Assembly: GCA_039815185.1 (NCBI GenBank)
Contig: JBCBZT010000008.1
Coordinates: forward strand, 32,001-96,000
Source: Cyanobacteria bacterium P01_A01_bin.123
GTDB lineage: Bacteria > Cyanobacteriota > Cyanobacteriia > Phormidesmidales > Phormidesmidaceae
DNA: 64,000 nt
Reading direction: 5' to 3'
The notes under the pieces: generated by a model
What the model was told of the DNA's origin: nothing
Databases searched by the model: none
The model's input: the letters and a program-made list of their open reading frames with translations, nothing else
Shown here: piece after piece, positions 1-64,000 of the stretch
Position numbering within the stretch: the stretch's first letter is position 1
Layout of the letters: every line of letters starts with the position of its first letter
Program-made: the position numbers and the translations under genes

Positions 1-414
1 CCAGCTAAAGTAGTCCACCACTTGCGGCTGGTGTGCGCTTAGCCAAACACGGCTGTCAAACTGGGCAATTGTGCCAGCGACGTGCGTAAACGTGGCACTG
101 GCAATGCTGGCTGAGATGGAGACAATTTTCTCTAAGCTGCGATCGAAGAAATCCCAATTTAAGGGAAACAGCACCGAGATTTCATCGCTTTCGGTGTAGG
201 CGTAGATGCCTTGCATTTCAGTCAATAGGGACTGGGCAGTCTGCACCATGAAGTCATGAAATTTTAGATCAAATGGCTTTTCAAAGCGAGATTCGGTGAA
301 GCGAGAAAAGCTGCGTCCATCTACCCGGATAACAACCCAAGTGCCCGGTAGCAGGCGCTGATTGTGGAAGTATTCTAACTCCCGCATGCGATTTTCAAAG
401 CTTTGGCTATCCAT
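1..414 (-). CDS. Thg1-like tRNA(His) guanylyltransferase / 3'-5' polymerase, 5' part (continues beyond left edge; not in ORF track)
   Basis: Own translation from ATG at 414: MDSQSFENRMRELEYFHNQRLLPGTWVVIRVDGRSFSRFTESRFEKPFD...YAYTESDEISVLF...FDRSLEKIVS...FDSRV. The RxDGRxF, KPFD, SDEIS and FDxR motifs are typical of Thg1. Open to base 1; overlaps the upstream kinase by 8 nt. Confidence 0.9.
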   Translation of the reverse strand, partial: MDSQSFENRMRELEYFHNQRLLPGTWVVIRVDGRSFSRFTESRFEKPFDLKFHDFMVQTAQSLLTEMQGIYAYTESDEISVLFPLNWDFFDRSLEKIVSISASIASATFTHVAGTIAQFDSRVWLSAHQPQVVDYFSW

Positions 415-877
415 CGTTTATATCCTCTTGCCATGCCTGAACTCTGAATGTGTTACCAGCCGCGATCGCGACATGAAATAATCGGTCAAATCCCTCTGCA
501 TAGGTCGGCTTTACGAGTTTTTTGATCGTGGCGTATAAGCCAACTTCAGGTATTTTGGCTTTTCCCGCCCGCTGTTGATTTCGATCCAGGCACTTGCTCA
601 GCGTAGATTCAAAGTAATACCCAATGATCTCCGCCCCATATTGTTGACCCTGCTGAATCAAATCGGCCCGTTCTGCAACCGTAGGGTTGGTGTTATCAAC
701 AACAACAGATTGTCCCGCTGCGAGTGCTTCGACTAAGAGCTGTGATTGACGGCGTCTGCGATTTTTGTTGTTTCGCATCAAGTCTTTACTGATATGGACG
801 TGGGTATTAGCAAAACGGGTCTGAAAAAATGTGCTTTTTCCAGAAGCCTGTAAGCCAATTAAAATAACCAGTTCCAT
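407..877 (-). CDS. Small P-loop kinase (AAA_33 / polynucleotide-kinase-like)
   Basis: MELVILIGLQASGKSTF Walker A, HISKD, VVDNTN. ATG at 877 lies 5 nt after the Hen1 stop; the ORF-track start at 973 overlaps Hen1. Confidence 0.85.
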   Translation of the reverse strand: MELVILIGLQASGKSTFFQTRFANTHVHISKDLMRNNKNRRRRQSQLLVEALAAGQSVVVDNTNPTVAERADLIQQGQQYGAEIIGYYFESTLSKCLDRNQQRAGKAKIPEVGLYATIKKLVKPTYAEGFDRLFHVAIAAGNTFRVQAWQEDINDG

Positions 878-881
878 TAAG

Positions 882-2288
882 TTACTGTTCCCGTGTGAAC
901 AGACCCATTTGTGTTGGAGTCCCGACCTCTGGGTCATCATCACCAATGCCTTCAAACGCGACAGTGTACCCAAATCGCTCAGCTACCTGATTTGCCCAAA
1001 CCTGAAATTCGCCCCTTGTCCATTCAAAGCGATGGTCGCGGTGGCGTAGTTTACCCGTGGGCAAGCCCTCAAACCGGACGTTGTACTCAACATTTGGCGT
1101 GGTGACGATCACCGTTTGCGGTTGGGCAAATTCAAAGATCACCCGTTCCAAAGCGGCTAGCCGATCGAGATCTAGGTGCTCAATCACTTCCACGAGGGTA
1201 GCGGCGTCATAGCCCCGTAGACGCTCGTCTCGGTAAATCAAAGACCCTTGCATGAGCTGTACCCGCCCCTGCTGATGGGTCGGCAGTTCGTCAAGCCGCA
1301 ATCGCTCTTTAGCAATTTCCAAAGACCGATAAGACACATCGACCCCGGTTAATTGCTGAAACGATTTGTCTTTGAGCAGCGATCGCAGCAGTTTGCCCTC
1401 TCCACACCCCAAATCAATCACCCGCTGGGCCTGATGAGTTTTCAATGCTTGGGTGACCGCCGCTAAGCGCTGCTGGTTGAGGCTCAGGGGTTGTTCGATC
1501 GCTGTTTCTTCTTCAGCATGGGCTGTTTCTGCGCCATCTGGATCGGGTTCATCCCCTTCGGCTAACTGGGCCAAAGCAATGCGGGTGAGTCGTCGTCTGC
1601 GTTTGAGCGATCGCTGCGTGATTTTATCTCTCAGGGGATGGGTGCTGAGCCAACCTTCCCCGTGACGCAGCAGCTTTTCAATTTCTTCTTCACCCACCCA
1701 ATAGTGTTTGTCATCATCTAACACCGGAATCAACACATAGAGATGGCTGAGTAAGTCAGCAAGGCGAACCGTATGGTACAGCGTGGCAGACATGTAGACA
1801 CTGTCCTGCCAATCCGGGAAGGTTTCATCTAGCGGCAGCGATCGCCCCTCAACTTGATAGCCCAACGGTTCAAAGAGCTGACGCAAAAACGCTTCACCCC
1901 CCCGACAAGGCAAAACTGGGAGGGTCACCGTCAGGGGAATGGGGGTTTCTACCAGCGCTGGACGATCCTTACATCGTCCCCCCAGCGCAGTTCCAAAGAT
2001 TCTGGAGATGGCCACACTGAGAAAAGAAGACGCCACATAGGGGCGATCGTTGACGTAGTGATCTAGGGTTTGGTCTTGACGTATCGATGCAGACTTACCC
2101 CGAACCAAGCCAATCGGATCAACCTCCAACATCAATGCTGCCGTGCACCGATCGGTGTGGGCTTCTGGATAAAACACATGGGCCTGTCCAAACGCCATCG
2201 GAAAAGACTGACAGCGATCAGGATGCTTATGGAGCAAATAGCCCAGGTCAGTGGCGGGCTGATGGGTTGTTGTAATGGTCAATAGCAT
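882..2288 (-). CDS. hen1: 3'-terminal RNA ribose 2'-O-methyltransferase Hen1
   Basis: N-terminal MLLTITTTHQPATDLGYLLHKHP and YVNDRPYVASSFLSVA (ligase-activating domain); C-terminal methyltransferase DLGCGEG, EVIEH, TTPNVEYN, RHRDHRFEWTR. Confidence 0.95.
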   Translation of the reverse strand: MLLTITTTHQPATDLGYLLHKHPDRCQSFPMAFGQAHVFYPEAHTDRCTAALMLEVDPIGLVRGKSASIRQDQTLDHYVNDRPYVASSFLSVAISRIFGTALGGRCKDRPALVETPIPLTVTLPVLPCRGGEAFLRQLFEPLGYQVEGRSLPLDETFPDWQDSVYMSATLYHTVRLADLLSHLYVLIPVLDDDKHYWVGEEEIEKLLRHGEGWLSTHPLRDKITQRSLKRRRRLTRIALAQLAEGDEPDPDGAETAHAEEETAIEQPLSLNQQRLAAVTQALKTHQAQRVIDLGCGEGKLLRSLLKDKSFQQLTGVDVSYRSLEIAKERLRLDELPTHQQGRVQLMQGSLIYRDERLRGYDAATLVEVIEHLDLDRLAALERVIFEFAQPQTVIVTTPNVEYNVRFEGLPTGKLRHRDHRFEWTRGEFQVWANQVAERFGYTVAFEGIGDDDPEVGTPTQMGLFTREQ

Positions 2289-2390
2289 TGGGGGCAGCCA
2301 CTAAGCTAACGAGTCATTAACTACACGGCACCGAACCATTTCTCCTGACGAGCCTCCGCAATGACAAGCAAAAACGCGATCAAAAAAACA

Positions 2391-2406
2391 TTGACCGATT
2401 GGTTTA
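2391..2406. promoter_or_regulatory. Putative TetR operator 1 (TTGACCGATTGGTTTA)
   Basis: Imperfect palindrome just upstream of the TetR gene; its reverse complement matches the site at 3061-3076 at 14/16 positions. Confidence 0.6.
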
Positions 2407-2451
2407 GGTTGTGTTAGTCTTCAATCATGGTTAAACACCAGGAAGGTTCAA

Positions 2452-3042
2452 ATGACTCGCGGTCCTGAAAAGCAATTCGATACCGAAGTCGCCCTGACTA
2501 AGGCAATGGAAGTATTTTGGGCCCACGGCTACGAAGCCGCCAGCCTATCTGAACTGCTCAAAAACATGGGGATTGGTAAAAAAAGCTTGTATGACACCTT
2601 TGGCAACAAGCAATCGCTTTTCCTCAAAGCGTTAGAGCACTATGGTCACACCACCCTCCGGGATATTCGCGATCGCCTCCTGGCAGACGGCTCACCCTTG
2701 GCCAATCTGAAGCAAGTGCTTCTGGACTGGCAAGAGATGCACAGCCAACTGGGGAGTTCTGGCTGTATGCTCGGCACCAATATTGCCGATTTCAATACAG
2801 ATGACGAGGCGATCGCCAAAGTCATGCGGGGCTATCTGCAACAGGTCGAAGACCTCTTCTGCAAGGTCCTGATCCAGGCCCAAGCTGCAGGAGAAGTCAA
2901 CTCAACCCCCGATCCGCGAAGTCTGGCTCAGTTATTACTCTGTACCACACAGGGTATGGCCCTGCTAGGCCGCGTGATGGATGACGACACCACCTTAAAG
3001 GGAACCGTTCAGGCAGCCTTATCTCTTTTAGAACGCGCTTAA
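2452..3042 (+). CDS. TetR/AcrR family transcriptional regulator
   Basis: RGPEKQFD...AMEVFWAHGYEAASLSELLKNMGIGKKSLYDTFGNK HTH; GCMLGT in the C-domain. Confidence 0.93.
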   Translation: MTRGPEKQFDTEVALTKAMEVFWAHGYEAASLSELLKNMGIGKKSLYDTFGNKQSLFLKALEHYGHTTLRDIRDRLLADGSPLANLKQVLLDWQEMHSQLGSSGCMLGTNIADFNTDDEAIAKVMRGYLQQVEDLFCKVLIQAQAAGEVNSTPDPRSLAQLLLCTTQGMALLGRVMDDDTTLKGTVQAALSLLERA

Positions 3043-3060
3043 ATTTTTTTTGCGCAAACC

Positions 3061-3076
3061 TAGACCAATCGTTCAA
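3061..3076. promoter_or_regulatory. Putative TetR operator 2 (TAGACCAATCGTTCAA)
   Basis: Upstream of the SDR gene; near-copy of 2391-2406 in inverted orientation; resembles the TAGACC-N4-GGTCTA NemR-type box. Confidence 0.6.
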
Positions 3077-3117
3077 AGTTTTAACCACATCTGATTTACA
3101 ACCTTGGAGGTATTCCC

Positions 3118-3855
3118 ATGGCCCGTCTACAAAACAAAACCGCTGTCGTCACCGGTGGCACCACAGGTATCGGTTTTGAATCTGCAAAACTATTCATTGC
3201 CGAAGGCGCACGGGTGATCATCACAGGCCGCAACGAGGCCCGTCTGGCTGAAGCCGTTGAGTCACTGGGTGCTAACGCTATCGGGGTTAAAGCCGATGTG
3301 CAATCTTTGGCGGATATCGACCAGCTTGTCACGAGAGTCCAAGCAGAGTTTGGTGAACTCGATATTCTGTTTGCCAATGCTGGGGTCGCCAAACGAGCCT
3401 TACTGCGGGACGTGACGGAAGCTGACTTTGATCAGGAAATCACGATTAATCTCAAGGGCGTGTTCTTTACGGTGCAAAAGCTAGAGCCACTGATGAAAAA
3501 CGGTAGCAGCGTGATCTTGAACACGACCACCCTAGCTCAGACGGCATTACCCGGTGAAGGTGTCTACTCAGCCTCGAAAGCAGCCGTGCGATCGCTGGCC
3601 CGTTCCTTCAGTCTGGAACTGCTGGATCGTCAAATTCGAGTCAATGCCGTTGCTCCAGGCGCGATCGAAACCCCCATTTGGTCAAAAATGGAGCTGCCCC
3701 CAGAGGTGGCAGAGCATGTGCTATCTCGGGCTCCGATTGGGCGTTTTGGCAAACCCGAGGAAATTGCCAAAGTGGTGCTGTTTCTGGCCAGTGATGACTC
3801 GTCTTACATGCTGGGTGAAGAAATTTTGATTGATGGGGGTTGGGCAACGCTGTAA
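3118..3855 (+). CDS. SDR family oxidoreductase
   Basis: TGGTTGIG, ANAG, YSASK, NAVAPG; GGAGG RBS. Confidence 0.93.
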   Translation: MARLQNKTAVVTGGTTGIGFESAKLFIAEGARVIITGRNEARLAEAVESLGANAIGVKADVQSLADIDQLVTRVQAEFGELDILFANAGVAKRALLRDVTEADFDQEITINLKGVFFTVQKLEPLMKNGSSVILNTTTLAQTALPGEGVYSASKAAVRSLARSFSLELLDRQIRVNAVAPGAIETPIWSKMELPPEVAEHVLSRAPIGRFGKPEEIAKVVLFLASDDSSYMLGEEILIDGGWATL

Positions 3856-4028
3856 TGCCTTTTCCCGTAGTTTTAGTTCAAATCAGCAAATCTAGAGCAT
3901 TTCAAAGTTCCAAATTAGCAGAGAAGGATTAGCCCACCTCCCTTTCTCTGCCAACGTATAGCTCGCAGGTCGCTCTTAGTGATTTATCAGTTTCCGTCAG
4001 AAAATCTGAAAACTTGAGGATATTTATC

Positions 4029-4466
4029 ATGACAAGCACTCGCAAAATGGAAATTGGCCTAGCAACAATTCGGCTCACCACAGCCGCTTTCTTCTTAGTC
4101 TGGTCAATTGAAAAAATTGTCGCACCCGAAATCGCCCAAAAAGTCTTCGCTCGTTTCTATGCTTCGACGATATCCCATAGCGTTTCAATCAGCATCGGCA
4201 TTCTTCAAACTGCGATTGTGTTGCTATTTGCAGTCGGCTTATTCAAACTGTGGACCTATGGCGCTCTGCTTGGGATGCACGCGATTTCTACCCTGGCTTC
4301 TTATGAACCGTTGCTCAACCCGTACACACCCCCTAATCACCTATTCTGGGCTGCAGTTCCGACACTTGGTGCGCTAATTGCTTTGTTTCTCATGCGAAAA
4401 GAAGACCAGCTTTTGACTTTTTCAAGAGCCGCAAGATCTACCCCTAATAAAGTCAACACGATCTAA
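4029..4466 (+). CDS. DoxX-like four-TM membrane protein
   Basis: Hydrophobic helices, WSIEKIVAPE and PPNHLFWAAVP; ATG at 4029 follows GAGGA; similar to 52635-53051. Confidence 0.7.
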   Translation: MTSTRKMEIGLATIRLTTAAFFLVWSIEKIVAPEIAQKVFARFYASTISHSVSISIGILQTAIVLLFAVGLFKLWTYGALLGMHAISTLASYEPLLNPYTPPNHLFWAAVPTLGALIALFLMRKEDQLLTFSRAARSTPNKVNTI

Positions 4467-4500
4467 AGGTCTCAACCTAAAGCAAAGAGTTATCCCTCAA

Positions 4501-4550
4501 ATAGGAGCTAAGCGTTTGAATCGATTCTGATCTTGACGCTTAGCTTCTAT
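4501..4550. terminator. Long hairpin downstream of the DoxX gene
   Basis: ATAGGAGCTAAGCGT...ACGCTTAGCTTCTAT, 14/15-bp inverted repeat. Confidence 0.45.
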
Positions 4551-4559
4551 AGCGTGAAG

Positions 4560-4683
4560 CAACACTTCGGACAGTTTTTAATAGTCAACGAGAGAATGAG
4601 GGTTTCAGCCCTATCCTGAGGTAACCGAGCCAATGAGAAATCAGCGGTTTCAGCGCTTTCTCAGAAAATTGTCCGGACTATTG
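4560..4683. mobile_element. Putative MITE (124 bp)
   Basis: Terminal inverted repeats CAACACTTCGGACAGTTTT (4560-4578) and AAAATTGTCCGGACTATTG (4665-4683), 15/19 match; flanked by near-identical 6-mers GTGAAG / GTGCAG; no ORF. Confidence 0.6.
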
Positions 4684-4838
4684 GTGCAGATAATGGCTGA
4701 CAGCCACATCCAAACAAGGCCGTATCAGCACTTTCTTATCTCAGATTCATCGCTCACCCTGAGTCTTTGCTTTATAACGAAATGGTTATCAAAGCCTGAT
4801 TTTGGTTAGAGTGATCATTCGTCCAGGAGCTGACTGCA

Positions 4839-5051
4839 GTGTCTTTTCTGAAAAAATCTCTAATTACTGTAACGGTTCTCTATCTGCTCTACGTCCTGAA
4901 GTGGGCAGTGGGTATCGACATCTTTGCCGATTACCACGCGCCCAGGCTGGTTAAACTCCCTGCTGAAATCACCGTCTATGGGTTTCAGAGGCTAGGCTTT
5001 GATGTCGCTTTGCCGGGTCAAACTATGCTCGATCAGCCCCATAAAACCTAA
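4839..5051 (+). CDS. Small hypothetical membrane protein
   Basis: GTG start after AGGAG; N-terminal hydrophobic helix; occupies otherwise intergenic space. Confidence 0.5.
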   Translation: MSFLKKSLITVTVLYLLYVLKWAVGIDIFADYHAPRLVKLPAEITVYGFQRLGFDVALPGQTMLDQPHKT

Positions 5052-5077
5052 TAAGCAAGCTGGCCAGCGCTATAGTT

Positions 5078-5677
5078 TCAGGATGATTTTTCAGGCCAGG
5101 CTGCGATCGCGAACTTCACCATCTGCCGCACCGCATCCGGGTTCTTTTGTGCCCGTGCCAGCACCGCCATTCCCTGGATGACGCCGTTATAAAACTGGGC
5201 CAACCCTCGAATATCCATTTCAGCGGGCAGGTCTCCATCGGTTAAGGCCCGCTGTAGTCGCTGGTAAATCATCGCTTCATTTTGATCATGGAGTTGGCGG
5301 ATGCGATCGCCGATCTTCCCTTGACGGGGCTGACAATCGACTGAGCTATTCACAATCAAGCAGCCCAGGCCATCCGACGTAATGTGATACTCAGCGATCT
5401 GCGTCAAGAAACCCGCGATCGCCTTTTTACCATCGGCCTCTTCTTCTAGGGCAGCTTGAGAACTCTGCACAGACTGGGTCCGATATCGTTCAAGCACTTT
5501 CAGAAAAAGCGTCTCTTTGTTCCCAAAAGCAGCATATAGGCTAGGCCGCTGAATACCCATCGCCTGAGTCAGCTCCTCTAGCGTTGTAGCCTCATACCCT
5601 TTGGCGTAAAACACCTGCACGGCTTGATCCAAGGCAGCATCAACATCAAATTCTCGCGGGCGACCCGTCTTTTTCAC
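5078..5677 (-). CDS. TetR/AcrR family transcriptional regulator
   Basis: GRPREFD...FYAKGYEATTLEELTQAMGIQRPSLYAAFGNK, GCLIVNS. Confidence 0.93.
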   Translation of the reverse strand: MKKTGRPREFDVDAALDQAVQVFYAKGYEATTLEELTQAMGIQRPSLYAAFGNKETLFLKVLERYRTQSVQSSQAALEEEADGKKAIAGFLTQIAEYHITSDGLGCLIVNSSVDCQPRQGKIGDRIRQLHDQNEAMIYQRLQRALTDGDLPAEMDIRGLAQFYNGVIQGMAVLARAQKNPDAVRQMVKFAIAAWPEKSS

Positions 5678-5704
5678 GGCTTAGTGCAAATCCAATGCTT
5701 GACT

Positions 5705-5750
5705 TTTATACTGTATGGTACATAATAATTTTATATCAAGCAGTACAGAA
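5705..5750. promoter_or_regulatory. Two putative TetR operators in the divergent promoter
   Basis: TTTATACTGTATGGTACATAA (5705-5725) and TTTATATCAAGCAGTACAGAA (5730-5750) share the TTTATA...GTACA-AA frame (13/21 identical). Confidence 0.5.
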
Positions 5751-5798
5751 GTCTAATTGAGAACTTTGCACCCATTCATTTCAAAGGAGACCGCCATC

Positions 5799-6539
5799 AT
5801 GGCAGACCTAACTGGCAAAAAAGCTTTAGTGACTGGGGGTAGTCGCGGCATTGGAGCCGCGATCGCGACCCACCTCGCCGCTGCCGGGGCAGATGTGGCC
5901 ATTACCTATCGTCAGTCGCAGTCACCCGCAGAAGAGACCGTTCAACAGATTCAGCAGCAGGGTACCCAAGGGCTTGCCATTCAAGCCGATGGGACCACCG
6001 CCGAGAGCGTGATCGCAGCCGTTAATCAAGCGGCAGAGACATTCGGCGGGCTCGATATCCTGGTCAACAACGCTGGTATTTTTGAAATGAAACCCGTTGG
6101 CGAAACTACATTAGAAGATTTTGATCGGATGATGGCGGTCAATGTGCGGGCCGTGTTTGCAGCGGTCAATGAAGCCGTCAAACATATGCCAGCGGGCGGA
6201 CGCATTATCACTATCGGCAGCGTCAATGGCGATGTTATGCCCTTTCCGGGTGGGTCACTCTATGCCATGAGTAAGGCAGCCGTGGCGGCCATGTCCCAAG
6301 GTTGGGCCAGGGATTTGGGCAGCAAGGGGATTACGGTGAATACGATTCAGCCAGGGCCGATCAATACGGATATGAACCCAGCCGATGGTGCTTTTGGCGA
6401 AACCCTCAGCGCTATGACTGCCTTAGGGCACTACGGTAAACCCCAAGACATTGCCGAGCTAGTCACCTTTTTAGCCAGCCCTCGCGCAGCTTATATGACC
6501 GGGGCAGCTATCAATATTGACGGTGGCTTGACAGCCTAA
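5799..6539 (+). CDS. SDR family oxidoreductase (FabG/BdcA-like)
   Basis: TGGSRGIG, NNAG, YAMSK, QPGPINTDMNP; ATG at 5799 after AAGGAG. Confidence 0.92.
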   Translation: MADLTGKKALVTGGSRGIGAAIATHLAAAGADVAITYRQSQSPAEETVQQIQQQGTQGLAIQADGTTAESVIAAVNQAAETFGGLDILVNNAGIFEMKPVGETTLEDFDRMMAVNVRAVFAAVNEAVKHMPAGGRIITIGSVNGDVMPFPGGSLYAMSKAAVAAMSQGWARDLGSKGITVNTIQPGPINTDMNPADGAFGETLSAMTALGHYGKPQDIAELVTFLASPRAAYMTGAAINIDGGLTA

Positions 6540-6599
6540 GGTCGATGCCAGCTTACAGTAGGAAATTGTCTCGTAGCTAAAATTCAGAATCTTAAAACC

Positions 6600-7298
6600 A
6601 TGCCTATTCCATACAAAACGGCCCTAATTGTCGGTGCTGGCGATGGCCTCAGTGCCTCGATCGCGCGTACATTTCACGCAGCTGGGCTGTCGATCGCCTT
6701 GGCGGCTCGCAATCCTGACAAACTCAGCGATTTATGTGCTGAAATCGACGCCCAACCCTTTAGTTGTGATGCAGCTCAGCCTGACGCTGTTGCCGCCTTG
6801 TTCCAATCGGTTGAGACGCATATGGGCATTCCCGATGTCGTGGTTTACAACCCCAGTGCTCGCACGCGAGGTCCTCTGGTCGCTCTGGATCCTGCTGATG
6901 TTGAACAAGCGATCGCCGTCACGGCTTACGGGGGATTTCTCGTGGCTCAGCAAGCTGTTAAAAGGATGTTGAGCTTAGGCCAAGGAGCCATTCTGTTTAC
7001 CGGCGCGTCGGCCAGTGTAAAGGGCTATCCGCGATCGGCTGTTTTTGCCATGGGCAAGTTTGCCCTGCGTGGCTTAGCGCAGAGTATGGCCCGAGAACTC
7101 GCGCCACAGAATATCCACGTGGGTCATTTCATTATCGATGGGGCCATCCGCAACCCTGGTGTGACGGAATCCCTCAATCAACCTGATAGCATGCTGGATC
7201 CAGACGCGATCGCGCAGAATTACCTGCACATGCTCCAGCAACATCGCAGCACTTGGACCTGGGAAATCGAATTACGCCCCTGGGTGGAACGGTTCTGA
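6600..7298 (+). CDS. SDR family NAD(P)-dependent oxidoreductase (atypical)
   Basis: VGAGDGLS, FTGASASVKG, FAMGKFALRGLAQSMAREL (Phe where the catalytic Tyr usually is), WTWEIELRPWVERF. Confidence 0.9.
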   Translation: MPIPYKTALIVGAGDGLSASIARTFHAAGLSIALAARNPDKLSDLCAEIDAQPFSCDAAQPDAVAALFQSVETHMGIPDVVVYNPSARTRGPLVALDPADVEQAIAVTAYGGFLVAQQAVKRMLSLGQGAILFTGASASVKGYPRSAVFAMGKFALRGLAQSMARELAPQNIHVGHFIIDGAIRNPGVTESLNQPDSMLDPDAIAQNYLHMLQQHRSTWTWEIELRPWVERF

Positions 7299-7416
7299 GC
7301 AGAGGAGTCTTTCTTGTTGATCTAGAATTTGATCGGTAATTGATGCCTTGTCATTCAAGGTTTGGGTATGGCGGAAAGCCGCGTCCATTTAACAGCGAAA
7401 AGCATACAGGAGTGCC

Positions 7417-8061
7417 ATGGCAACGCTAGATCTGGATAATCAGCTAGTGACTGTTATTGTTCTGTTCAAAGTCAAAGTGGGTCAGCAAGCAGCAGTGGTA
7501 GAGCAGGTTAAACGGCTGTTCGCGATCGCAAAGCAACAACCCGGATTTGTCTCAGCCAATTTGCATCGCAGTTTGGACGATAGCAAAGTTGCAAACTATG
7601 CCCAGTGGGAAAGCGAAGCTGCACTCCAACAGTTTAGGCAGCTCCCAGAAGCGGAAGCCTTAGTCGCGCAGCTACAAACATTGGTGGATGAGATGGATTC
7701 TCATCACTACGAGATTGTCGCCTCAGAATCTAAAGTTGGTATCCCTCAGATCAACGCAGGGGAATACTTTGTTCATTTTGCTGAGTTTCGCATGCCCGCC
7801 GAAAATCAACCCCGTATGGTCGAGCTAGCAAAAGAGCATGTCGGCCCAGCGATGTCCTTAGAAGGCCTGGTATCGGCGAATTTTCACCGTTCTCTAGATG
7901 GGGAGCGCGTCATCAACTACGGTCAATGGGACGATGAAGAAGCCATTACCAAACTCACGCAGCGATCAGGCTTTGGCAAAGAAGACGGTTACTGGACCAG
8001 TTTGGCCGAAAATGAATTCCACCTCTATGAAGTGATTCTGACTGAGCCCAGCGAGGCTTGA
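7417..8061 (+). CDS. Antibiotic biosynthesis monooxygenase (ABM) protein with two tandem domains
   Basis: Internal duplication QPGFVSANLHRSLDDSKVANYAQW / LEGLVSANFHRSLDGERVINYGQW. Confidence 0.85.
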   Translation: MATLDLDNQLVTVIVLFKVKVGQQAAVVEQVKRLFAIAKQQPGFVSANLHRSLDDSKVANYAQWESEAALQQFRQLPEAEALVAQLQTLVDEMDSHHYEIVASESKVGIPQINAGEYFVHFAEFRMPAENQPRMVELAKEHVGPAMSLEGLVSANFHRSLDGERVINYGQWDDEEAITKLTQRSGFGKEDGYWTSLAENEFHLYEVILTEPSEA

Positions 8062-8221
8062 GTGCCAGCTGACGCACCCATTTAGGTCAAAATCCATATC
8101 ATTCATAGTATTCCCCTTAGCTTTATTTCCTCATAATTCAGCCATATTTTTTATTGCCGAAATATAAATAAGCTTGAATTATGTGCGTTATTTATTAGTA
8201 GCAAGAGAAATTGAACTCCCC

Positions 8222-8265
8222 TAAAATCGTTCATTTATTCTGCACAGAATAAATGAACGATTTTA
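8222..8265. repeat. Perfect 21-bp inverted repeat with 2-nt spacer upstream of psaA
   Basis: TAAAATCGTTCATTTATTCTG-CA-CAGAATAAATGAACGATTTTA. Confidence 0.9.
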
Positions 8266-8703
8266 TTTTAGTCAGAGTTATTAACTTGTGAAACGCTTAC
8301 CTACTAAAGATGGTGATAATTCTGTAGTTTGATACTTAATTCACCTTCAAAACCAAGACATCAGACCATTCAGTTTTGATATCAAAAGATATTAAAAGGG
8401 CCAGATGAAAACTTGGATTGACTTAGAAGGGATGACAACATAGCAGCCGCCAAAATCCTTTGCGTGGTTGTACGCTTCCTTGTTGATCTAGCAAAGCATG
8501 TCAGCGATGTTAGATCTGCCAACCAGTGTAGTTAAAGGTATTTTTTGAGGAATCGCCTTCCCATGGAGGTGAATCTTGCGAGTGAATTTTGACTAGCAAG
8601 AATATCTTATTTAAGCTTTCTATAGACTTAATTGATGTCTATCTATAGTCAAAGGAAGCACCTTTTTCGCTCTGTGTTTTTGAGTAGTAGAGAGGAGAGT
8701 CCC

Positions 8704-10998
8704 ATGACAATAAGTCCCCCTGAACCGGGACAAAAAGTCAGGGCGGTGGTTGACAATGATCCGGTAGAAACCTCGTTTGAGCGATGGGGTAAACCGGGTC
8801 ATTTCGATCGAACGTTGGCACGGGGTCCCAAAACCACCACCTGGATTTGGAACCTTCATGCTGATGCCCATGACTTTGACAGTCACACCAGTGATTTTGA
8901 AGATGTTACGCGCAAAATTTTTAGTGCCCATTTTGGCCACCTTGCCGTCATCTTCATTTGGCTGAGTGGCATGTATTTCCACGGAGCCAAGTTTTCTAAC
9001 TATGAGGCTTGGCTGACTAACCCCACCGGAATTAAGCCCAGTGCCCAGGTTGTTTGGCCGATTGTGGGCCAAGACATTCTCAATGCCGATGTTGGCGGTG
9101 GCTTCCACGGTATTCAAATTACTTCTGGGTTATTCCAGATGTGGCGGGCTAACGGCATTACTAATAGCTTCCAGCTTTACTGCACGGCCATTGGTGCCTT
9201 GGTTATGGCGGGTCTGATGCTGTTTGCTGGCTGGTTCCACTATCACAAAAAAGCACCCAAGCTAGAGTGGTTCCAAAACGTAGAGTCGATGATGAACCAC
9301 CACCTGGCTGGGCTGTTGGGGTTGGGCTGTTTGGGGTATGCCGGACAGCAAATCCATGTATCCTTGCCAATCAATGCTTGTTTAGATGCGATTGATGCAG
9401 GCAAGCCCCTCACCATCGGCGGTCGCCTAATCGACTCCGCAGCAGCCATTCCACTGCCCCACGAGTGGATTCTAAACCCCAGCCTCATGACGGATATCTA
9501 CCCCAGCTTTGCACAGGGGTTGACGCCATTCTTCACACTAAACTGGGGTGCCTATGCTGACTTCCTGACCTTCAATGGCGGGTTAAACCCTGTCACAGGC
9601 GGATTATGGCTGTCAGATACAGCACACCATCACTTGGCACTAGCAGTGCTGTTTATCTTTGCGGGTCACTTTTACCGCACCAACTGGGGCATTGGTCATA
9701 GCTTTAAAGAAGTGCTAGAGGCCCACAAAGGCCCCTTCACTGGCGAAGGCCACAAGGGCATGTATGAAATTTTCACCACCTCCTGGCACTGTCAGTTGGC
9801 GTGGAATCTGGCTTGGATGGGCTCGTTATCCATCTTGGTAGCCCATCATATGTACTCGATGCCGCCCTACCCGTACATCGCGATCGATTACCCAACTCAA
9901 TTGTCGCTATTCACTCACCATATGTGGATTGGCGGCTTCTTGATCTGCGGTGCCGGGGCTCACGCAGCTATCTTTATGGTGCGCGATTACAACCCGGATA
10001 CCCATGTCAACAACAACCTCGATCGGGTATTGCGTCAACGGGATGCGATTATTTCTCACCTGAACTGGGTGTGTATCTTCCTCGGCTTCCATAGCTTTGG
10101 GCTATATATCCACAACGACACCATGCGAGCGTGGGGACGGCCTCAGGATATGTTCTCTGATACCGGAATTCAGCTGCAGCCGATCTTTGCCCAGTGGGTA
10201 CAGGGGATCCACGCAGCAGCGGCAGGGAATACGGCACCTCAGGCACTCGCTGGGGTCAGCCAAGTGTTTAACGGTGATGTTGTCGCTGTCGGCGGCAAGG
10301 TTGCAGCAGCAGCCATCCCCTTGGGTACGGCTGACTTTATGGTGCACCATATCCACGCTTTCACAATCCACGTGACGGTGTTGATCTTGCTCAAGGGTGT
10401 GCTATTTGCTCGCAGTTCCCGCTTGATTCCCGATAAGGGTGAGTTGGGCTTCCGCTTCCCCTGTGACGGGCCGGGTCGGGGCGGTACCTGCCAGGTATCT
10501 GGTTGGGATCACGTCTTTTTAGGCCTGTTCTGGATGTACAACTCCCTGTCGATTGTAATTTTCCACTTCAGTTGGAAGATGCAGTCTGATGTGTGGGGCA
10601 CTGTATCGCCAGATGGGGCTGTTTCTCACATTACCGGCGGTAATTTTGCCGCCAGTGCCATCACCATTAATGGCTGGCTTAGGGACTTTCTGTGGGCGCA
10701 GGCTTCACAGGTGATTGGCTCCTATGGTTCGGCATTATCAGCCTATGGCTTGATGTTCCTTGGTGCTCATTTTGTTTGGGCCTTTAGCTTAATGTTCTTG
10801 TTCAGTGGCCGGGGCTACTGGCAGGAATTGATTGAATCGATTGTTTGGGCGCACAACAAGCTGAAGGTGGCTCCCGCCATCCAGCCTCGTGCTCTAAGCA
10901 TTACCCAGGGTCGGGCTGTGGGTCTGGCTCACTATCTGCTAGGCGGAATTGCCACCACTTGGGCCTTCTTCTTGGCACGAATTATCTCGGTGGGATGA
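8704..10998 (+). CDS. psaA: Photosystem I P700 apoprotein A1
   Basis: MTISPPEP start after [26 protein letters not shown] motif [21 protein letters not shown] end; 764 aa. Confidence 0.99.
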
Positions 10999-11073
10999 GC
11001 CGGAGCTGATTACCAACTCCTTTTTCCCATTCCGATCCTCAAATCGAAATTCGTACTCAATTCTTGTTGATTC

Positions 11074-13302
11074 ATGGCAACTAAATTTCCAAAATTTAGC
11101 CAGGATCTGGCAGCTGATCCGACCACAAGGCGGATCTGGTATGGGATTGCCACGGCCCACGATTTTGAAAGTCACGATGGCATGACGGAGGAAAATCTTT
11201 ATCAAAAGATTTTTGCCTCTCATTTTGGCCATCTGGCGATTATCTTTTTGTGGACCTCAGGCAACCTGTTCCATGTCGCCTGGCAAGGTAACTTTGAGCA
11301 GTGGGTCAAAGACCCACTTGGTGTGAATCCCATCGCCCATGCGATTTGGGATCCACAATTTGGCCAACCTGCTGTGGATGCCTTCACCCAGGCAGGAGCC
11401 AACTATCCCGTAGATATTGCCTACTCAGGTGTCTACCACTGGTGGTACACCATCGGCATGCGCACCAATATGGATTTGTACAGTGGTGCAATCTTCCTGC
11501 TGTTGATAGCAGCGGTGTTCCTGTTTGCCGGTTGGTTACATCTCCAGCCCAAGTTTCGACCGGGTCTAGCTTGGTTCAAAAATGCGGAATCCCGTATGAA
11601 CCATCACTTGGCCGGTTTATTTGGCGTCAGTTCTTTAGCTTGGACCGGCCACCTGATTCACGTTGCCATCCCTGAAGCTCGGGGACAGCATGTGGGTTGG
11701 GATAACTTTCTGCAGGTCAAGCCACACCCGGATGGGTTGCTGCCGTTTTTCACGGGCCATTGGGGTGTTTATGCCCAGAATCCTGACACGGCAAGCCATC
11801 TATTTGGCACGAGTGACGGGGCCGGAACCGCGATTTTGACCTTCCTCGGTGGGTTTCACCCGCAAACTGAGGCCCTCTGGTTGACGGATATTGCCCACCA
11901 CCATTTGGCGATCGCAGTCCTGTTTATTGTTGCGGGCCACATGTACCGCACCAACTTCGGCATTGGCCACAACATGAAGGAAATCATGGAGGCCCATAAC
12001 CCACCGGCGGGGACTCCCTTTGGCGGCATGATCGGCGCAGGCCACAAGGGCATGTACGACACGTACAACAACTCCCTGCATTTCCAGTTGGGTTGGCACC
12101 TCGCCTGTTTAGGGGTGGTGACCTCTTTGGTAGCTCAGCACATGTACTCGCTGCCATCCTATGCGTTTATCGCCAAGGATTACACCACTCAGGCGGCGCT
12201 CTATACCCATCACCAGTACATTGCTGGCTTCTTAATGGTGGGGGCATTTGCCCATGGGGCCATTTTCCTAATTCGGGATTACGATCCCAAGGCGAATGAG
12301 AACAATGTGTTAGCCAGAATGCTGGAACACAAAGAAGCGCTGATTTCTCACCTCAGCTGGGTATCGCTCTTCCTGGGTTTCCACACTTTGGGGTTATACG
12401 TCCACAATGATGTGGTTGTCGCCTTTGGCACGCCCGAGAAGCAAATTCTGGTGGAACCCGTGTTTGCCCAGTGGATTCAAGCAGCCCATGGCAAACTACT
12501 GTATGGTTTCGACACCTTATTGTCTAATCCTGACAGTATCGCGACGACGGCTTGGCCCAATTACGGTGACGTCTGGTTGCCAGGTTGGCTAGATGCAATC
12601 AACAGCGGCACTAATTCGTTGTTCTTGACCATTGGCCCGGGTGATTTTCTTGTCCACCATGCGATCGCGCTAGGGTTGCACACCACCACCTTGATTTTGG
12701 TCAAAGGTGCGTTGGATGCCCGTGGGTCTAAGCTAATGCCGGATAAAAAAGATTTCGGCTACAGCTTCCCTTGCGACGGCCCTGGTCGTGGCGGGACTTG
12801 TGACATCTCTGCTTGGGATGCCTTCTATCTCGCCATGTTCTGGATGCTGAACACCATTGGTTGGCTAACTTTCTACTGGCACTGGAAGCACCTCAGCATC
12901 TGGTCTGGGAACGTAGCCCAATTCAATGAAAGTTCGACCCATTTGATGGGCTGGTTCCGAGATTATCTCTGGCTGAATTCTTCTCAGCTGATTAATGGGT
13001 ACAACCCTTACGGCATGAACAATCTGGCAGTTTGGTCCTGGATGTTCCTTTTAGGGCACTTGGTCTGGGCAACGGGCTTCATGTTCTTGATTAGCTGGCG
13101 AGGGTATTGGCAAGAGCTCATCGAAACGCTGGTTTGGGCCCATGAGCGCACACCACTAGCGAACTTGGTGAGCTGGAAAGATAAACCCGTCGCGTTGTCG
13201 ATTGTTCAGGCGCGCGTGGTCGGCTTAGCACACTTTACCGTGGGTTATATCGTTACTTACGCGGCCTTCTTGATCGCGTCTACGTCTAGTCGCTTTGGTT
13301 AG
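11074..13302 (+). CDS. psaB: Photosystem I P700 apoprotein A2
   Basis: [53 protein letters not shown]; 742 aa. Confidence 0.99.
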
Positions 13303-13328
13303 CTAGCCAAGCATTAGACATTAACAGA

Positions 13329-13354
13329 TTGGGGGCATGAGTCTATGCCCCCAA
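13329..13354 (+). terminator. Stem-loop after psaB (terminator or mRNA-stabilising hairpin)
   Basis: TTGGGGGCAT-GAGTCT-ATGCCCCCAA, 10-bp stem, no U tract. Confidence 0.55.
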
Positions 13355-13686
13355 CGCATTCCTTAGCGCCAAACGTGTCGGGGGAGCATCAACCCGAGCC
13401 CCAAGGGCACTGCCCACCGACCTAACAGAATTTTGTGTTTAATACTAGTCGCTCAGATCTTCGCATCGACTTGATCTGAGTGCTTCGACAGGCTTGAGAC
13501 GCGCATGGAGACTCTCCGCGCCTCAGGGAGTCCTGGTTCTCCGGGGTAGTTGAATCAGGACTTTTACTCTTTCGTTGAGCGATTACAATCCTTTCCAAAC
13601 TTGCAATTGCCCAACTGACTCGTTACTTTTCTCTGACTAATCAGAGAGGAGGTTCATTCACCAACAACCTGGAGGCAAGTCAAAAT

Positions 13687-14166
13687 ATGACAAATCAAGT
13701 CGTTCAGCCCTACAGAGGTAATCCTGAACTGGGTCACCTATCTACACCAATCAGCGATTCTGCCTTTGTGCGGTCGTTTATAGGGGCCCTCCCTGCCTAT
13801 CGCAAGGGCATGGCTCCGATTAGCAGAGGGTTAGAAATCGGGTTAGCCCATGGCTATTTTTTGGTCGGGCCAGAAATCGTTGTCGGTGCTCTGCGGGACT
13901 TTGATACTGCACCTTATTTAGGGGGACTGCTGACGGCGATCGCTTTGGTTCTACTCGGTACAGCGGGTATGGGAGCCCATGGAATCGTATCTCTCAAACC
14001 AGCTGCTGAACTAGAATCTGGCACCGATCCGCTGAAAACCTCAGAAGGTTGGAGCGAAATGACGACTGGCTTCTTCTTGGGCGGGATGGGCGGTGCCTAC
14101 ATGGCCTACTTCTTACTCTCTCACTTTGAGGAGATTAATTCGGTTTTCCGAGGATTCGTAAATTAA
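13687..14166 (+). CDS. psaL: Photosystem I reaction centre subunit XI
   Basis: GHLSTPISDS, LPAYRKG, RGLEIGLAHGYFLVGP, EGWSEMTTGFFLGGMGG. Confidence 0.96.
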   Translation: MTNQVVQPYRGNPELGHLSTPISDSAFVRSFIGALPAYRKGMAPISRGLEIGLAHGYFLVGPEIVVGALRDFDTAPYLGGLLTAIALVLLGTAGMGAHGIVSLKPAAELESGTDPLKTSEGWSEMTTGFFLGGMGGAYMAYFLLSHFEEINSVFRGFVN

Positions 14167-14301
14167 ACCGTATCCACAGCTAGAGCCGTAATTTTACCTG
14201 GGCTCAAGCTCAAGATTTCAACTCGGATGTGATTTAGCACCCATCAAGGTTCAAGCCGTTTCATTAATTGTCCACGATCAAACTGCAAGGAGATTTTCAA
14301 G

Positions 14302-14418
14302 ATGGATGGAACTTATGCTGCGTCCTGGTTACCCTGGATTCTTATCCCTGTGATTACTTGGTTGATGCCAGCAGCAGTAATGGGAATGTTGTTCTTCTAT
14401 ATCGAGAGCGATGCTTAA
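14302..14418 (+). CDS. psaI: Photosystem I subunit VIII (38 aa; below ORF-track cut-off)
   Basis: Own translation [38 protein letters not shown], with AAGGAG RBS, directly after psaL. Confidence 0.95.
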
Positions 14419-14488
14419 GACGCTTTTCCAGTCGCCATCATTGCCATGAGCGAGTGTTGAGATATAGGTTTAACTCCAGTTGAAGACC

Positions 14489-14516
14489 AGAGACGTGTTC
14501 ATCACGTCTCTTTTTT
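14489..14516 (+). terminator. Rho-independent terminator of the psa operon
   Basis: AGAGACGTG-TTCAT-CACGTCTCT followed by TTTTT. Confidence 0.75.
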
Positions 14517-14587
14517 CATCGCCATTACCTCCAACACAACGCGGCCCATCATTCACCAAATTCTGGCGATGCCTGGGAATGCTAGCC

Positions 14588-15964
14588 TCAACATTCAATC
14601 ACATTTACCGCCAAACCACCCCGAGAAGTCTCCTTGTATTTCTCGTGCATATCCGCCCCCGTATCGCGCATGGTTTTGATCACCTTGTCCAGATGAACAC
14701 AGTGCTGTCCATCCCCCTTCAGCGCCATTCGCGCCGCGTTGATCGCCTTCATTGCCCCCATGGCATTGCGTTCAATGCAGGGTACCTGCACCAAACCGCC
14801 AACCGGATCGCAGGTGAGTCCTAGATTATGCTCCATGCCAATTTCGGCAGCATTTTCGACTTGCTCAGGGGTGCCGCCCAGGACTTCGGCTAGGGCACCC
14901 GCAGCCATAGAGCAAGCCACCCCCACTTCCCCCTGACAACCCACATCCGCCCCAGAAATCGACGCATTTTCCTTGTAGAGAATGGCGATCGCGCCTGCTA
15001 CCAATAAAAACCGAACAACGCTGTCCTCATTGGCACCGGGGCAAAACCGGCTGTAATAGTGCAGCACTGCCGGGACAATCCCTGCGGCCCCATTGGTCGG
15101 GGCGGTTACCATCCGCCCTCCGGCAGCGTTTTCTTCATTCACCGCGATCGCATACAGGTTGACCCAATCCAAGACAGTCAGCGGATCGCTCAGGGACGAT
15201 TCGGGACGACTTTTGAGGAACTGATAGAGGGACGGGGCACGGCGTTTGACTTGCAACCCACCGGGCAGAATACCCTCGGTGCGACATCCTCGCGCCACAC
15301 AGGCTTGCATGACATCCCACAGCTTCAGCAGTTCTAGCCGGATCTCTGCCTCCGATCGCCACACTTTCTCGTTCTCCAGCATGAGTTGGCTGATCGAGAA
15401 ACGTTCTTGCTGACACAACACCAACAAATCAATGCAATTTTTGAACGGATAGGGAATGGGGGACCTGTGCAGCCGCAGTCGATTGATGCTGACTGCGTTT
15501 TCATCGACGACAAACCCACCACCCACAGAATAGTAGGTACGCTGCTTGAGAATTCCCTCAGCTTGATCGAAGGCAGTAAACACCATGCCGTTGGGGTGAA
15601 AGGACAAGGGCTTCCAGTGAAAGCACAAATCAGTTTTAGGATTAAACGCTATTGCATGCCGCTTTAACACCCATAGCGATCGCGTCACCTGAATCCGCTG
15701 CAGGTAAGCCTCTACTAAATCAGGATTTACCGATTCGGGGGAATCTCCTTCCAACCCAAGTAGCACAGCGCGATCGCTGCCATGCCCCCGCCCCGTTGCC
15801 CCCAGCGAACCGTGCAGGTCAATTTGAATCCGGTTGACTAGGGATAAAAGCCCGTCAGTTGCCAACCCTTGGGCAAATTGCAATGCGGCTTTCATCGGCC
15901 CCACGGTGTGGGAACTAGAGGGGCCAATGCCGATTTTGAAGATGTCGAAAACGCTGGTAGACAT
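14588..15964 (-). CDS. sdaA: L-serine ammonia-lyase (Fe-S dependent, single chain)
   Basis: [44 protein letters not shown]...[16 protein letters not shown]. Confidence 0.95.
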
Positions 15965-15969
15965 AATTC

Positions 15970-16905
15970 CTAGGGCATCATGCCGCGTAAATTATTAGTC
16001 GGATTGTCAAACATAGGCGGGGTGTCAATTGTTTCACCCCGGTACACCAGCCCAACCCCAATGGCAGTAACGCCTAAACCCAAGGCATCTCCTAACGTCA
16101 GCACATCACCAAACAACAGGAAGCCAAGTCCTAAAGTGACAGGGGGCGACAGGTAGGCCAGACTCGACACCCGCGCCGCTGTGCGATATTCCAACAGCTT
16201 GAACATCAGGCCATAGGCCCCAATCGATAGCACCACCACTAACCAGGCCAGCGCAAAGGTAAACTGCCCCGTCCATTGCACCTGCAAATCTTCAAAGAAA
16301 ACGGCCAGGGGATATAGAGCGATCGCAGAAATCACGGCCTGCACAAACAGGCTAGGAATAATCGGCAATGCCTTACCGAATTGACCGCGATTGATATGAC
16401 GTTGATACAGCGTAGCTAAGGTCAAGCTAATGGTGGAGATAAACGGCAGTCCGTAGCCCACCCATGGCACGTTAGTTTGCATACTCACCTTAGTGCCGAC
16501 TACCAGCACAACACCGACTAAACCAATCACCATGCCTACCCACTGCATTGGCGATACCCGCTCTCCCAAAAGTGGCCCAGACAACACGCTTGTGGCCATG
16601 GGTTGCAGAGCGGTAATCAGCGCCACAATCCAGGGAGAAACGCCAAGCGCGATCGCCCCAAACACTGCACTTAGCCAAATCGCATGGGCAAGCAACCCGA
16701 TCAGGGCAGACCGCGCGATCGCCGCCCGGTTATTCAAGCGCAATTCCCGCCGATAGAGCAGCCAGACAAACAACAGCACGGCGACCAGCACATAGCGAAT
16801 AAACAGCAGCGAGAATGGCCCCGCATAGGGCAACCCATACTTTGCGCCAATGAAGCCAGAACTCCAGAGCACCACAAACAACATTTCGAGTGCCACAATG
16901 CCCAC
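15970..16905 (-). CDS. DMT/EamA family transporter
   Basis: [13 protein letters not shown], about 10 TM helices in two repeats; GTG at 16905 with AAGGAGG 8 nt upstream. Confidence 0.9.
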
Positions 16906-16976
16906 GAATAGAGCCTCCTTAAAATTGAATCGCCTACTGTAGAAGCACAGCGCTTTAGCCAACGACGGATCTGAGC

Positions 16977-19436
16977 CTACAGTAGTTTTTCAACCACTGT
17001 TGCAGCAAGGGACTGCCCGAAGTATTCCACGCTAACCTGAGTGCCCGATGTGGTGTAGCCCAAGGGCAGATAGGCATAAACCACACAGCGCCCTAGGCTG
17101 TAGCCATATCCTGCACTGGTGGCATACCCCAACACCTTGCCGTCCTGGGCCAAGACAGGTTCCTTGCCCATGACCACAGCGGTTGGATCATCCAAAGTCA
17201 AAAAGCAGAGCTTGCGACTGGCGTATTCCTGCCGACGCAGCAGCGCGTCTTTGCCAATGAAATCTCCTTGATTCGGCCTGACGGCAAAGCCTAAGCCTGC
17301 TTCATAAGGGTCATACTCGGTGTGAATATCGCTACCCCAAAGCAAAAAGCCTTTCTCTAACCGCAGGGTTTCAAACGCGCCTAACCCAGCGGCGATTATG
17401 CCGTGTTCCTGACCTGCTGCCCATAGCAAATCCCAAAGCTTCAGGCCAGATTCAGTTGGGGCATAGATTTCCCAGCCTGCTTCACCCACGTAAGACACGC
17501 GGGAGGCCACGACCGGAATATTGCCGATGTAGAACTGCTGGTTAGTAAAGAATTTGAACGCGGGTTTCGAGACATCGATTTGCACCAGGGACTGCAACAC
17601 CGCCGGAGCCTGTGGCCCCCATAACCCGACACAGCAATAGCTGGAAGACACATCAGCAATCTGCACCGATCCATCGGTCGGTAAATGAGTTCGCATCCAG
17701 GCCAGATCGTGGCCATGAACTGAACCGCCCGTGATCACCCAATATTTTTCAGGCCCCAATCGGCTTACTGTGAGGTCACACATGATGCCCCCATTGGCAT
17801 CTAGCATGGCGGTGTAGATCACTTTGCCCACTGGCTTATCCACGTTGTTGGCGCAGAGATTTTGCAAATAGGCGACTACACCAGGGCCGGTCACCTCAAA
17901 TTTGGCAAAGGGGGTGAGGTCGTAGAGCGCCACGCGATCGCGAGTGGCCAAATGCTCCGCCCCTTGAATCGGTGACCAGTTTCTAGCTTCCCAACCCTGA
18001 CGCTCAGGAATGGCATATTCCTCCAAAAGCTGGGCATTGGCTTCAAACCATTGGGGTCGCTCCCAGCCAGCACTAAAGACAAACTGTGCCCCCAGTGCTT
18101 GCAGGCGGGGATAAAACGGACTGACCCGCAACCCCCGTGAATGGGTTTGCTGATCAAGCGGGTGAATGATGTCGTATACCTCGTCATACTGTTGCGCCCC
18201 GGCTTTGAGGATGTAATCCGCACTTCTGCAAACCTCCGAAAAGCGGTGAATATCCATTTCATGGAGGTCAAAGCTGGGCACCCCCGTCGTCATCAGTTCT
18301 GCAACGACTTTGCCCACACCGCCCCCGTGGGTCACCCAAACGGCTTCTGCCACCCAAAATCCTTTAGCCCTAGGCGATTCCCCAATCACTGACCCACTGT
18401 CAGGTGTGAAGGAAAACATGCCGTTGATTTTGTAGGGCAGTTCTGCATCGGCCAGAGTGGGAAACAAGGCTTTGGTTGATTCCCAGGCAGCGGTGAAATG
18501 TTCTTCGGTAAAAGGCTTCACCGAGGGCATCACGGGGGCTTCTGCAAACGGCAAAATGTTGTCCGGGTCCACGAGTAAAGGCTCATGCTGATAAGACCCA
18601 ATCCCCCAACAGTCTCCATGCTGCCGGAAGTACATGGCGTGATCTTGATGGCGCACAATGGGCTGCACGACCTCATCCGTCGCGCCCGCTAATTCTGCAA
18701 TCGGGCCAGTTTTCACATACTGATGCTGCACAGGCGTCAGGGGAATAATCTCCCCAACCATGCGACCCACACGCGGCCCCCAGATACCAGCACACACCAA
18801 TACCTTTTCGGTTTCGATGCGGCCTTGATCAGTGACAACCGCGTTTACCTGACCGTTAACCACCTCAATGTCCATCACGGTGGTATGGCCGTAAAATTCA
18901 GCAGCCCCAGCTTCTTTGGCCTCCGTTGCCATTGCCTCCGCCGCTCGTAAAGCTTTAGCAATTCCATCCGTTGGCACATAGTAGGCCCCGAGAATCTGAG
19001 TCTGATCAATCAGCGGCACTTTTGCTTTGACTTCCGAGGGTGTCAGCAAACAAGCGCCTTCAATCCCCCAAGACTTAGCCCAACCCAACTTGCGCTTGAG
19101 TTCTTGCATGCGGGCTTCGGTGTAAGCGACTTCAATGCCGCCCACCGGATAAAACGCTGGGCCTGCTTCGGTGCTCAGTTGGCTGTACAGCTCAACGGTG
19201 TACTTTGCCAATTGGGTCATGGTCTTAGAAGGATTGGTCTGGAAGATCAAGCCCGGTGCGTGGGAAGTTGAACCACCCGTCGCAAACAATGGCCCTTGCT
19301 CAACCACCACGATATTCTTCCAGCCCAGTTTTGCCAGGTGATACGCCGTGCTACAGCCGACAATGCCCGCACCAATCACAACAACAGCCGCGTCGGTCTT
19401 CATGGATAGTTTCTCCGCTTGGGTAAGTGTGGACAA
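16977..19436 (-). CDS. Dimethylglycine oxidase-like flavoprotein with C-terminal GcvT (folate-binding) domain
   Basis: IGAGIVG; GGSTSHAPGLIFQTNPSKTM (covalent-FAD His motif as in Arthrobacter DMGO); RHQD and GIGSY (His/Tyr dyad); AEAVWVTH; GWERPQWF; RVSYVGEAGWEIY; LRLEKG. Alternative start ATG 19403. Confidence 0.9.
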   Translation of the reverse strand: MSTLTQAEKLSMKTDAAVVVIGAGIVGCSTAYHLAKLGWKNIVVVEQGPLFATGGSTSHAPGLIFQTNPSKTMTQLAKYTVELYSQLSTEAGPAFYPVGGIEVAYTEARMQELKRKLGWAKSWGIEGACLLTPSEVKAKVPLIDQTQILGAYYVPTDGIAKALRAAEAMATEAKEAGAAEFYGHTTVMDIEVVNGQVNAVVTDQGRIETEKVLVCAGIWGPRVGRMVGEIIPLTPVQHQYVKTGPIAELAGATDEVVQPIVRHQDHAMYFRQHGDCWGIGSYQHEPLLVDPDNILPFAEAPVMPSVKPFTEEHFTAAWESTKALFPTLADAELPYKINGMFSFTPDSGSVIGESPRAKGFWVAEAVWVTHGGGVGKVVAELMTTGVPSFDLHEMDIHRFSEVCRSADYILKAGAQQYDEVYDIIHPLDQQTHSRGLRVSPFYPRLQALGAQFVFSAGWERPQWFEANAQLLEEYAIPERQGWEARNWSPIQGAEHLATRDRVALYDLTPFAKFEVTGPGVVAYLQNLCANNVDKPVGKVIYTAMLDANGGIMCDLTVSRLGPEKYWVITGGSVHGHDLAWMRTHLPTDGSVQIADVSSSYCCVGLWGPQAPAVLQSLVQIDVSKPAFKFFTNQQFYIGNIPVVASRVSYVGEAGWEIYAPTESGLKLWDLLWAAGQEHGIIAAGLGAFETLRLEKGFLLWGSDIHTEYDPYEAGLGFAVRPNQGDFIGKDALLRRQEYASRKLCFLTLDDPTAVVMGKEPVLAQDGKVLGYATSAGYGYSLGRCVVYAYLPLGYTTSGTQVSVEYFGQSLAATVVEKLL

Positions 19437-19591
19437 CGAATCAGGATGAGGTTGGGATAGCGAAAGGGGCAGGGGAAGCAGGGGAGGTAAGGGAAGCGAA
19501 AGAAAAAGAAGTAAATGAGCGGTTGGTTAAACACCTTAGCTAAGACCCAATCCTGCTTTTCTCCCCCTGCTCCCCTGGCTTCCCCCGCACT

Positions 19592-19626
19592 CAGATCCCA
19601 GGGTTCTTCGAGAACCCTGGGATCTG
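19592..19626. repeat. REP-like perfect hairpin
   Basis: CAGATCCCAGGGTTCT-TCG-AGAACCCTGGGATCTG, 16-bp arms, 4 nt downstream of the Rieske stop. Confidence 0.85.
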
Positions 19627-19630
19627 GGCC

Positions 19631-20890
19631 TCACGAATCAACTGCCTGGGCAATCTTTTGCTGGAAGCGATAAACGGTTTGCTCCAACGCTGGTGAAAAG
19701 CAGCCGCCGTCGAAGCCATAGGACTTACGTCCCACCTGCATGCGTTCGATCATGTCGATGTCTTCGTCATTGGTGACTTTCCACAAATCGATGGGGAGGT
19801 GACGTAGGGCTTCATTCTCCGGCGTCATCGCATCATCACCCACGAAATAGAACACCATGCGTTCTGCCGCTTGCTCGGGCTTGAGGGGATTGACCATAAA
19901 CACCAGAAAATAATCGGGGTGAACACCCAACATCAAGTTGGGAAAAACCGTGATGTATTCGGCGACGGTCTGCTTGCCTATGGCCTCCAAATTAGGAAAG
20001 GTGGGTAGGGAACGTCCGTCTACCACACCACTTTTGTAAAGCAAACTGCCCTGACCCACATGGATATCGCCGACGTCAAACCCAAAGTGGTCTTCCATGC
20101 GAGAGCAGCCATTTAGAGCCGGATGCACCCAGCTCAGGTGATAGCTTTCAGAAAAGTTTTCGACTGCCAGTTTCCAGTTGGCGTTGCATTGCAGATTAAC
20201 TTCTCTAGATTCACGCCGCAGCAGACTAAAGTCGTAGCCTGACCAGCGCTCAATCGCAGGCTTTAGGTATTCCGCCAGGGGTGGGGCGTCGCCAGATAGA
20301 TTAACAAAGACTAAATCTAGCCATTGTTCACAGCGAATGGAAATGAGCCCTTTGCTGGCCCGATCAAAGCCGGGATAAGCGTCTTTGTAATAGCCGCCGA
20401 AGTGGGGCGTACTTTTCAGCGTACCGTCTAGCTTGTACGTCCAGGAATGATAGGGGCAGCGGAGGTTGCCTTGCACATTGCACGGCTGATCAACCAACTG
20501 TAAGCCTCGGTGGCGACAAACATTGTGGAACGCTCGCAGCTGATGCTGATCGCGATCGCCTGTTTGAGCTGATCGACGACCCTCGCGTACCAGCACAATC
20601 GGCATACCTGCCACTTCGGTGGGATAAACATCGCCGGGATTAGGCACATCCGATGCCAAGCCGACACAGACCCAATAGTTGCTAAAAACCGTTTGGCGTT
20701 CTCGTTCGAGATACCTGGAACTGGTGTAAGCATCTGCTGATAAACCACGCTGTTGATAAGGCGCGAGGTCAATGATTGAAGCCCCTAAACGTGACTCCGG
20801 CGTCTGGAGCCCCAGAGGAGTACTTACGAGAGGACTACTCACTAGAGATGCTGCACTGGATTGGGAGGTAACTGCATTTTCCTGGGTCAT
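19631..20890 (-). CDS. Rieske non-heme iron oxygenase alpha subunit (glycine betaine demethylase / choline monooxygenase-like)
   Basis: NVCRHRG...CPYHSW Rieske motif; ENFSESYHLSWVH and DEDIDMIERMQ mononuclear-Fe ligands. Likely start ATG 20890 (or 20902); the track start at 21034 lies in the promoter/operator. Confidence 0.9.
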   Translation of the reverse strand: MTQENAVTSQSSAASLVSSPLVSTPLGLQTPESRLGASIIDLAPYQQRGLSADAYTSSRYLERERQTVFSNYWVCVGLASDVPNPGDVYPTEVAGMPIVLVREGRRSAQTGDRDQHQLRAFHNVCRHRGLQLVDQPCNVQGNLRCPYHSWTYKLDGTLKSTPHFGGYYKDAYPGFDRASKGLISIRCEQWLDLVFVNLSGDAPPLAEYLKPAIERWSGYDFSLLRRESREVNLQCNANWKLAVENFSESYHLSWVHPALNGCSRMEDHFGFDVGDIHVGQGSLLYKSGVVDGRSLPTFPNLEAIGKQTVAEYITVFPNLMLGVHPDYFLVFMVNPLKPEQAAERMVFYFVGDDAMTPENEALRHLPIDLWKVTNDEDIDMIERMQVGRKSYGFDGGCFSPALEQTVYRFQQKIAQAVDS

Positions 20891-21002
20891 ACGCCGCCTC
20901 ATGGGTCGTGAACCTAATGACTGGGATAGATTAATTTGATGGGTAATCGGTCTGAACTTTGGCTCCGACAGGCGAAAGTTCAGAAGAAATAGAACACTTA
21001 TA

Positions 21003-21020
21003 AACTTGTAATTACAAGTT
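21003..21020. promoter_or_regulatory. Perfect 18-bp palindrome, putative GntR/HutC-type operator
   Basis: AACTTGTAATTACAAGTT; a related site lies at 21317-21334. Confidence 0.65.
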
Positions 21021-21316
21021 CTGAATCTAGACAATAAAATCTGTCTCTACTTAAAAATTGTTTCCTGTTTGACAATTTTTAGATCTTTTCCAGAATTTTT
21101 CTGACATTTGGCATACATCCGGAGTGTCGCCCTGGATCGACCCGTCAGCAAGCATTTCAAGGCATCAAAGCAGGATAATCTACTGGCTTATTGCCAGATA
21201 ACCAGATCCTTTGAAGAGTCCATGGAGTCAGGTTTCTAAATATTTCTGGGTGGTATAGAAAAGTTCAAGATTTACTTGACCGCCAGCCCTTATTATCAGG
21301 GAATGCTGAAATTTAA

Positions 21317-21334
21317 AACTTGTAGTAACAGCTG
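21317..21334. promoter_or_regulatory. Second putative GntR operator, upstream of the BCCT gene
   Basis: AACTTGTAGTAACAGCTG, 13/18 identical to 21003-21020. Confidence 0.5.
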
Positions 21335-21668
21335 TATATCTGAAGACAGAAGTCCCTTTCCGTTCAATTTATCTTTGTGTTCTAAAGTTGCATTTGAAGT
21401 TCTCGATGTGCTGTGCTAACGAGGTTTCAAAACAACGGCAGTTATAGCGAAGTAAATTCAGTTATTCATGCTTTTGTTAGCTCAAGTGCCTATAAACCTT
21501 GTCCAGGTTCGGACTTGTTAGATATGAAGCGTTTTGGTAGTTGTCGCTACTTGAGTAAGGGTTGATGATCCCGAGTCTGCACGTTATTGAAGCGAACAGT
21601 ATTGAAGCAAAAAGTTGTTTTGTCGGAGCGTACGATTATGTGCGCTGTTTTTGGAGTAAACGTTACCT

Positions 21669-23339
21669 ATGACTCATGAAGACCCTAGTGTTAAGGGGCA
21701 GGAACCTTTTCTGCCGCCCGTAGGCCGTCCTCGAAGCCAACGCCAACCCGGCGATCGCAATATGGCGGGTTATGGCTTTGATTTCCATCCGGAAGTCTTT
21801 TTGGTCTCCGCCGGACTGATTTTTCTGTTTGTCGTAATGACGCTGATTTTTCGAGAACCCGCTGAGACCGCATTTGGTAATATCCAAAGCTTCATTGCCA
21901 ATGCCATGGGTTGGTTTTTCATTCTGGCAGTCAGCATTTATCTCGGGGTTGCCGTTATTTTGGCCTTTAGTAAGTTTGGTAAAATCCGCCTGGGTGGGCA
22001 AAATGCCAAGCCTGAGTTTCCAACTTTTGCCTGGGTTGCCATGCTGATCAGCGCGGGCATGGGGATTGGGCTAATGTTCTGGAGTGTTGCCGAACCGATC
22101 TACCACTTTCAGGATCCTCCAGCTCTGATTGGCACGATTGAACCCCTGTCTCGGGAGGCAGCTCAGCAAGCTTTAGGCATTACTTATTTCCACTGGGGCT
22201 TACATGCGTGGGGAATTTATGCGCTAGTCGGCCTCGCGCTGGGCTTTTTTGCCTACAACTGGGGATTACCGCTGACGATTCGCTCGGTGTTTTATCCCAT
22301 CCTGGGCGATCGCATTTATGGCTGGCCCGGCAACATGATTGATATTTTGGCCGTTGCCTCTACGCTGTTTGGGTTGGCGACCTCCCTAGGATTTGGGGTA
22401 CAGCAGGTCAATGCTGGGTTTAACTTTTTAATGGGGTTACCAGTGAGTGTCCCCATTCAGGTCGGGCTAATTGCCATCATTACTGGGTTTGCAACAGCTT
22501 CTGTCGTGTCTGGGTTAGATGCGGGTGTGCGCCGTCTCAGCGAACTCAACATGATTTTGGCGGCTGTCTTTATGGGGTTTGTGTTGCTGGTGGGGCCGAC
22601 CCTGTTTGTTTTGGGGTCTTTTGTTGAAACGGTGGGCTACTATACTGCTTCTCTACCTACCCTCAGCTTTTGGACTGAAACCTTTGACGGCACAACCTGG
22701 CAGAACGGCTGGACTGTATTTTATTGGGGCTGGTGGATTTCCTGGTCTCCTTTTGTGGGTATCTTTATTGCCCGTGTTTCTAAAGGTCGCACCGTTCGGG
22801 AATTCATTTTGGGTGTGCTGCTGTTGCCGACCCTGCTAACGTTTCTGTGGATGTCGGTGTTTGGCGGGACTGCCCTGTCTATGGAACTCGGTGAGTCCCA
22901 GGGGTTGATCAGTGGAGCTGTGGGCGAGAATGTGGCGACAGCCCTGTTTGTCATGTTGCAGCAGCTACCCCTGACTGGGATTACTTCTTTTGTCGGCATT
23001 GTGTTGGTTGTCGTGTTCTTTGTGACGTCCTCTGACTCAGGCTCTTTGGTGGTTGACAGTCTGACCTCTGGCGGCAAGCTCGAATCTCCAGTGACTCAGC
23101 GCGTCTTTTGGGCGGTGATGGAGGGGGTTATCGCGGCAGTGCTGTTGTTAGGAGGTGGCTTACAGGCGCTCCAAACAGCCTCTATCGCCACCGGACTGCC
23201 CTTCGCAATTGTGTTGTTGGTGATGTGTTACAGCCTATATCGGGGGCTAAGTCAAGAGCTAGCTATGCTTGAGGCTCAAGCTTTACAGCGTACTGAAACG
23301 CTTCCTGACGCGATACCTGAAGAAGCGATCGCCCGATAA
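21669..23339 (+). CDS. BCCT family (betaine/carnitine/choline) transporter
   Basis: AMLISAGMGIGLMFWSVAEP, FHWGLHAWGIY, WTVFYWGWWISWSPFVGIFIARVSKGRT (Trp box), FFVTSSDSGS. Confidence 0.96.
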   Translation: MTHEDPSVKGQEPFLPPVGRPRSQRQPGDRNMAGYGFDFHPEVFLVSAGLIFLFVVMTLIFREPAETAFGNIQSFIANAMGWFFILAVSIYLGVAVILAFSKFGKIRLGGQNAKPEFPTFAWVAMLISAGMGIGLMFWSVAEPIYHFQDPPALIGTIEPLSREAAQQALGITYFHWGLHAWGIYALVGLALGFFAYNWGLPLTIRSVFYPILGDRIYGWPGNMIDILAVASTLFGLATSLGFGVQQVNAGFNFLMGLPVSVPIQVGLIAIITGFATASVVSGLDAGVRRLSELNMILAAVFMGFVLLVGPTLFVLGSFVETVGYYTASLPTLSFWTETFDGTTWQNGWTVFYWGWWISWSPFVGIFIARVSKGRTVREFILGVLLLPTLLTFLWMSVFGGTALSMELGESQGLISGAVGENVATALFVMLQQLPLTGITSFVGIVLVVVFFVTSSDSGSLVVDSLTSGGKLESPVTQRVFWAVMEGVIAAVLLLGGGLQALQTASIATGLPFAIVLLVMCYSLYRGLSQELAMLEAQALQRTETLPDAIPEEAIAR

Positions 23340-23358
23340 CCTAAAAGCCCGATAGCCT

Positions 23359-23391
23359 AGAAACCGGGTTTCTTGAAGAAACCCGGTTTCT
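23359..23391. repeat. REP-like palindromic element
   Basis: AGAAACCGGGTTTCTT-G-AAGAAACCCGGTTTCT; identical arms flank the IS at 41557-41572 and 43048-43063. Confidence 0.9.
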
Positions 23392-23423
23392 GAGACAGTT
23401 TTCACAAGAAACATAACGGAACT

Positions 23424-24581
23424 ATGGTGCAACATTTTGATGCCATCGTGATTGGTGCGGGGGGCGTCGGCAGTGCGGCTGCTTACTACCTTGCCAAAGC
23501 GGGTCAGCGCGTCCTGCTGCTAGAGCAGTTTGAACTCAACCACCAAAATGGCAGTTCCTACGGCTACTCCCGTGTCATCCGCTATACCTACGACAATCCT
23601 ATCTATATCAACTTGATGCGGGATGCCTATCCCCTCTGGTTTGCGCTACAAGCAGAAGCGGGAGAACAGCTCTATGTCAAAACGGGTGGGTTAGACTTTG
23701 GGTTCCCTGATGTGGATACCTTCCAGGCGCTTAAGGCCAGTATGGATGAAGCTAGGTTGGACTACGAATATCTAACCCAACATGAAATTCACCAGCGCTA
23801 CCCTCAGTTTGCCTTGAAAGACGGGATGGCAGGCTTGTTTCAAGCGGATGCGGGGTTACTGCGAACGTCGCGCTGCGTCTTAGCCCATGTGCGCTTAGCC
23901 CAAGAACGGGGCGCAACGGTGCTCGATCAAACGCCAGTGGTGAAGGTGACGCCAGTGGTAAACGGGGTTGAAGTGCAGACGGCTAAAGAGACCTTCACTG
24001 GCGATCGCATTGTGTTGACCGCAGGCAGTTGGGCCAAGGGACTCTTAGCAGAGCAGGGCATCGACTTACCGCTAAAAGTTATGCCCTGCCAGCTAGGCTT
24101 CTACCAGCCCGATCAGCCTGCGAATTTTGAACCGGGCACGATGCCAGTCTTCTTCGCCCACATGAACGACGACTACGGCGAAATGCCCTACGGCATCCCC
24201 CACGAAGATCCCAGCATCGGCTTTAAAATCACCACCTTCTATGGTTGGGACACGGTGAATGCCCCCAGCGAGGTAGACTATACCCCCAGCCAAGACTGGA
24301 CAGAGCGGATTCGTAATTTTGCCCGCGAGTATATTCCAGGGGCGGCTGGGCCGCTGATTAGCACCCGCCGCTGCCTCTACACTCTGACGCCCGACAAACA
24401 TTTCATTGTCGATCAACACCCCAGCTATCCCCATGTGGTGATTGGGGCTGGCTTTTCTGGCCATGGGTTCAAGTTCACGACGCTGACGGGCAAAATGCTG
24501 GCCGATCTAGCAATGAATGGCAGCACCCCCCACGACACTAGCTTGTTTAAAGTCGCCCGGTTTCAGCCTGTTGAGGTGTAA
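23424..24581 (+). CDS. Monomeric sarcosine oxidase / N-methyltryptophan oxidase family flavoprotein
   Basis: IGAGGVGS, GSSYGYSRVIR, CLYTLTPDKHFIVDQHP (covalent-FAD Cys), GFSGHGFKF. Confidence 0.92.
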   Translation: MVQHFDAIVIGAGGVGSAAAYYLAKAGQRVLLLEQFELNHQNGSSYGYSRVIRYTYDNPIYINLMRDAYPLWFALQAEAGEQLYVKTGGLDFGFPDVDTFQALKASMDEARLDYEYLTQHEIHQRYPQFALKDGMAGLFQADAGLLRTSRCVLAHVRLAQERGATVLDQTPVVKVTPVVNGVEVQTAKETFTGDRIVLTAGSWAKGLLAEQGIDLPLKVMPCQLGFYQPDQPANFEPGTMPVFFAHMNDDYGEMPYGIPHEDPSIGFKITTFYGWDTVNAPSEVDYTPSQDWTERIRNFAREYIPGAAGPLISTRRCLYTLTPDKHFIVDQHPSYPHVVIGAGFSGHGFKFTTLTGKMLADLAMNGSTPHDTSLFKVARFQPVEV

Positions 24582-24659
24582 CCCTTATCCACTTTGTACA
24601 GTCGATTTCCGGAGGGAATGCTCTGTTTGCCGATAGGATAAACATGAGTAATAGCAAGC

Positions 24660-25421
24660 ATGACGTCATCTTTTATGGTTCCGAGTGAGCCAAGCACCAC
24701 CGCTAAGCAACCCCTGCATATCGTTATCTCAGAGAAGCTCAAGGCCCAAATCGAGGCAGGCCAGTATAAGCCAGGGCAGCGTTTACCCAGTGAATATGAT
24801 TTGGGAGAAAAATTTGGCGTGAGTCGCACCACCATTCGACGAGCAGTTGCCAACCTGATTCAGCAAGGGCTAGTGACCACCCAACAAGGGAAGGGGATCT
24901 TTGTCAGCGATCGCCGCAAGATCAGCTTCCCTATGTCTAACCCACTGATGCAGTTTGATGTGGTTCTGAGGGAGCAGGGGTATGCGGGGCGAATTCATTC
25001 GTTGCGGTTTCAGCTGACCAGCGCCCCCGCTGATGTGGCGTGCAAACTCAAGTTGCCGAGCCAAACAGCCCAAGTCTACTGGCAAGAAAAAATCATCTAC
25101 GCTGACGATGCTCCCATTGGTCTAGAAGTGGATTATTTCCCTGAGGCATTGGGGCATTCTTTAACCGATCAACTGCAACAGGGATTTACTTACAGCACTT
25201 TGGCGATGAATGGAATGACGCTCAATGCGGCCAAGGTGAGTTTGGAAAGTGTGCCTGCAAACTATGAACTGAGTGAGTATTTAGCGGTCCCGCTGGGCAT
25301 GCCGCTGCTGGTGTTTAACTATGTGATGTATTGGGGTAAACATGCCCCCGCATTTTGTGGCAAGACGTTATTCCGTTCTGACTGGACCTGCTATACGTCT
25401 GAAATCGAGATCAGTACTTAA
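24660..25421 (+). CDS. GntR family regulator (HutC subfamily, UTRA domain)
   Basis: YKPGQRLPSEYDLGEKFGVSRTTIRRA...QGKGIFV wHTH plus a ~150-aa C-domain. Confidence 0.92.
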   Translation: MTSSFMVPSEPSTTAKQPLHIVISEKLKAQIEAGQYKPGQRLPSEYDLGEKFGVSRTTIRRAVANLIQQGLVTTQQGKGIFVSDRRKISFPMSNPLMQFDVVLREQGYAGRIHSLRFQLTSAPADVACKLKLPSQTAQVYWQEKIIYADDAPIGLEVDYFPEALGHSLTDQLQQGFTYSTLAMNGMTLNAAKVSLESVPANYELSEYLAVPLGMPLLVFNYVMYWGKHAPAFCGKTLFRSDWTCYTSEIEIST

Positions 25422-25459
25422 AATGGGGCATAGCCAGGTTTATGGGAGTGTAACCCTTG

Positions 25460-26803
25460 ATGGTCGGTTCATCATCAGTGCGGGCGACGACGCTGAAGCA
25501 AGCCTTTCGGGTATGCAACTTGGGGGCGCTGACCGGGGCTGAAATCAAGCGCTACTATGTAGAACTTTCTGCCGCCCGCAGTCAAGCCGCGATCGACAAC
25601 GTCAGTACACAACTCGATTTTTTAGAACCGGGGGAACCCGCAGCGATTCTGTTCACAGGGCATCGGGGCTGTGGCAAGAGTACGGAGCTTAAGCGGATTC
25701 AGCGCCATTGGGAACTGCACTATGAAGTGATCTACATCAAGGCGACGGACGAACTCGACATCAACGACACAGACTACAAAGACATCTATCTGGTAGTGAT
25801 CCAATATGTGACGGCGGCGATTCAGGATTGGGGGCTAAAGCTAGACCCAAAGCTAGTGAAAGAATTTGAGGATTGGTTTAAGCAGATCACGGGCGAAACT
25901 GAGGAAAAAGTTGAAAGTTCTGTCAGCGTCAGCGGTGAGGTGGAGGCTGGGCAGCAGTTTCCGTTTGTGTTTAAGCTGATGGTGAAGCTGCTATCGCAAA
26001 TCAAGGGGTCGGATACGTACAAGCGCACGATTCGCGAAGACTTGCAGCAAGGTTTTTCTCGCTTGCAAGAGAATACCAATAATCTGCTCAAGGATGCCTA
26101 TGCCAAGCTGCGGGAAAAGAAACCCAACTGCAAAGGCTTTTTGATCATTTTGGATAATTTGGATCGGGTGCCACCGCAGGTGGGGGAGCATCTGTTTTTG
26201 AAATACGCCAATCAACTGCGGGAGCTGCACTGTGTGGCAATCTACACCGTGCCGATTTCGGTGATTTATTCGGGCCAGAATTACAGCAATGCTTTTGGTG
26301 AGCTAAAGATGATGCCGATGGTCAATATCTATCGCTATCAGCCTGACCAAGTGGATTTGGCATACGACTTGGCAGGGGTAAAACTGATGGCGACGTTGAT
26401 TGAGCAGCGGGTGCAGGTGGATGCATTGTTTGAAACGCCAGATTTGGTAGAAGAACTGGTGAAATTTAGCGGCGGGCATATGCGGCAACTCATGCAGCTG
26501 ATGCGCAATGCCTGCTTGACCGCCGGCACCCGAGGCCACAACAAAATCACCGCCGCCGACATTCAAGAGACGGCGAATCAAGAACGCTTTAACTTTGAAC
26601 GCAATATTCCCAGCGATCACTACCCGATTTTGGGGCAGATTTGTCGCACTAAGGAATCACCCCGCGAGCTGGAAGCACAGCAGAAGATGCAGTCTATGCT
26701 ATTTAATATCACCGTGCTGGAATACGTCACTGGCCCGAAGCGGTGGATCTATGTGAATCCCCTCGTGAGGCAAATCGATGCCCTCCAAGCCGTCCTGGAT
26801 TAA
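25460..26803 (+). CDS. P-loop NTPase (STAND/KAP-like AAA ATPase), module 1
   Basis: LFTGHRGCGKSTEL Walker A, LIILDNLDR Walker B, YTVPI, SGGHMRQLMQL, VLEY...NPLV. Confidence 0.88.
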   Translation: MVGSSSVRATTLKQAFRVCNLGALTGAEIKRYYVELSAARSQAAIDNVSTQLDFLEPGEPAAILFTGHRGCGKSTELKRIQRHWELHYEVIYIKATDELDINDTDYKDIYLVVIQYVTAAIQDWGLKLDPKLVKEFEDWFKQITGETEEKVESSVSVSGEVEAGQQFPFVFKLMVKLLSQIKGSDTYKRTIREDLQQGFSRLQENTNNLLKDAYAKLREKKPNCKGFLIILDNLDRVPPQVGEHLFLKYANQLRELHCVAIYTVPISVIYSGQNYSNAFGELKMMPMVNIYRYQPDQVDLAYDLAGVKLMATLIEQRVQVDALFETPDLVEELVKFSGGHMRQLMQLMRNACLTAGTRGHNKITAADIQETANQERFNFERNIPSDHYPILGQICRTKESPRELEAQQKMQSMLFNITVLEYVTGPKRWIYVNPLVRQIDALQAVLD

Positions 26804-26824
26804 GAAAACTTTGAGCCGCTTTAT

Positions 26825-26856
26825 TCCCCCTTTTTTAAGGGGGGCAGGGGGGATCG
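26825..26856. repeat. Cyanobacterial small dispersed palindromic repeat inside the TPR reading frame
   Basis: TCCCCCTTTTTTAAGGGGGGCAGGGGGGATCG, translated as part of IPPFLRGAGGI. Confidence 0.6.
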
Positions 26857-27666
26857 CGACAAGTGCCCACACCCCACAGACAACACCCGACCCAACCGAG
26901 GAATTTATCAGCCTCAACGAAGAAGCCATTGAAAAGCTGGCAACCTTCATCGACTTTGCCGAAGGCTTCACCATTGGCTTTGTGGAGATCAACTTTCTTG
27001 CCGATCTCGACATCCTGATTCAGCATTTGGCAACCCATCCCGACTGTGCCGACGCTCAGTTTATAACGCTGACCCTAGACGACCCGAATCTGAGGTTTCT
27101 AAAAGATGAACTCGTCAAGCGGTTGGCAAACGAAACCTTAGTACCCGACAAAAAGCCGATTATTTGGATTCAAGGGTTAGAACAGTCTATTCACATGTCG
27201 GGAGATTATCCCCCGATGCTGAACGACTTGAACTTTGTGCGCGATGCCTTTGTGGACTCCGTGCCCCACCCGGTGCTGTTTTGCCTACCCGATTACGCCA
27301 TTAACCGGGTTATTCAATACGCCCCGGACTTTTGGAGTTGGAAGTCGGGTCTGTTTCGGTTCAAAACCCGTCCTTCAACCCAGAAATTTGCAGCGGATAG
27401 CACCATCTTTTCTGACCGGATTCGTGAAAGTCTGTTGCTAGAAGACTGGCAGGAACGCATTGACCAACTGGAACGGCTGGTCATGGAGTATCGGCCTTCT
27501 GGCAGTCCAACGCCACCAGAGCTAGAGAATTATTGTTGGGTTTTATCAGAGTTAGGGATTGCCTATCGTGGGCAAGGCAATGTTACACAAGCTGCTTTCT
27601 ACCTCCGGCAAGCCATTGATATCACTGAGAATCAGACGAGCGCACAATCGCAGCGGGCATTAGCTT

Positions 27667-28270
27667 TACATGAGCTAGGCATTCTCAAAGCCAACCAGGG
27701 CGAGATTGAAGATGCGATCGCCCTCTACCAACAATCCCTCGACATCAAAGAACAAATCGGCAACATCCATGACAAAGCCGCCACCCTGCATCAACTTGCC
27801 ATCCTCAAAGCCAACCAGGGCGAGATTGAAGATGCGATCGCCCTCTACCAACAATCCCTCGACATCAAAGAATAAATCGGCGACATCAAGACTAAAGCTG
27901 CTACCCTGCATCAACTCGCCATCCTCAAAGCCAACCAGGGCAAGATTGAGGATGCGATCGCGCTCTACCAACAATCCCTCGACATCACAGAACAAATCGG
28001 TGACATCCAGACCAAAGCCGCCACCCTGCATCAACTCGGCATTCTCAAAGCCGACCAGGGCGAGATCGAAGACGCGATCGCCCTCTACCAAGAAGTTCTA
28101 GCTATCGATGAACAAACTGGCAACATCCAGGGCAAAGCCGCCACCCTTCATCAACTCGGCATGCTCAAAGCTAACCAGGGCGAGATTGAGGACGCGATCG
28201 CCCTCTTTCAAGAATCCCTCAACATCACAGAAAAAATCGGCGACATCCAAACCAAATCTATGACGCTTCA
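27667..28270 (+). repeat. About five tandem 120-nt (40-aa) TPR-coding repeats
   Basis: Recurring CTCAAAGCCAACCAGGGCGAGATTGAAGATGCGATCGCCCTCTACCAACAATCCCTC with 120-nt period. Confidence 0.9.
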
Positions 28271-28519
28271 GTGGATTGGGGGATTAGCCGCAGATGTTCA
28301 AAAGGACTATGAGACTGGGATTCAATGCTTCCGAGAATCCCTAGAAATTTTGCAGCGCATTGGCTCCCCGAAGGCCGAAAATGCTGAGCGTCAGTTAGCA
28401 CAGATTCAAGCACTGGCGGCTGAGCAGGCAACAACTTCTGAACCATAAAGCAGATTTGGATTTTGGCTTTCAAGGGGCTGAATTTGAATGCAACTGAACA
28501 AATCGTGCGTGGTCTCTAA

Positions 28520-29239
28520 ATGTGGCGATTACACTCCTTTGAACTGAAACCGGCGAGTTTAGATTTTTCTGATCGAGGCATTTGCTCAGTACAGCAACTT
28601 TGGGCCAATGGCCAACGCTTGAGCAATGCAATCAACCTGGTAGATTGGGCGACAAACTCAGCTCAACTCGAAATCTGTGAAGTCTGTGGCATCGTCGGTT
28701 GCGCTGATGGCGGCTGGGTTAGTCTACGTCGCAGTGGTGACTGGGTGCTGATGGTACCTGCTTGGGAAGCGATCGCATCCCGTCCAGACCTCCCCGGCTA
28801 CTACGATCCGCCGTCTTATTTGGTGAAGAACCAGCAGGGCGTCCCCTATTGGCATCAAGCCGACTACCAGCGCTGGCAAGACGAGTTACCTGTAACCCTG
28901 CCAGATCTAGAGACCATTGCACCCCTAACCGCCCACGAAGTCCTGAAAGCATTTCAAATTGAAGCCCCAGCGCGCGTGCTAGGCCGGCTATCTGACCCGC
29001 CTCGACTCAACCCCGAGAGCATCGTGGCAGCATCCGAGGGCAGCCACCTAGAATTGTTACCCCAACTGCAAACCACGATTAAGAAATGGCTCAACTGCGA
29101 TCGCCCTGTCCACATGTCCCCCATCGGCCCAACAGACACCGTGGTTCAGCTTTATATCGATGTTGCAGGTTTTCCTGAATGGTCAGTCTTGGTAGACCCC
29201 GAACGGCTGTATTTACAACCTGGCTTCGCGATCGCTTGA
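28520..29239 (+). CDS. Hypothetical protein with a CxxC-x4-C cluster
   Basis: 239-aa ORF with normal codon usage; ICEVCGIVGCADGGWV; no family recognised. Confidence 0.7.
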   Translation: MWRLHSFELKPASLDFSDRGICSVQQLWANGQRLSNAINLVDWATNSAQLEICEVCGIVGCADGGWVSLRRSGDWVLMVPAWEAIASRPDLPGYYDPPSYLVKNQQGVPYWHQADYQRWQDELPVTLPDLETIAPLTAHEVLKAFQIEAPARVLGRLSDPPRLNPESIVAASEGSHLELLPQLQTTIKKWLNCDRPVHMSPIGPTDTVVQLYIDVAGFPEWSVLVDPERLYLQPGFAIA

Positions 29240-29294
29240 GGGTCAGCTTGGAATTACATCCTTACCAAATCATCCCAAGCTTCTCTAGCTAACC

Positions 29295-30092
29295 TCAAAG
29301 ACTCAATGCAAGTTGAATCGTCCGCTTAGGAGGCTTCAGATTTTCTGGCAAGGGCTCTGGCTCGGGACGCACCGCTGGGCAATGGCGGGCAAACGAACAG
29401 CGATCGCACTGTTTCCCCGTCTTCGGTTGCCAGGTTTGATCGGTCAAAAGCTGCACTGCCAAATCGCTGATCAACCCTTGAACCCTTGTTTTTTGCTCAG
29501 CGCTGGCCTCAAAGCTAATCTTTTCTCCCGTGCGCAAATAGAGCAGAGTCATCCGTTTGAGGGCAGTATTGTAGCGCTGTTCTAGGGCCAGATAATAGAG
29601 CCCCATTTGGATATCGATCGCTTGGGCATCAGGGCGTTGGGGATCTTTGGCAGACTTGTAATCGATCAGCTCCAATCCATCATCAAGCGCATCGAGGCGG
29701 TCGTAACGTCCGCTCAACTTAAACTCGATACCCGACACTTGGAGCTGACCCTGGATGCGACTTTCTACGGCTAACGGACGCCGTAACGCGGGCAATGGCA
29801 AAATATGCTGCTCATAATACTGCTTGAGAATCTGCCAGCCCTCACTCGCCTGGGCTGCACTCAACCCAGCGGACTGGTGTTGCCAGCAGTCGGTGATCCA
29901 ATGGAGCAGCGGTAGCGGATCGAGATAGTGCCACTCACTATAGATTTGAGCCAGGGTGCGGTGGAGGGCTTGCCCCAGGGCAGCTGCCCCAAATACAGCT
30001 GCATCGCCCAAGCCATACTCATAGTGGAAGTAGTAGGCACGGGGGCAGCGGTGATAGGTTTTAAGCTTGGTCGCAGAAAGGTGATAAGCCAT
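29295..30092 (-). CDS. PD-(D/E)XK RecB/AddB/Cas4-like nuclease
   Basis: LSATKLKTYHRCPRAYYF, GRYDRLD...LIDYKS, QMGLY, C-terminal CDRCSFARHC (1+3 Cys Fe-S staple pattern). Confidence 0.88.
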   Translation of the reverse strand: MAYHLSATKLKTYHRCPRAYYFHYEYGLGDAAVFGAAALGQALHRTLAQIYSEWHYLDPLPLLHWITDCWQHQSAGLSAAQASEGWQILKQYYEQHILPLPALRRPLAVESRIQGQLQVSGIEFKLSGRYDRLDALDDGLELIDYKSAKDPQRPDAQAIDIQMGLYYLALEQRYNTALKRMTLLYLRTGEKISFEASAEQKTRVQGLISDLAVQLLTDQTWQPKTGKQCDRCSFARHCPAVRPEPEPLPENLKPPKRTIQLALSL

Positions 30093-30234
30093 AATGCCGA
30101 GAGGTTAGCAGATCTCAGCTAGAGTGGCGGCATTTTGCTCAAATCTGTTGCTAAACGAATAACGCCGCAAACTTTTGCCAGCGCGAACAAGATTCCGCCT
30201 AAGATCGGAGGTGAGCTTCTTCTAACCCAATGCA

Positions 30235-31680
30235 ATGGTCTCCTCCAATCCTCTGCTTAGCCTCGATTTTGAACCTGCGCTGCAATCGTTGGGCGATGAC
30301 TATTACGATCAAGTCGCGGCAGCAGAATTTCCCCAGCACACCCTCCGGTTTCGCAATGATGCCGTTCTGGGCCAGATGGGGCTGGATCCAGCCACAGTCG
30401 CCGACGCGCAGGTGGTCGAAGCCTACGGCAAGTTTCAAGGGCGTGAACCCCTGCTGGCTTTGCGCTATCACGGCTACCAGTTTGGTGAATATAACCCCGC
30501 CCTGGGAGACGGTCGCGGTTTTCTTTACGGTCAGGTGCGAGGGCTCGATGGTGAACTCTACGATTTGGGCACCAAAGGCTCTGGCCCTACTCCATATTCT
30601 CGTGGCGGGGATGGGCGCTTAACCCTGAAGGGTGGCGTACGAGAAGTGTTGGCCGCAGAAGCACTGCATGCCTTGGGGGTCAATACCTCTCGTTGCTTGA
30701 GCATAATTGAAACGGGGGAAGGGCTGTGGCGAGGCGATGAACCGTCGCCGACGCGATCGTCAGTGATGGTGCGCTTTAGTCGATCCCATATCCGCTTCGG
30801 CACCTTTGAACGGTTTGAATTTTTCAAGCGTCCTGATTTAATTCGCAAGTTGCTCGATCACGTGATCGAGGTTTACTATCCCCATCTGCAAGCAATCGCC
30901 GATCGTCAAGAACGAGACGCCAAATTCTATGCTGAACTGGTACAGCGAACAGCGGTTTTAGCCGCCCAGTGGATGTCTGTGGGCTTTTGCCACGCCGTCC
31001 TCAACACCGACAACATGTCGATTACCGGAGAAAGTTTTGACTACGGCCCCTATGCCTTTATGGATCAATATGATCCAAGCTTTACAGCCGCCTATTTTGA
31101 CTATTCGCGACGCTATTGCTACAGGAATCAGCCGATTATTTGCAAGCTCAATCTAGAAATGCTGCAAAAGCCGCTCAAATTGGTGATGGCCGAAGCAGAC
31201 TTGGCGGCAGGACTGGAGCAATTTGCTGCTCACTATCAAAACCACTATCACACTCGCATGCTCAAGAAGCTGGGATTTGATTCATTAGAGTCCGATTTGG
31301 CCGATGAGTTATTAGCCCAAACCCTGCGCTTACTGGAACAGACCCAGGTGGGTTACCACGATTTTTTCACAGGCATCACCCAGCAGTTTGCACCCGGTTG
31401 GCGCGAAGACTCAGACACGATCTTGAGTCCGACGATGCAGGCTTCTGACGCCGATGCCCAAACCCTGCTGGATAACTGGCGACAAATCTATCATCGCTGC
31501 TTGAATCAAGTCCCCAAGACTGCGCTTGCTTCCATGGCCCAAACCCTGAAGCAAACCAATCCCGCAATTGTGTTGCTGCGCCCTGAAATTGAAGCCATTT
31601 GGGAACCGATTACCATAGAAAATAACTGGCAGCCCTTTTACGAACTAATCAAGAAGATTCAGTCACCCTTTGATACTTGA
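30235..31680 (+). CDS. selO: Protein adenylyltransferase SelO (YdiU family)
   Basis: [66 protein letters not shown]. Confidence 0.95.
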
Positions 31681-31727
31681 GTTGATACTTGAGGCGGATC
31701 TGACTTTGATACTTGAGGCGGATCTGA
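31670..31727 (+). repeat. Nested direct repeats starting in the selO stop region
   Basis: TTGATACTTGAG x3 (31670, 31682, 31706); TTGATACTTGAGGCGGATCTGA x2 (31682-31703, 31706-31727). Confidence 0.9.
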
Positions 31728-31756
31728 ACTAGCGCAAAAGGGTAAGTATTCATGCA

Positions 31757-32185
31757 CTACTGCGACTTTTTTATATCTGAAAAAAGGATAATAAATCCCT
31801 CCTGAGTAAAGTGTTTATCATGGGTCAACACTTCAACAATATTCATTTTCTGCATCACGACCATGGAAATACAGTCTGTCAAACTATAAGCCTTATCTGA
31901 ACGCTGACCATAGAGTGACATGCCTAACTCTCGTACTTCCGATGTGTAAGATACGATGCTTATTCGAGGTTCGCGTACCATTTGAGTGCACAATGCCAGA
32001 GCTTTCTGGCGCATCAAAGCGCCTTGAGTTGAAGCGTAGTTGAGAACTTCATCCAAGACACCATCCGTTGTTACAAGTGGGATGTTAGGATTTTGGCGAG
32101 TATAGTGGAGAGCTGATTTATGCCAGTCATCTCTTGGGTTTAAGAGAGCAAGCCAATAGAAAGTGTCGGCAAAGACAGACTTCAC
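31757..32185 (-). CDS. vapC: PIN-domain (VapC) toxin
   Basis: VFADTFYWLALLNPRD, VLDEVL, YSLTDCIS, LTHDKHFTQEGF; 4-nt overlap with the upstream gene. Confidence 0.9.
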   Translation of the reverse strand: MKSVFADTFYWLALLNPRDDWHKSALHYTRQNPNIPLVTTDGVLDEVLNYASTQGALMRQKALALCTQMVREPRISIVSYTSEVRELGMSLYGQRSDKAYSLTDCISMVVMQKMNIVEVLTHDKHFTQEGFIILFSDIKKSQ

Positions 32186-32439
32186 GTTTGTTGCAATCCC
32201 TTTTTGGGTGTGCCGTAAATATAGTGATTATGCTCAACGGCTCCATCAGTCGGCAATGTATCGAGTATCTGGGGTGGGATATCGGCAGTCAGTTCCTCTA
32301 TAAATTCTGAAAAGGGTGTTGCTTGTCTTTGTTGCCGATGATATTTCATTTTTGCTAGCAATAGGAAGTCAAGCAGTTCTTCAATTACAGGGTTTGGAAC
32401 CTGTTCGATTTCACGGATAAGCAGCTCTTTAGGGGTCAT
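32182..32439 (-). CDS. Putative antitoxin (DUF2281-like)
   Basis: MTPKELLIREIEQVPNPVIEELLDFL...LPTDGAVEHNHYIYGTPK; GTGA coupling to vapC; ATG 32439 preferred over the track start. Confidence 0.8.
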   Translation of the reverse strand: MTPKELLIREIEQVPNPVIEELLDFLLLAKMKYHRQQRQATPFSEFIEELTADIPPQILDTLPTDGAVEHNHYIYGTPKKGLQQT

Positions 32440-32501
32440 GACCAGTCCCGAACGTCCTGAGCTTATTGTAGTTGTTCTGACGATCTCAAGTAAAAAGCTG
32501 A

Positions 32502-33164
32502 TTGACAACAGTATTGTCGTTAAATCGTAGAAATGTTTGTTTGTTAGGGGTGATATTGATCCAACTCCAGCACATCCCCAAAATGATTCGGGCACAGCGT
32601 GAACATCGCTTTGGGGACTTTGCCATTCTCAAAGCTGATTTGCTGGGGGCTAAAGCAAATGATGCGATCGCGCCTCAATTAACGTCCGTCATAGGCTACT
32701 ATCCCCCCATTGATCTAGACGCCTTGCTGCAACTGCCCCAGGACAGCTTTGGCTATGCCTATGCCCAGCACATGAACACTAACCAACTCACACCAATCCA
32801 TGTGAGCCCAGCATTAGATGAAGTGGCGCGTCGCAATGTGTTTGCCCTCCGCTATGCCGTGACGCATGACATTTTCCATGTGTTGTTAGGGTTTGACACC
32901 AGCTATGCCGGAGAAATTGGCGTTCTGGCTTTTGCGGTTGAGCAGGGCTATAGCGAGGGGCAGAAGTTTGCTTTGACCTTGGCCAAGTTGATTTACCCCA
33001 TTCTGGCACCGGGGCAAAGGCAGGCGATCGCGGCCAATGTGAAAACAGGTCAGGCGATCGCCAAACAAGCCGATTTTTTGTTGGGATATCGCTTTGAAGA
33101 CCACTGGCACGAGCCTTTAGAAATAGTGAAAGCTCAACTTAGATTAGATGGAATCAAGAATTAG
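32502..33164 (+). CDS. Coq4 family protein (start uncertain, probably downstream of 32502)
   Basis: LLQLPQDSFGYAY, RYAVTHDIFHVLLGF...GEIGV (HDxxH-x11-E motif). Confidence 0.85.
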   Translation: MTTVLSLNRRNVCLLGVILIQLQHIPKMIRAQREHRFGDFAILKADLLGAKANDAIAPQLTSVIGYYPPIDLDALLQLPQDSFGYAYAQHMNTNQLTPIHVSPALDEVARRNVFALRYAVTHDIFHVLLGFDTSYAGEIGVLAFAVEQGYSEGQKFALTLAKLIYPILAPGQRQAIAANVKTGQAIAKQADFLLGYRFEDHWHEPLEIVKAQLRLDGIKN

Positions 33165-33343
33165 GAAACTTGCAAGAATGGTGATCAGAAACCAGCATAA
33201 TACGACCCGTTCCTAATCACCGCTCTCCCAACCAGTGAGTGCACCCCAGCCATAATTGGTGCATTAGCTATCAACACCATCCTAAACACGGGAAGTGAAT
33301 GATTTCAGTAACGCTGCTGTTCCAGTCAGGGATTAGGATTAAC

Positions 33344-35185
33344 CTAACCCACCTCAGTCGCCACAATCCCGGTTAAGTCATCAAGCTGAGCCATATCGAG
33401 GGGCCGTCCTCCAAAGTTGTCATACATCCTCGCCAATGCGCCTGTAAACGCAGCGTTGTAGTCCAAGGCCACCTCGTTAGCAATAAAATCAGTGCGCACA
33501 TCTTGATAAGCAAAATCATCAGGCGCAGAAGGCCCACCCACTAAGGCCCCATATAGGACATGCTCATTGGGGGCTGAATCGCTGATATTCGTCGTCCCTG
33601 AAGCGGCCCGATGGTGGGGATTCAACGGAGATTCTTCACCAAACCCAACCATATAGCTAAAGTCGTTGGGATTATCCCCCAGGATGTAGTCGATTTGGCT
33701 TTCCGCAAACTCTGAATACTCGCCATTCGGGTCATTAACGGTATCACTATAAACACCAGCTAGAAAAGCCGTATTCGCGGAATACCGGAGCGACCCCCAC
33801 TGATCGAGCCAGGCTAAGCCGCCGTCTGTATAGGATACGCTACCCCCCGGCATCCAGGAGTTGAGCCAACTTTCAACATCATTGCGATATCGAGCGTCAC
33901 CCGTCTCCTGAGCCAGCAAAATTGCGGCACCATAGGATTTGTTATCCCAAGATTGAGTCCAACCGGGGCCAACACTTTGGTAGGCGCTTTCAGCCTTATT
34001 GAGATAGGTCGTATCGGTTTGGCCACTCGCTTCGATCGCTTTATGCAGCCAAACTGCCCCCCAAGTCAGTTCATCGGCGTAACCACTCCATGAATTGTAA
34101 AAGGAGGCCGCATCGGGAATTGCATCAGAATAGTTACCCCGATAGGTATCGGCAAAGTCGTAAAGCTGGATGGCGTTTTCCAAAAGCTTATCGGCATAAT
34201 TTGAATCACTTTCTCGAAACGCGATCGAAGCTGATGCCAGTGCCGCCGCCGCTTCACCCGCTAAATCAGACCCAGGATTTTGCCGATCAATCTTGTAGGC
34301 AGGCCGCGCCATGGTCATATCTTCGGGTGCGCCCCAGTAAGCATGATCGATATCACCATCGCCAACCTGGCCCCAAAATTCTTTGGTCCCGTTGGCATCG
34401 GTGACATGCGCCTTCAGCAGGTAGTCTGTGCCCCATTTGATCGCCTCGAGGGATTCATCCAGCTGCCCACTCTGCTCATAACCCGCCTCATACTCATCTA
34501 CCCCCCAACTCAGCAGGGTCATCGCGGACGCCATGGGCAGACCGAATTTAACATGGTCTCCGGCGTCATAGTAGCCACCGCTTAGATCCACGCCAACATC
34601 AGCACCGTCATTGAGGGCAGAATCGCCCCGCCATTCAATCCGGTTGTCGTCAGGTAAATCGCCAGAACGCTGGGCCTCATAGAATAACAAGGATTTTTGT
34701 AGCGCTTCACCATAGTTGAATTGGCCTGATCCAGCTGGATTACCTGATGGATCCGTTGGGTCGGGTGTTGGATCAGGGGTTGGGTTGGGTGTCGGATCGG
34801 GCGTCGGATCGGGGGTTGGGTCGGGTGTCGGATCAGGGGTTGGATCGGGTGTCGGATCGGGCGTCGGATCAGAGGTTGATGCTAAGGGCTCGCCATTGAG
34901 CTGATAATTGCCAATCTCAATAGCTGCTCCGTTGGGTTTGGCACCATTAAAACCAAAAGTAATCGTGTCTCCGGATGAAACGTTGCTATTCCAGTCGAGA
35001 TTGCCGATGACATAACGGTTGCCTTCACGGCTAAGAATCTCGGCATTCCAGATGTTGGAAATCTCAAAAGAAGCCTCAAATTCAATCGTCCATTCACTCA
35101 AGTCATCACCGGGATTGACCAGCGAAAAATCGGCAGTAAAACCACTGCCCCAATCGTTTCTCACGAAGAGCTCAGCTAAATTCAT
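33344..35185 (-). CDS. Endoglucanase: CBM2 - Pro/Thr linker - GH9 catalytic domain
   Basis: NDWGSGF...IWNA...ITFGFNG (CBM2); (PTPD)n linker; YGEALQKSLLFYEAQRSG, GGYYDAGDHVKFG, PHHRAAS, GALVGGP, NEVALDYNA. Confidence 0.95.
   Translation of the reverse strand: MNLAELFVRNDWGSGFTADFSLVNPGDDLSEWTIEFEASFEISNIWNAEILSREGNRYVIGNLDWNSNVSSGDTITFGFNGAKPNGAAIEIGNYQLNGEPLASTSDPTPDPTPDPTPDPTPDPTPDPTPDPTPNPTPDPTPDPTDPSGNPAGSGQFNYGEALQKSLLFYEAQRSGDLPDDNRIEWRGDSALNDGADVGVDLSGGYYDAGDHVKFGLPMASAMTLLSWGVDEYEAGYEQSGQLDESLEAIKWGTDYLLKAHVTDANGTKEFWGQVGDGDIDHAYWGAPEDMTMARPAYKIDRQNPGSDLAGEAAAALASASIAFRESDSNYADKLLENAIQLYDFADTYRGNYSDAIPDAASFYNSWSGYADELTWGAVWLHKAIEASGQTDTTYLNKAESAYQSVGPGWTQSWDNKSYGAAILLAQETGDARYRNDVESWLNSWMPGGSVSYTDGGLAWLDQWGSLRYSANTAFLAGVYSDTVNDPNGEYSEFAESQIDYILGDNPNDFSYMVGFGEESPLNPHHRAASGTTNISDSAPNEHVLYGALVGGPSAPDDFAYQDVRTDFIANEVALDYNAAFTGALARMYDNFGGRPLDMAQLDDLTGIVATEVG
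34752..34870 (-). repeat. 12-nt tandem repeat encoding the DPTP linker
   Basis: About 10 copies of Asp-Pro-Thr-Pro with synonymous variation. Confidence 0.9.
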
Positions 35186-35574
35186 GTTTTTGGTTGAAGC
35201 CTTACGACAAGATCAGAACAAGACCCATTCGGCACAGCGAAATAAGTAACTGGGTACTGGAATCTTGGTAAATGCAGTTGTCAACTGAAAGCAGAGAATT
35301 AACCTTGAAAAAGAATTCAAAAATCAGGCGTCAGAACTCAGTTCCCCACTCAGTATAGGCAGGGATATTTGTTTATGCCGTACAGAAAATGTGAGAAAAA
35401 ATCTGGCATGTAGTACAAAAAGTGCCGAAGATCTTTTCCGTATCTGCATTAAGGCAATTTCTCCAAAGGAATATACCGGGAGCCCCCTGCGCCCAAATCC
35501 TGTGTAGAGTTGATTCTTTAGCCAAAAGATATTTCTGAGGGAAAGCCAATGTCAAAGTCGTTAAAGGTTTTTGA

Positions 35575-35642
35575 GGCCCCCAAATCCTAAATCTTGGGCT
35601 TTGAGTCTTGTCTCCCCCAGGATTGGTGGGCTAGGGAAGGCC
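35575..35642. repeat. Degenerate cyanobacterial intergenic repeat
   Basis: GGCCCCCAAATCC...TCCCCCAGGATTGGTGGGCTAGGGAAGGCC resembles the CCCCCAGAATTGGGGG-type element of filamentous cyanobacteria. Confidence 0.45.
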
Positions 35643-35664
35643 TGGATAACCTTTGAGTGCCTAT

Positions 35665-36534
35665 CTAGCCCACCTCAGCCGTCATTGTGATGACGGTTTC
35701 CACTGTAGCTCCAGGCTCTGCCGTGAGTAGATGCTTGCCCGTATTAAGGGCATTGCGGGGGCCGCTCCAGGGTTCAACGCAGTAAAAGTCTTTACCCTTC
35801 ACTGCCCAAAACACCAGGGTAGAGTAGTTCGAGTCATACTCAATGGTGAGCTTCAGGTTTCTACTCGCGTCGGTGACGCTGGCAGACGGGCCGGTGAGGT
35901 TAATAAAGGCGAAATCGATTTCATCTTGATCGAAGTCAAACTGACCGGAGAAATCGTGAACTTCACTGCCCCCTTTAATTTGATATTGAGTCGAGGGCAG
36001 GTTAACGGTGAGTTGACCTTTGTCAGCCACCGCAAAGTAGGGGTGAATGCCAGTAGAAAAGGGCATGGGCTGCTGAGACAGATTGGTGTGGCAATACCGC
36101 AGTTCTAGGGTGTTGCCCTTCAGGGTGTAGCTATAGTTCAGTTCAAAGTCAAAGGGATAGCCTGCACGGGTGGCGTCGCTGCTTTTGAGGGTAACAGTGA
36201 GGCTAACGCCGTCGTCGGTCGATTGCTCGGTGACCTCCCAGGGCAGGGTACGGGCAAAGCCGTGTTGCTTTTGGGCGTAGGTTTGGCCATTGAGTGTATA
36301 AGTGTCGTCAACCAGGTTGCCGCAGATGGGAAACAGCAGCGGAATCCCCCCCCGCACCGACAAGCTGGGATCTTTGAAGCGCTCTGCATCTAGGTAAAAC
36401 ACTTCCTGCCCTTGGACTTGCCAACTGGTGATGATGCCACCCCGTTCTGGCACCACCTTGATTTGGGTTTGGGTGGCCTCATCAGAGAGAACGTAGGTTT
36501 TATATTGTTGTTGCTCAACGGCGATCGCGACCAT
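35665..36534 (-). CDS. Aldose 1-epimerase family protein
   Basis: VRGGIPLLFPICG, QHGFAR, GIHPYF, FYCVEPW. Confidence 0.92.
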   Translation of the reverse strand: MVAIAVEQQQYKTYVLSDEATQTQIKVVPERGGIITSWQVQGQEVFYLDAERFKDPSLSVRGGIPLLFPICGNLVDDTYTLNGQTYAQKQHGFARTLPWEVTEQSTDDGVSLTVTLKSSDATRAGYPFDFELNYSYTLKGNTLELRYCHTNLSQQPMPFSTGIHPYFAVADKGQLTVNLPSTQYQIKGGSEVHDFSGQFDFDQDEIDFAFINLTGPSASVTDASRNLKLTIEYDSNYSTLVFWAVKGKDFYCVEPWSGPRNALNTGKHLLTAEPGATVETVITMTAEVG

Positions 36535-36756
36535 AAGTTAGCCTTCCAAAAACAACTCCTGCTCCTAAGGTCGCACACAATGGCCCCCGCAAGGTTCTCA
36601 AAAGATTATGAAGCGGTTAAGGTCAGTCATGGCGGCACGATTCACTGAGGCTCGTGCTAGTCTCTGTTCTATGTGAGGCGAGCCGTATTTTTCCACCCCG
36701 ACCATCAGATCCGAAAATTGTGCACAAACGATAGGCCAACATAGGGAGTTTCTATC

Positions 36757-38238
36757 ATGTCTGAGCCCAATGGCGTGATGATGCAATACTTTCACTGGTA
36801 CATCCCCTCGGATGGGAACCTTTGGAATCAGGTCAAAGATCAGGCTAAAGATTTAGCGGCGGCTGGGGTTACGTCTCTTTGGCTACCCCCTGCCTACAAA
36901 GGCACAGGCGGCGGTTATGACGTCGGCTATGGCGTTTACGACATGTTCGATCTGGGGGAGTTTGATCAAAAAGACTCAGTTCGGACTAAATATGGCACTA
37001 AGAATGAGTACATCGCGGCTATTCAAGCCGCCCATACAGCGGGTATTCACGTTTATGCTGATGTCGTCTTCAACCACAGACTGGGAGCCGACCAAACTGA
37101 AGAAGCCGAAGCCAGACCCTTCAACCCCGATGATCGCAACCATCCCCTCGGTGATTACCGCACCATCCAAGCCTGGTCTCATTTCACGTTTCCCGGTCGG
37201 CAGGGTAAGTATTCTGACATGGAGTGGCACTGGTGGCACTTCGACGCCGTGGACTACAACGCCAGAGGCGATGGCCCCCAGGCCGTGTATCTCTTCAAAG
37301 ACAAAGCCTTCGACCAAAACGTCGATTTAGAAAAGGGCACCTTTGACTACCTGATGGGCTGCGACCTCGACATGGCCCACCCAGACGTCCAAAACAACCT
37401 CAAAGACTGGGGCGCTTGGTTTGTCGAAACCACCGATGTGGATGGCTTCCGGTTTGATGCCGTGAAGCATGTGCGGGCAGAGTTCTTTTCGGAATGGCTG
37501 CACCACTGTCGCCAGCAGTCTGACAAACCCCTGTTTGCAGTGGGCGAGTATTGGTCTTACGCGGTGGAGGCGCTCCATCACTTTATTAAAGTGACCGACG
37601 GGGATGTGATGTTGTTTGATGCCCCGTTGCACTACAACCTCAGCGCCGCCAGTACGGCAGGTTCAAGCTATGACCTGCGCCAAATCTTTGACAATACTCT
37701 GGTCAAACAGCAACCGGCTTTAGCCGTCACCCTGGTTGAGAATCACGACTCCCAACCGCTGCAAGCACTGGAATCGGTTGTAGAGAGTTGGTTTAAGCCC
37801 TTGGCCTACGCCTTAATTTTGTTACGGCGCGATGGGTATCCCTGTATTTTCTATGCCGACTATTACGGGGCCCATTACACCGACAAAGGACGCGACGGCA
37901 ATGAGCATGAAATTTGGCTCGACAGCCATCAATGGATCATTGATAAATTTCTAGAGGCCCGTCGCACCTACGCCTATGGCGATCAGTATGACTACTTTGA
38001 CCACGCTAATACCCTCGGTTGGACGCGGCTGGGAGATGAAAAACATCCGGGTGGCATGGCTGTGGTGCTCAGCAACGGCGAGGCGGGGACAAAATGGATG
38101 GAAGTGGGCCAAGCCGACTGTACCTATATTGACTTGACGGAACACATCAGTGAGTCGGTCACAACTAACGATGAGGGTTGGGGTGAGTTTCGCTGTAATG
38201 GCGGGTCGGTATCGGTTTGGGTGCCCCAGGCGTCATAG
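36757..38238 (+). CDS. amyA: Cytoplasmic alpha-amylase (GH13)
   Basis: NGVMMQYFHWY, WLPPAYKG, DVVFNH, GFRFDAVKH, GEYW, VENHDSQP, GGSVSVWV. Confidence 0.93.
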   Translation: MSEPNGVMMQYFHWYIPSDGNLWNQVKDQAKDLAAAGVTSLWLPPAYKGTGGGYDVGYGVYDMFDLGEFDQKDSVRTKYGTKNEYIAAIQAAHTAGIHVYADVVFNHRLGADQTEEAEARPFNPDDRNHPLGDYRTIQAWSHFTFPGRQGKYSDMEWHWWHFDAVDYNARGDGPQAVYLFKDKAFDQNVDLEKGTFDYLMGCDLDMAHPDVQNNLKDWGAWFVETTDVDGFRFDAVKHVRAEFFSEWLHHCRQQSDKPLFAVGEYWSYAVEALHHFIKVTDGDVMLFDAPLHYNLSAASTAGSSYDLRQIFDNTLVKQQPALAVTLVENHDSQPLQALESVVESWFKPLAYALILLRRDGYPCIFYADYYGAHYTDKGRDGNEHEIWLDSHQWIIDKFLEARRTYAYGDQYDYFDHANTLGWTRLGDEKHPGGMAVVLSNGEAGTKWMEVGQADCTYIDLTEHISESVTTNDEGWGEFRCNGGSVSVWVPQAS

Positions 38239-40104
38239 CCCACAGGTTTCTACCTGAACGAAAGTTCTCAGTAATCTTGTCAGATCATTGAGGATAAAAT
38301 TTCTAGACGTCTCCTCACCAAAAAACTCAACGGTACCTTGGTAATCGTCCAACTGTGGTAGATGTCCCTTTGGGGCGTCTAGGGATAACTTTTGGTTAAA
38401 GCGCCAAACGTCTGGCTCTTTCCAACCGACTTGTTCTGCAAATTTCAATAGGAAGGGCTGAGCTGTTTCCCGATCCCGAGTATTTTCGAGGGTTCCGCCG
38501 ACACTTTTATAAATCTCCTTTTGCACGCTAAAGCCAAAGCGATTGTCGCTGTGCTCTAGCCAGAGTTGGTCAAGCATGCGTAGGTCTTCGCACGCTAGCT
38601 CATTAGTAGTAGCAGTGGCGGATGTCAGAAAGTTCAACATTCTAAAGGTTTCTACATTGGCATCTTGCCAGCGTTGAGCGGCTAAAAGCTGGCGCAAATT
38701 GGCGTAGTAATCAGACGAGAGGTAACTCGATGAAGCCAAATTCAGCTCATCAGGGTTTGTCCATGAGTTCGGGTAAGTTGGGTTGTCAGTGGGGGCAATA
38801 TCTACCCAAGGTGGGGATTCACTGGAGGGCGCGATCGCGTTAGGGCTAGCGGTTGGCTCAGATGGGGATGTCTCTGATTGGGATGACTGTTCGCTAGGGG
38901 GACGCATTAAGACAATGGATAGGGTGACTACAGCTGCGATCGCGACGCCGACCCCACCTAACTGGAATAACCGCTGCCGACTCAAGCTGAACGATTGACG
39001 GGTTATCGGTTGAGCGGCTACAGGTTGAGGGGCTGCTGGGAGTAACGCTGCTTCAACAGGTGCAATATCGTCATGCTGCAACCCTAAAAGGTGCTGAAAC
39101 TGCTTGAGCTCTCTGCGGGTTTGATCGCTCAAGGGTTGTCCGGACGCGATCGCAGTCTCAACCGCCTGACGATACCGCTCTATATTGCTCAACCGCTCCC
39201 GGTATGGATGCAAGACTTCATCTTCGATTTTGTTCGCCGTTTCAGTGGTTAAGCCCAACTGGTCGCGTAGGGTATCCAAAATCATGCGACCCACCTGAGA
39301 AATTTCCCCCTGATTGACATAGCGCTGGGCTTCTTGGCGGTAACGCAGTGCTGGATCGTCAATTTGAGCCCGGATCAGCTGAATCTTGAACCCTTCTTTA
39401 ACGGCATAGATTTCCGGGTGCATGGCGGGGGCTGTTTCTCGCACTTTGCTCTTGGCGTAGTTGTGGAGTTCTTCAACATCAACCCAACCATCGTGGTTGA
39501 GATCGGCAACCCCCGTACTCAAACCTTCAACAATGTAGCGGGTATAGATAGAGAGATCCGACGATTGGTCTTCGAAGGAATATTGGGTCGAGGTTGATGA
39601 GGTAAGCACGACTCGCCCTTCACCCCCCAGTTGGGCCTTGATGTCTACGGCTGAGTCATCGGCTTTTGCCGTCATGCCCGTGGCAAACGCGCCACTGAAA
39701 CAACAGTCTAAAATCACAACCTGCCGTCTGCAGCGGCTATGGCTCATCAGCTCTTGCACAAAGCTGGCATTGACCGCTGTTGATCGAATCAATTCGCCAG
39801 TGGCTGTTTTCTGCGTATCTCGTGTGGCGAAGTAAAGCCTGCCCTGGTCATCTTTAATGCCGTGGCCTGAGAAGAACAGCAAAGCTAAGTCGTCTTTAGA
39901 TCTTTCTGCAAACAAAGACTCTATTTTGACCCGCAAGGTCTGCGGATCTGGATTTAGCAAGGTTTGGACAGTATCAAATCGACTTTCAGGATCACCGCTT
40001 TGAAGTGCGCGCTGAATCGCGTCGATGTCCTGTTGGGCTTTGGGAAGAGGACTGAGGCCAGGTTGGTACTCACTGACGCCAACTAACAGGGCAACTTTTG
40101 CCAT
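38233..40104 (-). CDS. Caspase (peptidase C14) domain protein with helical repeats, TM segment and C-terminal GUN4 domain
   Basis: KVALLVGVSEY, FFSGHG and ILDCCFSG (His/Cys dyad intact); TM GVGVAIAAVVTLSIVL; GUN4 motifs YANLRQLLAAQRWQDANVET, LDQLWLEHSDNRFGFSVQKEIY, APKGHLP. Confidence 0.9.
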   Translation of the reverse strand: MAKVALLVGVSEYQPGLSPLPKAQQDIDAIQRALQSGDPESRFDTVQTLLNPDPQTLRVKIESLFAERSKDDLALLFFSGHGIKDDQGRLYFATRDTQKTATGELIRSTAVNASFVQELMSHSRCRRQVVILDCCFSGAFATGMTAKADDSAVDIKAQLGGEGRVVLTSSTSTQYSFEDQSSDLSIYTRYIVEGLSTGVADLNHDGWVDVEELHNYAKSKVRETAPAMHPEIYAVKEGFKIQLIRAQIDDPALRYRQEAQRYVNQGEISQVGRMILDTLRDQLGLTTETANKIEDEVLHPYRERLSNIERYRQAVETAIASGQPLSDQTRRELKQFQHLLGLQHDDIAPVEAALLPAAPQPVAAQPITRQSFSLSRQRLFQLGGVGVAIAAVVTLSIVLMRPPSEQSSQSETSPSEPTASPNAIAPSSESPPWVDIAPTDNPTYPNSWTNPDELNLASSSYLSSDYYANLRQLLAAQRWQDANVETFRMLNFLTSATATTNELACEDLRMLDQLWLEHSDNRFGFSVQKEIYKSVGGTLENTRDRETAQPFLLKFAEQVGWKEPDVWRFNQKLSLDAPKGHLPQLDDYQGTVEFFGEETSRNFILNDLTRLLRTFVQVETCGL

Positions 40105-40280
40105 GGGAACTTTGTAAATGCTATTACGGGGGCTGTCTCTGTGTGCTACAGCAGTTTTTGCAGACTTTCAGATTATTATGTCTCTCATTGGCCTTCAATC
40201 AAATATGGAAGTGTTGGCAATACGACTTCTAGAAGCGCCTTCGATATGATGGGTTGAGTCTTTCAGGCAATTGTTTTGTT

Positions 40281-41558
40281 ATGGATCGCATTGCCCAGTT
40301 CACCGAGGCGTATCGCAATCTGAACTTGTTTCCCCTGCTGTCAGCGGAAGATATTGGGCAATTTCGCGTCCCCTATGGTCAGCGCATTTTATCCCGATTA
40401 AAAAGAGCGATTTTGGCTGCGGGGGATGAGGGCAAGCTAATTTTTACCGGGCATCGAGGCTGCGGGAAATCCACCCTGCTGAACCAACTTGCGTTGGACA
40501 TGAGAAAAGAAGATCTCTTCGTCGCTTTTTTCTCCATTGCTGACATGGTGGAAATGTCGGATGTGAATCACATCAACATCCTTTATTCCATCGCGCTGAA
40601 GCTGCTGAGTCAGGCGACGAAGATGCGAGTGCCAATCCCTGAGACGACTAAAACCGCACTGATTAACTGGTTCAGCCAAACAAAGTCTCAAACCTATACT
40701 CAGCAGCTCAAGCAGGAACTTGCAGCAGGGGTGAATGTTTTCGATTTTTTCACTGGCAAGCTGCAAAAGGAAGGCTCTTTTAGAGAAGAGATTAAAGAAA
40801 CTTACGAACGTCGCGTTTCTGAGTTATCTCAGCACATCGATTTAATTGCCGCAGCCATTCAAACCGCGACGCAGAAAAAAGTGCTGGTGATCATTGACGA
40901 CCTGGATAAGCTTGATCTAGAAGTCGTCAAACCCATCTTCTTAGACAACATTAAGGCACTGTGTTCGCCCCATATTCGGGTAGTGTTTACGGTGCCGATT
41001 GCGGTGGTGCGCGAAACTCGGCTGTTGGCTACGCTAGAGTCTGAAAGCCGGATCGTGATGCTATCGGTGACGAAATTTTTCCCGAAGGAAGTCGCCCATG
41101 ACGCTGATGCAGAGCCGATTGAGGCCAATGTGGAGATGCTAGAGAGGGTGCTGGAAAAACGTATCCCCGATGCGTTAATTGAGCCAGACGTTAAACGAAA
41201 AATTGTGATCCTCAGCGGTGGCGTGTTGAGAGAACTGGTGCGGTTGGGCCAAGAATGTTGCCGGGAGTGCATGTTGGAGTTGGACATTGACCCAAAGAAA
41301 ACCGATCTCAAAATCGACCAGGCAATCTTAAAGGAAGCGGTGAAGTCGATACGCAACCAGTTTGCCCGGACTTTGGGCACTAATCTCTATGAATTGCTGG
41401 TTGAAACCTACACAAAATTCACCCCGCCCGATGCTAAGAGCGATGAGTTTTTAGAACTCCTCCATGGGCTATATGTGTTGGAATATGAGAATGACGACCT
41501 GTGGTACGACCTGCATCCCCTGGTGACGGATCTGCTGCGACGCAAAAGTTTGATCTAG
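40281..41558 (+). CDS. P-loop NTPase (STAND/KAP-like AAA ATPase), module 2
   Basis: IFTGHRGCGKSTLL, LVIIDDLDK, FTVPI, SGGVLRELVRL, VLEYEN...HPLV; paralogue of 25460-26803. Confidence 0.88.
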   Translation: MDRIAQFTEAYRNLNLFPLLSAEDIGQFRVPYGQRILSRLKRAILAAGDEGKLIFTGHRGCGKSTLLNQLALDMRKEDLFVAFFSIADMVEMSDVNHINILYSIALKLLSQATKMRVPIPETTKTALINWFSQTKSQTYTQQLKQELAAGVNVFDFFTGKLQKEGSFREEIKETYERRVSELSQHIDLIAAAIQTATQKKVLVIIDDLDKLDLEVVKPIFLDNIKALCSPHIRVVFTVPIAVVRETRLLATLESESRIVMLSVTKFFPKEVAHDADAEPIEANVEMLERVLEKRIPDALIEPDVKRKIVILSGGVLRELVRLGQECCRECMLELDIDPKKTDLKIDQAILKEAVKSIRNQFARTLGTNLYELLVETYTKFTPPDAKSDEFLELLHGLYVLEYENDDLWYDLHPLVTDLLRRKSLI

Positions 41559-41575
41559 AAACCGGGTTTCTTGAA

Positions 41576-43043
41576 CAATACCTTCGCCAAGTTAGGCGGA
41601 GGTAGCGTCGTGAGGAGGGGGATGAATGCGCCCTAAGCTGGCGAGGCGATTGAGCGCCTGACTCCAGAAACTGGGTTTGGTTTTTTGGGGAAGGAGATTG
41701 ATGATTTCGGTGGCATAGCGATAGCCTCGGGCATAGGCCTTGAGGTCGAGAATCGAGGCATTGGGGTCAGTGCGGCGAAACTCATGCAAGAGGCAATGGG
41801 ACAGATTGACCATGAAGAAGGCGAGATTAGCCGCATTGGTAACCGTCGTTTGCCGAATCGTCATGAAGTCTTCAAGCCCCCAGAACTGCTTAGCGTCCCG
41901 GAAATTAAACTTGATTTGGAAGCGCAAACTGTAATAATCGACTAGGACATCAGCCGCCAACGCCAAATCACTACTGAAGAGAATGACATGGCCCCGGGCC
42001 TGCGTGCGCAAGTTAATCTTTTCTAGGATCACGACATTGAGCGGATAGGCAAACTGTTCATGGACAGCGGTGCCTTGATACCGATTGGTTTGAAGGGTGC
42101 CAGTGCGCCCTGAGGTGACGCTCTGCTGGGTCAACCAGGCGACCGGGAGGGCCTGGTAATCGAGTCTAAGGCCATACTTGGCCCGCTTGTTCGAGCCGGT
42201 GTAGGGCTGGTGCAAGGCCAAGTCGCTGCGTAATTTCGAGATCAGATGCAGCCGCTGAGCTCGCACCATACAGAGGGCGTTATTGTTGCCAAAGTGACCA
42301 TCTAAGACCAGATAGTTCACAGTTAACCACCCGCCGATGCGGCTCAGCAGGGCGGCCAGTCCCGCGCTAAGCCGTTGCAGTTCTGGCGTTAAGGTGACCT
42401 CATCTTTGGCTTTCGTTTTCCGTCCCTTGGGGCGTCCTCCCCGCGACACGGGCGCGGGCGAACCGGGTTGGGCTGCTTTCTGCTTTGCCGCTTTCGCCGC
42501 TTTCGCCGCCTCAATCGCCGCTTTCTCCTCTGCCGTACGCACGACTTGCTCCACGCTCACCGGATAGGACTGCCGCTCCCCCACCGCGACCAAGGACAAG
42601 GCGAAAAAGGCTACTCCTGGCACTGCTTTGTCGTACAAGCTGCTATAAAACCGGTCGAGTCCGTAGGTTTGCCGACCTGCTTTGGTGACAACAACCTCGT
42701 CTCCCGCCAGAATATACCTCTCCTGGCGACGGTAACACTGCTGTTGAAACAAGACCCAAAATAAGCTCGCCCACGGAATCACCGTGCTGAAAAACCGCTG
42801 CACACTCCGATAGCTTCCCTCACCCTCCGTCCAGCGTGAGATCCCCAGCATCGTCACCCGCCCACTCATCGCCAGCATCCCCTGGGCTATCCGACTCAAC
42901 CGCCGCACGTTTGTCTTGTCCCAACTCGGTCGCAAGCCTTCTAGGAGCGCTAAAGTGTCTAGCATGGGTTTCTGGATTAGAGGGGTTGTTTGGTTACCAT
43001 CACTCTATTTCAGAAGCCCTTCCTCGTTTTGGCGAAGGTATTG
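41576..43043 (-). mobile_element. Insertion sequence (IS4-superfamily DDE, IS4/IS701-like), 1468 bp
   Basis: Perfect 15-bp terminal inverted repeats CAATACCTTCGCCAA (41576-41590) and TTGGCGAAGGTATTG (43029-43043) enclosing one transposase ORF; higher GC than flanks. Confidence 0.93.
41592..42965 (-). CDS. DDE transposase (catalytic Glu apparently replaced by Lys)
   Basis: LAGDEVV, LVLDGHFG, YSLRFQIKFNFRDAK, where the Y-x2-R-x3-E-x6-K motif has K at the E position (codon at 41910-41912). Confidence 0.9.
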   Translation of the reverse strand: MLDTLALLEGLRPSWDKTNVRRLSRIAQGMLAMSGRVTMLGISRWTEGEGSYRSVQRFFSTVIPWASLFWVLFQQQCYRRQERYILAGDEVVVTKAGRQTYGLDRFYSSLYDKAVPGVAFFALSLVAVGERQSYPVSVEQVVRTAEEKAAIEAAKAAKAAKQKAAQPGSPAPVSRGGRPKGRKTKAKDEVTLTPELQRLSAGLAALLSRIGGWLTVNYLVLDGHFGNNNALCMVRAQRLHLISKLRSDLALHQPYTGSNKRAKYGLRLDYQALPVAWLTQQSVTSGRTGTLQTNRYQGTAVHEQFAYPLNVVILEKINLRTQARGHVILFSSDLALAADVLVDYYSLRFQIKFNFRDAKQFWGLEDFMTIRQTTVTNAANLAFFMVNLSHCLLHEFRRTDPNASILDLKAYARGYRYATEIINLLPQKTKPSFWSQALNRLASLGRIHPPPHDATSA

Positions 43044-43080
43044 TACAAAGAAACCCGGTTTCTGGACAGCCCCAAACACC

Positions 43081-44724
43081 ATGCCCCCACCCGACCTCGA
43101 CCCCCTGAATCAACGCGAGTTTCGCAAGCTGGTGCTGTCGATCGAAGCCAGCGCCCAGCGCCTCGGCCTACTGCTGGCCATCTGCGACGACCGCAACCTA
43201 CAAGATAAGCTGATCACTACCTACGAAGCCGAACTCAAAGACCGGGGCATTACGCCCTTTCGCGCCCGGTTAGACCTGAAGCAACCCAGCCTCCGCGCCA
43301 CGCTGGCAAAACTAGAAGCCCAGGAACCCACCCTCCGGACTGGTGAACCTGCTGTGGTCACCGTGCTCAATGCAAATGAACTGCTCGGTGTGCGGCTGAC
43401 TGACGATAAATCAGAACAAGAGCGCTTTTTCTTTTCGTTGCAGTGGACGCGAGAAGCGTTGCGGCAGTTTAACGTTCCGATTGTGCTGTGGCTTTCTGAT
43501 GGGATTGCGACTCGGTTGAGTCAGGAGGCGAAAGATTTTTGGAGTTGGCGGAGTGGGGTGTTTGAGTTTGTGGCTCAGCCTCCAGCGGTGATTACTTCTC
43601 CATCGCATCTGGCAGGACAAACCACCCACCCTATCCCTATCGAGCAAGACAGCCAAATTCCGATTGAAGACCTGAAACAGCAAATTGCTGAACTGGAAAA
43701 GACTTCTCCAGAGTCACCGTTGCTGATCACGCTGTATAACACGTTGGGCAAAGCCTACGAGCATGAATATGCATATCGACAAGCCTTACAGCTTTACGAA
43801 CAAGCGCTGTCGCTAGCTGAAGCGAAACAAGACTCAGTAGGACAGGCCAGAGCTCTCTTCAACCTAGGTGACTCATTAAGATACTGTGGGCGACCGTTCC
43901 AAACCCTTGATTTCTATGAGCAGGCATTGGCACTTTACCAAGGAAACGAAGATCGCAGCGGTGAAGCCAGTTCCCTCGGCAATCTGGGGATTGCATACTA
44001 TTCGCTGGGTCAGTATCAGCGAGCAATCGAGTTCTATCAGCAGTCATTAGAAATTACACGCAACATTGGCGATCTCAGCGGCGAAGCAAATTCCCTTATG
44101 GGTCTGGGGATTGCATACTATTCGCTGGGTCAGTATCAGCGGGCGATTGAGTTCCACCAGCAGTCATTAGAAATTACACGCAACATTGGCGATCGCAACG
44201 GCGAAGCAAAGTCCCTCAATAATCTGGGGAATGCATACTATTTGTTAGGACAGTATCAACAGGCAATCGAGTTTTATCAGCAGTCATTAGAAATCCAACG
44301 CGACATTGGCGATCTCAGCGGCAAAGCAAGTTCCCTCAACAATCTGGGGAATGCATACGATTCGCTGGGTCAGTATCAACAGGCAATCGAGTTTTATCAG
44401 CAGTCATTAGAAATTCAACGTGACATTGGCGATCGCAAAGGTGAAGCAGCTTCACTTGGAAATCTGGGGAATGCCTACTATTCGCTAGGTCAATATCAAC
44501 AAACCATCGATTTTCAACAGCGGTCGCTAGAAATCAAACGCGACATTGGCGATCGCCATGGCGAAGCCAATGCTTATTTCAATAGTGGATTGGCTCTGTC
44601 AAGATTAGAGAAACATACTGAAGCCCAAGCCTCATTTGAAGCAGCCCGAGAAATATTTTTAGAGCTTGGCTTACAGAATGAAGTTGAACGATGTAATCAG
44701 CAAGTCGAATCCCAGCAAGAGTAG
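43081..44724 (+). CDS. TPR protein with degenerate NTPase-like N-domain, module 2
   Basis: ATG 43081 just outside the IS; N-domain ends LQWTREAL...AKDFWSWRSGVFEF; about 8 TPRs follow. The track start at 42916 is inside the IS. Confidence 0.88.
   Translation: MPPPDLDPLNQREFRKLVLSIEASAQRLGLLLAICDDRNLQDKLITTYEAELKDRGITPFRARLDLKQPSLRATLAKLEAQEPTLRTGEPAVVTVLNANELLGVRLTDDKSEQERFFFSLQWTREALRQFNVPIVLWLSDGIATRLSQEAKDFWSWRSGVFEFVAQPPAVITSPSHLAGQTTHPIPIEQDSQIPIEDLKQQIAELEKTSPESPLLITLYNTLGKAYEHEYAYRQALQLYEQALSLAEAKQDSVGQARALFNLGDSLRYCGRPFQTLDFYEQALALYQGNEDRSGEASSLGNLGIAYYSLGQYQRAIEFYQQSLEITRNIGDLSGEANSLMGLGIAYYSLGQYQRAIEFHQQSLEITRNIGDRNGEAKSLNNLGNAYYLLGQYQQAIEFYQQSLEIQRDIGDLSGKASSLNNLGNAYDSLGQYQQAIEFYQQSLEIQRDIGDRKGEAASLGNLGNAYYSLGQYQQTIDFQQRSLEIKRDIGDRHGEANAYFNSGLALSRLEKHTEAQASFEAAREIFLELGLQNEVERCNQQVESQQE
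43951..44550 (+). repeat. Five tandem 120-nt TPR-coding repeats
   Basis: GATC(G/T)CA..GG.GAAGC...AATCTGGGGA(T/A)TGCATACTATTCGCTGGGTCAGTATCA...CAGTCATTAGAAAT...ACATTGGC with 120-nt period. Confidence 0.9.
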
Positions 44725-44728
44725 TTGT

Positions 44729-45013
44729 ATGCCTATGACACGCTTTGAACTCATCGGGCGAATCGTGGAAAATCTATATCAGCTAGGTGACATAGAGCTA
44801 CAGGCCCTGCTAACTCAGCTTGACGGCGAACTCACCGACGAAACCATAACCGTAATCACCTACGGCACAGATGATACGGAACATTTGCTTAGCAGCCCTA
44901 GAAACGCAGAAATTTTGAATCAAGCTGTCGAAGATTTGAAAGATCAAGAATTGCTAACGCCTGAGTCCTTCCCCAACACCAACGTATGCCCCGAGGACTT
45001 CTCCAACGCCTGA
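44729..45013 (+). CDS. Small protein with YefM/Phd-like C-terminal motif
   Basis: ATG 4 nt after the TPR stop; DTEHLLSSPRNAEILNQAVEDL resembles the YefM toxin-binding segment; 3' end overlaps the slipin gene by 70 nt. Confidence 0.55.
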   Translation: MPMTRFELIGRIVENLYQLGDIELQALLTQLDGELTDETITVITYGTDDTEHLLSSPRNAEILNQAVEDLKDQELLTPESFPNTNVCPEDFSNA

Positions 45014-45675
45014 ATCAACCTTAACTGCATCAACGCCGGATTCTCCGCCGCTAACTTCGCCGCATTCGCCAAGTTCCGCAGCGCCGCCGTTTCCCCCCGT
45101 GCCCGCTCCAACGCCGCCAAACCTTCCTTTTGCGCCTTCACCACCTGGGTATAAATCCGCTTCAACTCCCCCGGCAGCATAATGTCTTTGATATTCACCG
45201 AAATCAGCCGCAGCCCCAACTCGCTCACCGGCTGAGCACACTGCGCTAAAAGCTGCTGACTGATGCGATCGCGTCCTGCCAGCACCTCATCCATCGTCAC
45301 CGCACCCACCACCGTCCTGATGCCCACCTGCATCAGCAAATAAAACGCCTGCTGGTAGTTATCCACCCGGTTAATTGCTACCACCGGGTCAACCACTTCA
45401 TAAGCCGCTGCCAGACTGATCTTGAGTGTGATGCTGTCAACACTCAAAATCTCTTGCCCCTGCACCGACACATACCTCGGGCGAATATCAACTTTGCGAA
45501 TGATGCTGCGACTCTTGTATAGCCAATATTGCCCCGGTGATAGCGTCCGCTGATAGCGACCCCGCTGATAGAGCAACCCCCGCTCGTATTCAAAAATGGT
45601 GATCCGTTTGAAACTGGCCGCGATCGCTGAAATGCCCAGCGCTAAAGCAATTAACGCCAACAATTCAATACGCAT
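44944..45675 (-). CDS. Slipin (SPFH / band-7) family protein
   Basis: N-terminal TM, ITIFEYERGLLY, GQEILSVDSITLKI, IKDIMLPGELK, ERARGETAALRNLANAAKL..NPALMQLR; GAGGA RBS. Confidence 0.92.
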   Translation of the reverse strand: MRIELLALIALALGISAIAASFKRITIFEYERGLLYQRGRYQRTLSPGQYWLYKSRSIIRKVDIRPRYVSVQGQEILSVDSITLKISLAAAYEVVDPVVAINRVDNYQQAFYLLMQVGIRTVVGAVTMDEVLAGRDRISQQLLAQCAQPVSELGLRLISVNIKDIMLPGELKRIYTQVVKAQKEGLAALERARGETAALRNLANAAKLAAENPALMQLRLIQALEKSSGHTLVLGKDSGVSNS

Positions 45676-45696
45676 AGCGGATTCCTCACATGATCG

Positions 45697-45911
45697 TTAA
45701 ACCCCGCCTAAAGCGTCAACCTGCACGGGCGGAGGACTTAACCTACAGAGCCCAAGCAAGCATGCCGAAGCAGACCCTTTAGACGAGGGGGTATAGCTAG
45801 GGGTTGAACCTAGTCGGATAGCAAAAACACAGCTGTGTTTTTCGCTCACCTGGTGAGACTTGCCATAGGCCAAATCCAGTTGCAGATGCCAACTCGACGG
45901 CACGCAAGCCC
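45697..45911 (-). ncRNA. Putative tRNA-like structured RNA upstream of slipin
   Basis: Minus strand: TATAAC box (45918-45923); outer stem GCGTGCCG/CGGCATGC; acceptor-like TATGG/CTATA; D-like arm CTC-ACCAGGT-GAG; long hairpin GAAAAACAC-AGCT-GTGTTTTT; T-arm CTAGG-TTCAACC-CCTAG (45797-45813); second GGTTAAGTCC loop. Confidence 0.6.
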
Positions 45912-46008
45912 AAACTTGTTATAGCGTTCTTCGCTTACTTCCAATCAGCGTTTGTTGTCAAAAGTTTTAATGTAGGCTAGATCAACGCAGTGAAATCTAA
46001 GGTAAACC

Positions 46009-46710
46009 ATGATTTGGATAGTCATAGGAGTTGTCATTCTTGTTGTGGTCGCAGCTGTTTTAGTCAAGCTGTCTCAAGGAAATAAAACAAAATCACAAGA
46101 ACATAAGACAAAATCAATAGATTATCCTTATCAGCAGTTAGAAGCGTTATTTACTCCTGCTGAGCGTTCCTTCCTCCGTGTTCTTAATCGAGCCATTGGC
46201 GAAAGGGCCAAAATTTTTGGCAAGATTAGAGTTGCAGATATCATCACACCCCAAAAAGGACTTTCTCAAAGTGATTGGCAAAAAGCATTCAATAAAATAT
46301 CGAGCAAGCACTTAGACTTTGTGGTCTGTAAAAATCATGATTTATCTGTCATTTGTGCTATTGAATTAGACGATAAGTCTCATCAGCAGAAAAAACGACA
46401 GGATAGAGATTATTTTCTAAATAAAGCCTGTAATAGTGCAGGTCTTCCGTTAATACGAGTAGCTGTAAAGCCAGATTACACTGTTGATGACATCAAGCGA
46501 CTCCTAGCATCGTATCTAAACTTTAAAGAACCACCGCCTCAAACATCAAAGGTTGTGCCAAGAGTATTGGCAGCCAACGAGAAAATATGTCCTCAGTGTG
46601 GATCACCTATGGTGGCGCGTGTCGCGCAACGGGGTAGCAACGCGGGTAAGTCTTTCTGGGGTTGTAGTGCCTATCCGAAGTGCAAGCATACTGAGGCGGT
46701 TACTACCTAA
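46009..46710 (+). CDS. DUF2726 protein with N-terminal TM and C-terminal topoisomerase-type C4 zinc ribbon
   Basis: LFTPAERSFL, KIRVADII, KHLDFVVC, AIELDDKSH, RDYF; CPQCGSPMVAR...FWGCSAYPKC. Confidence 0.9.
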   Translation: MIWIVIGVVILVVVAAVLVKLSQGNKTKSQEHKTKSIDYPYQQLEALFTPAERSFLRVLNRAIGERAKIFGKIRVADIITPQKGLSQSDWQKAFNKISSKHLDFVVCKNHDLSVICAIELDDKSHQQKKRQDRDYFLNKACNSAGLPLIRVAVKPDYTVDDIKRLLASYLNFKEPPPQTSKVVPRVLAANEKICPQCGSPMVARVAQRGSNAGKSFWGCSAYPKCKHTEAVTT

Positions 46711-46898
46711 TTGAATTATCAACTGGCGTTATATGCAGTCCTCCTAGTCACCCGCAATAACGATGTCCATCCCACAAGGGATGCAGAGACTCTTATTCAG
46801 GGTAAGCAACTGGACTTGATATTACATCCAATTTGCTCCTTAAAATGTCGTCTCCCCTTAAACAAGGAAGACGACAAATCAAGTTACGCAGTGGTGGT

Positions 46899-49800
46899 TT
46901 AACCTTCACTGATGGCCTTATCTGGCTTGGGAGGCCCACCCAGATAGCGATCGCTGAGTTGCTTCACCACCACATAGAGAATCGGCACCACAAACAAACT
47001 CAAAAACGTCGCCACAAACATGCCGCCAAAGACCGCCGTCCCAAGGGATTGACGACTCCCCGCCCCGGCTCCAGTTGCCGTCACCAGCGGGAAGATACCG
47101 CTAAGGGTGGAAATCGCCGTCATCAAAATCGGACGCATCCGCTGCTGGGCTGCTTCAAAGGCGGCTTTGGTCACCGACAGCCCCTGCTCGACTCGAAACT
47201 GGTTGGCTAACTCCACAATCAAAATGGAGTTTTTACTGGCCAAACCAATCAGCATCACCAAACCAATCTGGCAGTACACATCGTTAGGCAAACCGCGAAT
47301 GGTTTGGGCCAGCAGCGCCCCTAGCACCGCCAAAGGCACCGCAAACAAAATGATCACCGGGTCAATGTAGCTTTCGTACTGGGCCGCCAGCACTAAAAAC
47401 ACAAACACCAGCCCCAGGCCAAAGATGATCGGCGCTTGGTTGCCCGACTCAATTTCTTCTAGAGACGTACCTGACCACTCATAGCCCAAGCTGGGGGGCA
47501 AGACTTGATCGGCGACTTGTTCCATCGCTTGCAACGCCACTCCAGAACTGACCCCCGGTGCTGGCACACCGTTGACTTCAATCGAACGGTAGAGGTTGTA
47601 ATGGTTGATGGTTTGCGCCCCGACGGTGTCCGTTAGGGTGACCAAATTCGCCATGGGAATCATGTCTCCTGTCTGCGATCGCACGTAAAGCTTCCCAATA
47701 TCGCCTGGATCATTACGATAGGGTTCGTCCGCTTGCACATAGACTCGATAGGTGCGCTGGCCCTGGTTGTAGTCATTGACATAGCGAGACCCCAGGTAAG
47801 TTTGTAGGGTGCTAAAGATGTCATTAACATTGACATTCAGCGACTTAGCGCGATCGCGATTCACCTCAATCTGAATTTGGGGTGTACTGGCCGCATAGGT
47901 GCTAAACACAGCTTGAAGCTGGGGGTTTTGGTTAGCTGCCCCCAACAGCGCTCCCATATTTCCGACTAGCGTATCCAGGCTCAAATCGCCCTGGCGATCT
48001 TGGAGTTGAAACTGAAAGCCACCAAAGCTTCCTAGCCCCTGAATCGGGGGTGGATTGACGGGAAACACATTGGCTTCAGTAATTTGTGACACTGCGCCAA
48101 AGGTTTGACCAATCAACTGCCCAGCCGTTACATCGCGCTCATCCCAAGGCGTTAGGGTCGAGAAAATGACGCCGCTATTGGCTGTATTGCCGCTAAATCC
48201 AAAACCACCCACGGCGAAAGTCGCACGAATCCCCGGTTGTTCCAGAATGATGTCTTCTACCTGGTCGATCACATCGCTGGTGTACTGTAACGACGAGCCC
48301 TCAGGGGCCTGCACAACCGTAATAAAATAACCCTGGTCTTCATCAGGTAAAAATGCCGAGGGGACAAAATTATAAAGCCACGCCGTGAAGACTAGCAGAG
48401 CTACAAACACAGCCAATACTACGGGCTTGATGTAGTTGAGCAGGTCAAGGGTGCCTCTGTAGTGCGATCGCGCCCAGTCTAAAACTTGGTTAAAGCGATC
48501 AAACAGCCCCCCTAGCCAGCCGGAGTTGGGGGGACGCTGCCGCAGTAACAACCCGGACAAAGTTGGCGTTAGGGTCAGCGCCATCAGGGTAGAGAGCACA
48601 ATGGCAAAGGCAATGGTGAGGGCAAACTGGCGATAGAGTGCCCCTGTCGTACCCGGGAAAAATGCCACCGGCACGAACACCGCCAACAGCACCAAAGAGG
48701 TGGCAATGACTGCCCCAGTCAACTGCCGCATCGCCAAAATCGCCGCATCTACCGGACGCATGCCTTCATCTTGGATTTTGCGGGCAATATCTTCGACTAC
48801 GACAATGGCGTCGTCAACCACCATACCTGTCGCCAACGTTAGACCAAACAGGGTCAAACTGTTGATCGAAAAACCAAACAGGTTAATGATCGCAAAGGTC
48901 CCAATCAGCGCCACCGGAATCGTGATTGCCGGAATCACTGTGGTGCGCCAATCTTGCAAAAAGATATAGATCACCAACACCACTAGGGCCACCGCCTGCA
49001 CCAGCGCCCGGACAACCTCTACCAAAGACTGTTCAACAAACTCGGTGGTGTCAAAACCAATGCCATACTTCATGCCCGGCGGAAAATTTTCGGACAACTC
49101 AGCCATGGTGGCTTTCACTCCCTGGGCTACGTCTAGCGCATTACTCCCCGGTAGCTGGAAAATCCCAATGCCAATCGCCTCGTTACCGCTAAATCGCAAA
49201 AATGTCCCGTAGTTGTCTGCCCCTAGCTCGACCCGACCCACATCTTTGAGTTTGGTCAAAGTACCCGTTTCGCTGGTGCGGAGAACCAGGTCTTCAAACC
49301 CTGAGAGATCTTCGATACGGCTCACGGCTCGCAGGTCAATTTGATATTGCTGGTCGGTTGAAATCGGCGGACGACCAATTTGCCCTGCCCCGACCTGCAC
49401 ATTTTGCTCTTGCAAAGCAACGACCACATCATCTGCAGTCAGGTTACGGCGAGCTAGGCGCTGGGGATCCAACCACAGCCGCACAGCGTAGGTTCGTTCT
49501 CCAAAGATCACCACATTACCGACGCCGTTGACCCGCCTTAGAGAGTCAGCGATATACAAATCGGTGTAGTTACTTAGAAAAATGTCGTCATATTCATCAT
49601 TCTCGGTGTAGACGCTCATCCCCAGCAAGATATTGCTGGTCTCCTTGGTCACCGTTACCCCAGTCTGCCGCACCGATTCTGGTAGTTGAGGTTCGGCGGT
49701 GGAGATGCGATTTTGAACGTCTACCGCTGCAATATCTTTGTCTCGGCTGGAGTCAAAGGTGACAATAATCTGACTCTCCCCAGTGTTAGAGCTGTTGGAG

Positions 49801-50039
49801 GTCATGTAGCGCATACCCTCCACACCATTAATGGCCCGTTCTAGCAGGGTAGTCACCCCTTTTTCGACGGTTTGGGCATCAGCCCCCGTGTAATTAGCCC
49901 GGACGCTCACCTGAGTTGGCGCAATGTCAGGAAACTGAGCAATCGGCAGGGTAGGAATGCTAATCAGGCCAACCAACAGCACAATTAGGGCGAAAACTGT
50001 GGCAAAAACTGGGCGCTTGATGAAAAAGTTGACAAACAT
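46899..50039 (-). CDS. RND efflux transporter permease (HAE1/AcrB family)
   Basis: FFIKRPVFA, LPIAQFPDIAP, GMVVDDAIVVVE, GLASKNSILIVE, RMRPILMT. Confidence 0.96.
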   Translation of the reverse strand: MFVNFFIKRPVFATVFALIVLLVGLISIPTLPIAQFPDIAPTQVSVRANYTGADAQTVEKGVTTLLERAINGVEGMRYMTSNSSNTGESQIIVTFDSSRDKDIAAVDVQNRISTAEPQLPESVRQTGVTVTKETSNILLGMSVYTENDEYDDIFLSNYTDLYIADSLRRVNGVGNVVIFGERTYAVRLWLDPQRLARRNLTADDVVVALQEQNVQVGAGQIGRPPISTDQQYQIDLRAVSRIEDLSGFEDLVLRTSETGTLTKLKDVGRVELGADNYGTFLRFSGNEAIGIGIFQLPGSNALDVAQGVKATMAELSENFPPGMKYGIGFDTTEFVEQSLVEVVRALVQAVALVVLVIYIFLQDWRTTVIPAITIPVALIGTFAIINLFGFSINSLTLFGLTLATGMVVDDAIVVVEDIARKIQDEGMRPVDAAILAMRQLTGAVIATSLVLLAVFVPVAFFPGTTGALYRQFALTIAFAIVLSTLMALTLTPTLSGLLLRQRPPNSGWLGGLFDRFNQVLDWARSHYRGTLDLLNYIKPVVLAVFVALLVFTAWLYNFVPSAFLPDEDQGYFITVVQAPEGSSLQYTSDVIDQVEDIILEQPGIRATFAVGGFGFSGNTANSGVIFSTLTPWDERDVTAGQLIGQTFGAVSQITEANVFPVNPPPIQGLGSFGGFQFQLQDRQGDLSLDTLVGNMGALLGAANQNPQLQAVFSTYAASTPQIQIEVNRDRAKSLNVNVNDIFSTLQTYLGSRYVNDYNQGQRTYRVYVQADEPYRNDPGDIGKLYVRSQTGDMIPMANLVTLTDTVGAQTINHYNLYRSIEVNGVPAPGVSSGVALQAMEQVADQVLPPSLGYEWSGTSLEEIESGNQAPIIFGLGLVFVFLVLAAQYESYIDPVIILFAVPLAVLGALLAQTIRGLPNDVYCQIGLVMLIGLASKNSILIVELANQFRVEQGLSVTKAAFEAAQQRMRPILMTAISTLSGIFPLVTATGAGAGSRQSLGTAVFGGMFVATFLSLFVVPILYVVVKQLSDRYLGGPPKPDKAISEG

Positions 50040-50101
50040 AGGCGCAACTCAATCTGGAGGGGCGGAGGGCACAGGCATAAAGGAATAGATGACTGCCAAG
50101 T

Positions 50102-51517
50102 TTAAGGGGCAGACTGGGGCGCTTCAGCCTCATCGGACTGAGGAACAACCGGGGTACCGTCTTGGAGGTTAAGGATGCCAGAGATCACGATCGTTTCTCC
50201 CAGCAACAGTCCCTCTAACACGGGGTACTCATTGTCTTGAATTTGGCCAAGCTGCACTGGACGCAGTTTAGCCACTTGCATTGGGCCAGCAGCTGGGTCG
50301 CCGCCACCCGGCGGTGGAGCACCGTTGCCAGCTTCCTCTGAGGCAGACTCGTCGGCTTCTTCGACAGTGTAGACAAAGGTTTGCCCCCCCAATCGGGTGA
50401 TCGCCGACGTGGGCACCAAAATCCCAGGGCGACGCTCCCAGATAATCCGAGCTTCTACGCGCTGAGCGTCTTGCAGCCGTCCAGCCAAATTCGTAAAGCG
50501 TGCCTTGGTCAGCACCATTTGAGTGTCGGCATCGGTTTGGGGTGAAATAAAGGTAATGCTGCCCGTGGCCACAGCTTCATCGGTATCTGACCGAATCAGT
50601 TCTACGGGTAAACCCGGCTGCAACTGATCCGCCTGCTCAATCGGCACGTCGATTTCGAGCTCCAACACCTCGTTTTGCACGATGGTGGTGATTAGGGTGC
50701 TGGTTTCAACATAATCTCCCAACTTCACTGGAATATCACCGACGATGCCGTCAATCGGGGCCGTCACCGTCCGTTCTTGTAAATCCTGGCGAGTAGCATT
50801 AGCATTGGCTTCAGCCTGGGCTAGGGAGGCATTGGACTGATTCAGAGAGGCGCGGGCCGCTTCAATTTCCTGTTGTGCTGATTGCAGACTAGCGCGGGCT
50901 GCTTCGCGATCGCGGACAGCAATATCTAACTCTTGGTCAGCTAGGGCTCCCGCTTCCACCAATGCGGCAGTGCGGCGGTATTCTTCTTCCTGCAGCGCGA
51001 CCTCTGCGATCAACTCAGCCTCTCGAGCTTCCAGCGAGCGTAAGTTGGCAGCACTACTGTCGCGAGCAGCACGACTAACATTGACATTGGCTTGGGCCGC
51101 ACTAAATTCAGCCTGGGTGCGATCGGGGTTGATTTGCACAATTGGCGTGCCTGCCGTCACGCGATCGCCCGACGACACAAACACCTGCGTGACTCGGCCC
51201 GACACCTCTGGCTGCAGGGCCACACCTGTTTGGGCTTCTAAAGCCCCCAAATACTCGTCACTGTCTTCAATTGTGCCTGTCTGCACCTGCCGCAGTTGCA
51301 CAGGCACACCCTGCCCCATCGGGGGCCCAGGCGGTGGACCCTTTGGCCCAAACAATCGCCACAAGATAAAGCCACCCCCCAACAGCACGAACACCCCAAA
51401 CAGTGCCCACAGCAGCCGTTGCCAAGGGGGAGACGAACGGTGACGAGCTGCAGAAGCGCTAAAGGCAACAGACGTAGCGTCAGGGGCAGACGCGGCCTGG
51501 AAATCGGAAGATGACAT
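50102..51517 (-). CDS. RND periplasmic adaptor (membrane fusion protein)
   Basis: TM WALFGVFVLLGGGFILW, PEVSGRVTQVFV, coiled coil, TAPIDGIVG, LVPTSAI; ATG 51517 preferred. Confidence 0.92.
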   Translation of the reverse strand: MSSSDFQAASAPDATSVAFSASAARHRSSPPWQRLLWALFGVFVLLGGGFILWRLFGPKGPPPGPPMGQGVPVQLRQVQTGTIEDSDEYLGALEAQTGVALQPEVSGRVTQVFVSSGDRVTAGTPIVQINPDRTQAEFSAAQANVNVSRAARDSSAANLRSLEAREAELIAEVALQEEEYRRTAALVEAGALADQELDIAVRDREAARASLQSAQQEIEAARASLNQSNASLAQAEANANATRQDLQERTVTAPIDGIVGDIPVKLGDYVETSTLITTIVQNEVLELEIDVPIEQADQLQPGLPVELIRSDTDEAVATGSITFISPQTDADTQMVLTKARFTNLAGRLQDAQRVEARIIWERRPGILVPTSAITRLGGQTFVYTVEEADESASEEAGNGAPPPGGGDPAAGPMQVAKLRPVQLGQIQDNEYPVLEGLLLGETIVISGILNLQDGTPVVPQSDEAEAPQSAP

Positions 51518-51749
51518 AGTGATAGCTGGCGTAGACGATGGGCTGAAGTCGCCTAAGAAGCGAGGAAGCACAAACCTGCAGGAAACAACCTCAGCAGTAA
51601 GCAACCATATTAGTATGGCACCTTATTAAAAAAGGCAAGTAGATATAGTACATATGTTCAACATTGAGGCTATCCAAAAAGTGATTGGCCTCTATCTCCT
51701 GGATTTTAGATTTTGGATTTCAGATTGCTAAGCATCTGTCCCAATATCC

Positions 51750-52277
51750 CTATCCCCCAGCCTCTGTCAACCCCAATGCCCCGTCCCTCAGCTTTTGCAA
51801 TAGGGTTTGGAATTGAACTTTCTCATCTTCGCTCAGGGCTTGCAGCAAATCAGTTGTCAGTCGAAAGTGGCGGGGCAACATTTGATCAAGCAGGGTCGTC
51901 CCTTGAGCGGTCAAGACAATAATCAACCGCCTGCGATCGTCAGGATGAGTTTTGCGCTCAACCCACCCTTCCCGGGTCAGGCCATCCAACAGCCCAGTCA
52001 CCGTTGCTCGGGTTATCCCAGCCAGGTCAGCGCAGTCTGAAGGGGTTAACCCCCCTGTTTCTGAGCTAAACAGCAGCATCAAGAGGGTAAACTTCCCCAT
52101 CGATAACTCATGGTCAGCAAAGTGGTTGTCTAAGACGGTATACACGCTTGTAGCCGTGCGTAAAAAGGCACAGCACGTCTCAACGGCAGCAATATCTAAT
52201 TCTGGATATCGCCGTGCCAGGGCCAACAGGGCCTCATATTTGGGGGGATCTTTTAGCGTGAATCGTTGGGACACCAT
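51750..52277 (-). CDS. MarR family transcriptional regulator
   Basis: LTPSDCADLAGITRATVTGLLDGLTREGWVER..HPDDRRR..LTAQG; upstream of the RND pump. Confidence 0.93.
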   Translation of the reverse strand: MVSQRFTLKDPPKYEALLALARRYPELDIAAVETCCAFLRTATSVYTVLDNHFADHELSMGKFTLLMLLFSSETGGLTPSDCADLAGITRATVTGLLDGLTREGWVERKTHPDDRRRLIIVLTAQGTTLLDQMLPRHFRLTTDLLQALSEDEKVQFQTLLQKLRDGALGLTEAGG

Positions 52278-52634
52278 TCATCGTCACATGAATTAATTTA
52301 ATAGGTGGCTTTGATTATAAGGCGGCGAATGATTTAGAACCATCCATAATAGGGTTAATATTGCGGCCCAGAACTTGCAGGGATAGGATGTACCATCCTG
52401 ATCAAAAGGTTGGCTCAAGAGCCCAGGTGCCCCTACTAGCAATGCAGCCAGTGGCAAAGAACTGTTCAGCCTTGGATTTGATGAATCGGTTTATCAAATT
52501 CCTAAAATTGCCCAAATTGGTTAATAAAGAATTGTCAATTAATTTAATCTACTAGCCAGGGTGCACTCAGATTTCCCTCAGCTTTATCCATCACAGTAAA
52601 GTCAGTGAACTTTGCATTCCCTGGAGTGATAACG

Positions 52635-53051
52635 ATGGTTAACGCAACTCAACTCGGTGGGCGAATTCCTTTGGCCCTATTGACGCTGCGCCTCAGCGTG
52701 TTTTTGGTGATGTTTATGTGGGTTCTCGATAAATTTGTTAAACCAGAGCACGCCAGCCAGGTGTTTGGATTTTTCTACGGTATTAATGGCTTGGGTAACA
52801 CTGTTGTGTATGGCATTGGCGTGGTGCAACTGCTGATTGTGCTGGGCTTTGTGCTGGGCGCTCGCAAATCCATCACCTATGCCTTGGTGTTGGCAATGCA
52901 TGGTCTATCGACGATCATTTCTTTTCGGCAGTATTTCGATCCATTTACCTCACCCAATCTGCTGTTCTTTGCCGCTTGGCCCATGCTAGCCGCCTGTTTT
53001 ACGCTCTACTATCTGCGCGATTACGATAGGCTGTTGACGATTGGTAAATAG
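52635..53051 (+). CDS. DoxX-like four-TM membrane protein
   Basis: LRLSVFLVMFMWVLDKFVKPEHA, PNLLFFAAWPMLAA; ATG 52635 after GGAG. Confidence 0.75.
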   Translation: MVNATQLGGRIPLALLTLRLSVFLVMFMWVLDKFVKPEHASQVFGFFYGINGLGNTVVYGIGVVQLLIVLGFVLGARKSITYALVLAMHGLSTIISFRQYFDPFTSPNLLFFAAWPMLAACFTLYYLRDYDRLLTIGK

Positions 53052-53062
53052 ATTATTTCCCT

Positions 53063-53722
53063 TTGCTGTTGAATCCGCTGCCTCGCTACAAGGCTAAACA
53101 AGTCCGTGTTGACGGACGCCGTCTGTATCAAATTGAAGGTCATCACTATCCTGGGGTGACAACAATCTTGTCTGCCACCAAGCCACCCGAGGCGAAGCAA
53201 GCCCTCTATCAATGGCGGCAGCGGGTGGGCACAGCAGAAGCCAATCGGATTACCGCGAAGGCAACCTCATCAGGCACGAAAATACACAAGCATATCGAGG
53301 CGTTTCTGAATGGCGATCCGGTGCCCGATGAGCTGGCAGAAAACGGGTTTTGGCAATCTATCAAACCCGTCTTGGCTAAAGTTGAGGAATCTTTGCTGGT
53401 TGAAGGTGCCGTGTGGCACGATCGCGGTTTTGCCGGATTTCCCGATGCGCTAGTGCAGTATGAGGGCAACCTCTGTCTGTGTGACTGGAAGACGGCCCGC
53501 AAACCCAAACGCCCAGAGTGGATTACAGATTATTACTTACAGGTAGCAGCCTATTGCCAAGCCGTGAATCACGTCTATCAAGATTACGGCATTGAGGTAA
53601 AACGAGCACTGGTGGCGATCGCATTAGAAGATGCCCCGGCCCAACTTTTTCCATTAGATTTAGCTGAACTTGACCATCATTGGTTGGGATTTCAAGCAAG
53701 ACTGCGTGCCTACGGTTGGTGA
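53063..53722 (+). CDS. PD-(D/E)XK exonuclease (phage-type / MGME1-like)
   Basis: YPGVTTILSAT, GTKIHKHIE, AGFPDAL...LCDWKT, YYLQVAAY. Confidence 0.85.
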   Translation: MLLNPLPRYKAKQVRVDGRRLYQIEGHHYPGVTTILSATKPPEAKQALYQWRQRVGTAEANRITAKATSSGTKIHKHIEAFLNGDPVPDELAENGFWQSIKPVLAKVEESLLVEGAVWHDRGFAGFPDALVQYEGNLCLCDWKTARKPKRPEWITDYYLQVAAYCQAVNHVYQDYGIEVKRALVAIALEDAPAQLFPLDLAELDHHWLGFQARLRAYGW

Positions 53723-53889
53723 GCTAGACCGGAATTATCCGTATTTGAGTTGGAGTAGTGATATGGCGCTGGCCAGATTGCTTAATGCACCGAGTAGCGC
53801 TGGGATGCTCAACACACAAGCAATCTGGCTCGCCGTAGCGCACAAAGCTTTGTGGCTACAGCTATAAATTACTGCTGCTCCAGATAGAT

Positions 53890-54282
53890 ATGAATCAATC
53901 TCAATCGAAAGTCAATGCAATAAGATGGCGTTTGATGGCGCTGCTTTATCTCGCTATCTTTTTAGTCATCCTGGTACTGGCTTACACCAAAAATCTCCCT
54001 GGTTATTTAAACGCGATTCCGTACTATGACAAGATCGGCCACGTTGTGCTGTACTGTGTGGCAACTTATTTGGGGCACCGAGTCTTGAATTACCGCCATT
54101 GGCGCTGGGGAAAATGGCTCCTGCCATGGTTCCCAATACTGTTCGCCCTGTTTACGCTAGGAGAAGAACTGGTCCAGGGCTTGTCGCCTAATCGCACCCT
54201 CGACAGTTTGGATTTATTATTTAGCGGTATTGGGATAGTTTTGGGCTACGGATTGGCTCAGCGATCGCGCCAGGTGAGCTAG
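53890..54282 (+). CDS. VanZ-like membrane protein
   Basis: DKIGHVVLY, EELVQGLSPNRTLDSLDL. Confidence 0.85.
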   Translation: MNQSQSKVNAIRWRLMALLYLAIFLVILVLAYTKNLPGYLNAIPYYDKIGHVVLYCVATYLGHRVLNYRHWRWGKWLLPWFPILFALFTLGEELVQGLSPNRTLDSLDLLFSGIGIVLGYGLAQRSRQVS

Positions 54283-54293
54283 ACATGCCTATG

Positions 54294-54545
54294 CTACAGT
54301 CCAGCCTTAAGAATCTGCGCTGCACTCAGCCCTAGGTCAGCAAACTTGGGCGATGCCAGCAATCCATCCCCGATAAAACGCTGTTCCTGATATGCTCACA
54401 AAAACATCACGATCGTCTTGTTGATCGGGCTTTCTGTCGGCATCTCAACTAGAATTCCATCCACCAGTTCGTAGCGAGTATCTGTACCGTCGTCATAGTT
54501 GAGATACTCCTCTAGCGTCATGGATTGGTTCGCTGCGATCGCCAT
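54294..54545 (-). pseudogene. Uma2-family endonuclease remnant with large internal deletion
   Basis: Own translation MAIAANQSMTLEEYLNYDDGTDTRYELVDGILVEMPTESPINKTIVMFL* (TGA 54396-54398), then in frame AYQEQRFIGDGLLASPKFADLGLSAAQILKAGL*: N- and C-termini of Uma2 without the PD-(D/E)XK core. Confidence 0.8.
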
Positions 54546-54604
54546 GGAAGTTGCCGACTATCAAGACACTGGTTGGATGATTTTAGGATAACGCAGGGCT
54601 GAAG

Positions 54605-55405
54605 CTAGTCTTTCAACCGTTTCTCGACTAGTAGTTCTGTCGCCCAGCTTTGCTTGTTGTCTGCAAGCGGTGGCATTAATTCACGGCTGTAATCCAAAAC
54701 ATAGTCAAATCCGCCGCGATCGTAGACTGCGTTGAGTAGGGTTTGTATCTCTAGGGCAGCAGGCTCATCTTGGCTGAGTAACGGAATGGGAAAGGTGGGC
54801 AAGGATTGCTGCAAATCGACTAGGTATAGGTCAGCGCTAGGACGGCGATCGCTGGGGCTCACCAAAATTCGATAATCACTGGTAGCGGGTGCATTTAAGA
54901 TCGGCATTGGTTGCCAACCGCGCAGCAAATCGATTTCGACGAGGTGAGTCAAGCTACCTAAAAGCCGCTGACGTTTTTGAAGATAGGTGTTGCGGGCTTC
55001 CCCAGGTCTTTTATTCACGGGTGACAAGATTTCAATCGCGGTGATCACTTTCCCCGTCTGCATTTCACGAATTTCGAGATAGGCTTGCTTGACTTGCTCT
55101 GTCATCGGTAGTGTGACGATCTGAGGCTGATGCGGTGAAACTTCGGAGGCCGCTGTGGTGATTTTGGCCTGGGCAGACTGGCGATGAACAGAGACATCAG
55201 GAATACCGACTAGCAGGGAGTTACCGTTGCCACCAGTCTCTAATTGGTTAACTTCATAGATGCGTTTTTCAATCGCAACCCGATATTTGGGTCTCACCTG
55301 GGGGACTAACGTCTCTGCAATTAGCGTGATTAACCAGTGATGCACCTCCGGCCAGAAGTCAGGATGCTCTAAATAGGGATCCATACCGGGAAAGGGGGAA
55401 GACAT
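54605..55405 (-). CDS. DUF4058 family protein
   Basis: MSSPFPGMDPYLE, AIEILSPVNK, HLVEIDLLR. Confidence 0.9.
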   Translation of the reverse strand: MSSPFPGMDPYLEHPDFWPEVHHWLITLIAETLVPQVRPKYRVAIEKRIYEVNQLETGGNGNSLLVGIPDVSVHRQSAQAKITTAASEVSPHQPQIVTLPMTEQVKQAYLEIREMQTGKVITAIEILSPVNKRPGEARNTYLQKRQRLLGSLTHLVEIDLLRGWQPMPILNAPATSDYRILVSPSDRRPSADLYLVDLQQSLPTFPIPLLSQDEPAALEIQTLLNAVYDRGGFDYVLDYSRELMPPLADNKQSWATELLVEKRLKD

Positions 55406-55536
55406 TGCAATTGGATAGCATCAACACGATGCTTAAATTCTACCCGTAGCCAAACGCCGAGCATTATCAGTCTGCATTGAGTGAGGGTGTAGCCAGAAGC
55501 AGTTGGCAAAAATTCCATTACAGTTACAATCACACC

Positions 55537-56262
55537 TTAAGTGTTAGCCAACCGCTCATAAAGGTCTATAGCGCCAGGTAATTGGGCGTTTGCTTCCAGT
55601 GCTTCTGCACAAGTGCGTCGAGCATCAACTAAGTTGCCAGATGATTCAAGGGCCGTGGCATATGTAAGGATGTCAGCAGGACATTGATAATTACTGGAAT
55701 AAGCTCGTTTTGCAAGTTCGCATGCCTGAGCAGAATCCCCTGACTGTATCAGCAGACTTGCGAGCAAGCGCATCGGTGAGGTTTCAAAGCAGACATAGCT
55801 TGTGACTTTGCCTGCATATAGGTCGAAATAATCTTCAAGTAATTCGCGAGCCTTCTGAGAATTGCCTGCATTAATAAATGCCTCGGCACAGTCAACCCAT
55901 TTCTGTGGGTTGATGCCCATAGTCTTGTCTGAACCGTTGCAGTGTAGGTACAGATCTCTAAGACGATCGTCAGCAGCCTTTTGATGATTACCAAGTGACG
56001 TAAGCGCACACGACCGCCAATAATATGCGCCTGGGAATTCAGAGTTGATTGAAAGCGCGCGATCGAAATCCGCAATGGCATCAGCGTTCCGGCCAAGATT
56101 CAACATCACCATTGCCCGCTCAAAATACGCTTGTGCATTGTTTGGATCGATGGCAATCGCGCGTCTGAGCAAGTTCAGGGCTCCTATGTAATCCTCGACA
56201 TCTGATAAATCAATTGCTGCGTGAACAAGGAGTGTTGAGGTCAACATCACAAGTTTTGACAA
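55537..56262 (-). CDS. TPR protein
   Basis: RAIAIDPNNAQAYFERA, AIADFDRALSINSEFPGAYYWR. Confidence 0.8.
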   Translation of the reverse strand: MSKLVMLTSTLLVHAAIDLSDVEDYIGALNLLRRAIAIDPNNAQAYFERAMVMLNLGRNADAIADFDRALSINSEFPGAYYWRSCALTSLGNHQKAADDRLRDLYLHCNGSDKTMGINPQKWVDCAEAFINAGNSQKARELLEDYFDLYAGKVTSYVCFETSPMRLLASLLIQSGDSAQACELAKRAYSSNYQCPADILTYATALESSGNLVDARRTCAEALEANAQLPGAIDLYERLANT

Positions 56263-56357
56263 ATACCTCTCGATAAATCTGAGCTTTCTTGATGTAGCCC
56301 TTTCCTGGGTTCAAGCAAATGCTTCCCTTCTTATTAGGCATCTTGAGAATTGCTGAG

Positions 56358-56861
56358 TTAGCTTGATTGAGTTGCCAAAACCGCTTCCACAAACCCCTTT
56401 GGATCATCGGGGGTCAGCACCACGGTTTTTTGAGGAAATTTCAGCACTACTGAGTTACGGGGATTCGTCGCATAGGCCGTATATTTCCCCAAGGCTTGAT
56501 TGCGAAATTTACCGCTAAAGGCAAACAGCCCACCGTTGCCAAAGAGTCGCAGCGATTCATCCATGGCCGTTGGCACTACCTCAGCGCTAATCAGATTCCT
56601 CAGCTCAACGGTAGACTCCCACCCCAAACGCTGCACGGTTAAAGTGTGGCCTGCGATCGCGTAGCCGCGAATACAAAAGAAAGCCGTCGCCACTAAAATC
56701 ACCAACGGTAGCCCCACCATGGTTGGCAACCAAAACCAAGTGTTGCGAGGGCCTGTGAAAAGGCCAATTAATGCGATCGCAATCAGCAAACCACAGGTCA
56801 ACCCTGTGATCAGCCATAGCGACGTAGACCACGGTGCCTTGAACAACATCGTCGGGGCCAT
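56358..56861 (-). CDS. Membrane protein with bacterial PH domain
   Basis: FKAPWS, two TMs, IRGYAI, RLFGNGGLFAFSGKFRN, VVLTPDDP; ATG 56861 after AGGAGG. Confidence 0.82.
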   Translation of the reverse strand: MAPTMLFKAPWSTSLWLITGLTCGLLIAIALIGLFTGPRNTWFWLPTMVGLPLVILVATAFFCIRGYAIAGHTLTVQRLGWESTVELRNLISAEVVPTAMDESLRLFGNGGLFAFSGKFRNQALGKYTAYATNPRNSVVLKFPQKTVVLTPDDPKGFVEAVLATQSS

Positions 56862-57108
56862 TGAGTTTCCTCCTAATTGTTGCAAGTTTTGGATAAATTG
56901 AGTGCTAATCCGATTGTAAGCATTGCCCAAAACAAGCACCATGACCTTAGCCACTCGATCTGGGTTCAAGCACGATGACCTTGGTCACGCCTTTATCCCT
57001 GCAATAAAAAATAATCAAGGCCGAATAGAATGGGGATCTCTGGCATAGATTGGGAATATCTTAGGGGGGACACCCCAAGCCTTTTGCAGTCTTATCTGGG
57101 TTAGAGCC

Positions 57109-58098
57109 GTGCCTAAAGTTAGCATTTGCGTCCCCACTTACAACCGCGCCGAGATTTTACCCTACGCCGTCAACAGCGTGTTGAACCAAACCTACGGCGA
57201 CTTTGAACTGCTGATTTGTGACGACGCCTCCCCAGACTACACTGCTGATGTCATCGCCCAGTGGGATGATCCTCGTATTCGCTATATTCGCCACCCGCAA
57301 AATATCAAGCGCAGTCGCAATATGCGCTCTGGCTTTGACGCGGCCCAGGGCGAGTACTTTATCAAGTTTGACGACGACGATGCTCTCACCCCGGAATTTC
57401 TAGAAAAGGCTGTAGCCGTTCTGGATGCGAATCCTAACGTGGATTTTGTCTGCACCGATCACTGGGTGATCAACGCCAAAAACGAACGGGACGAAGCGGC
57501 GACCCAAGCCAACTCAGCCAAGTGGGGTAAAGATCGCCTGGGTCATGGTGTGATTGATGATTTGGTTCGTGAAACCTTTGAACACCAAAGCTTACAGGTC
57601 GGTTCTACCTTGTTTCGTAAGGCTTGCCTGGATGAAGTCGATTTCATGCAGTTTGAAGCCGACGGGTGCGAAGATTTTGACTTACTGGTACGCCTAGCCT
57701 TGGCAGGCAATACAGGTTATTTCATCCCTGAAAAGCTGATGGAATATCGCTTCCATGGCGGGCAAACCAGCCTCAAACAAGACATTCACTTTCTCTCTGC
57801 AAAGCTGTTTTGCCTCAACAGCTATCGCTTTGATCGGCCAGAGTTAGAAAGATCTCGGCAGGGCAAAGCCAATGGGCTCAAGCAAGTGTTGGCCCTACGG
57901 TTAATCGAAAAAGGGGAAACGGCAAAAGGTCGCCAACTGCTTCAAGAACTGCAGCAAGCTGGGAAACTCTCGTCGAAAGCCAAGGTGGGCACAATTCTGT
58001 CTTATTTGCCCGTTTGGATGCGCCAAATCGTATTTCAGGGGTTCCGCAAGGCCCGCCCCCAAGACTATAGCGAACGGGTTCGCAATGCGGCGGGTTAA
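57109..58098 (+). CDS. Glycosyltransferase family 2
   Basis: VSICVPTYNR, ICDDAS, FDDDD, CEDFDL. Confidence 0.93.
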   Translation: MPKVSICVPTYNRAEILPYAVNSVLNQTYGDFELLICDDASPDYTADVIAQWDDPRIRYIRHPQNIKRSRNMRSGFDAAQGEYFIKFDDDDALTPEFLEKAVAVLDANPNVDFVCTDHWVINAKNERDEAATQANSAKWGKDRLGHGVIDDLVRETFEHQSLQVGSTLFRKACLDEVDFMQFEADGCEDFDLLVRLALAGNTGYFIPEKLMEYRFHGGQTSLKQDIHFLSAKLFCLNSYRFDRPELERSRQGKANGLKQVLALRLIEKGETAKGRQLLQELQQAGKLSSKAKVGTILSYLPVWMRQIVFQGFRKARPQDYSERVRNAAG

Positions 58099-59038
58099 AG
58101 GTGGGCTGGGTTTAGTCGGTGGGCTGGTGCTAGGTCTAGCGCTCGTATTAGGGCTACGCTTTTTTGGCTTAGCGGATGTCCCGATAGCCTCAATGCCGTC
58201 TAGCTCGACTCAGACCGATACTGTGGTAGCAAGTTCATCGCCTGAGCTGGCAGAACCCCTCCAATATGAAGCGGTGACGCTACCCCGAGCCACAGTGCAC
58301 CTACTGACAATTCCCGTGGAGAGCGCTGATACCTTGCAGGTGGGCATTTCAGATAATTTACAACCGGTGAGCCAATGGGGGAGCCCCGAGGACACAGTTG
58401 CAGTCCTGAATGCAGGCTTTTTTGATCCGCAAAATGGGCAAACCACTTCCTATGTGACGATCGCAGGTGAGTTAGTTGCCGATCCACGCGACAACCCGCG
58501 ACTGATGAATAATCCAGATTTGGCGCCTTACCTCGGCAAAATCCTGAATCGTTCCGAATTTCGCCGACTCAACTGTGGAGAAGGCATCCGCTACGTTATT
58601 GCCGCCCACAACACACCGTTGCCAGCCAACTGCACCTTAATCGATGCCGTAGGTGCAGGGCCGCAACTTTTACCCACCGATACCGCTTTCGAGGAAGGAT
58701 TTATTGATTTCAATCAGGCTGGCGAAATCAGTCGAGATGCCTTGGGGAGTCGTAGCCTCAATGCTCGCACAGCAGTAGGCATTAAAGCCAATGGCGATGT
58801 GGTGTGGGCAATGGTGGCCCAGCGACCTGATGGGGCAAGCCCATCAGGCATGACCTTAGGAGAATTGGCCGAATTTCTTAGCGACCAAGGCGCGGCGTTT
58901 GCGCTTAATTTAGACGGCGGTAGCTCTTCTACGCTCTACTTCGATGGCACAACCCATCATGGCAGATGGGATGCTGGTGGTAATCCGATTCAGCGTGCGG
59001 TGAAGTCCGTTTTGCAACTCACGCGATCGCAGCCATAA
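58085..59038 (+). CDS. Phosphodiester glycosidase (NAGPA) family protein
   Basis: N-terminal TM, LNAGFFD, GAGPQLL, ARTAVGI, ALNLDGGSSS. Confidence 0.9.
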   Translation: MRRVKGGLGLVGGLVLGLALVLGLRFFGLADVPIASMPSSSTQTDTVVASSSPELAEPLQYEAVTLPRATVHLLTIPVESADTLQVGISDNLQPVSQWGSPEDTVAVLNAGFFDPQNGQTTSYVTIAGELVADPRDNPRLMNNPDLAPYLGKILNRSEFRRLNCGEGIRYVIAAHNTPLPANCTLIDAVGAGPQLLPTDTAFEEGFIDFNQAGEISRDALGSRSLNARTAVGIKANGDVVWAMVAQRPDGASPSGMTLGELAEFLSDQGAAFALNLDGGSSSTLYFDGTTHHGRWDAGGNPIQRAVKSVLQLTRSQP

Positions 59039-59066
59039 AGTCATACTCACCCGTGACGAAATCGCA

Positions 59067-60422
59067 TTAAAGATCAAGCACCACTTTGTTTGTCTTGGGT
59101 TTAGAGACGCAGATCAACACCGAGCCTTCATCCGGAGTACCCGTGGGCGGTTCGTCGTAGGCGACTTCTCCCGCTTGGATAGGACACATACAGGTGAGGC
59201 AAATGCCCGCCCGACAGCTGTAAGCTGGCTCTAACCCTTGAGATTCAGCAAAGTCAAGCAATGTCCCAGCCTCAGCCGTCCAGGTTGCGGTTTTACCCGA
59301 TTGGGCAAAGACGACTTCAGCTGTGCTGACGGCATCAGCGGCGGGTTCAGGCGCTGCAACTGCGGCTTTTGGGCCCTTCGAAAAAGACTCGAAAAAGACG
59401 TTGGTTTCAGAAACGCCCCACTCAGCTAGCCCGGCCCGCAATGCATCCATAAAACTGGGGGAACCACACAAGAAGTAGTCAGCGGCGGTGGGGTTGATAT
59501 GTTCTGCGATCGCAGGGGCGACAAGCGATTGAATCCGCTCAATATCCACGTAGCCCGTGCCGTGATAAAGGTCAGCATCTTCGGGTCGGGGGCGACTGTA
59601 ACAAAAATGAAGTTGGAGGTTGGGGGTTTGGGCCGCCACGGATAACATCTCTTCCCGCAGGGCATGATACTCACCATTTCGAGCCCCATGCAGAAACCAA
59701 ACCGGGCGAGCTGGGTTTACCGCGCTGACCGCTTTGGCCATGCTGATCATGGGGGTAATGCCGACGCCGTTGCTGATCAAAATAGCCGGTTTTGTATCCC
59801 CAACATTCAGCACAAACTTGCCGTTGGGCGGTTTGACGGGAATCACAGATCCTTCCTGAATGTGGTCGTGCATAAAGGTTGAGGCAATACCGGGCGGCAC
59901 CTCTAGCCCTTTGGGAGACCCTTCTCGCTTAATAGACAGGCGGTAGTAGGTCGGATTTACGGCATAGTCAGACAATGAATAGGTGCGAATGACCGGGCGG
60001 GGCTGGCCAGGAATCTCAAGCTTTAGCGTTAAAAACTGTCCGGGCTGGAAGTTGGGGAGCGGGCCTTGGTCTTGGGGCTGTAGATAAAAGGAGGTAATTT
60101 CTCGACTTTCTTGCACCTTGCGAGTCACGACAAAATTGCGCCAATCTTTCCAGATGTCAGGGCCATCGCCTGCGTGCACATCTGGCTGATGGGAGACGGC
60201 TATCTTATCCTTTGACCCTGGAGTCGCCAATCCTGTAACCGCACCGACCCCAGCCCCGATAGCTGCCGCCGCAACCCCAACTTCATGGCCAATCGCTGCG
60301 CCAGTGCCGTTGGCCAAACCAATCACTGCGCCAGCCACCAGAGTCGCCATTGAGCCGCCCATGCCGATTCCGGCCAGGCTTCTGAGGAGAGGATTTTTAA
60401 TCTGACTAAGGATGTCTACCAT
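59067..60422 (-). CDS. FAD/NAD(P)-binding oxidoreductase with C-terminal 2Fe-2S ferredoxin and Gly-rich hydrophobic N-terminus
   Basis: PGQFL, RTYSLS, SNGVGITPM, CGSPSFM, FESF, CRAGICLTC...LIC. Confidence 0.92.
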   Translation of the reverse strand: MVDILSQIKNPLLRSLAGIGMGGSMATLVAGAVIGLANGTGAAIGHEVGVAAAAIGAGVGAVTGLATPGSKDKIAVSHQPDVHAGDGPDIWKDWRNFVVTRKVQESREITSFYLQPQDQGPLPNFQPGQFLTLKLEIPGQPRPVIRTYSLSDYAVNPTYYRLSIKREGSPKGLEVPPGIASTFMHDHIQEGSVIPVKPPNGKFVLNVGDTKPAILISNGVGITPMISMAKAVSAVNPARPVWFLHGARNGEYHALREEMLSVAAQTPNLQLHFCYSRPRPEDADLYHGTGYVDIERIQSLVAPAIAEHINPTAADYFLCGSPSFMDALRAGLAEWGVSETNVFFESFSKGPKAAVAAPEPAADAVSTAEVVFAQSGKTATWTAEAGTLLDFAESQGLEPAYSCRAGICLTCMCPIQAGEVAYDEPPTGTPDEGSVLICVSKPKTNKVVLDL

Positions 60423-60589
60423 GGCTATTTATTTCAGTCCCATCGCCTATGGCATCAAGTTAGCAGATCCCGACTGTACAATCCTTAAGCATTTATGAGA
60501 CGTTGTGCATAGACATTTGGATATTCCCGACTTCCGCTGTGAAGGCTGCGCCAACGACTCCGCGCAGAAAACGCTGGCTACCCATTAGC

Positions 60590-60640
60590 ACCCCTCTGCC
60601 TACGGCACCTCCCCTTGATAAGAGGAGGCCGGGTAGGGTC
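60590..60640. repeat. Degenerate REP-like intergenic element
   Basis: CCCCTCTGCCTACGGCACCTCCCCTTGATAAGAGGAGG..., nested hairpins resembling the element at 26825. Confidence 0.4.
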
Positions 60641-60709
60641 TGATTTGTAGCTCAATTTTGGAAAATTGGTGTCAGCTAAGATTAGGAAACCAGCTTAACC
60701 TCCAACCTT

Positions 60710-62890
60710 ATGAGCAGTCCTAGCCCCGGCCCCCTTGGCGTGTTTGAAGACCCGATTGCCGGTGGACTCACCGAAATTGTATTTAGTATTGCGACTAAAG
60801 TAGGTGGGGCCTTTATTGAGACGATCAAAGACAAGCGACAGGCTAAAACAGCACTAGATCGCTATGAAGCCAAATACCGCCAGCGCTACGGGTCGGTGCG
60901 AATTTTGGGCATGAAGCAAGACTATCCCTTAGAGCAGGTCTATACCAAGGTCAAGTTTCTCGATGACATCAGTATTCGTCGTTTTGAATCTATTCAAACC
61001 CTTGAGGAAGCCTATCGGGATGGGGGCAAAAGGCGGTTGAGTTCGTCCAGTAGTGTGCCTCAAAGCGGGCCAACTGTCGTCAATCAACATGAGCGACTCA
61101 CGGTCTTAGGACAACCAGGGGCTGGGAAATCCACGTTCTTAAGACGAGTCGGGTTAGCTGCTTTTCGAGGCCAGCAAAAGGCTCCGCTTAAGTTTGACTG
61201 TATTCCCGTTTTCTTAGAGCTGAAGCGGTTTAATCCGACCCAGATTGATCTGCTGGGAGCAGTAGCTCAGGAACTCTCCAACTTTGGGTTTCCAGAAACG
61301 CCAGAGTTTGCAGCCAAAGCCCTGGAGCAAGGCAAGTTATTAGTCCTGTTAGATGGGCTCGATGAAGTTCCTAAAGGTATCTTGAATCCAGCTATTGAAG
61401 CCATTCAAGACTTCGTTACCCGTTACGACAAAAACCGCTTCATTACCTCTTGTCGCACTGCCGCCCACCGTACTGACTTTCGTGGCTTCATCAATGTTGA
61501 GCTAGCTGACTTTGACGACGAGCAAATTAAGATATTCATTCAAAACTGGTTTCAAACTCCACTCGATAAGGCCAGCCAAACAGCCCAGCGCTGTTGGCAG
61601 CAGCTCAACGACGAACGCAACCACGCCGCCAAGGAGCTGGCCCAAACGCCGCTGTTGCTGACATTCTTGTGCTTGGTCTATAACCGGACTCAAAAGTTCT
61701 TTGATAAACGGGCTACTCTTTATCACAAAGCACTAGATATTTTGTTGGAGGAATGGGCGGCCGATAAGCGATTGGAAATGGGCGATATCTATGAAGGACT
61801 GAATACCGAGCTAGAAAAGGTGTTGCTTGCAGAGATTGCCTACAATGGGTTTGTCAACGATCAACTTTTCTTTACGCGACAAGAGCTTACAGATCAAATT
61901 AACCACTTCATCGAAGATACTGCAGATAAACCAACGCTGCCAGGGAAGGATATTCTTGACGCTATTGCCGAACAGCAAGGAATTTTTGTTGAGCGGGCAG
62001 AGGATGTGTATTCCTTCTCTCATTTGACCCTACAGGAATATTTGACTGCCCAATACATCAGCCAAGATTCACAGCTCGTTATTGATGTAGTTAACGCTCA
62101 TCTTTTAGAAGATCGATGGCGTGAAGTTTTCTTATTGATTCCAGGATTGTTACGCAAGGCAGATGCCTATTTGTTAGATATGCAGTCAGTTGCTCAGCGC
62201 TGCCTTAGCACCCCCAAGCTCAAGGAGCTGATCGACTGGGCCAACGGCGCCACAAAAGGTTCAGAGAGTAACTACAAGCCAGTTGCCAAACGGGTAGCTG
62301 CAATCTTTATTGCCCGCGATCTCTCTATCACGCTTGCCCGCGACATCGACCTTGAACTTGCCATCGTCCGCGCCCGCGACATCACCAATGCCCGTGATCT
62401 TGCCCGTGCTCTCTCTATTTCTATTACCCGCGATCTTTCTAGCATCAGCGCTAGTGCCAGCGCTAGTGCCAGCGGCAGTGCAAGCGGCTTCGGCCACGGT
62501 TTCAGCTTCAGCGCCATCGACTTTGCCCTTGACTTTGCCCTCACTCTTGCCTTCGATCTTGCCGGAGAGTTTAAACGTTTAAATGTATTCGAGAAAATTG
62601 ATTTCTCTACAATCATCATGCATTTTGAGGCGTTTAAAGCACAGACTAAAAGTAATCACACATTATTCAACAATCGTCGGGAATTGATTGAAAGAATAAA
62701 CGAGATTTGGTGCCAAGCACTTACCCTTAATCCTGACCTCCTGAAACTCTCCGACCATGAGGTTGAAAATCTCACACATTATCTCTCTGCTAACCGTCTA
62801 ATTTTAGAATGCAAAGGTTCAGCTATACGCGTCTCTAAGAACACTTGGGACATGATTGAAAACCGCATGTTAACCCTTTGGAAAGAGTAA
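60710..62890 (+). CDS. NACHT-family NTPase
   Basis: GQPGAGKST, IPVFLEL, LLDGLDE, ITSCR, TPLLL, FSHLTLQEYLTA, RWREVFLL; low-complexity ARD repeats, then a helical C-terminus. Confidence 0.92.
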   Translation: MSSPSPGPLGVFEDPIAGGLTEIVFSIATKVGGAFIETIKDKRQAKTALDRYEAKYRQRYGSVRILGMKQDYPLEQVYTKVKFLDDISIRRFESIQTLEEAYRDGGKRRLSSSSSVPQSGPTVVNQHERLTVLGQPGAGKSTFLRRVGLAAFRGQQKAPLKFDCIPVFLELKRFNPTQIDLLGAVAQELSNFGFPETPEFAAKALEQGKLLVLLDGLDEVPKGILNPAIEAIQDFVTRYDKNRFITSCRTAAHRTDFRGFINVELADFDDEQIKIFIQNWFQTPLDKASQTAQRCWQQLNDERNHAAKELAQTPLLLTFLCLVYNRTQKFFDKRATLYHKALDILLEEWAADKRLEMGDIYEGLNTELEKVLLAEIAYNGFVNDQLFFTRQELTDQINHFIEDTADKPTLPGKDILDAIAEQQGIFVERAEDVYSFSHLTLQEYLTAQYISQDSQLVIDVVNAHLLEDRWREVFLLIPGLLRKADAYLLDMQSVAQRCLSTPKLKELIDWANGATKGSESNYKPVAKRVAAIFIARDLSITLARDIDLELAIVRARDITNARDLARALSISITRDLSSISASASASASGSASGFGHGFSFSAIDFALDFALTLAFDLAGEFKRLNVFEKIDFSTIIMHFEAFKAQTKSNHTLFNNRRELIERINEIWCQALTLNPDLLKLSDHEVENLTHYLSANRLILECKGSAIRVSKNTWDMIENRMLTLWKE

Positions 62891-62965
62891 TAATGCTATT
62901 GCGAAAATAATTTTCTCTACCATCACAGGACGAAAAAGCAAACCGTCCTATAGTTCCCGCCAATT

Positions 62966-64000
62966 TCAATACTCAGCGTAGTTCAGAAGCTCACTAATCG
63001 GCTGGGCAAAGTCAGACGCGATCGCATCTCCCCCACGCTCATACACCATTTCAAACAGTTCAGTGCGCTGCTCATCCGTCAAGTCATTGATAAAAGCACT
63101 CCCGCCGAAGAAATCCTGACTGCCAAATAAGCCCTGAATCGCGACAATTCCTTCATCGTGTAACGTGTCATAGAAAGCTTCAGACTCAGGGCGGATGCCG
63201 GTAAAGGCGCTGACTTGTTCAAACTCAAAGGGGGCAGCTTCAATCTCGACAAAGACATCGAGTTGATTCTCTGAATTGATCGATAACCCCAGATGAATAT
63301 CAGGATTTAGGCTATGAATCGCGATCGCTTGGTCTAAATCTTGGGTAATAAAACGCACCTGGTCTTCAGCATCTAGCGTGGTGATGATTTCTACCACTTC
63401 CTCAAAGAAATCGTCAGACTTGAGGTCGAGTTCTAAAATCGTGCGACCTTCGGCCCACTCCAGGGCTGCATGTAGGGTAGGCACCTTAAAATCAGTCACA
63501 TTGCCGTTATTATCGACCAATTGCAACGCTTGAATTTGGGCTAGGCTCGTCTCAGAGACAAGCCCCATGCCCGTCGTCGTCCGATCCAGCGTATCATCGT
63601 GCATCAAAATCCAGGCCCCATCAGCCGTACGACGGACATCAACTTCCAACAGGGCTGGGGCAAAAGTGAGCGTATTTTCAAAGGTTTCAATCGCATTTTC
63701 GGGGAATCCCGTTGTGAAACCGCCCCGGTGGGCTGAAATCAGATCTGGGTAATTCTCATCCCAAGCAAAGAAATCATGGATAGCATCGTCGGGCACTTCA
63801 ATGAAATAGCTGTTGTTGCGAAACCCAATGTACTCATTTAAAGACCCAGCAGCTGGAATTGGCCCCAGGCGATCGCTCGATAAGGCATAAACACTCCCAA
63901 TCGGTTCATCAATGATGCCTGAGAGCCCCACAACTTCGGTGCTCTCCAATTGGAAGCCGGTCTTGAAGGCCACCTGCTTGATGAATTCGATCGGCTTGCA
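62966..64000 (-). CDS. Glycerophosphodiester phosphodiesterase domain protein (5' end beyond right edge)
   Basis: ISAHRGG..PENAIE, EVDVRRTADG..ILMHDDTLDRTT, ELDLK; frame open to base 64000. Confidence 0.88.
   Translation of the reverse strand, partial: CKPIEFIKQVAFKTGFQLESTEVVGLSGIIDEPIGSVYALSSDRLGPIPAAGSLNEYIGFRNNSYFIEVPDDAIHDFFAWDENYPDLISAHRGGFTTGFPENAIETFENTLTFAPALLEVDVRRTADGAWILMHDDTLDRTTTGMGLVSETSLAQIQALQLVDNNGNVTDFKVPTLHAALEWAEGRTILELDLKSDDFFEEVVEIITTLDAEDQVRFITQDLDQAIAIHSLNPDIHLGLSINSENQLDVFVEIEAAPFEFEQVSAFTGIRPESEAFYDTLHDEGIVAIQGLFGSQDFFGGSAFINDLTDEQRTELFEMVYERGGDAIASDFAQPISELLNYAEY

Follow-up and report, generated by a model that had tools for sequence, protein, structure and literature searches.

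The cluster described here occupies positions 14588–25421 of the window (the whole 64,000-nt stretch of DNA that was analysed) and consists of two divergent arms, Rieske–DMGO–EamA–SdaA on the reverse strand and BCCT–MSOX-like–GntR/HutC on the forward strand. All seven genes, which a first-pass annotation had placed at these positions, were confirmed with Pfam and NCBIfam profiles, the basis for all domain and family assignments of window genes. Outward from a divergent intergenic control region (20903–21668, read directly from the sequence), the reverse-strand arm comprises the alpha subunit of a group V, CMO-like Rieske non-haem-iron oxygenase, the predicted first pathway enzyme (19631–~20902; Rieske and Ring_hydroxyl_A domains), an N,N-dimethylglycine (DMG) oxidase, DMGO (16977–19436), an EamA/DMT-family membrane transporter (15970–16962) and SdaA, an L-serine ammonia-lyase of the single-chain Fe-S type converting serine to pyruvate and NH3 (14588–15964). 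The forward-strand arm comprises a BCCT-family transporter, predicted to import a quaternary amine (21669–23339), an MSOX-like flavoprotein of the monomeric sarcosine oxidase/N-methyltryptophan oxidase family (23424–24581) and a GntR-family regulator (24660–25421). Since psaA, psaB and psaL (Pfam, NCBIfam) lie directly upstream of the cluster and the named close homologues of the Rieske protein, among the matches listed, are all cyanobacterial, the host is a cyanobacterium.

The assignment of DMGO (EC 1.5.3.10), although predicted from homology, is strong. The protein joins an FAD amine-oxidase half (DAO and FAO_M) to a folate-binding GcvT-like half (GCV_T and GCV_T_C), carries the flavinylated His in STSHAPG and matches the Arthrobacter globiformis enzyme (PDB 1pj5) over its full length (residues 16–817, E 3.4e-241, 805.9 bits); the four Arthrobacter motifs reported earlier in this flavoprotein (GSTSHAPG, RHQD, GIGSY and AEAVWVTH) are all present and align with the same letters of 1pj5. 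Its true start may be an ATG 11 codons in (MKTDAAV). The MSOX-like protein is filed under the MSOX/MTOX family only, since it stays below the cut-off of TIGR01377 (soxA_mon, monomeric sarcosine oxidase; 326.6 bits vs 479.65), passes that of NF008425 (N-methyl-L-tryptophan oxidase, MTOX; 363.6 bits vs 257) and, among solved structures, matches MSOX (1zov, 240.2 bits) better than MTOX (2uzz, 177.9 bits); the covalent-FAD Cys of MSOX aligns in it (RRCLYTLTPD to AVCMYTKTPD). SdaA scores 715.6 bits on TIGR00720 (cut-off 345.1), with SDH_beta (residues 4–156) and SDH_alpha (residues 187–452) fused in a single chain. The BCCT protein, in which GWTVFYWGWWISWSPFVG is present, belongs to its family by both PF02028 (640.5 bits) and TIGR00842 (529.7 bits, cut-off 407.55); its best BCCT model is that for glycine betaine (NF047988, 580.7 bits, below the cut-off of 650), with 502.6 bits on the BetT choline model and 273.5 bits on the CaiT carnitine model. 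The EamA transporter (PF00892, 95 bits, two repeats) reached no NCBIfam equivalog.

The motifs CRHRG..CPYHSW and E-S-Y-H-x4-H of the Rieske protein, together with an Asp that aligns with Asp323 of CntA, give the Rieske CxH...CxxH pattern and a His-His-Asp iron site. Alignment bears out the earlier observation that its ESYH motif (within NWKLAVENFSESYHLSWVH) holds a bridging Glu in common with CntA (Glu205), and this Glu, in place of Asp, puts the protein in group V, the quaternary-amine Rieske oxygenases as delimited in excerpts of PMC7948474. The database gene call starts four codons later, at MTQENAV. The earlier equation of this protein with GbcA/BmoA, in contrast, has to be given up, and orthology is rejected: on NF058607, the equivalog model for the oxygenase subunit of the GbcA/BmoA glycine betaine monooxygenase, it reaches 131.3 bits against a cut-off of 670; for comparison, the Escherichia coli carnitine monooxygenase YeaW (YeaW/CntA) scores 154.3 bits there and GbcA-related plasmid proteins 391–502 bits. 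The position of CntA Tyr203 separates group Va, whose signature is common to CntA, plant choline monooxygenase (CMO) and OxyBAC, from group Vb, whose signature is the Asn of the demethylases GbcA, BmoA and Stc2 (PMC7948474, the same excerpts). Here the residue is Phe (ENFSESYH), the group Va signature as those excerpts define it; among the 120 close homologues listed it is Phe in 117 and Tyr in one, two being without the motif, and four GbcA-related sequences carry ENNRECYH at this site. In the tree the protein falls within a CMO-like clade, apart from GbcA-related proteins and CntA, and the cyanobacterial members form a monophyletic branch, separate from the group with eukaryotic sequences. 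The CMO-like clade is roughly 26–31% identical to GbcA-related proteins (tblastn against plasmids), and the Rieske protein matches CntA and 3n0q at only about 111 bits.

The clustering of these genes goes far beyond chance, as seen both in its recurrence in 48 related cyanobacterial loci and in the co-occurrence of its two leading genes. In 41 of the 48 loci the gene directly behind the Rieske gene, and co-oriented with it, is DMGO, and in the remaining seven the contig ends 51–1412 nt past the Rieske gene, before any DMGO; homologues of MSOX (38 loci), BCCT (36), GntR (35), SdaA (18) and EamA (14) recur around them, the GntR homologue adjoining the MSOX-like gene in 35, and 15 related clusters have an added MTHFR-family gene. 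The distribution across cyanobacteria was examined, as the first-pass annotation had proposed: of the 172 other genomes in the window's order, 49 have the Rieske gene, whereas a phylum-wide sample of 400 other genomes yielded only one, and within the order 48 of the 49 Rieske-bearing genomes also have DMGO and 48 of the 52 DMGO-bearing genomes also have the Rieske gene.

The regulator combines a winged HTH (PF00392, 73.9 bits) with a UTRA effector domain (PF07702, 60.4 bits) and is thereby of the HutC subtype. An 18-bp perfect palindrome, AACTTGTAATTACAAGTT, lies in the control region at 21003–21020 and contains an exact CTTGTNNNNACAAG at 21005–21018. Among 47 related loci, 37 exact matches fall in the upstream regions of the Rieske gene (42,118 nt in total), compared with one in the other 692,906 nt; 35 of the 47 have at least one. 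This conserved upstream palindrome, ACTTGTAATTACAAGT, probably serves as operator for the GntR/HutC regulator, as predicted from sequence; promoter-like matches in the 20903–21668 region were no commoner than in shuffles. On the transcript strand the Rieske–DMGO spacer (19437–19630) is predicted to fold into two strong hairpins, with a minimum free energy of −88.3 kcal/mol (z −5.16; none of 200 shuffles fold as well), and yielded only sub-threshold miRNA-model matches in Rfam.

As reported earlier, glyA and a reductase are missing locally: glyA is present elsewhere in the genome, as is frmA, two genes suited to C1 and formaldehyde handling, and no reductase gene adjoins the Rieske gene. No reductase family, of the GbcB NAD(P)H type or otherwise, recurs in the 48 related loci, and the genome contains no PDR/VanB-type reductase. 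An FNR-like/Fer2 fusion encoded at a distance of 34 kb stays well below the cut-off (133 bits vs 500) and has close homologues in only 11 of the 49 Rieske-bearing genomes; about ten small Fer2-domain ORFs (84–166 aa) occur in the genome. Plant CMO draws its electrons from a plant-type [2Fe-2S] ferredoxin, and the cyanobacterial oxygenase, similarly without a dedicated reductase gene, fits such a dependence; its electron donor is thus probably a ferredoxin of the cell. The genome, which is 99.99% complete, was also searched for alternative routes. It holds no GbcA over the cut-off, no member of the MttB/MtgB family, no BHMT orthologue (only MetH and a 338-aa protein that reaches 69 bits where the BHMT model requires 338) and no betaine aldehyde dehydrogenase (BADH) over the cut-off (four generic aldehyde dehydrogenases, ALDHs, reach 298–337 bits vs 668.6), which leaves the Rieske protein as the only candidate betaine demethylase.

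Considering these genes together, we hold it somewhat more probable than an even chance that this conserved cyanobacterial cluster imports a quaternary amine, the most probable candidate being the osmolyte glycine betaine, and demethylates it stepwise to glycine, which would then yield pyruvate and ammonia. In favour of this reading, heterotroph homologues of 39–42% identity neighbour BCCT transporters and DMGDH-like or sarcosine-oxidase genes. The BCCT transporter would take up betaine, and the CMO-like oxygenase would hydroxylate one of its N-methyl groups to give DMG and formaldehyde, with a plant-type [2Fe-2S] ferredoxin of the cell as its probable electron donor, as in plant CMO. DMG oxidase would then convert DMG to sarcosine and H2O2, passing the methyl carbon to tetrahydrofolate (THF), the MSOX-like oxidase would convert sarcosine to glycine and H2O2, the unlinked serine hydroxymethyltransferase would combine glycine with methylene-THF into serine, and SdaA would release pyruvate and NH3. 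The GntR/HutC regulator probably represses both arms through the palindrome until a pathway metabolite releases it. The first-pass reading of betaine uptake and catabolism therefore stands as regards a methylated-amine cluster whose lower pathway (DMG oxidase, MSOX-family oxidase, SdaA) is well supported by homology, and falls as regards a GbcA/BmoA-type Rieske enzyme; since the Rieske protein is not GbcA/BmoA-like, betaine as substrate rests on gene context and not on enzyme family. Betaine synthesis and storage are known from cyanobacteria but, to our knowledge, betaine consumption is not; our literature searches likewise found no description of such a degradation route in cyanobacteria, in agreement with the earlier statement.

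The identity of the first substrate is where other explanations have to be weighed. It is unlikely, in our estimate, that the Rieske enzyme acts on another quaternary or tertiary amine (another betaine, or a dimethylglycine-type conjugate), oxidative dealkylation releasing DMG or sarcosine and glycine betaine not being the physiological substrate. In its favour, the range of onium compounds transported by BCCT proteins is wide, no member of the clade has been characterised, the clade is distant from both GbcA-related proteins and CntA, and its heterotroph relatives occur in varied contexts (ALDH, creatinase-like peptidases, DUF3726, sox or DMGDH-like genes). On the other side, no simpler compound than betaine would give DMG in a single Rieske-type step, the BCCT protein matches the betaine model best, and the 48 loci show no recurrent additional enzyme that could handle a second product. 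Hardly credible is the suggestion that the two flavoproteins act on other N-methyl amino acids (N-methyltryptophan or pipecolate-type substrates) in a cluster unrelated to betaine: the MSOX-like protein does pass the N-methyl-L-tryptophan oxidase cut-off and not that of TIGR01377, but DMGO matches its solved counterpart very strongly and over the full length, solved MSOX structures are the better match to the MSOX-like protein, and the BCCT transporter, the folate-binding domain, SdaA and the relatives' MTHFR-like gene fit a flow of glycine and C1 units.

A true choline monooxygenase, oxidizing choline to betaine aldehyde, would make the cluster start from choline, with an unlinked ALDH making betaine and a further enzyme making DMG for DMGO. 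The JGI label 'choline monooxygenase' on Rieske orthologues (14 of 120 among the matches listed), the sister relationship of the CMO-like clade to a group of eukaryotic and further JGI-named 'choline monooxygenase' sequences, the score of the BCCT protein on the choline model and the aromatic residue at CntA-203, shared with plant CMO (PMC7948474, excerpts), all speak for it. Moreover, a gene for a BADH-like ALDH (400–414 bits on TIGR01804) comes after the closest heterotroph homologues, those of Phaeobacter, Pseudomonas and Acinetobacter, a context that fits choline oxidation or C–N cleavage better than demethylation. Against this, no ALDH-like family of ~480 aa is among those recurring in the 48 cyanobacterial loci (judged from family sizes), the genome has no BADH over the cut-off, and betaine to DMG would be left without any enzyme in it. 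The first two of these points also speak against a larger aldehyde as product. Additionally, according to the excerpts of PMC6157903, bacterial CMO-like proteins, none of them characterised, are without the pocket residues proposed to define true CMO2 (Tyr295, Phe301 and Glu346 of SoCMO2). We consider choline as the starting point distinctly improbable.

Starting from betaine, the cluster would be a variation on an already known degradation pathway, its predicted first step using an enzyme type without any characterised member. We tentatively propose, at somewhat less than an even chance, that glycine betaine is N-demethylated not only by GbcAB, BHMT and MtgB but also by a fourth kind of enzyme that has gone unrecognised, the CMO-like Rieske oxygenases. 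The cyanobacterial enzyme would run on photosynthetic ferredoxin, and betaine could then serve one group of marine filamentous cyanobacteria as a source of N and C1 units. If so, the ancestral role of 'CMO-like' proteins in bacteria, fungi and non-accumulating plants, which has long been sought, may have been betaine demethylation.

Finally, the cluster may be set beside known systems. Betaine catabolism in Pseudomonas and Chromohalobacter proceeds through GbcAB/BmoAB, DgcAB, SoxBDAG, GlyA and SdaB (in part as described in PMC9321204). The predicted order (betaine, DMG, sarcosine, glycine, serine, pyruvate and NH3) is the same, with a Rieske oxygenase first and a serine dehydratase linked. In contrast, the cyanobacterial Rieske protein comes from another clade (131 bits on the GbcA/BmoA model, Phe and not Asn at CntA-203), no GbcB-type reductase accompanies it, and predicted single-chain, H2O2-forming oxidases replace DgcAB and SoxBDAG. 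The regulator is of the GntR/HutC type, whereas GbdR controls the Pseudomonas/Chromohalobacter system. DMGO has the four-domain architecture and motifs of the A. globiformis enzyme, and the MSOX-like protein resembles Bacillus monomeric sarcosine oxidase (1el5/1zov, 240 bits, flavinylated Cys aligned); unlike these, both predicted activities belong to an oxygenic phototroph, and the MSOX-like protein lies below the TIGR01377 cut-off. With plant CMO and bacterial CMO-like proteins (PMC6157903, excerpts) the Rieske protein shares a broad clade, by tree and JGI naming, and with plant CMO an aromatic residue two positions ahead of the bridging Glu (PMC7948474, excerpts). Unlike plant CMO (EC 1.14.15.7), it has no BADH partner, going by family sizes in the 48 loci and by the cut-off in the genome, stands next to DMG oxidase in all loci whose contig reaches far enough, and belongs to a monophyletic cyanobacterial clade. 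With CntA/YeaW (6y8j) it has in common group V membership, the bridging Glu, the His-His-Asp iron site and an aromatic residue at 203 (PMC7948474, excerpts); unlike CntA/YeaW, to which it is related at only 111 bits, it has Ser and Leu in place of the Cys206/Cys209 pair and no CntB/YeaX reductase in its cluster, and its context points to DMG, not to trimethylamine and malic semialdehyde, as the product.

The gene anatomy and coordinates proposed in the first-pass annotation are borne out by the ORF listing and family scans, and comprise two arms that diverge from a spacer of 766 bp. On the reverse strand are encoded a Rieske oxygenase alpha subunit (19631 to about 20902), an 819-aa flavoprotein with DAO, FAO_M, GCV_T and GCV_T_C domains (the dimethylglycine oxidase, DMGO; 16977–19436), an EamA transporter (15970–16962) and a single-chain L-serine ammonia-lyase (SdaA; 14588–15964; TIGR00720 at 715.6 bits, cut-off 345.1), and on the forward strand a BCCT transporter (21669–23339), a 385-aa flavoprotein of the monomeric sarcosine oxidase/N-methyltryptophan oxidase (MSOX/MTOX) family (23424–24581) and a GntR regulator with a UTRA domain (24660–25421). 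A long TTG-initiated Rieske frame reaching 21034 is rejected as an over-extension, since the database copy of the protein begins MTQENAV and the extra stretch contains a conserved, operator-like palindrome. The presence of psaA, psaB and psaL just upstream identifies the host as a cyanobacterium, and the composition of the window reveals no GC anomaly across the cluster. The window corresponds to C94:32001–96000 in an assembly of 8.09 Mb and 133 contigs (99.99% complete, 5.99% contamination), which carries four psaA–psaB pairs (window 8632–14166, with psaL directly after it, and others on contigs C42, C4 and C95), each with a psaB above the equivalog cut-off; these may represent paralogous photosystem I operons or, in view of the contamination figure, a mixed bin. 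Downstream of the cluster lie several NACHT/AAA ATPase and TPR genes (25457–27875, 40254–44724, 60710–62890) and a DDE_5 transposase gene (41592–42965).

Scanning a single genome for each GTDB species gave 48 related loci, all with cyanobacterial titles except one 'uncultured bacterium', among which the genera Nodosilinea, Leptolyngbya, Phormidesmis, Halomicronema, Thainema, Oculatella, Vacuolonema and Waterburya are named, along with Elainellaceae and others; carriers include culture-collection strains (Nodosilinea nodulosa PCC 7104, LEGE strains, Leptolyngbya sp. Heron Island J). In 41 of these loci the DMGO gene comes immediately after the Rieske gene, on the same strand, and the remaining seven contigs end 51–1412 nt past the Rieske gene. 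When the window's proteins were used as tblastn queries (query coverage at least 50%), homologues of MSOX were found in 38 of the 48 loci, of BCCT in 36, of GntR in 35, of SdaA in 18 and of EamA in 14; queries with psaB, psaL and the downstream ATPase had no match in any of them, and hence the flanks are not conserved. Within the window's order (one GTDB family, 172 other genomes) DMGO occurs in 52 other genomes and both genes in 48, and, with the host genome included, the Rieske gene is present in 12 of 19 genera and 36 of 116 high-quality genomes. In four of the five genomes in which the two genes do not coincide (G425, G418, G540 and G565), the assembly is fragmented or incomplete, or the gene sits at the end of a contig; the fifth, G553 (10 contigs, 98% complete), has only a partial DMGO with an in-frame stop. 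The distribution check across cyanobacteria, with the Rieske gene in 49 of the 172 other genomes of the order versus 1 of 400 other genomes evenly sampled from the phylum, shows a cluster that is frequent in one order, scattered outside it and, overall, rare. In one further genome of the order (G430:C5:477468–479985) the Rieske orthologue lies in two pieces about 1.3 kb apart, one with an in-frame TGA, and looks like a disrupted copy beside an intact DMGO.

A perfect palindrome, AACTTGTAATTACAAGTT, is located in the divergent spacer at 21003–21020, some 100 nt ahead of the Rieske start. Its single match within the window, against 2.0 expected at one mismatch or fewer, is not significant, and the case for it therefore rests on conservation: in the 47 related loci compared, the 42,118 nt that precede Rieske genes contain 37 copies of the exact core CTTGTNNNNACAAG, the other 692,906 nt contain one, and 35 of the 47 loci have one or more copies. 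The palindrome, which resembles HutC-type operators, is likely to be the binding site of the cluster's own GntR/UTRA protein, for which ACTTGTAATTACAAGT is the likely target sequence. No promoter or terminator consensus in the divergent region rose above shuffled sequence. Separately, the Rieske–DMGO spacer (19437–19630, reverse strand) folds into two very stable hairpins (−88.3 kcal/mol, z −5.16), one of them a perfect 16-bp stem immediately 3′ of the Rieske stop codon; searches for riboswitches and other known RNAs in 13000–27000 gave nothing above chance, only sub-threshold miRNA-model hits on the spacer hairpin.

The lower pathway enzymes are well supported by homology. The 819-aa protein aligns with the Arthrobacter globiformis dimethylglycine oxidase 1pj5 over residues 16–817 (E 3.4e-241), the four Arthrobacter motifs remarked on earlier (GSTSHAPG, RHQD, GIGSY and AEAVWVTH) are letter for letter the same in both, and we accept it as a DMGO orthologue. 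For the 385-aa protein, the earlier name of monomeric sarcosine oxidase agrees with solved MSOX structures outscoring E. coli MTOX (240 versus 178 bits) and with the aligned flavinylated Cys, but not with the NCBI models, where the protein passes the MTOX cut-off and misses that for MSOX; accordingly it is filed, on present homology, at the level of the MSOX/MTOX family. As anticipated from the absence of glyA locally, SHMT is encoded elsewhere in the host genome, as is a glutathione-dependent formaldehyde dehydrogenase above its cut-off. The only recurrent family of the 48 loci that the window lacks is a protein of about 260 aa, encoded between DMGO/EamA and SdaA in 15 of them (e.g. L024:15301–16083), which is weakly MTHFR-like in Pfam and NCBIfam, scores 136.8 bits against the solved 5,10-methylene-THF reductase 7xg9, has MTHFR-family clusters as Atlas neighbours and would be a non-canonical member of that family. 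Its position would fit the routing of methylene-THF from DMGO to methyl-THF; with the relatives' gene as query, no such gene was found in the host genome.

The Rieske protein departs from expectation. The implied likeness to GbcA/BmoA fails: against the cut-off of 670 bits for the GbcA equivalog the protein reaches 131, and it has Phe rather than Asn at CntA position 203 (ENFSESYH). The closest solved structures are 3n0q (112.5 bits), CntA (111.1) and Stc2 (92.5), and the CntA alignment preserves the Rieske ligands, both iron His, an Asp equivalent to Asp323 and the bridging Glu, so that the bridging role given to the Glu of ESYH holds; unlike CntA, the protein lacks the Cys pair discussed in PMC10952381. 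In the excerpted scheme of Quareshy et al. (PMC7948474), group Va (CntA, plant choline monooxygenase [CMO], OxyBAC) has an aromatic residue at position 203, and group Vb, the N-demethylases GbcA, BmoA and Stc2, has Asn and binds the substrate carboxylate on the iron. Phe occupies this position in 117 of the 120 close homologues listed and Tyr in one, the motif being absent from two, and all four GbcA-related proteins from plasmid records (391–502 bits on the GbcA model, hence relatives and not proven GbcA) read ENNRECYH. In a tree of 32 sequences (six cyanobacterial with the window's included, four heterotroph homologues, the four GbcA-related proteins, E. coli YeaW, the ten best full-length representatives P0125–P0134 and seven picked for length) the cyanobacterial clade is monophyletic (100/100) and nested within a bacterial group of 22 (96/92), whose sister comprises eukaryotic sequences and proteins named 'choline monooxygenase' by JGI (98/95); the GbcA-related proteins and YeaW fall outside on long branches, and their joining to each other may be an artefact. 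The same JGI name is attached to 14 of the 120 listed cyanobacterial orthologues. Such proteins were termed 'bacterial CMO-like' in 2018, none being characterised according to the excerpted text (PMC6157903), and a literature text search found no characterised member since. In one relative a second CMO-like paralogue (L011:4073–5509, reverse strand; 33% identical; ENFMEYYHLPWVH) adjoins the BCCT gene and shares its motif with the sister group of the eukaryotic CMO-like sequences.

We lean, if only slightly, towards import of betaine and its stepwise demethylation to glycine, followed by conversion to pyruvate and ammonia. Betaine is the best guess for the Rieske substrate because the host genome shows no other route to dimethylglycine among those sought: it has no GbcA over cut-off, no MttB/MtgB family member, and homocysteine S-methyltransferase domains only in MetH and in a protein of 338 aa, whose 69 bits fall short of the BHMT cut-off of 338. 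Moreover, the BCCT protein scores best on the betaine model (580.7 bits, cut-off 650), above the choline and carnitine models, and the aldehyde released by betaine demethylation would need only formaldehyde handling, which this genome has. A choline route requires, in addition, a betaine aldehyde dehydrogenase, of which the genome has none over cut-off (four generic aldehyde dehydrogenases [ALDHs] reach 298–337 bits against 668.6), and none of the families that recur in the 48 loci is as large as an ALDH, a judgement made on family sizes and not on Pfam scans; choline would thus fit less well than betaine. Considering, however, that ALDH genes are frequent beside the heterotroph homologues, which is real evidence for a choline-like or C–N-cleaving reaction in those bacteria, our confidence in betaine demethylation by the cyanobacterial enzyme is lowered. 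With betaine still preferred, the catabolic function that we infer for the cluster from homology, linkage and the absence of alternatives agrees with the first-pass interpretation for the pathway as a whole; that interpretation was mistaken in the detail of the first enzyme.

As noted earlier, no reductase is encoded locally, and no reductase family recurs in the 48 loci. A PDR/VanB reductase like that beside the Phaeobacter homologue is not a candidate in the host genome, where matches reach at most 29 bits and involve ferredoxin domains only; about ten small Fer2-domain ORFs (84–166 aa) are present. We also considered a 451-aa fusion (59067–60422, reverse strand) of a flavohaemoprotein-type FAD/NAD reductase module and a C-terminal plant-type 2Fe-2S ferredoxin domain, preceded by about 90 aa with no assigned domain, and rejected it: it lies 34 kb from the cluster, reaches 133 of the 500 bits required by the GbcB model, matches flavohaemoprotein reductase modules best and does not follow the cluster in its distribution (close homologues in 19 of the order's 172 other genomes, 11 of these with the Rieske gene; none in 38 of 49 Rieske-bearing genomes). 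The Rieske protein may then be an alpha-only oxygenase fed by ferredoxin.

Finally, betaine is a major marine osmolyte and a labile currency of nitrogen and carbon, for which cyanobacteria are regarded as producers or hoarders and heterotrophs as consumers (PMC9321204, in excerpt). In keeping with the first-pass statement that no characterised cyanobacterial degradation route is known, we found no account of one in the full-text literature outside subscription journals, and an earlier description may exist. A conserved catabolic cluster in about one-third of a cyanobacterial order would place phototrophs among the betaine consumers, would also give them an H2O2-producing route to organic nitrogen, and provides the CMO-like Rieske family with a definite function that can be tested. 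The closest non-cyanobacterial Rieske homologues (39–42% identity) likewise occur in onium-compound clusters, in a conserved module (L073–L076) of BCCT, LysR and CMO-like Rieske genes, often with a BADH-like ALDH, a reductase and DMGDH-like or sox genes, whose substrate appears undescribed. Phaeobacter inhibens pPGA1_262 has a PDR/VanB reductase, LysR, Rieske, BADH-like ALDH, an 806-aa DMGDH-like protein and BCCT; Ruegeria sp. AD91A has BCCT, PDR/VanB reductase, LysR, Rieske, a GlxA regulator and sarcosine-oxidase subunits, with no ALDH; in both a 79-aa ORF follows the module. Pseudomonas sp. MPC6 and A. baumannii combine BCCT, LysR, Rieske, ALDH and FAD oxidoreductases, the latter with an additional rubredoxin-reductase fusion. 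These contexts tie the whole clade to catabolism of the N-methyl-glycine type. A reductase gene adjoins the Rieske homologues of the heterotrophs, but there is none in the 48 cyanobacterial loci. The cyanobacterial cluster would represent a variant of an established catabolic route, in a host where it was not expected, with an uncharacterised CMO-like Rieske oxygenase that has no reductase of its own.

Follow-up and report, generated by a model that had tools for sequence, protein, structure and literature searches.

Organization of the two modules

The window analysed here, a 64,000-nucleotide stretch of the genome of Cyanobacteria bacterium P01_A01_bin.123, carries two genuine modules in which a gene for an intact TnsC/Cdc6-like ATPase is followed by a gene for a partner with a dead AAA+ N-domain and TPRs. 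These belong to a genomic total of nine ATPase and ten N-domain genes. In module 1, ATPase 1 (clade II; 25460..26803, forward strand) is a 447-residue protein with intact Walker A and B motifs, a helical insert, a lid and a winged-helix-like end. The start of partner 1 (26778..28448, forward strand) overlaps the end of this gene by 26 nt. Its 556 codons, one of which is an in-frame stop, specify the N-domain at about residues 40-197 (N152, R155, D184), a linker and 40-residue TPRs. Module 2 consists of ATPase 2 (clade I; 40281..41558, forward strand; 425 residues, intact) and partner 2 (43081..44724, forward strand; 547 residues, intact), whose N-domain spans residues 1-165 (Q121, R124, E125, D152) and precedes a helical linker and 40-residue TPRs. 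In both partners the repeats are encoded by tandem arrays of a 120-bp unit, with 4.8 copies and 84% matches in partner 1 (27678..28256, forward strand) and 5.2 copies and 82% matches in partner 2 (43951..44571, forward strand).

The genes of module 2 are separated by an IS701/IS4-like insertion sequence (41576..43043, reverse strand) that has perfect 15-bp terminal inverted repeats, contains a DDE_5 transposase ORF (41592-42965, reverse strand) and is present as a single copy in the assembly. It is inserted in the loop of a short palindromic repeat, whose left and right arms lie at 41557..41575 and 43044..43063 and of which the genome has two further copies, both uninterrupted. In runs X3 and X4 the middle of the element is uncovered, loose ends occur at its left edge, and no contig among those listed bridges it.

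A preliminary description of this DNA regarded both modules as damaged. This holds for module 1, in which a TAA nonsense codon (27873..27875, forward strand; codon 366 of partner 1) lies inside the TPR array. It spares the N-domain and about three TPRs, and the sensor is mostly lost. The contigs listed for runs X2 to X4 break within this array. Module 2, however, is coding-intact. Because partner 2 begins at 43081, as its orthologues show, the insertion sequence has an intact ORF on either side, and damage to this module is therefore unsupported. The related argument that disruption of both copies betrays a costly system is weak, since the element breaks no ORF and nonsense codons occur in 2 of 19 family genes compared to 3 of 180 control genes (Fisher p = 0.07).

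The ATPase

The first gene of each module encodes an ATPase of the ORC/Cdc6-TnsC-STAND branch with intact nucleotide-binding motifs. The two proteins are 25% identical (E 8e-28) and share the motifs first noticed in the sequence, FTGHRGCGKST, IxD[DN]LD, TVPI, SGGxxR, VLEY and PLV. The model of ATPase 2 (pLDDT 92.6) has the features of the ORC/Cdc6-TnsC branch, namely an AAA+ alpha/beta core, a lid with a sensor-2 arginine and a winged-helix end. Its nearest folds are TnsC (Z 16.2, rmsd 3.7, 286 residues aligned), the archaeal AAA+ protein PAB2304 (Z 16.1) and Cdc6/Orc1 (Z 15.5-15.9). The sensor-2 arginine of the GGxxR motif is kept in 94 of 103 ATPases. At the usual finger position there is no conserved arginine, as none of columns 240-262 exceeds 35% arginine in 103 sequences.

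Hydropathy in a 19-residue window rises above 1.9 in 4 of 142 ATPases, to a maximum of 2.0, and there are no transmembrane helices inside the NTPase domain. ATPase 2 passes the Pfam cut-off for KAP (PF07693) by a partial match (26.5 versus 20) and also those for NACHT, NPHP3_N, AAA_22, NTPase_1 and DAP3; ATPase 1 passes none of them.

The N-domain of the partner

Judged by its model (pLDDT 89), the front end of the second gene is a copy of the AAA+ alpha/beta core that is blind to nucleotide. As anticipated, it is P-loop-less and AAA+-like. Walker A is absent from all 109 sequences compared, and the best structure matches are all AAA+ proteins, led by TnsC (Z 12.4, rmsd 3.3, 161 residues aligned). 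The domain comprises only five strands and six helices, with neither lid nor winged helix, and the model shortens it from the 190 or so residues first proposed to about 165. Both partners bear the LNFVRDAF/LQWTREAL and DFWSW motifs by which it was recognized, and their N-domains align by BLASTP over 35 residues only (46%). Profile-profile comparison of the N-domain and ATPase alignments gave no match (probability 0.2%), so their kinship is visible by fold only. When the N-domain alignment was searched against PDB sequences, only TPRs matched among the best 60 of 87. No Pfam family covers the domain, and at 50% identity the proteins it defines fall into about 4,600 clusters.

The new observation here is an invariant arginine in the N-domain, set against an ATPase without a conserved finger arginine. 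The motif [NQ]xxR[ED] is kept in 109 of 109 dereplicated N-domains, and the arginine equivalent to R124, with N or Q in the third position ahead of it, is present in 150 of 150 database N-domains, all gathered with profiles that themselves reward this motif. The arginine is missing from all three members of a divergent partner family that has no ATPase. These orphans are a single lineage, and the residue is retained in six further N-domain genes that have no ATPase. The dead domain probably keeps its arginine to switch the working ATPase.

Sensor arrays and receptor fusions

The C-terminal part of the partners is a variable, sensor-type array, as had been suggested. The TPR arrays were also said to be near-identical, which is correct for the repeats within each gene and incorrect between the two genes. 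A codon test on 41 TPR units from 13 arrays gave five positions with pN/pS of 1.0-1.8 against 0.41 overall; positive selection was not counted as a result, as the test is crude, its units are non-independent and some columns are fixed by the search pattern.

In other partners the N-domain lies N-terminal to nSTAND1, NB-ARC or NACHT-like modules, and there takes the place of the effector in three STAND families. The clade IV partners include nSTAND1 (PF20703) but lack an enzymatic effector, and many giant cyanobacterial STAND-WD40 proteins carry the dead domain at the effector position. In some partners a transmembrane helix is followed by WD40 or CHASE2, a pointer to outside signals. Among the partners scanned, no nuclease, TIR, SIR2, HEPN, GT4 or protease domain was found.

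Pairing and distribution

The predicted co-occurrence of the two genes is borne out at 55 of 60 genome loci, and at 63 of the 66 loci with room downstream an ATPase is followed by a partner. Partner clade equals ATPase clade in 62 of 62 cases. The pairing is old, as proposed, with the two modules in ancient clades that are about 20-25% identical. Local duplication was considered as their origin and is out, since they sit in different deep clades.

ATPase copies range from one to nine per genome, and clades are patchy within genera; clade I is found in 26 of 60 family genomes. Several families carry the ATPase in every genome, 22 of 22 in one case. Six of 62 partners were flagged as split, one of them being a separate gene, and one contig of run X3 keeps the N-domain region and far flank around a different 2-kb middle. 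The patchiness of clade I, this swapped middle and the split partners were counted as signs of turnover. At least eight pairs of modules lie 8-35 kb apart among the 150 matches listed, against about three expected, but these shrink to about five independent arrangements and clustering was not accepted as a signal.

No relatives were found in INPHARED phages or IMG/VR. In the ESM Atlas, look-alike ATPase clusters are commonest in Myxococcota, Bacteroidota and Campylobacterota, which is a lead only. A GTDB locus scan with unconserved patterns returned one locus.

Genomic context

Neighbours are mostly housekeeping genes, and at clade I and II loci they differ nearly every time. One clade III locus has conserved synteny across several genomes, where it lies close to hflX or a P-type ATPase gene. 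Plasmid copies adjoin toxin-antitoxin genes and integrases. PADLOC profiles match 18 of 150 neighbours, mostly via generic domains, a count that stands without a random background.

Three times, and from three ATPase subclades, the ATPase is fused at the C-terminus, the effector end, of MoxR-vWA conflict proteins. One of these rare fusions adjoins MoxR and VMAP-C genes, and none has a partner gene alongside. A vWA-ATPase fusion may already be present in the Figure 1 source data of PMC7159879.

The module proteins have no system-specific match in PADLOC 2.0 or NCBIfam 20. The best hits are weak P-loop matches (PifA, E 1.3e-5; Sll1717, 34 bits against a cut-off of 75) and generic TPR matches. 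As first supposed, the pair is uncharacterized, in that no housekeeping or catalogued defence family accounts for it.

Possible mechanism and alternatives

The best explanation, offered tentatively and with slightly less than even confidence, is that the two chains form a sensor-and-ATPase device of the ORC/Cdc6-TnsC-STAND branch, whose likeliest role is conflict or immunity and in which a variable sensor gates a separate ATPase via a donated arginine. The ATPase would have no arginine finger of its own, and the dead domain would dock on it to supply the invariant arginine in trans. The position of R124 relative to the ATP of the neighbouring subunit is presumed here from general AAA+ architecture. 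There is precedent in Orc4 and Hda, which act in trans as arginine donors to another subunit. Binding of a foreign or damage-associated protein in the TPR groove might expose or cluster the dead domains, which would then switch on or nucleate the ATPase. The ATPase would be the output, and we guess that it polymerizes on DNA like TnsC/MuB or wastes ATP, so that growth stops. The preliminary description had envisaged a split NLR assembled from two halves. This is disfavoured, as many partners are full STAND receptors in themselves; the data fit an ATPase that is the downstream output and a dead domain that is its arginine-donating regulator.

The pair looks immune-type, and defence is a candidate function. 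Several observations count against the best explanation, among them the absence of a toxic effector domain from the partners scanned, the mostly housekeeping neighbours, and the partners with a transmembrane helix, which hint at outside signals. The first two also fit a module that works outside defence, in signalling or assembly, in large-genome cyanobacteria and other prokaryotes. Its partner would sense an outside cue or a protein of the cell itself, and its ATPase would remodel some target in the cell. The clade III synteny, the families in which every genome has the ATPase, and the CHASE2 and transmembrane partners also favour such a module. It is nevertheless unlikely, given the variable copy number and patchy clades, the changing neighbours at clade I and II loci, the frequency of broken copies, the plasmid copies beside toxin-antitoxin genes and integrases, and the capture of the ATPase by MoxR-vWA systems.

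The same contact might also work with the opposite sign. Hda restrains DnaA by forcing hydrolysis, and the dead domain could similarly hold the ATPase in check as an antitoxin-like guard, with sensing or partner loss freeing the ATP-bound ATPase. If it has no arginine finger of its own, the ATPase would remain ATP-bound, and the vWA-fused ATPase serves as an effector with no adjacent partner. The N-domain also tends to survive truncation, as in partner 1 and the N-domain-only genes at L058, L062, L068, L107 and L112; the continued presence of such genes next to intact ATPases would be unexpected if the N-domain activated a lethal output. We consider restraint rather unlikely, however. Intact ATPases occur without an adjacent partner (G000 C19, L048, L089), although orphan partners could act in trans; the insertion sequence between the genes of module 2 could be polar on the restraining partner; and the N-terminal domain of STAND receptors is normally exposed after activation, according to PMC13581612. 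More improbable is that the dead domain is a nucleic-acid receptor whose arginine is DNA-binding or structural, the two proteins sharing a pathway and no catalytic contact. For both domains the closest folds are those of AAA+ proteins that bind DNA, and inactive STANDs have been proposed as nucleic-acid receptors (Kaur et al. 2021, PMC8195603). The domain, however, has no lid or winged helix, and the strict clade matching together with arginine loss in the ATPase-less family argues that its ligand is the ATPase.

If the dead domain activates its partner ATPase in trans, this would explain how apparently effector-less STAND-WD40 receptors signal, and the ATPase would join the list of immune outputs. 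R124 would then offer a one-residue test of the whole arginine-donation idea. A doubtful generalization is a widespread prokaryotic immune design, in which the dead AAA+ domain is a plug-in adaptor on TPR, nSTAND1, NB-ARC and NACHT receptors and lends an arginine finger to a separate TnsC/Cdc6-like effector ATPase, DNA-blocking or ATP-draining, that MoxR-vWA systems have also borrowed.

Comparison with known systems

TnsC/MuB and ORC/Cdc6 are the nearest solved folds for both chains. Unlike in those systems, no transposase, origin or clamp gene is part of the modules, a 100-residue insert precedes Walker B, and the arginine donor is fused to a variable sensor. KAP NTPases such as PifA and RdrA are similar in their Walker B (hhhhD[DN]LD[KR]), long inter-Walker insert and partial Pfam match to ATPase 2. 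However, the ATPase here is soluble and short, with no transmembrane insert, and the Z of 10.9 for the RdrA fold is well under the ~16 of TnsC/Cdc6.

Avs/bNACHT STAND receptors use TPR or WD40 sensors, as here (Lee et al. 2026, PMC13581612). An Avs protein is one chain that starts with an enzymatic effector, whereas here the chain starts with a dead AAA+ core and a gene of its own encodes the active ATPase; unlike one-chain Avs or bacterial NLRs, the window's partners lack an active NTPase. In seven supplements of that paper, none of five accessions from this family occurs. The iSTAND/iSTAND2/VMAP MoxR-vWA ternary systems likewise include inactive STAND-like domains in cyanobacteria (Kaur et al. 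2020, PMC7159879), and some members of the window's ATPase family are fused with their vWA component at its effector end. There are no MoxR or vWA genes at either module (ORFs of 20000-50000) or among the neighbours scanned. The iSTAND profile PF19995 matches neither partner, and a genome search with it gave 0 matches, with its controls silent too.

A literature search found no description of the pair; the nearest system is the nSTAND2 operon. PF20702 (nSTAND2) matches none of the four module proteins at Pfam E 0.1 (among the best 25 of 26 matches for ATPase 2 and the best 25 of 35 for partner 2), and its genome search gave 0 matches with equally silent controls. In PMC8195603, which also mentions the MNS clade (Npun2340/2341) of Leipe et al. 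2004, this two-gene operon has an active STAND-like ATPase followed by an eroded one with TPRs, and a hetero-multimer with a conflict role was predicted. Across 30 of the 104 places in its Figure 6 source data, the nSTAND2 rows are proteobacterial. As described there, the inactive nSTAND2 module keeps a wHTH and a HEPN or GT4 effector, whereas the partners here have the alpha/beta core only and neither effector; arginine fingers occur in both nSTAND2 chains, whereas here the invariant arginine is in the dead chain only. Both systems nevertheless place an active ATPase gene before an inactive STAND-like gene; the pair described here is itself previously unstudied.

Organization of the two modules

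The source genome (G000; 8.1 Mb in 133 contigs, with the window at G000:C94:32001-96000) carries in this region two gene pairs, each an ATPase followed by a partner protein. In module 1, ATPase 1 (25460-26803) overlaps partner 1 (26778-28448) by 26 nt. In module 2, ATPase 2 (40281-41558), whose nearest named homologues originate from Leptolyngbya-type cyanobacteria, is separated by an insertion sequence (IS, 41576-43043) from partner 2, for which 24 orthologous loci indicate a start at 43081. The two ATPases share about 20-25% identity and the partner chains ~20%.

The preliminary description regarded both modules as damaged. This is upheld for module 1, where codon 366 of partner 1 is a TAA nonsense codon, and not for module 2, where the IS breaks no reading frame. 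The same TAA recurs in a contig from sequencing run X1, where one side of the codon comprises only 30 letters and which may be the source sample itself; the shared stop speaks mildly against an assembly slip. Perfect 15-bp inverted repeats bound the IS, which occurs once in the assembly. Its transposase is of the DDE_5 type, nearest to IS701, and the element lies within a short palindromic repeat (41557-43063), in the loop between the two arms. Orthologues (L196-L208) often have a short palindromic repeat in this intergenic gap. Near the 5' end of partner 1 (26826-26858) lies an in-frame insert of a short palindromic C/G-rich repeat that is not in the orthologues inspected. Damage was also seen in a third module of the genome (L003:3967-5265, G000:C104), whose ATPase has TGA where its paralogues encode Cys.

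Divergently oriented 176 bp upstream of module 2 is a gene for a Caspase (Peptidase_C14) and GUN4 protein (38233-40104, minus strand), a combination of domains characteristic of the conflict systems of multicellular bacteria; it was not seen as a regular neighbour at other clade I loci. A PIN-like 142-aa ORF with a 137-aa ORF upstream (31757-32595, minus strand) and a 115-aa ORF behind partner 2 (44666-45013, plus strand) resemble toxin-antitoxin genes by eye, with no Pfam match above the cut-off. Behind module 1, a 239-aa ORF with CxxC (28520-29239, plus strand) has no Pfam, NCBIfam or PADLOC match.

Distribution of the pair

The ATPase-partner pair is real, widespread and uncharacterised. 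A profile built from nine N-domains, the P-loop-less front ends of partners, yielded 4,593 clusters at 50% identity. Of 151 genomes sampled across the phylum, 45 encode the ATPase, with one to nine copies each (1-9), and in some families no genome is without it; among the listed same-class genomes that lack it, 15 of 16 are smaller than 5 Mb. The source genome has 9 ATPase genes and 10 N-domain genes.

The co-occurrence proposed from the window extends across genomes. In a set of 60 loci, mostly the listed matches from near-complete genomes, the partner is downstream of the ATPase in 55, and in one it is on the upstream side alone; four have no partner, two with an intact and two with a broken ATPase. 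From a further 82 loci (80 metagenomic, 2 from genome G079), 16 with fewer than 600 bases downstream were dropped. An iterated profile found the partner in 63 of the remaining 66, near-duplicates included, and a 64th is an in-frame fusion. A single ORF (L185:2-2569) joins ATPase, N-domain and TPRs, and probably represents a frameshift of an overlapping pair, because the ATPase lacks its last ~25 residues.

The ATPase tree has four deep clades, with module 2 in clade I and module 1 in clade II, and a fifth was found beyond the tree. In every pair (62 of 62), the closest N-domain comes from the matching ATPase clade. This supports a fixed partnership rather than contact as such, since adjacent genes inherited together would give the same match. 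Variant arrangements include three ATPase genes in tandem with two nSTAND1 partners, one preceded by two ATPases (L002, G000:C1:39517-51966), and a kept gene order of N-domain-TPR, ATPase and N-domain-only (L058, L062 and L107). A fifth-clade ATPase adjoins a 2,208-aa N-domain-NTPase-TPR partner (L225:1675-9621).

Predicted folds and the conserved arginine

The predicted structure of ATPase 2 (pLDDT 92.6) is closest to TnsC (Z 16.2, rmsd 3.7, 286 aligned), PAB2304 (16.1) and Cdc6/Orc1 (15.5-15.9), versus only Z 10-13 for NLR-type STANDs. Pfam gives only partial P-loop matches, and PADLOC and NCBIfam profiles no system-specific match. For the partner 2 N-domain (predicted structure, pLDDT 89), a wide structure search gave AAA+-type proteins in all 50 of 50 rows, with TnsC at the top (Z 12.4, rmsd 3.3, 161 aligned) and Cdc6/Orc1 at Z 11.3; Foldseek gives the same outcome. 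Walker A is absent from all N-domains (0 of 109). The earlier view of a degenerate NTPase thus agrees with the modelled fold, and on fold only. In the proposed DFWSW signature, the tryptophans vary among distant N-domains.

A constant feature is an [NQ]xxR[ED] motif in the helix behind the Walker-B-equivalent strand. Its arginine (R124 of partner 2) is present in 109 of 109 N-domains (dereplicated at 80%; 23 distant) and 150 of 150 database matches, and D152 in 108 of 109. By AAA+ architecture, this helix end presumably faces the nucleotide of a neighbouring subunit. The ATPases keep the Walker lysine (103/103), the Walker B aspartates, lid R294 (103/103) and sensor-2 R317 (94/103), and no column of their usual finger region exceeds 35% Arg. 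Among N-domain genes without an ATPase, the arginine is absent from all three members (3/3) of one divergent lineage; elsewhere it is retained in six genes and lost in one. That lineage (L007, L226, L227) is conserved in cyanobacteria, and its proteins combine a divergent dead domain with a long disordered linker and TPRs.

Partner architectures and fusions

Partners of clades I-III carry TPR arrays behind the N-domain. In clade IV it is followed by helical repeats and an active nSTAND1, and WD40 or CHASE2 comes last, in many cases after a transmembrane helix. Further partners have NB-ARC and TPR, or a NACHT-like domain and pentapeptide repeats, and single cases carry GUN4 or a WecG glycosyltransferase. 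No enzymatic toxin domain was seen in the partners scanned. The order of N-domain, STAND module and sensor therefore puts the dead domain in the effector place of STAND receptors.

The ATPase also forms the C-terminus of three vWA proteins, each with a different ATPase subclade: WP_256874806.1, which is encoded on a Nostoc plasmid beside genes for MoxR and VMAP-C, P0271, at a contig end, and P0273. In a published account of MoxR-vWA systems, the vWA C-terminus is the effector slot (PMC7159879). The plasmid ATPase belongs to the fifth clade, as does that of L225; no partner was found beside the plasmid fusion. P0272, which joins HipA to the ATPase, may result from read-through by chance.

Possible mechanism and role

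The likeliest reading, which we hold tentatively, is that the sensor part would gate the dead domain, which would donate its arginine to the ATPase and so switch it on, the ATPase being the output of a conflict system. With the opposite sign, that contact would let the dead domain restrain the ATPase until sensing releases it; this is unlikely, and the weight it has comes from truncations that leave the N-domain in place. That the dead domain acts as a nucleic-acid receptor, with no catalytic contact between the two proteins, seems quite improbable.

Signalling outside defence is doubtful, and evidence bears on it from both sides. For defence count the patchiness of clade I within genera (present in 26 of the family's 60 genomes), neighbour genes that change from locus to locus, plasmid copies, one flanked by toxin-antitoxin genes and integrases, and the frequency of broken modules. 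So does a contig of run X3, within a comparison of four runs from a single study, that matches the partner 2 start at ~91%, then carries a different 2 kb and regains the far flank. Against it count neighbours that are mostly housekeeping genes (94 scanned), the lack of an attached toxic domain and the ATPase's presence in all genomes of some families. PADLOC profiles match 18 of 150 neighbours of 38 loci, mostly through generic domains, a raw count without a background rate. Disruption as a sign of a costly system, as first suggested, finds little backing in nonsense codon counts (2/19 family genes versus 3/180 control genes, p = 0.07).

Relation to known systems

No description of this pair was found in the literature searched, in which subscription journals are sparsely covered. 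The nSTAND2 operon of Kaur et al. 2021 differs from it in three of four traits, namely PF20702, wHTH with HEPN/GT4, and an arginine finger in both chains. The two share the order of active then inactive gene, and their working principles are alike.
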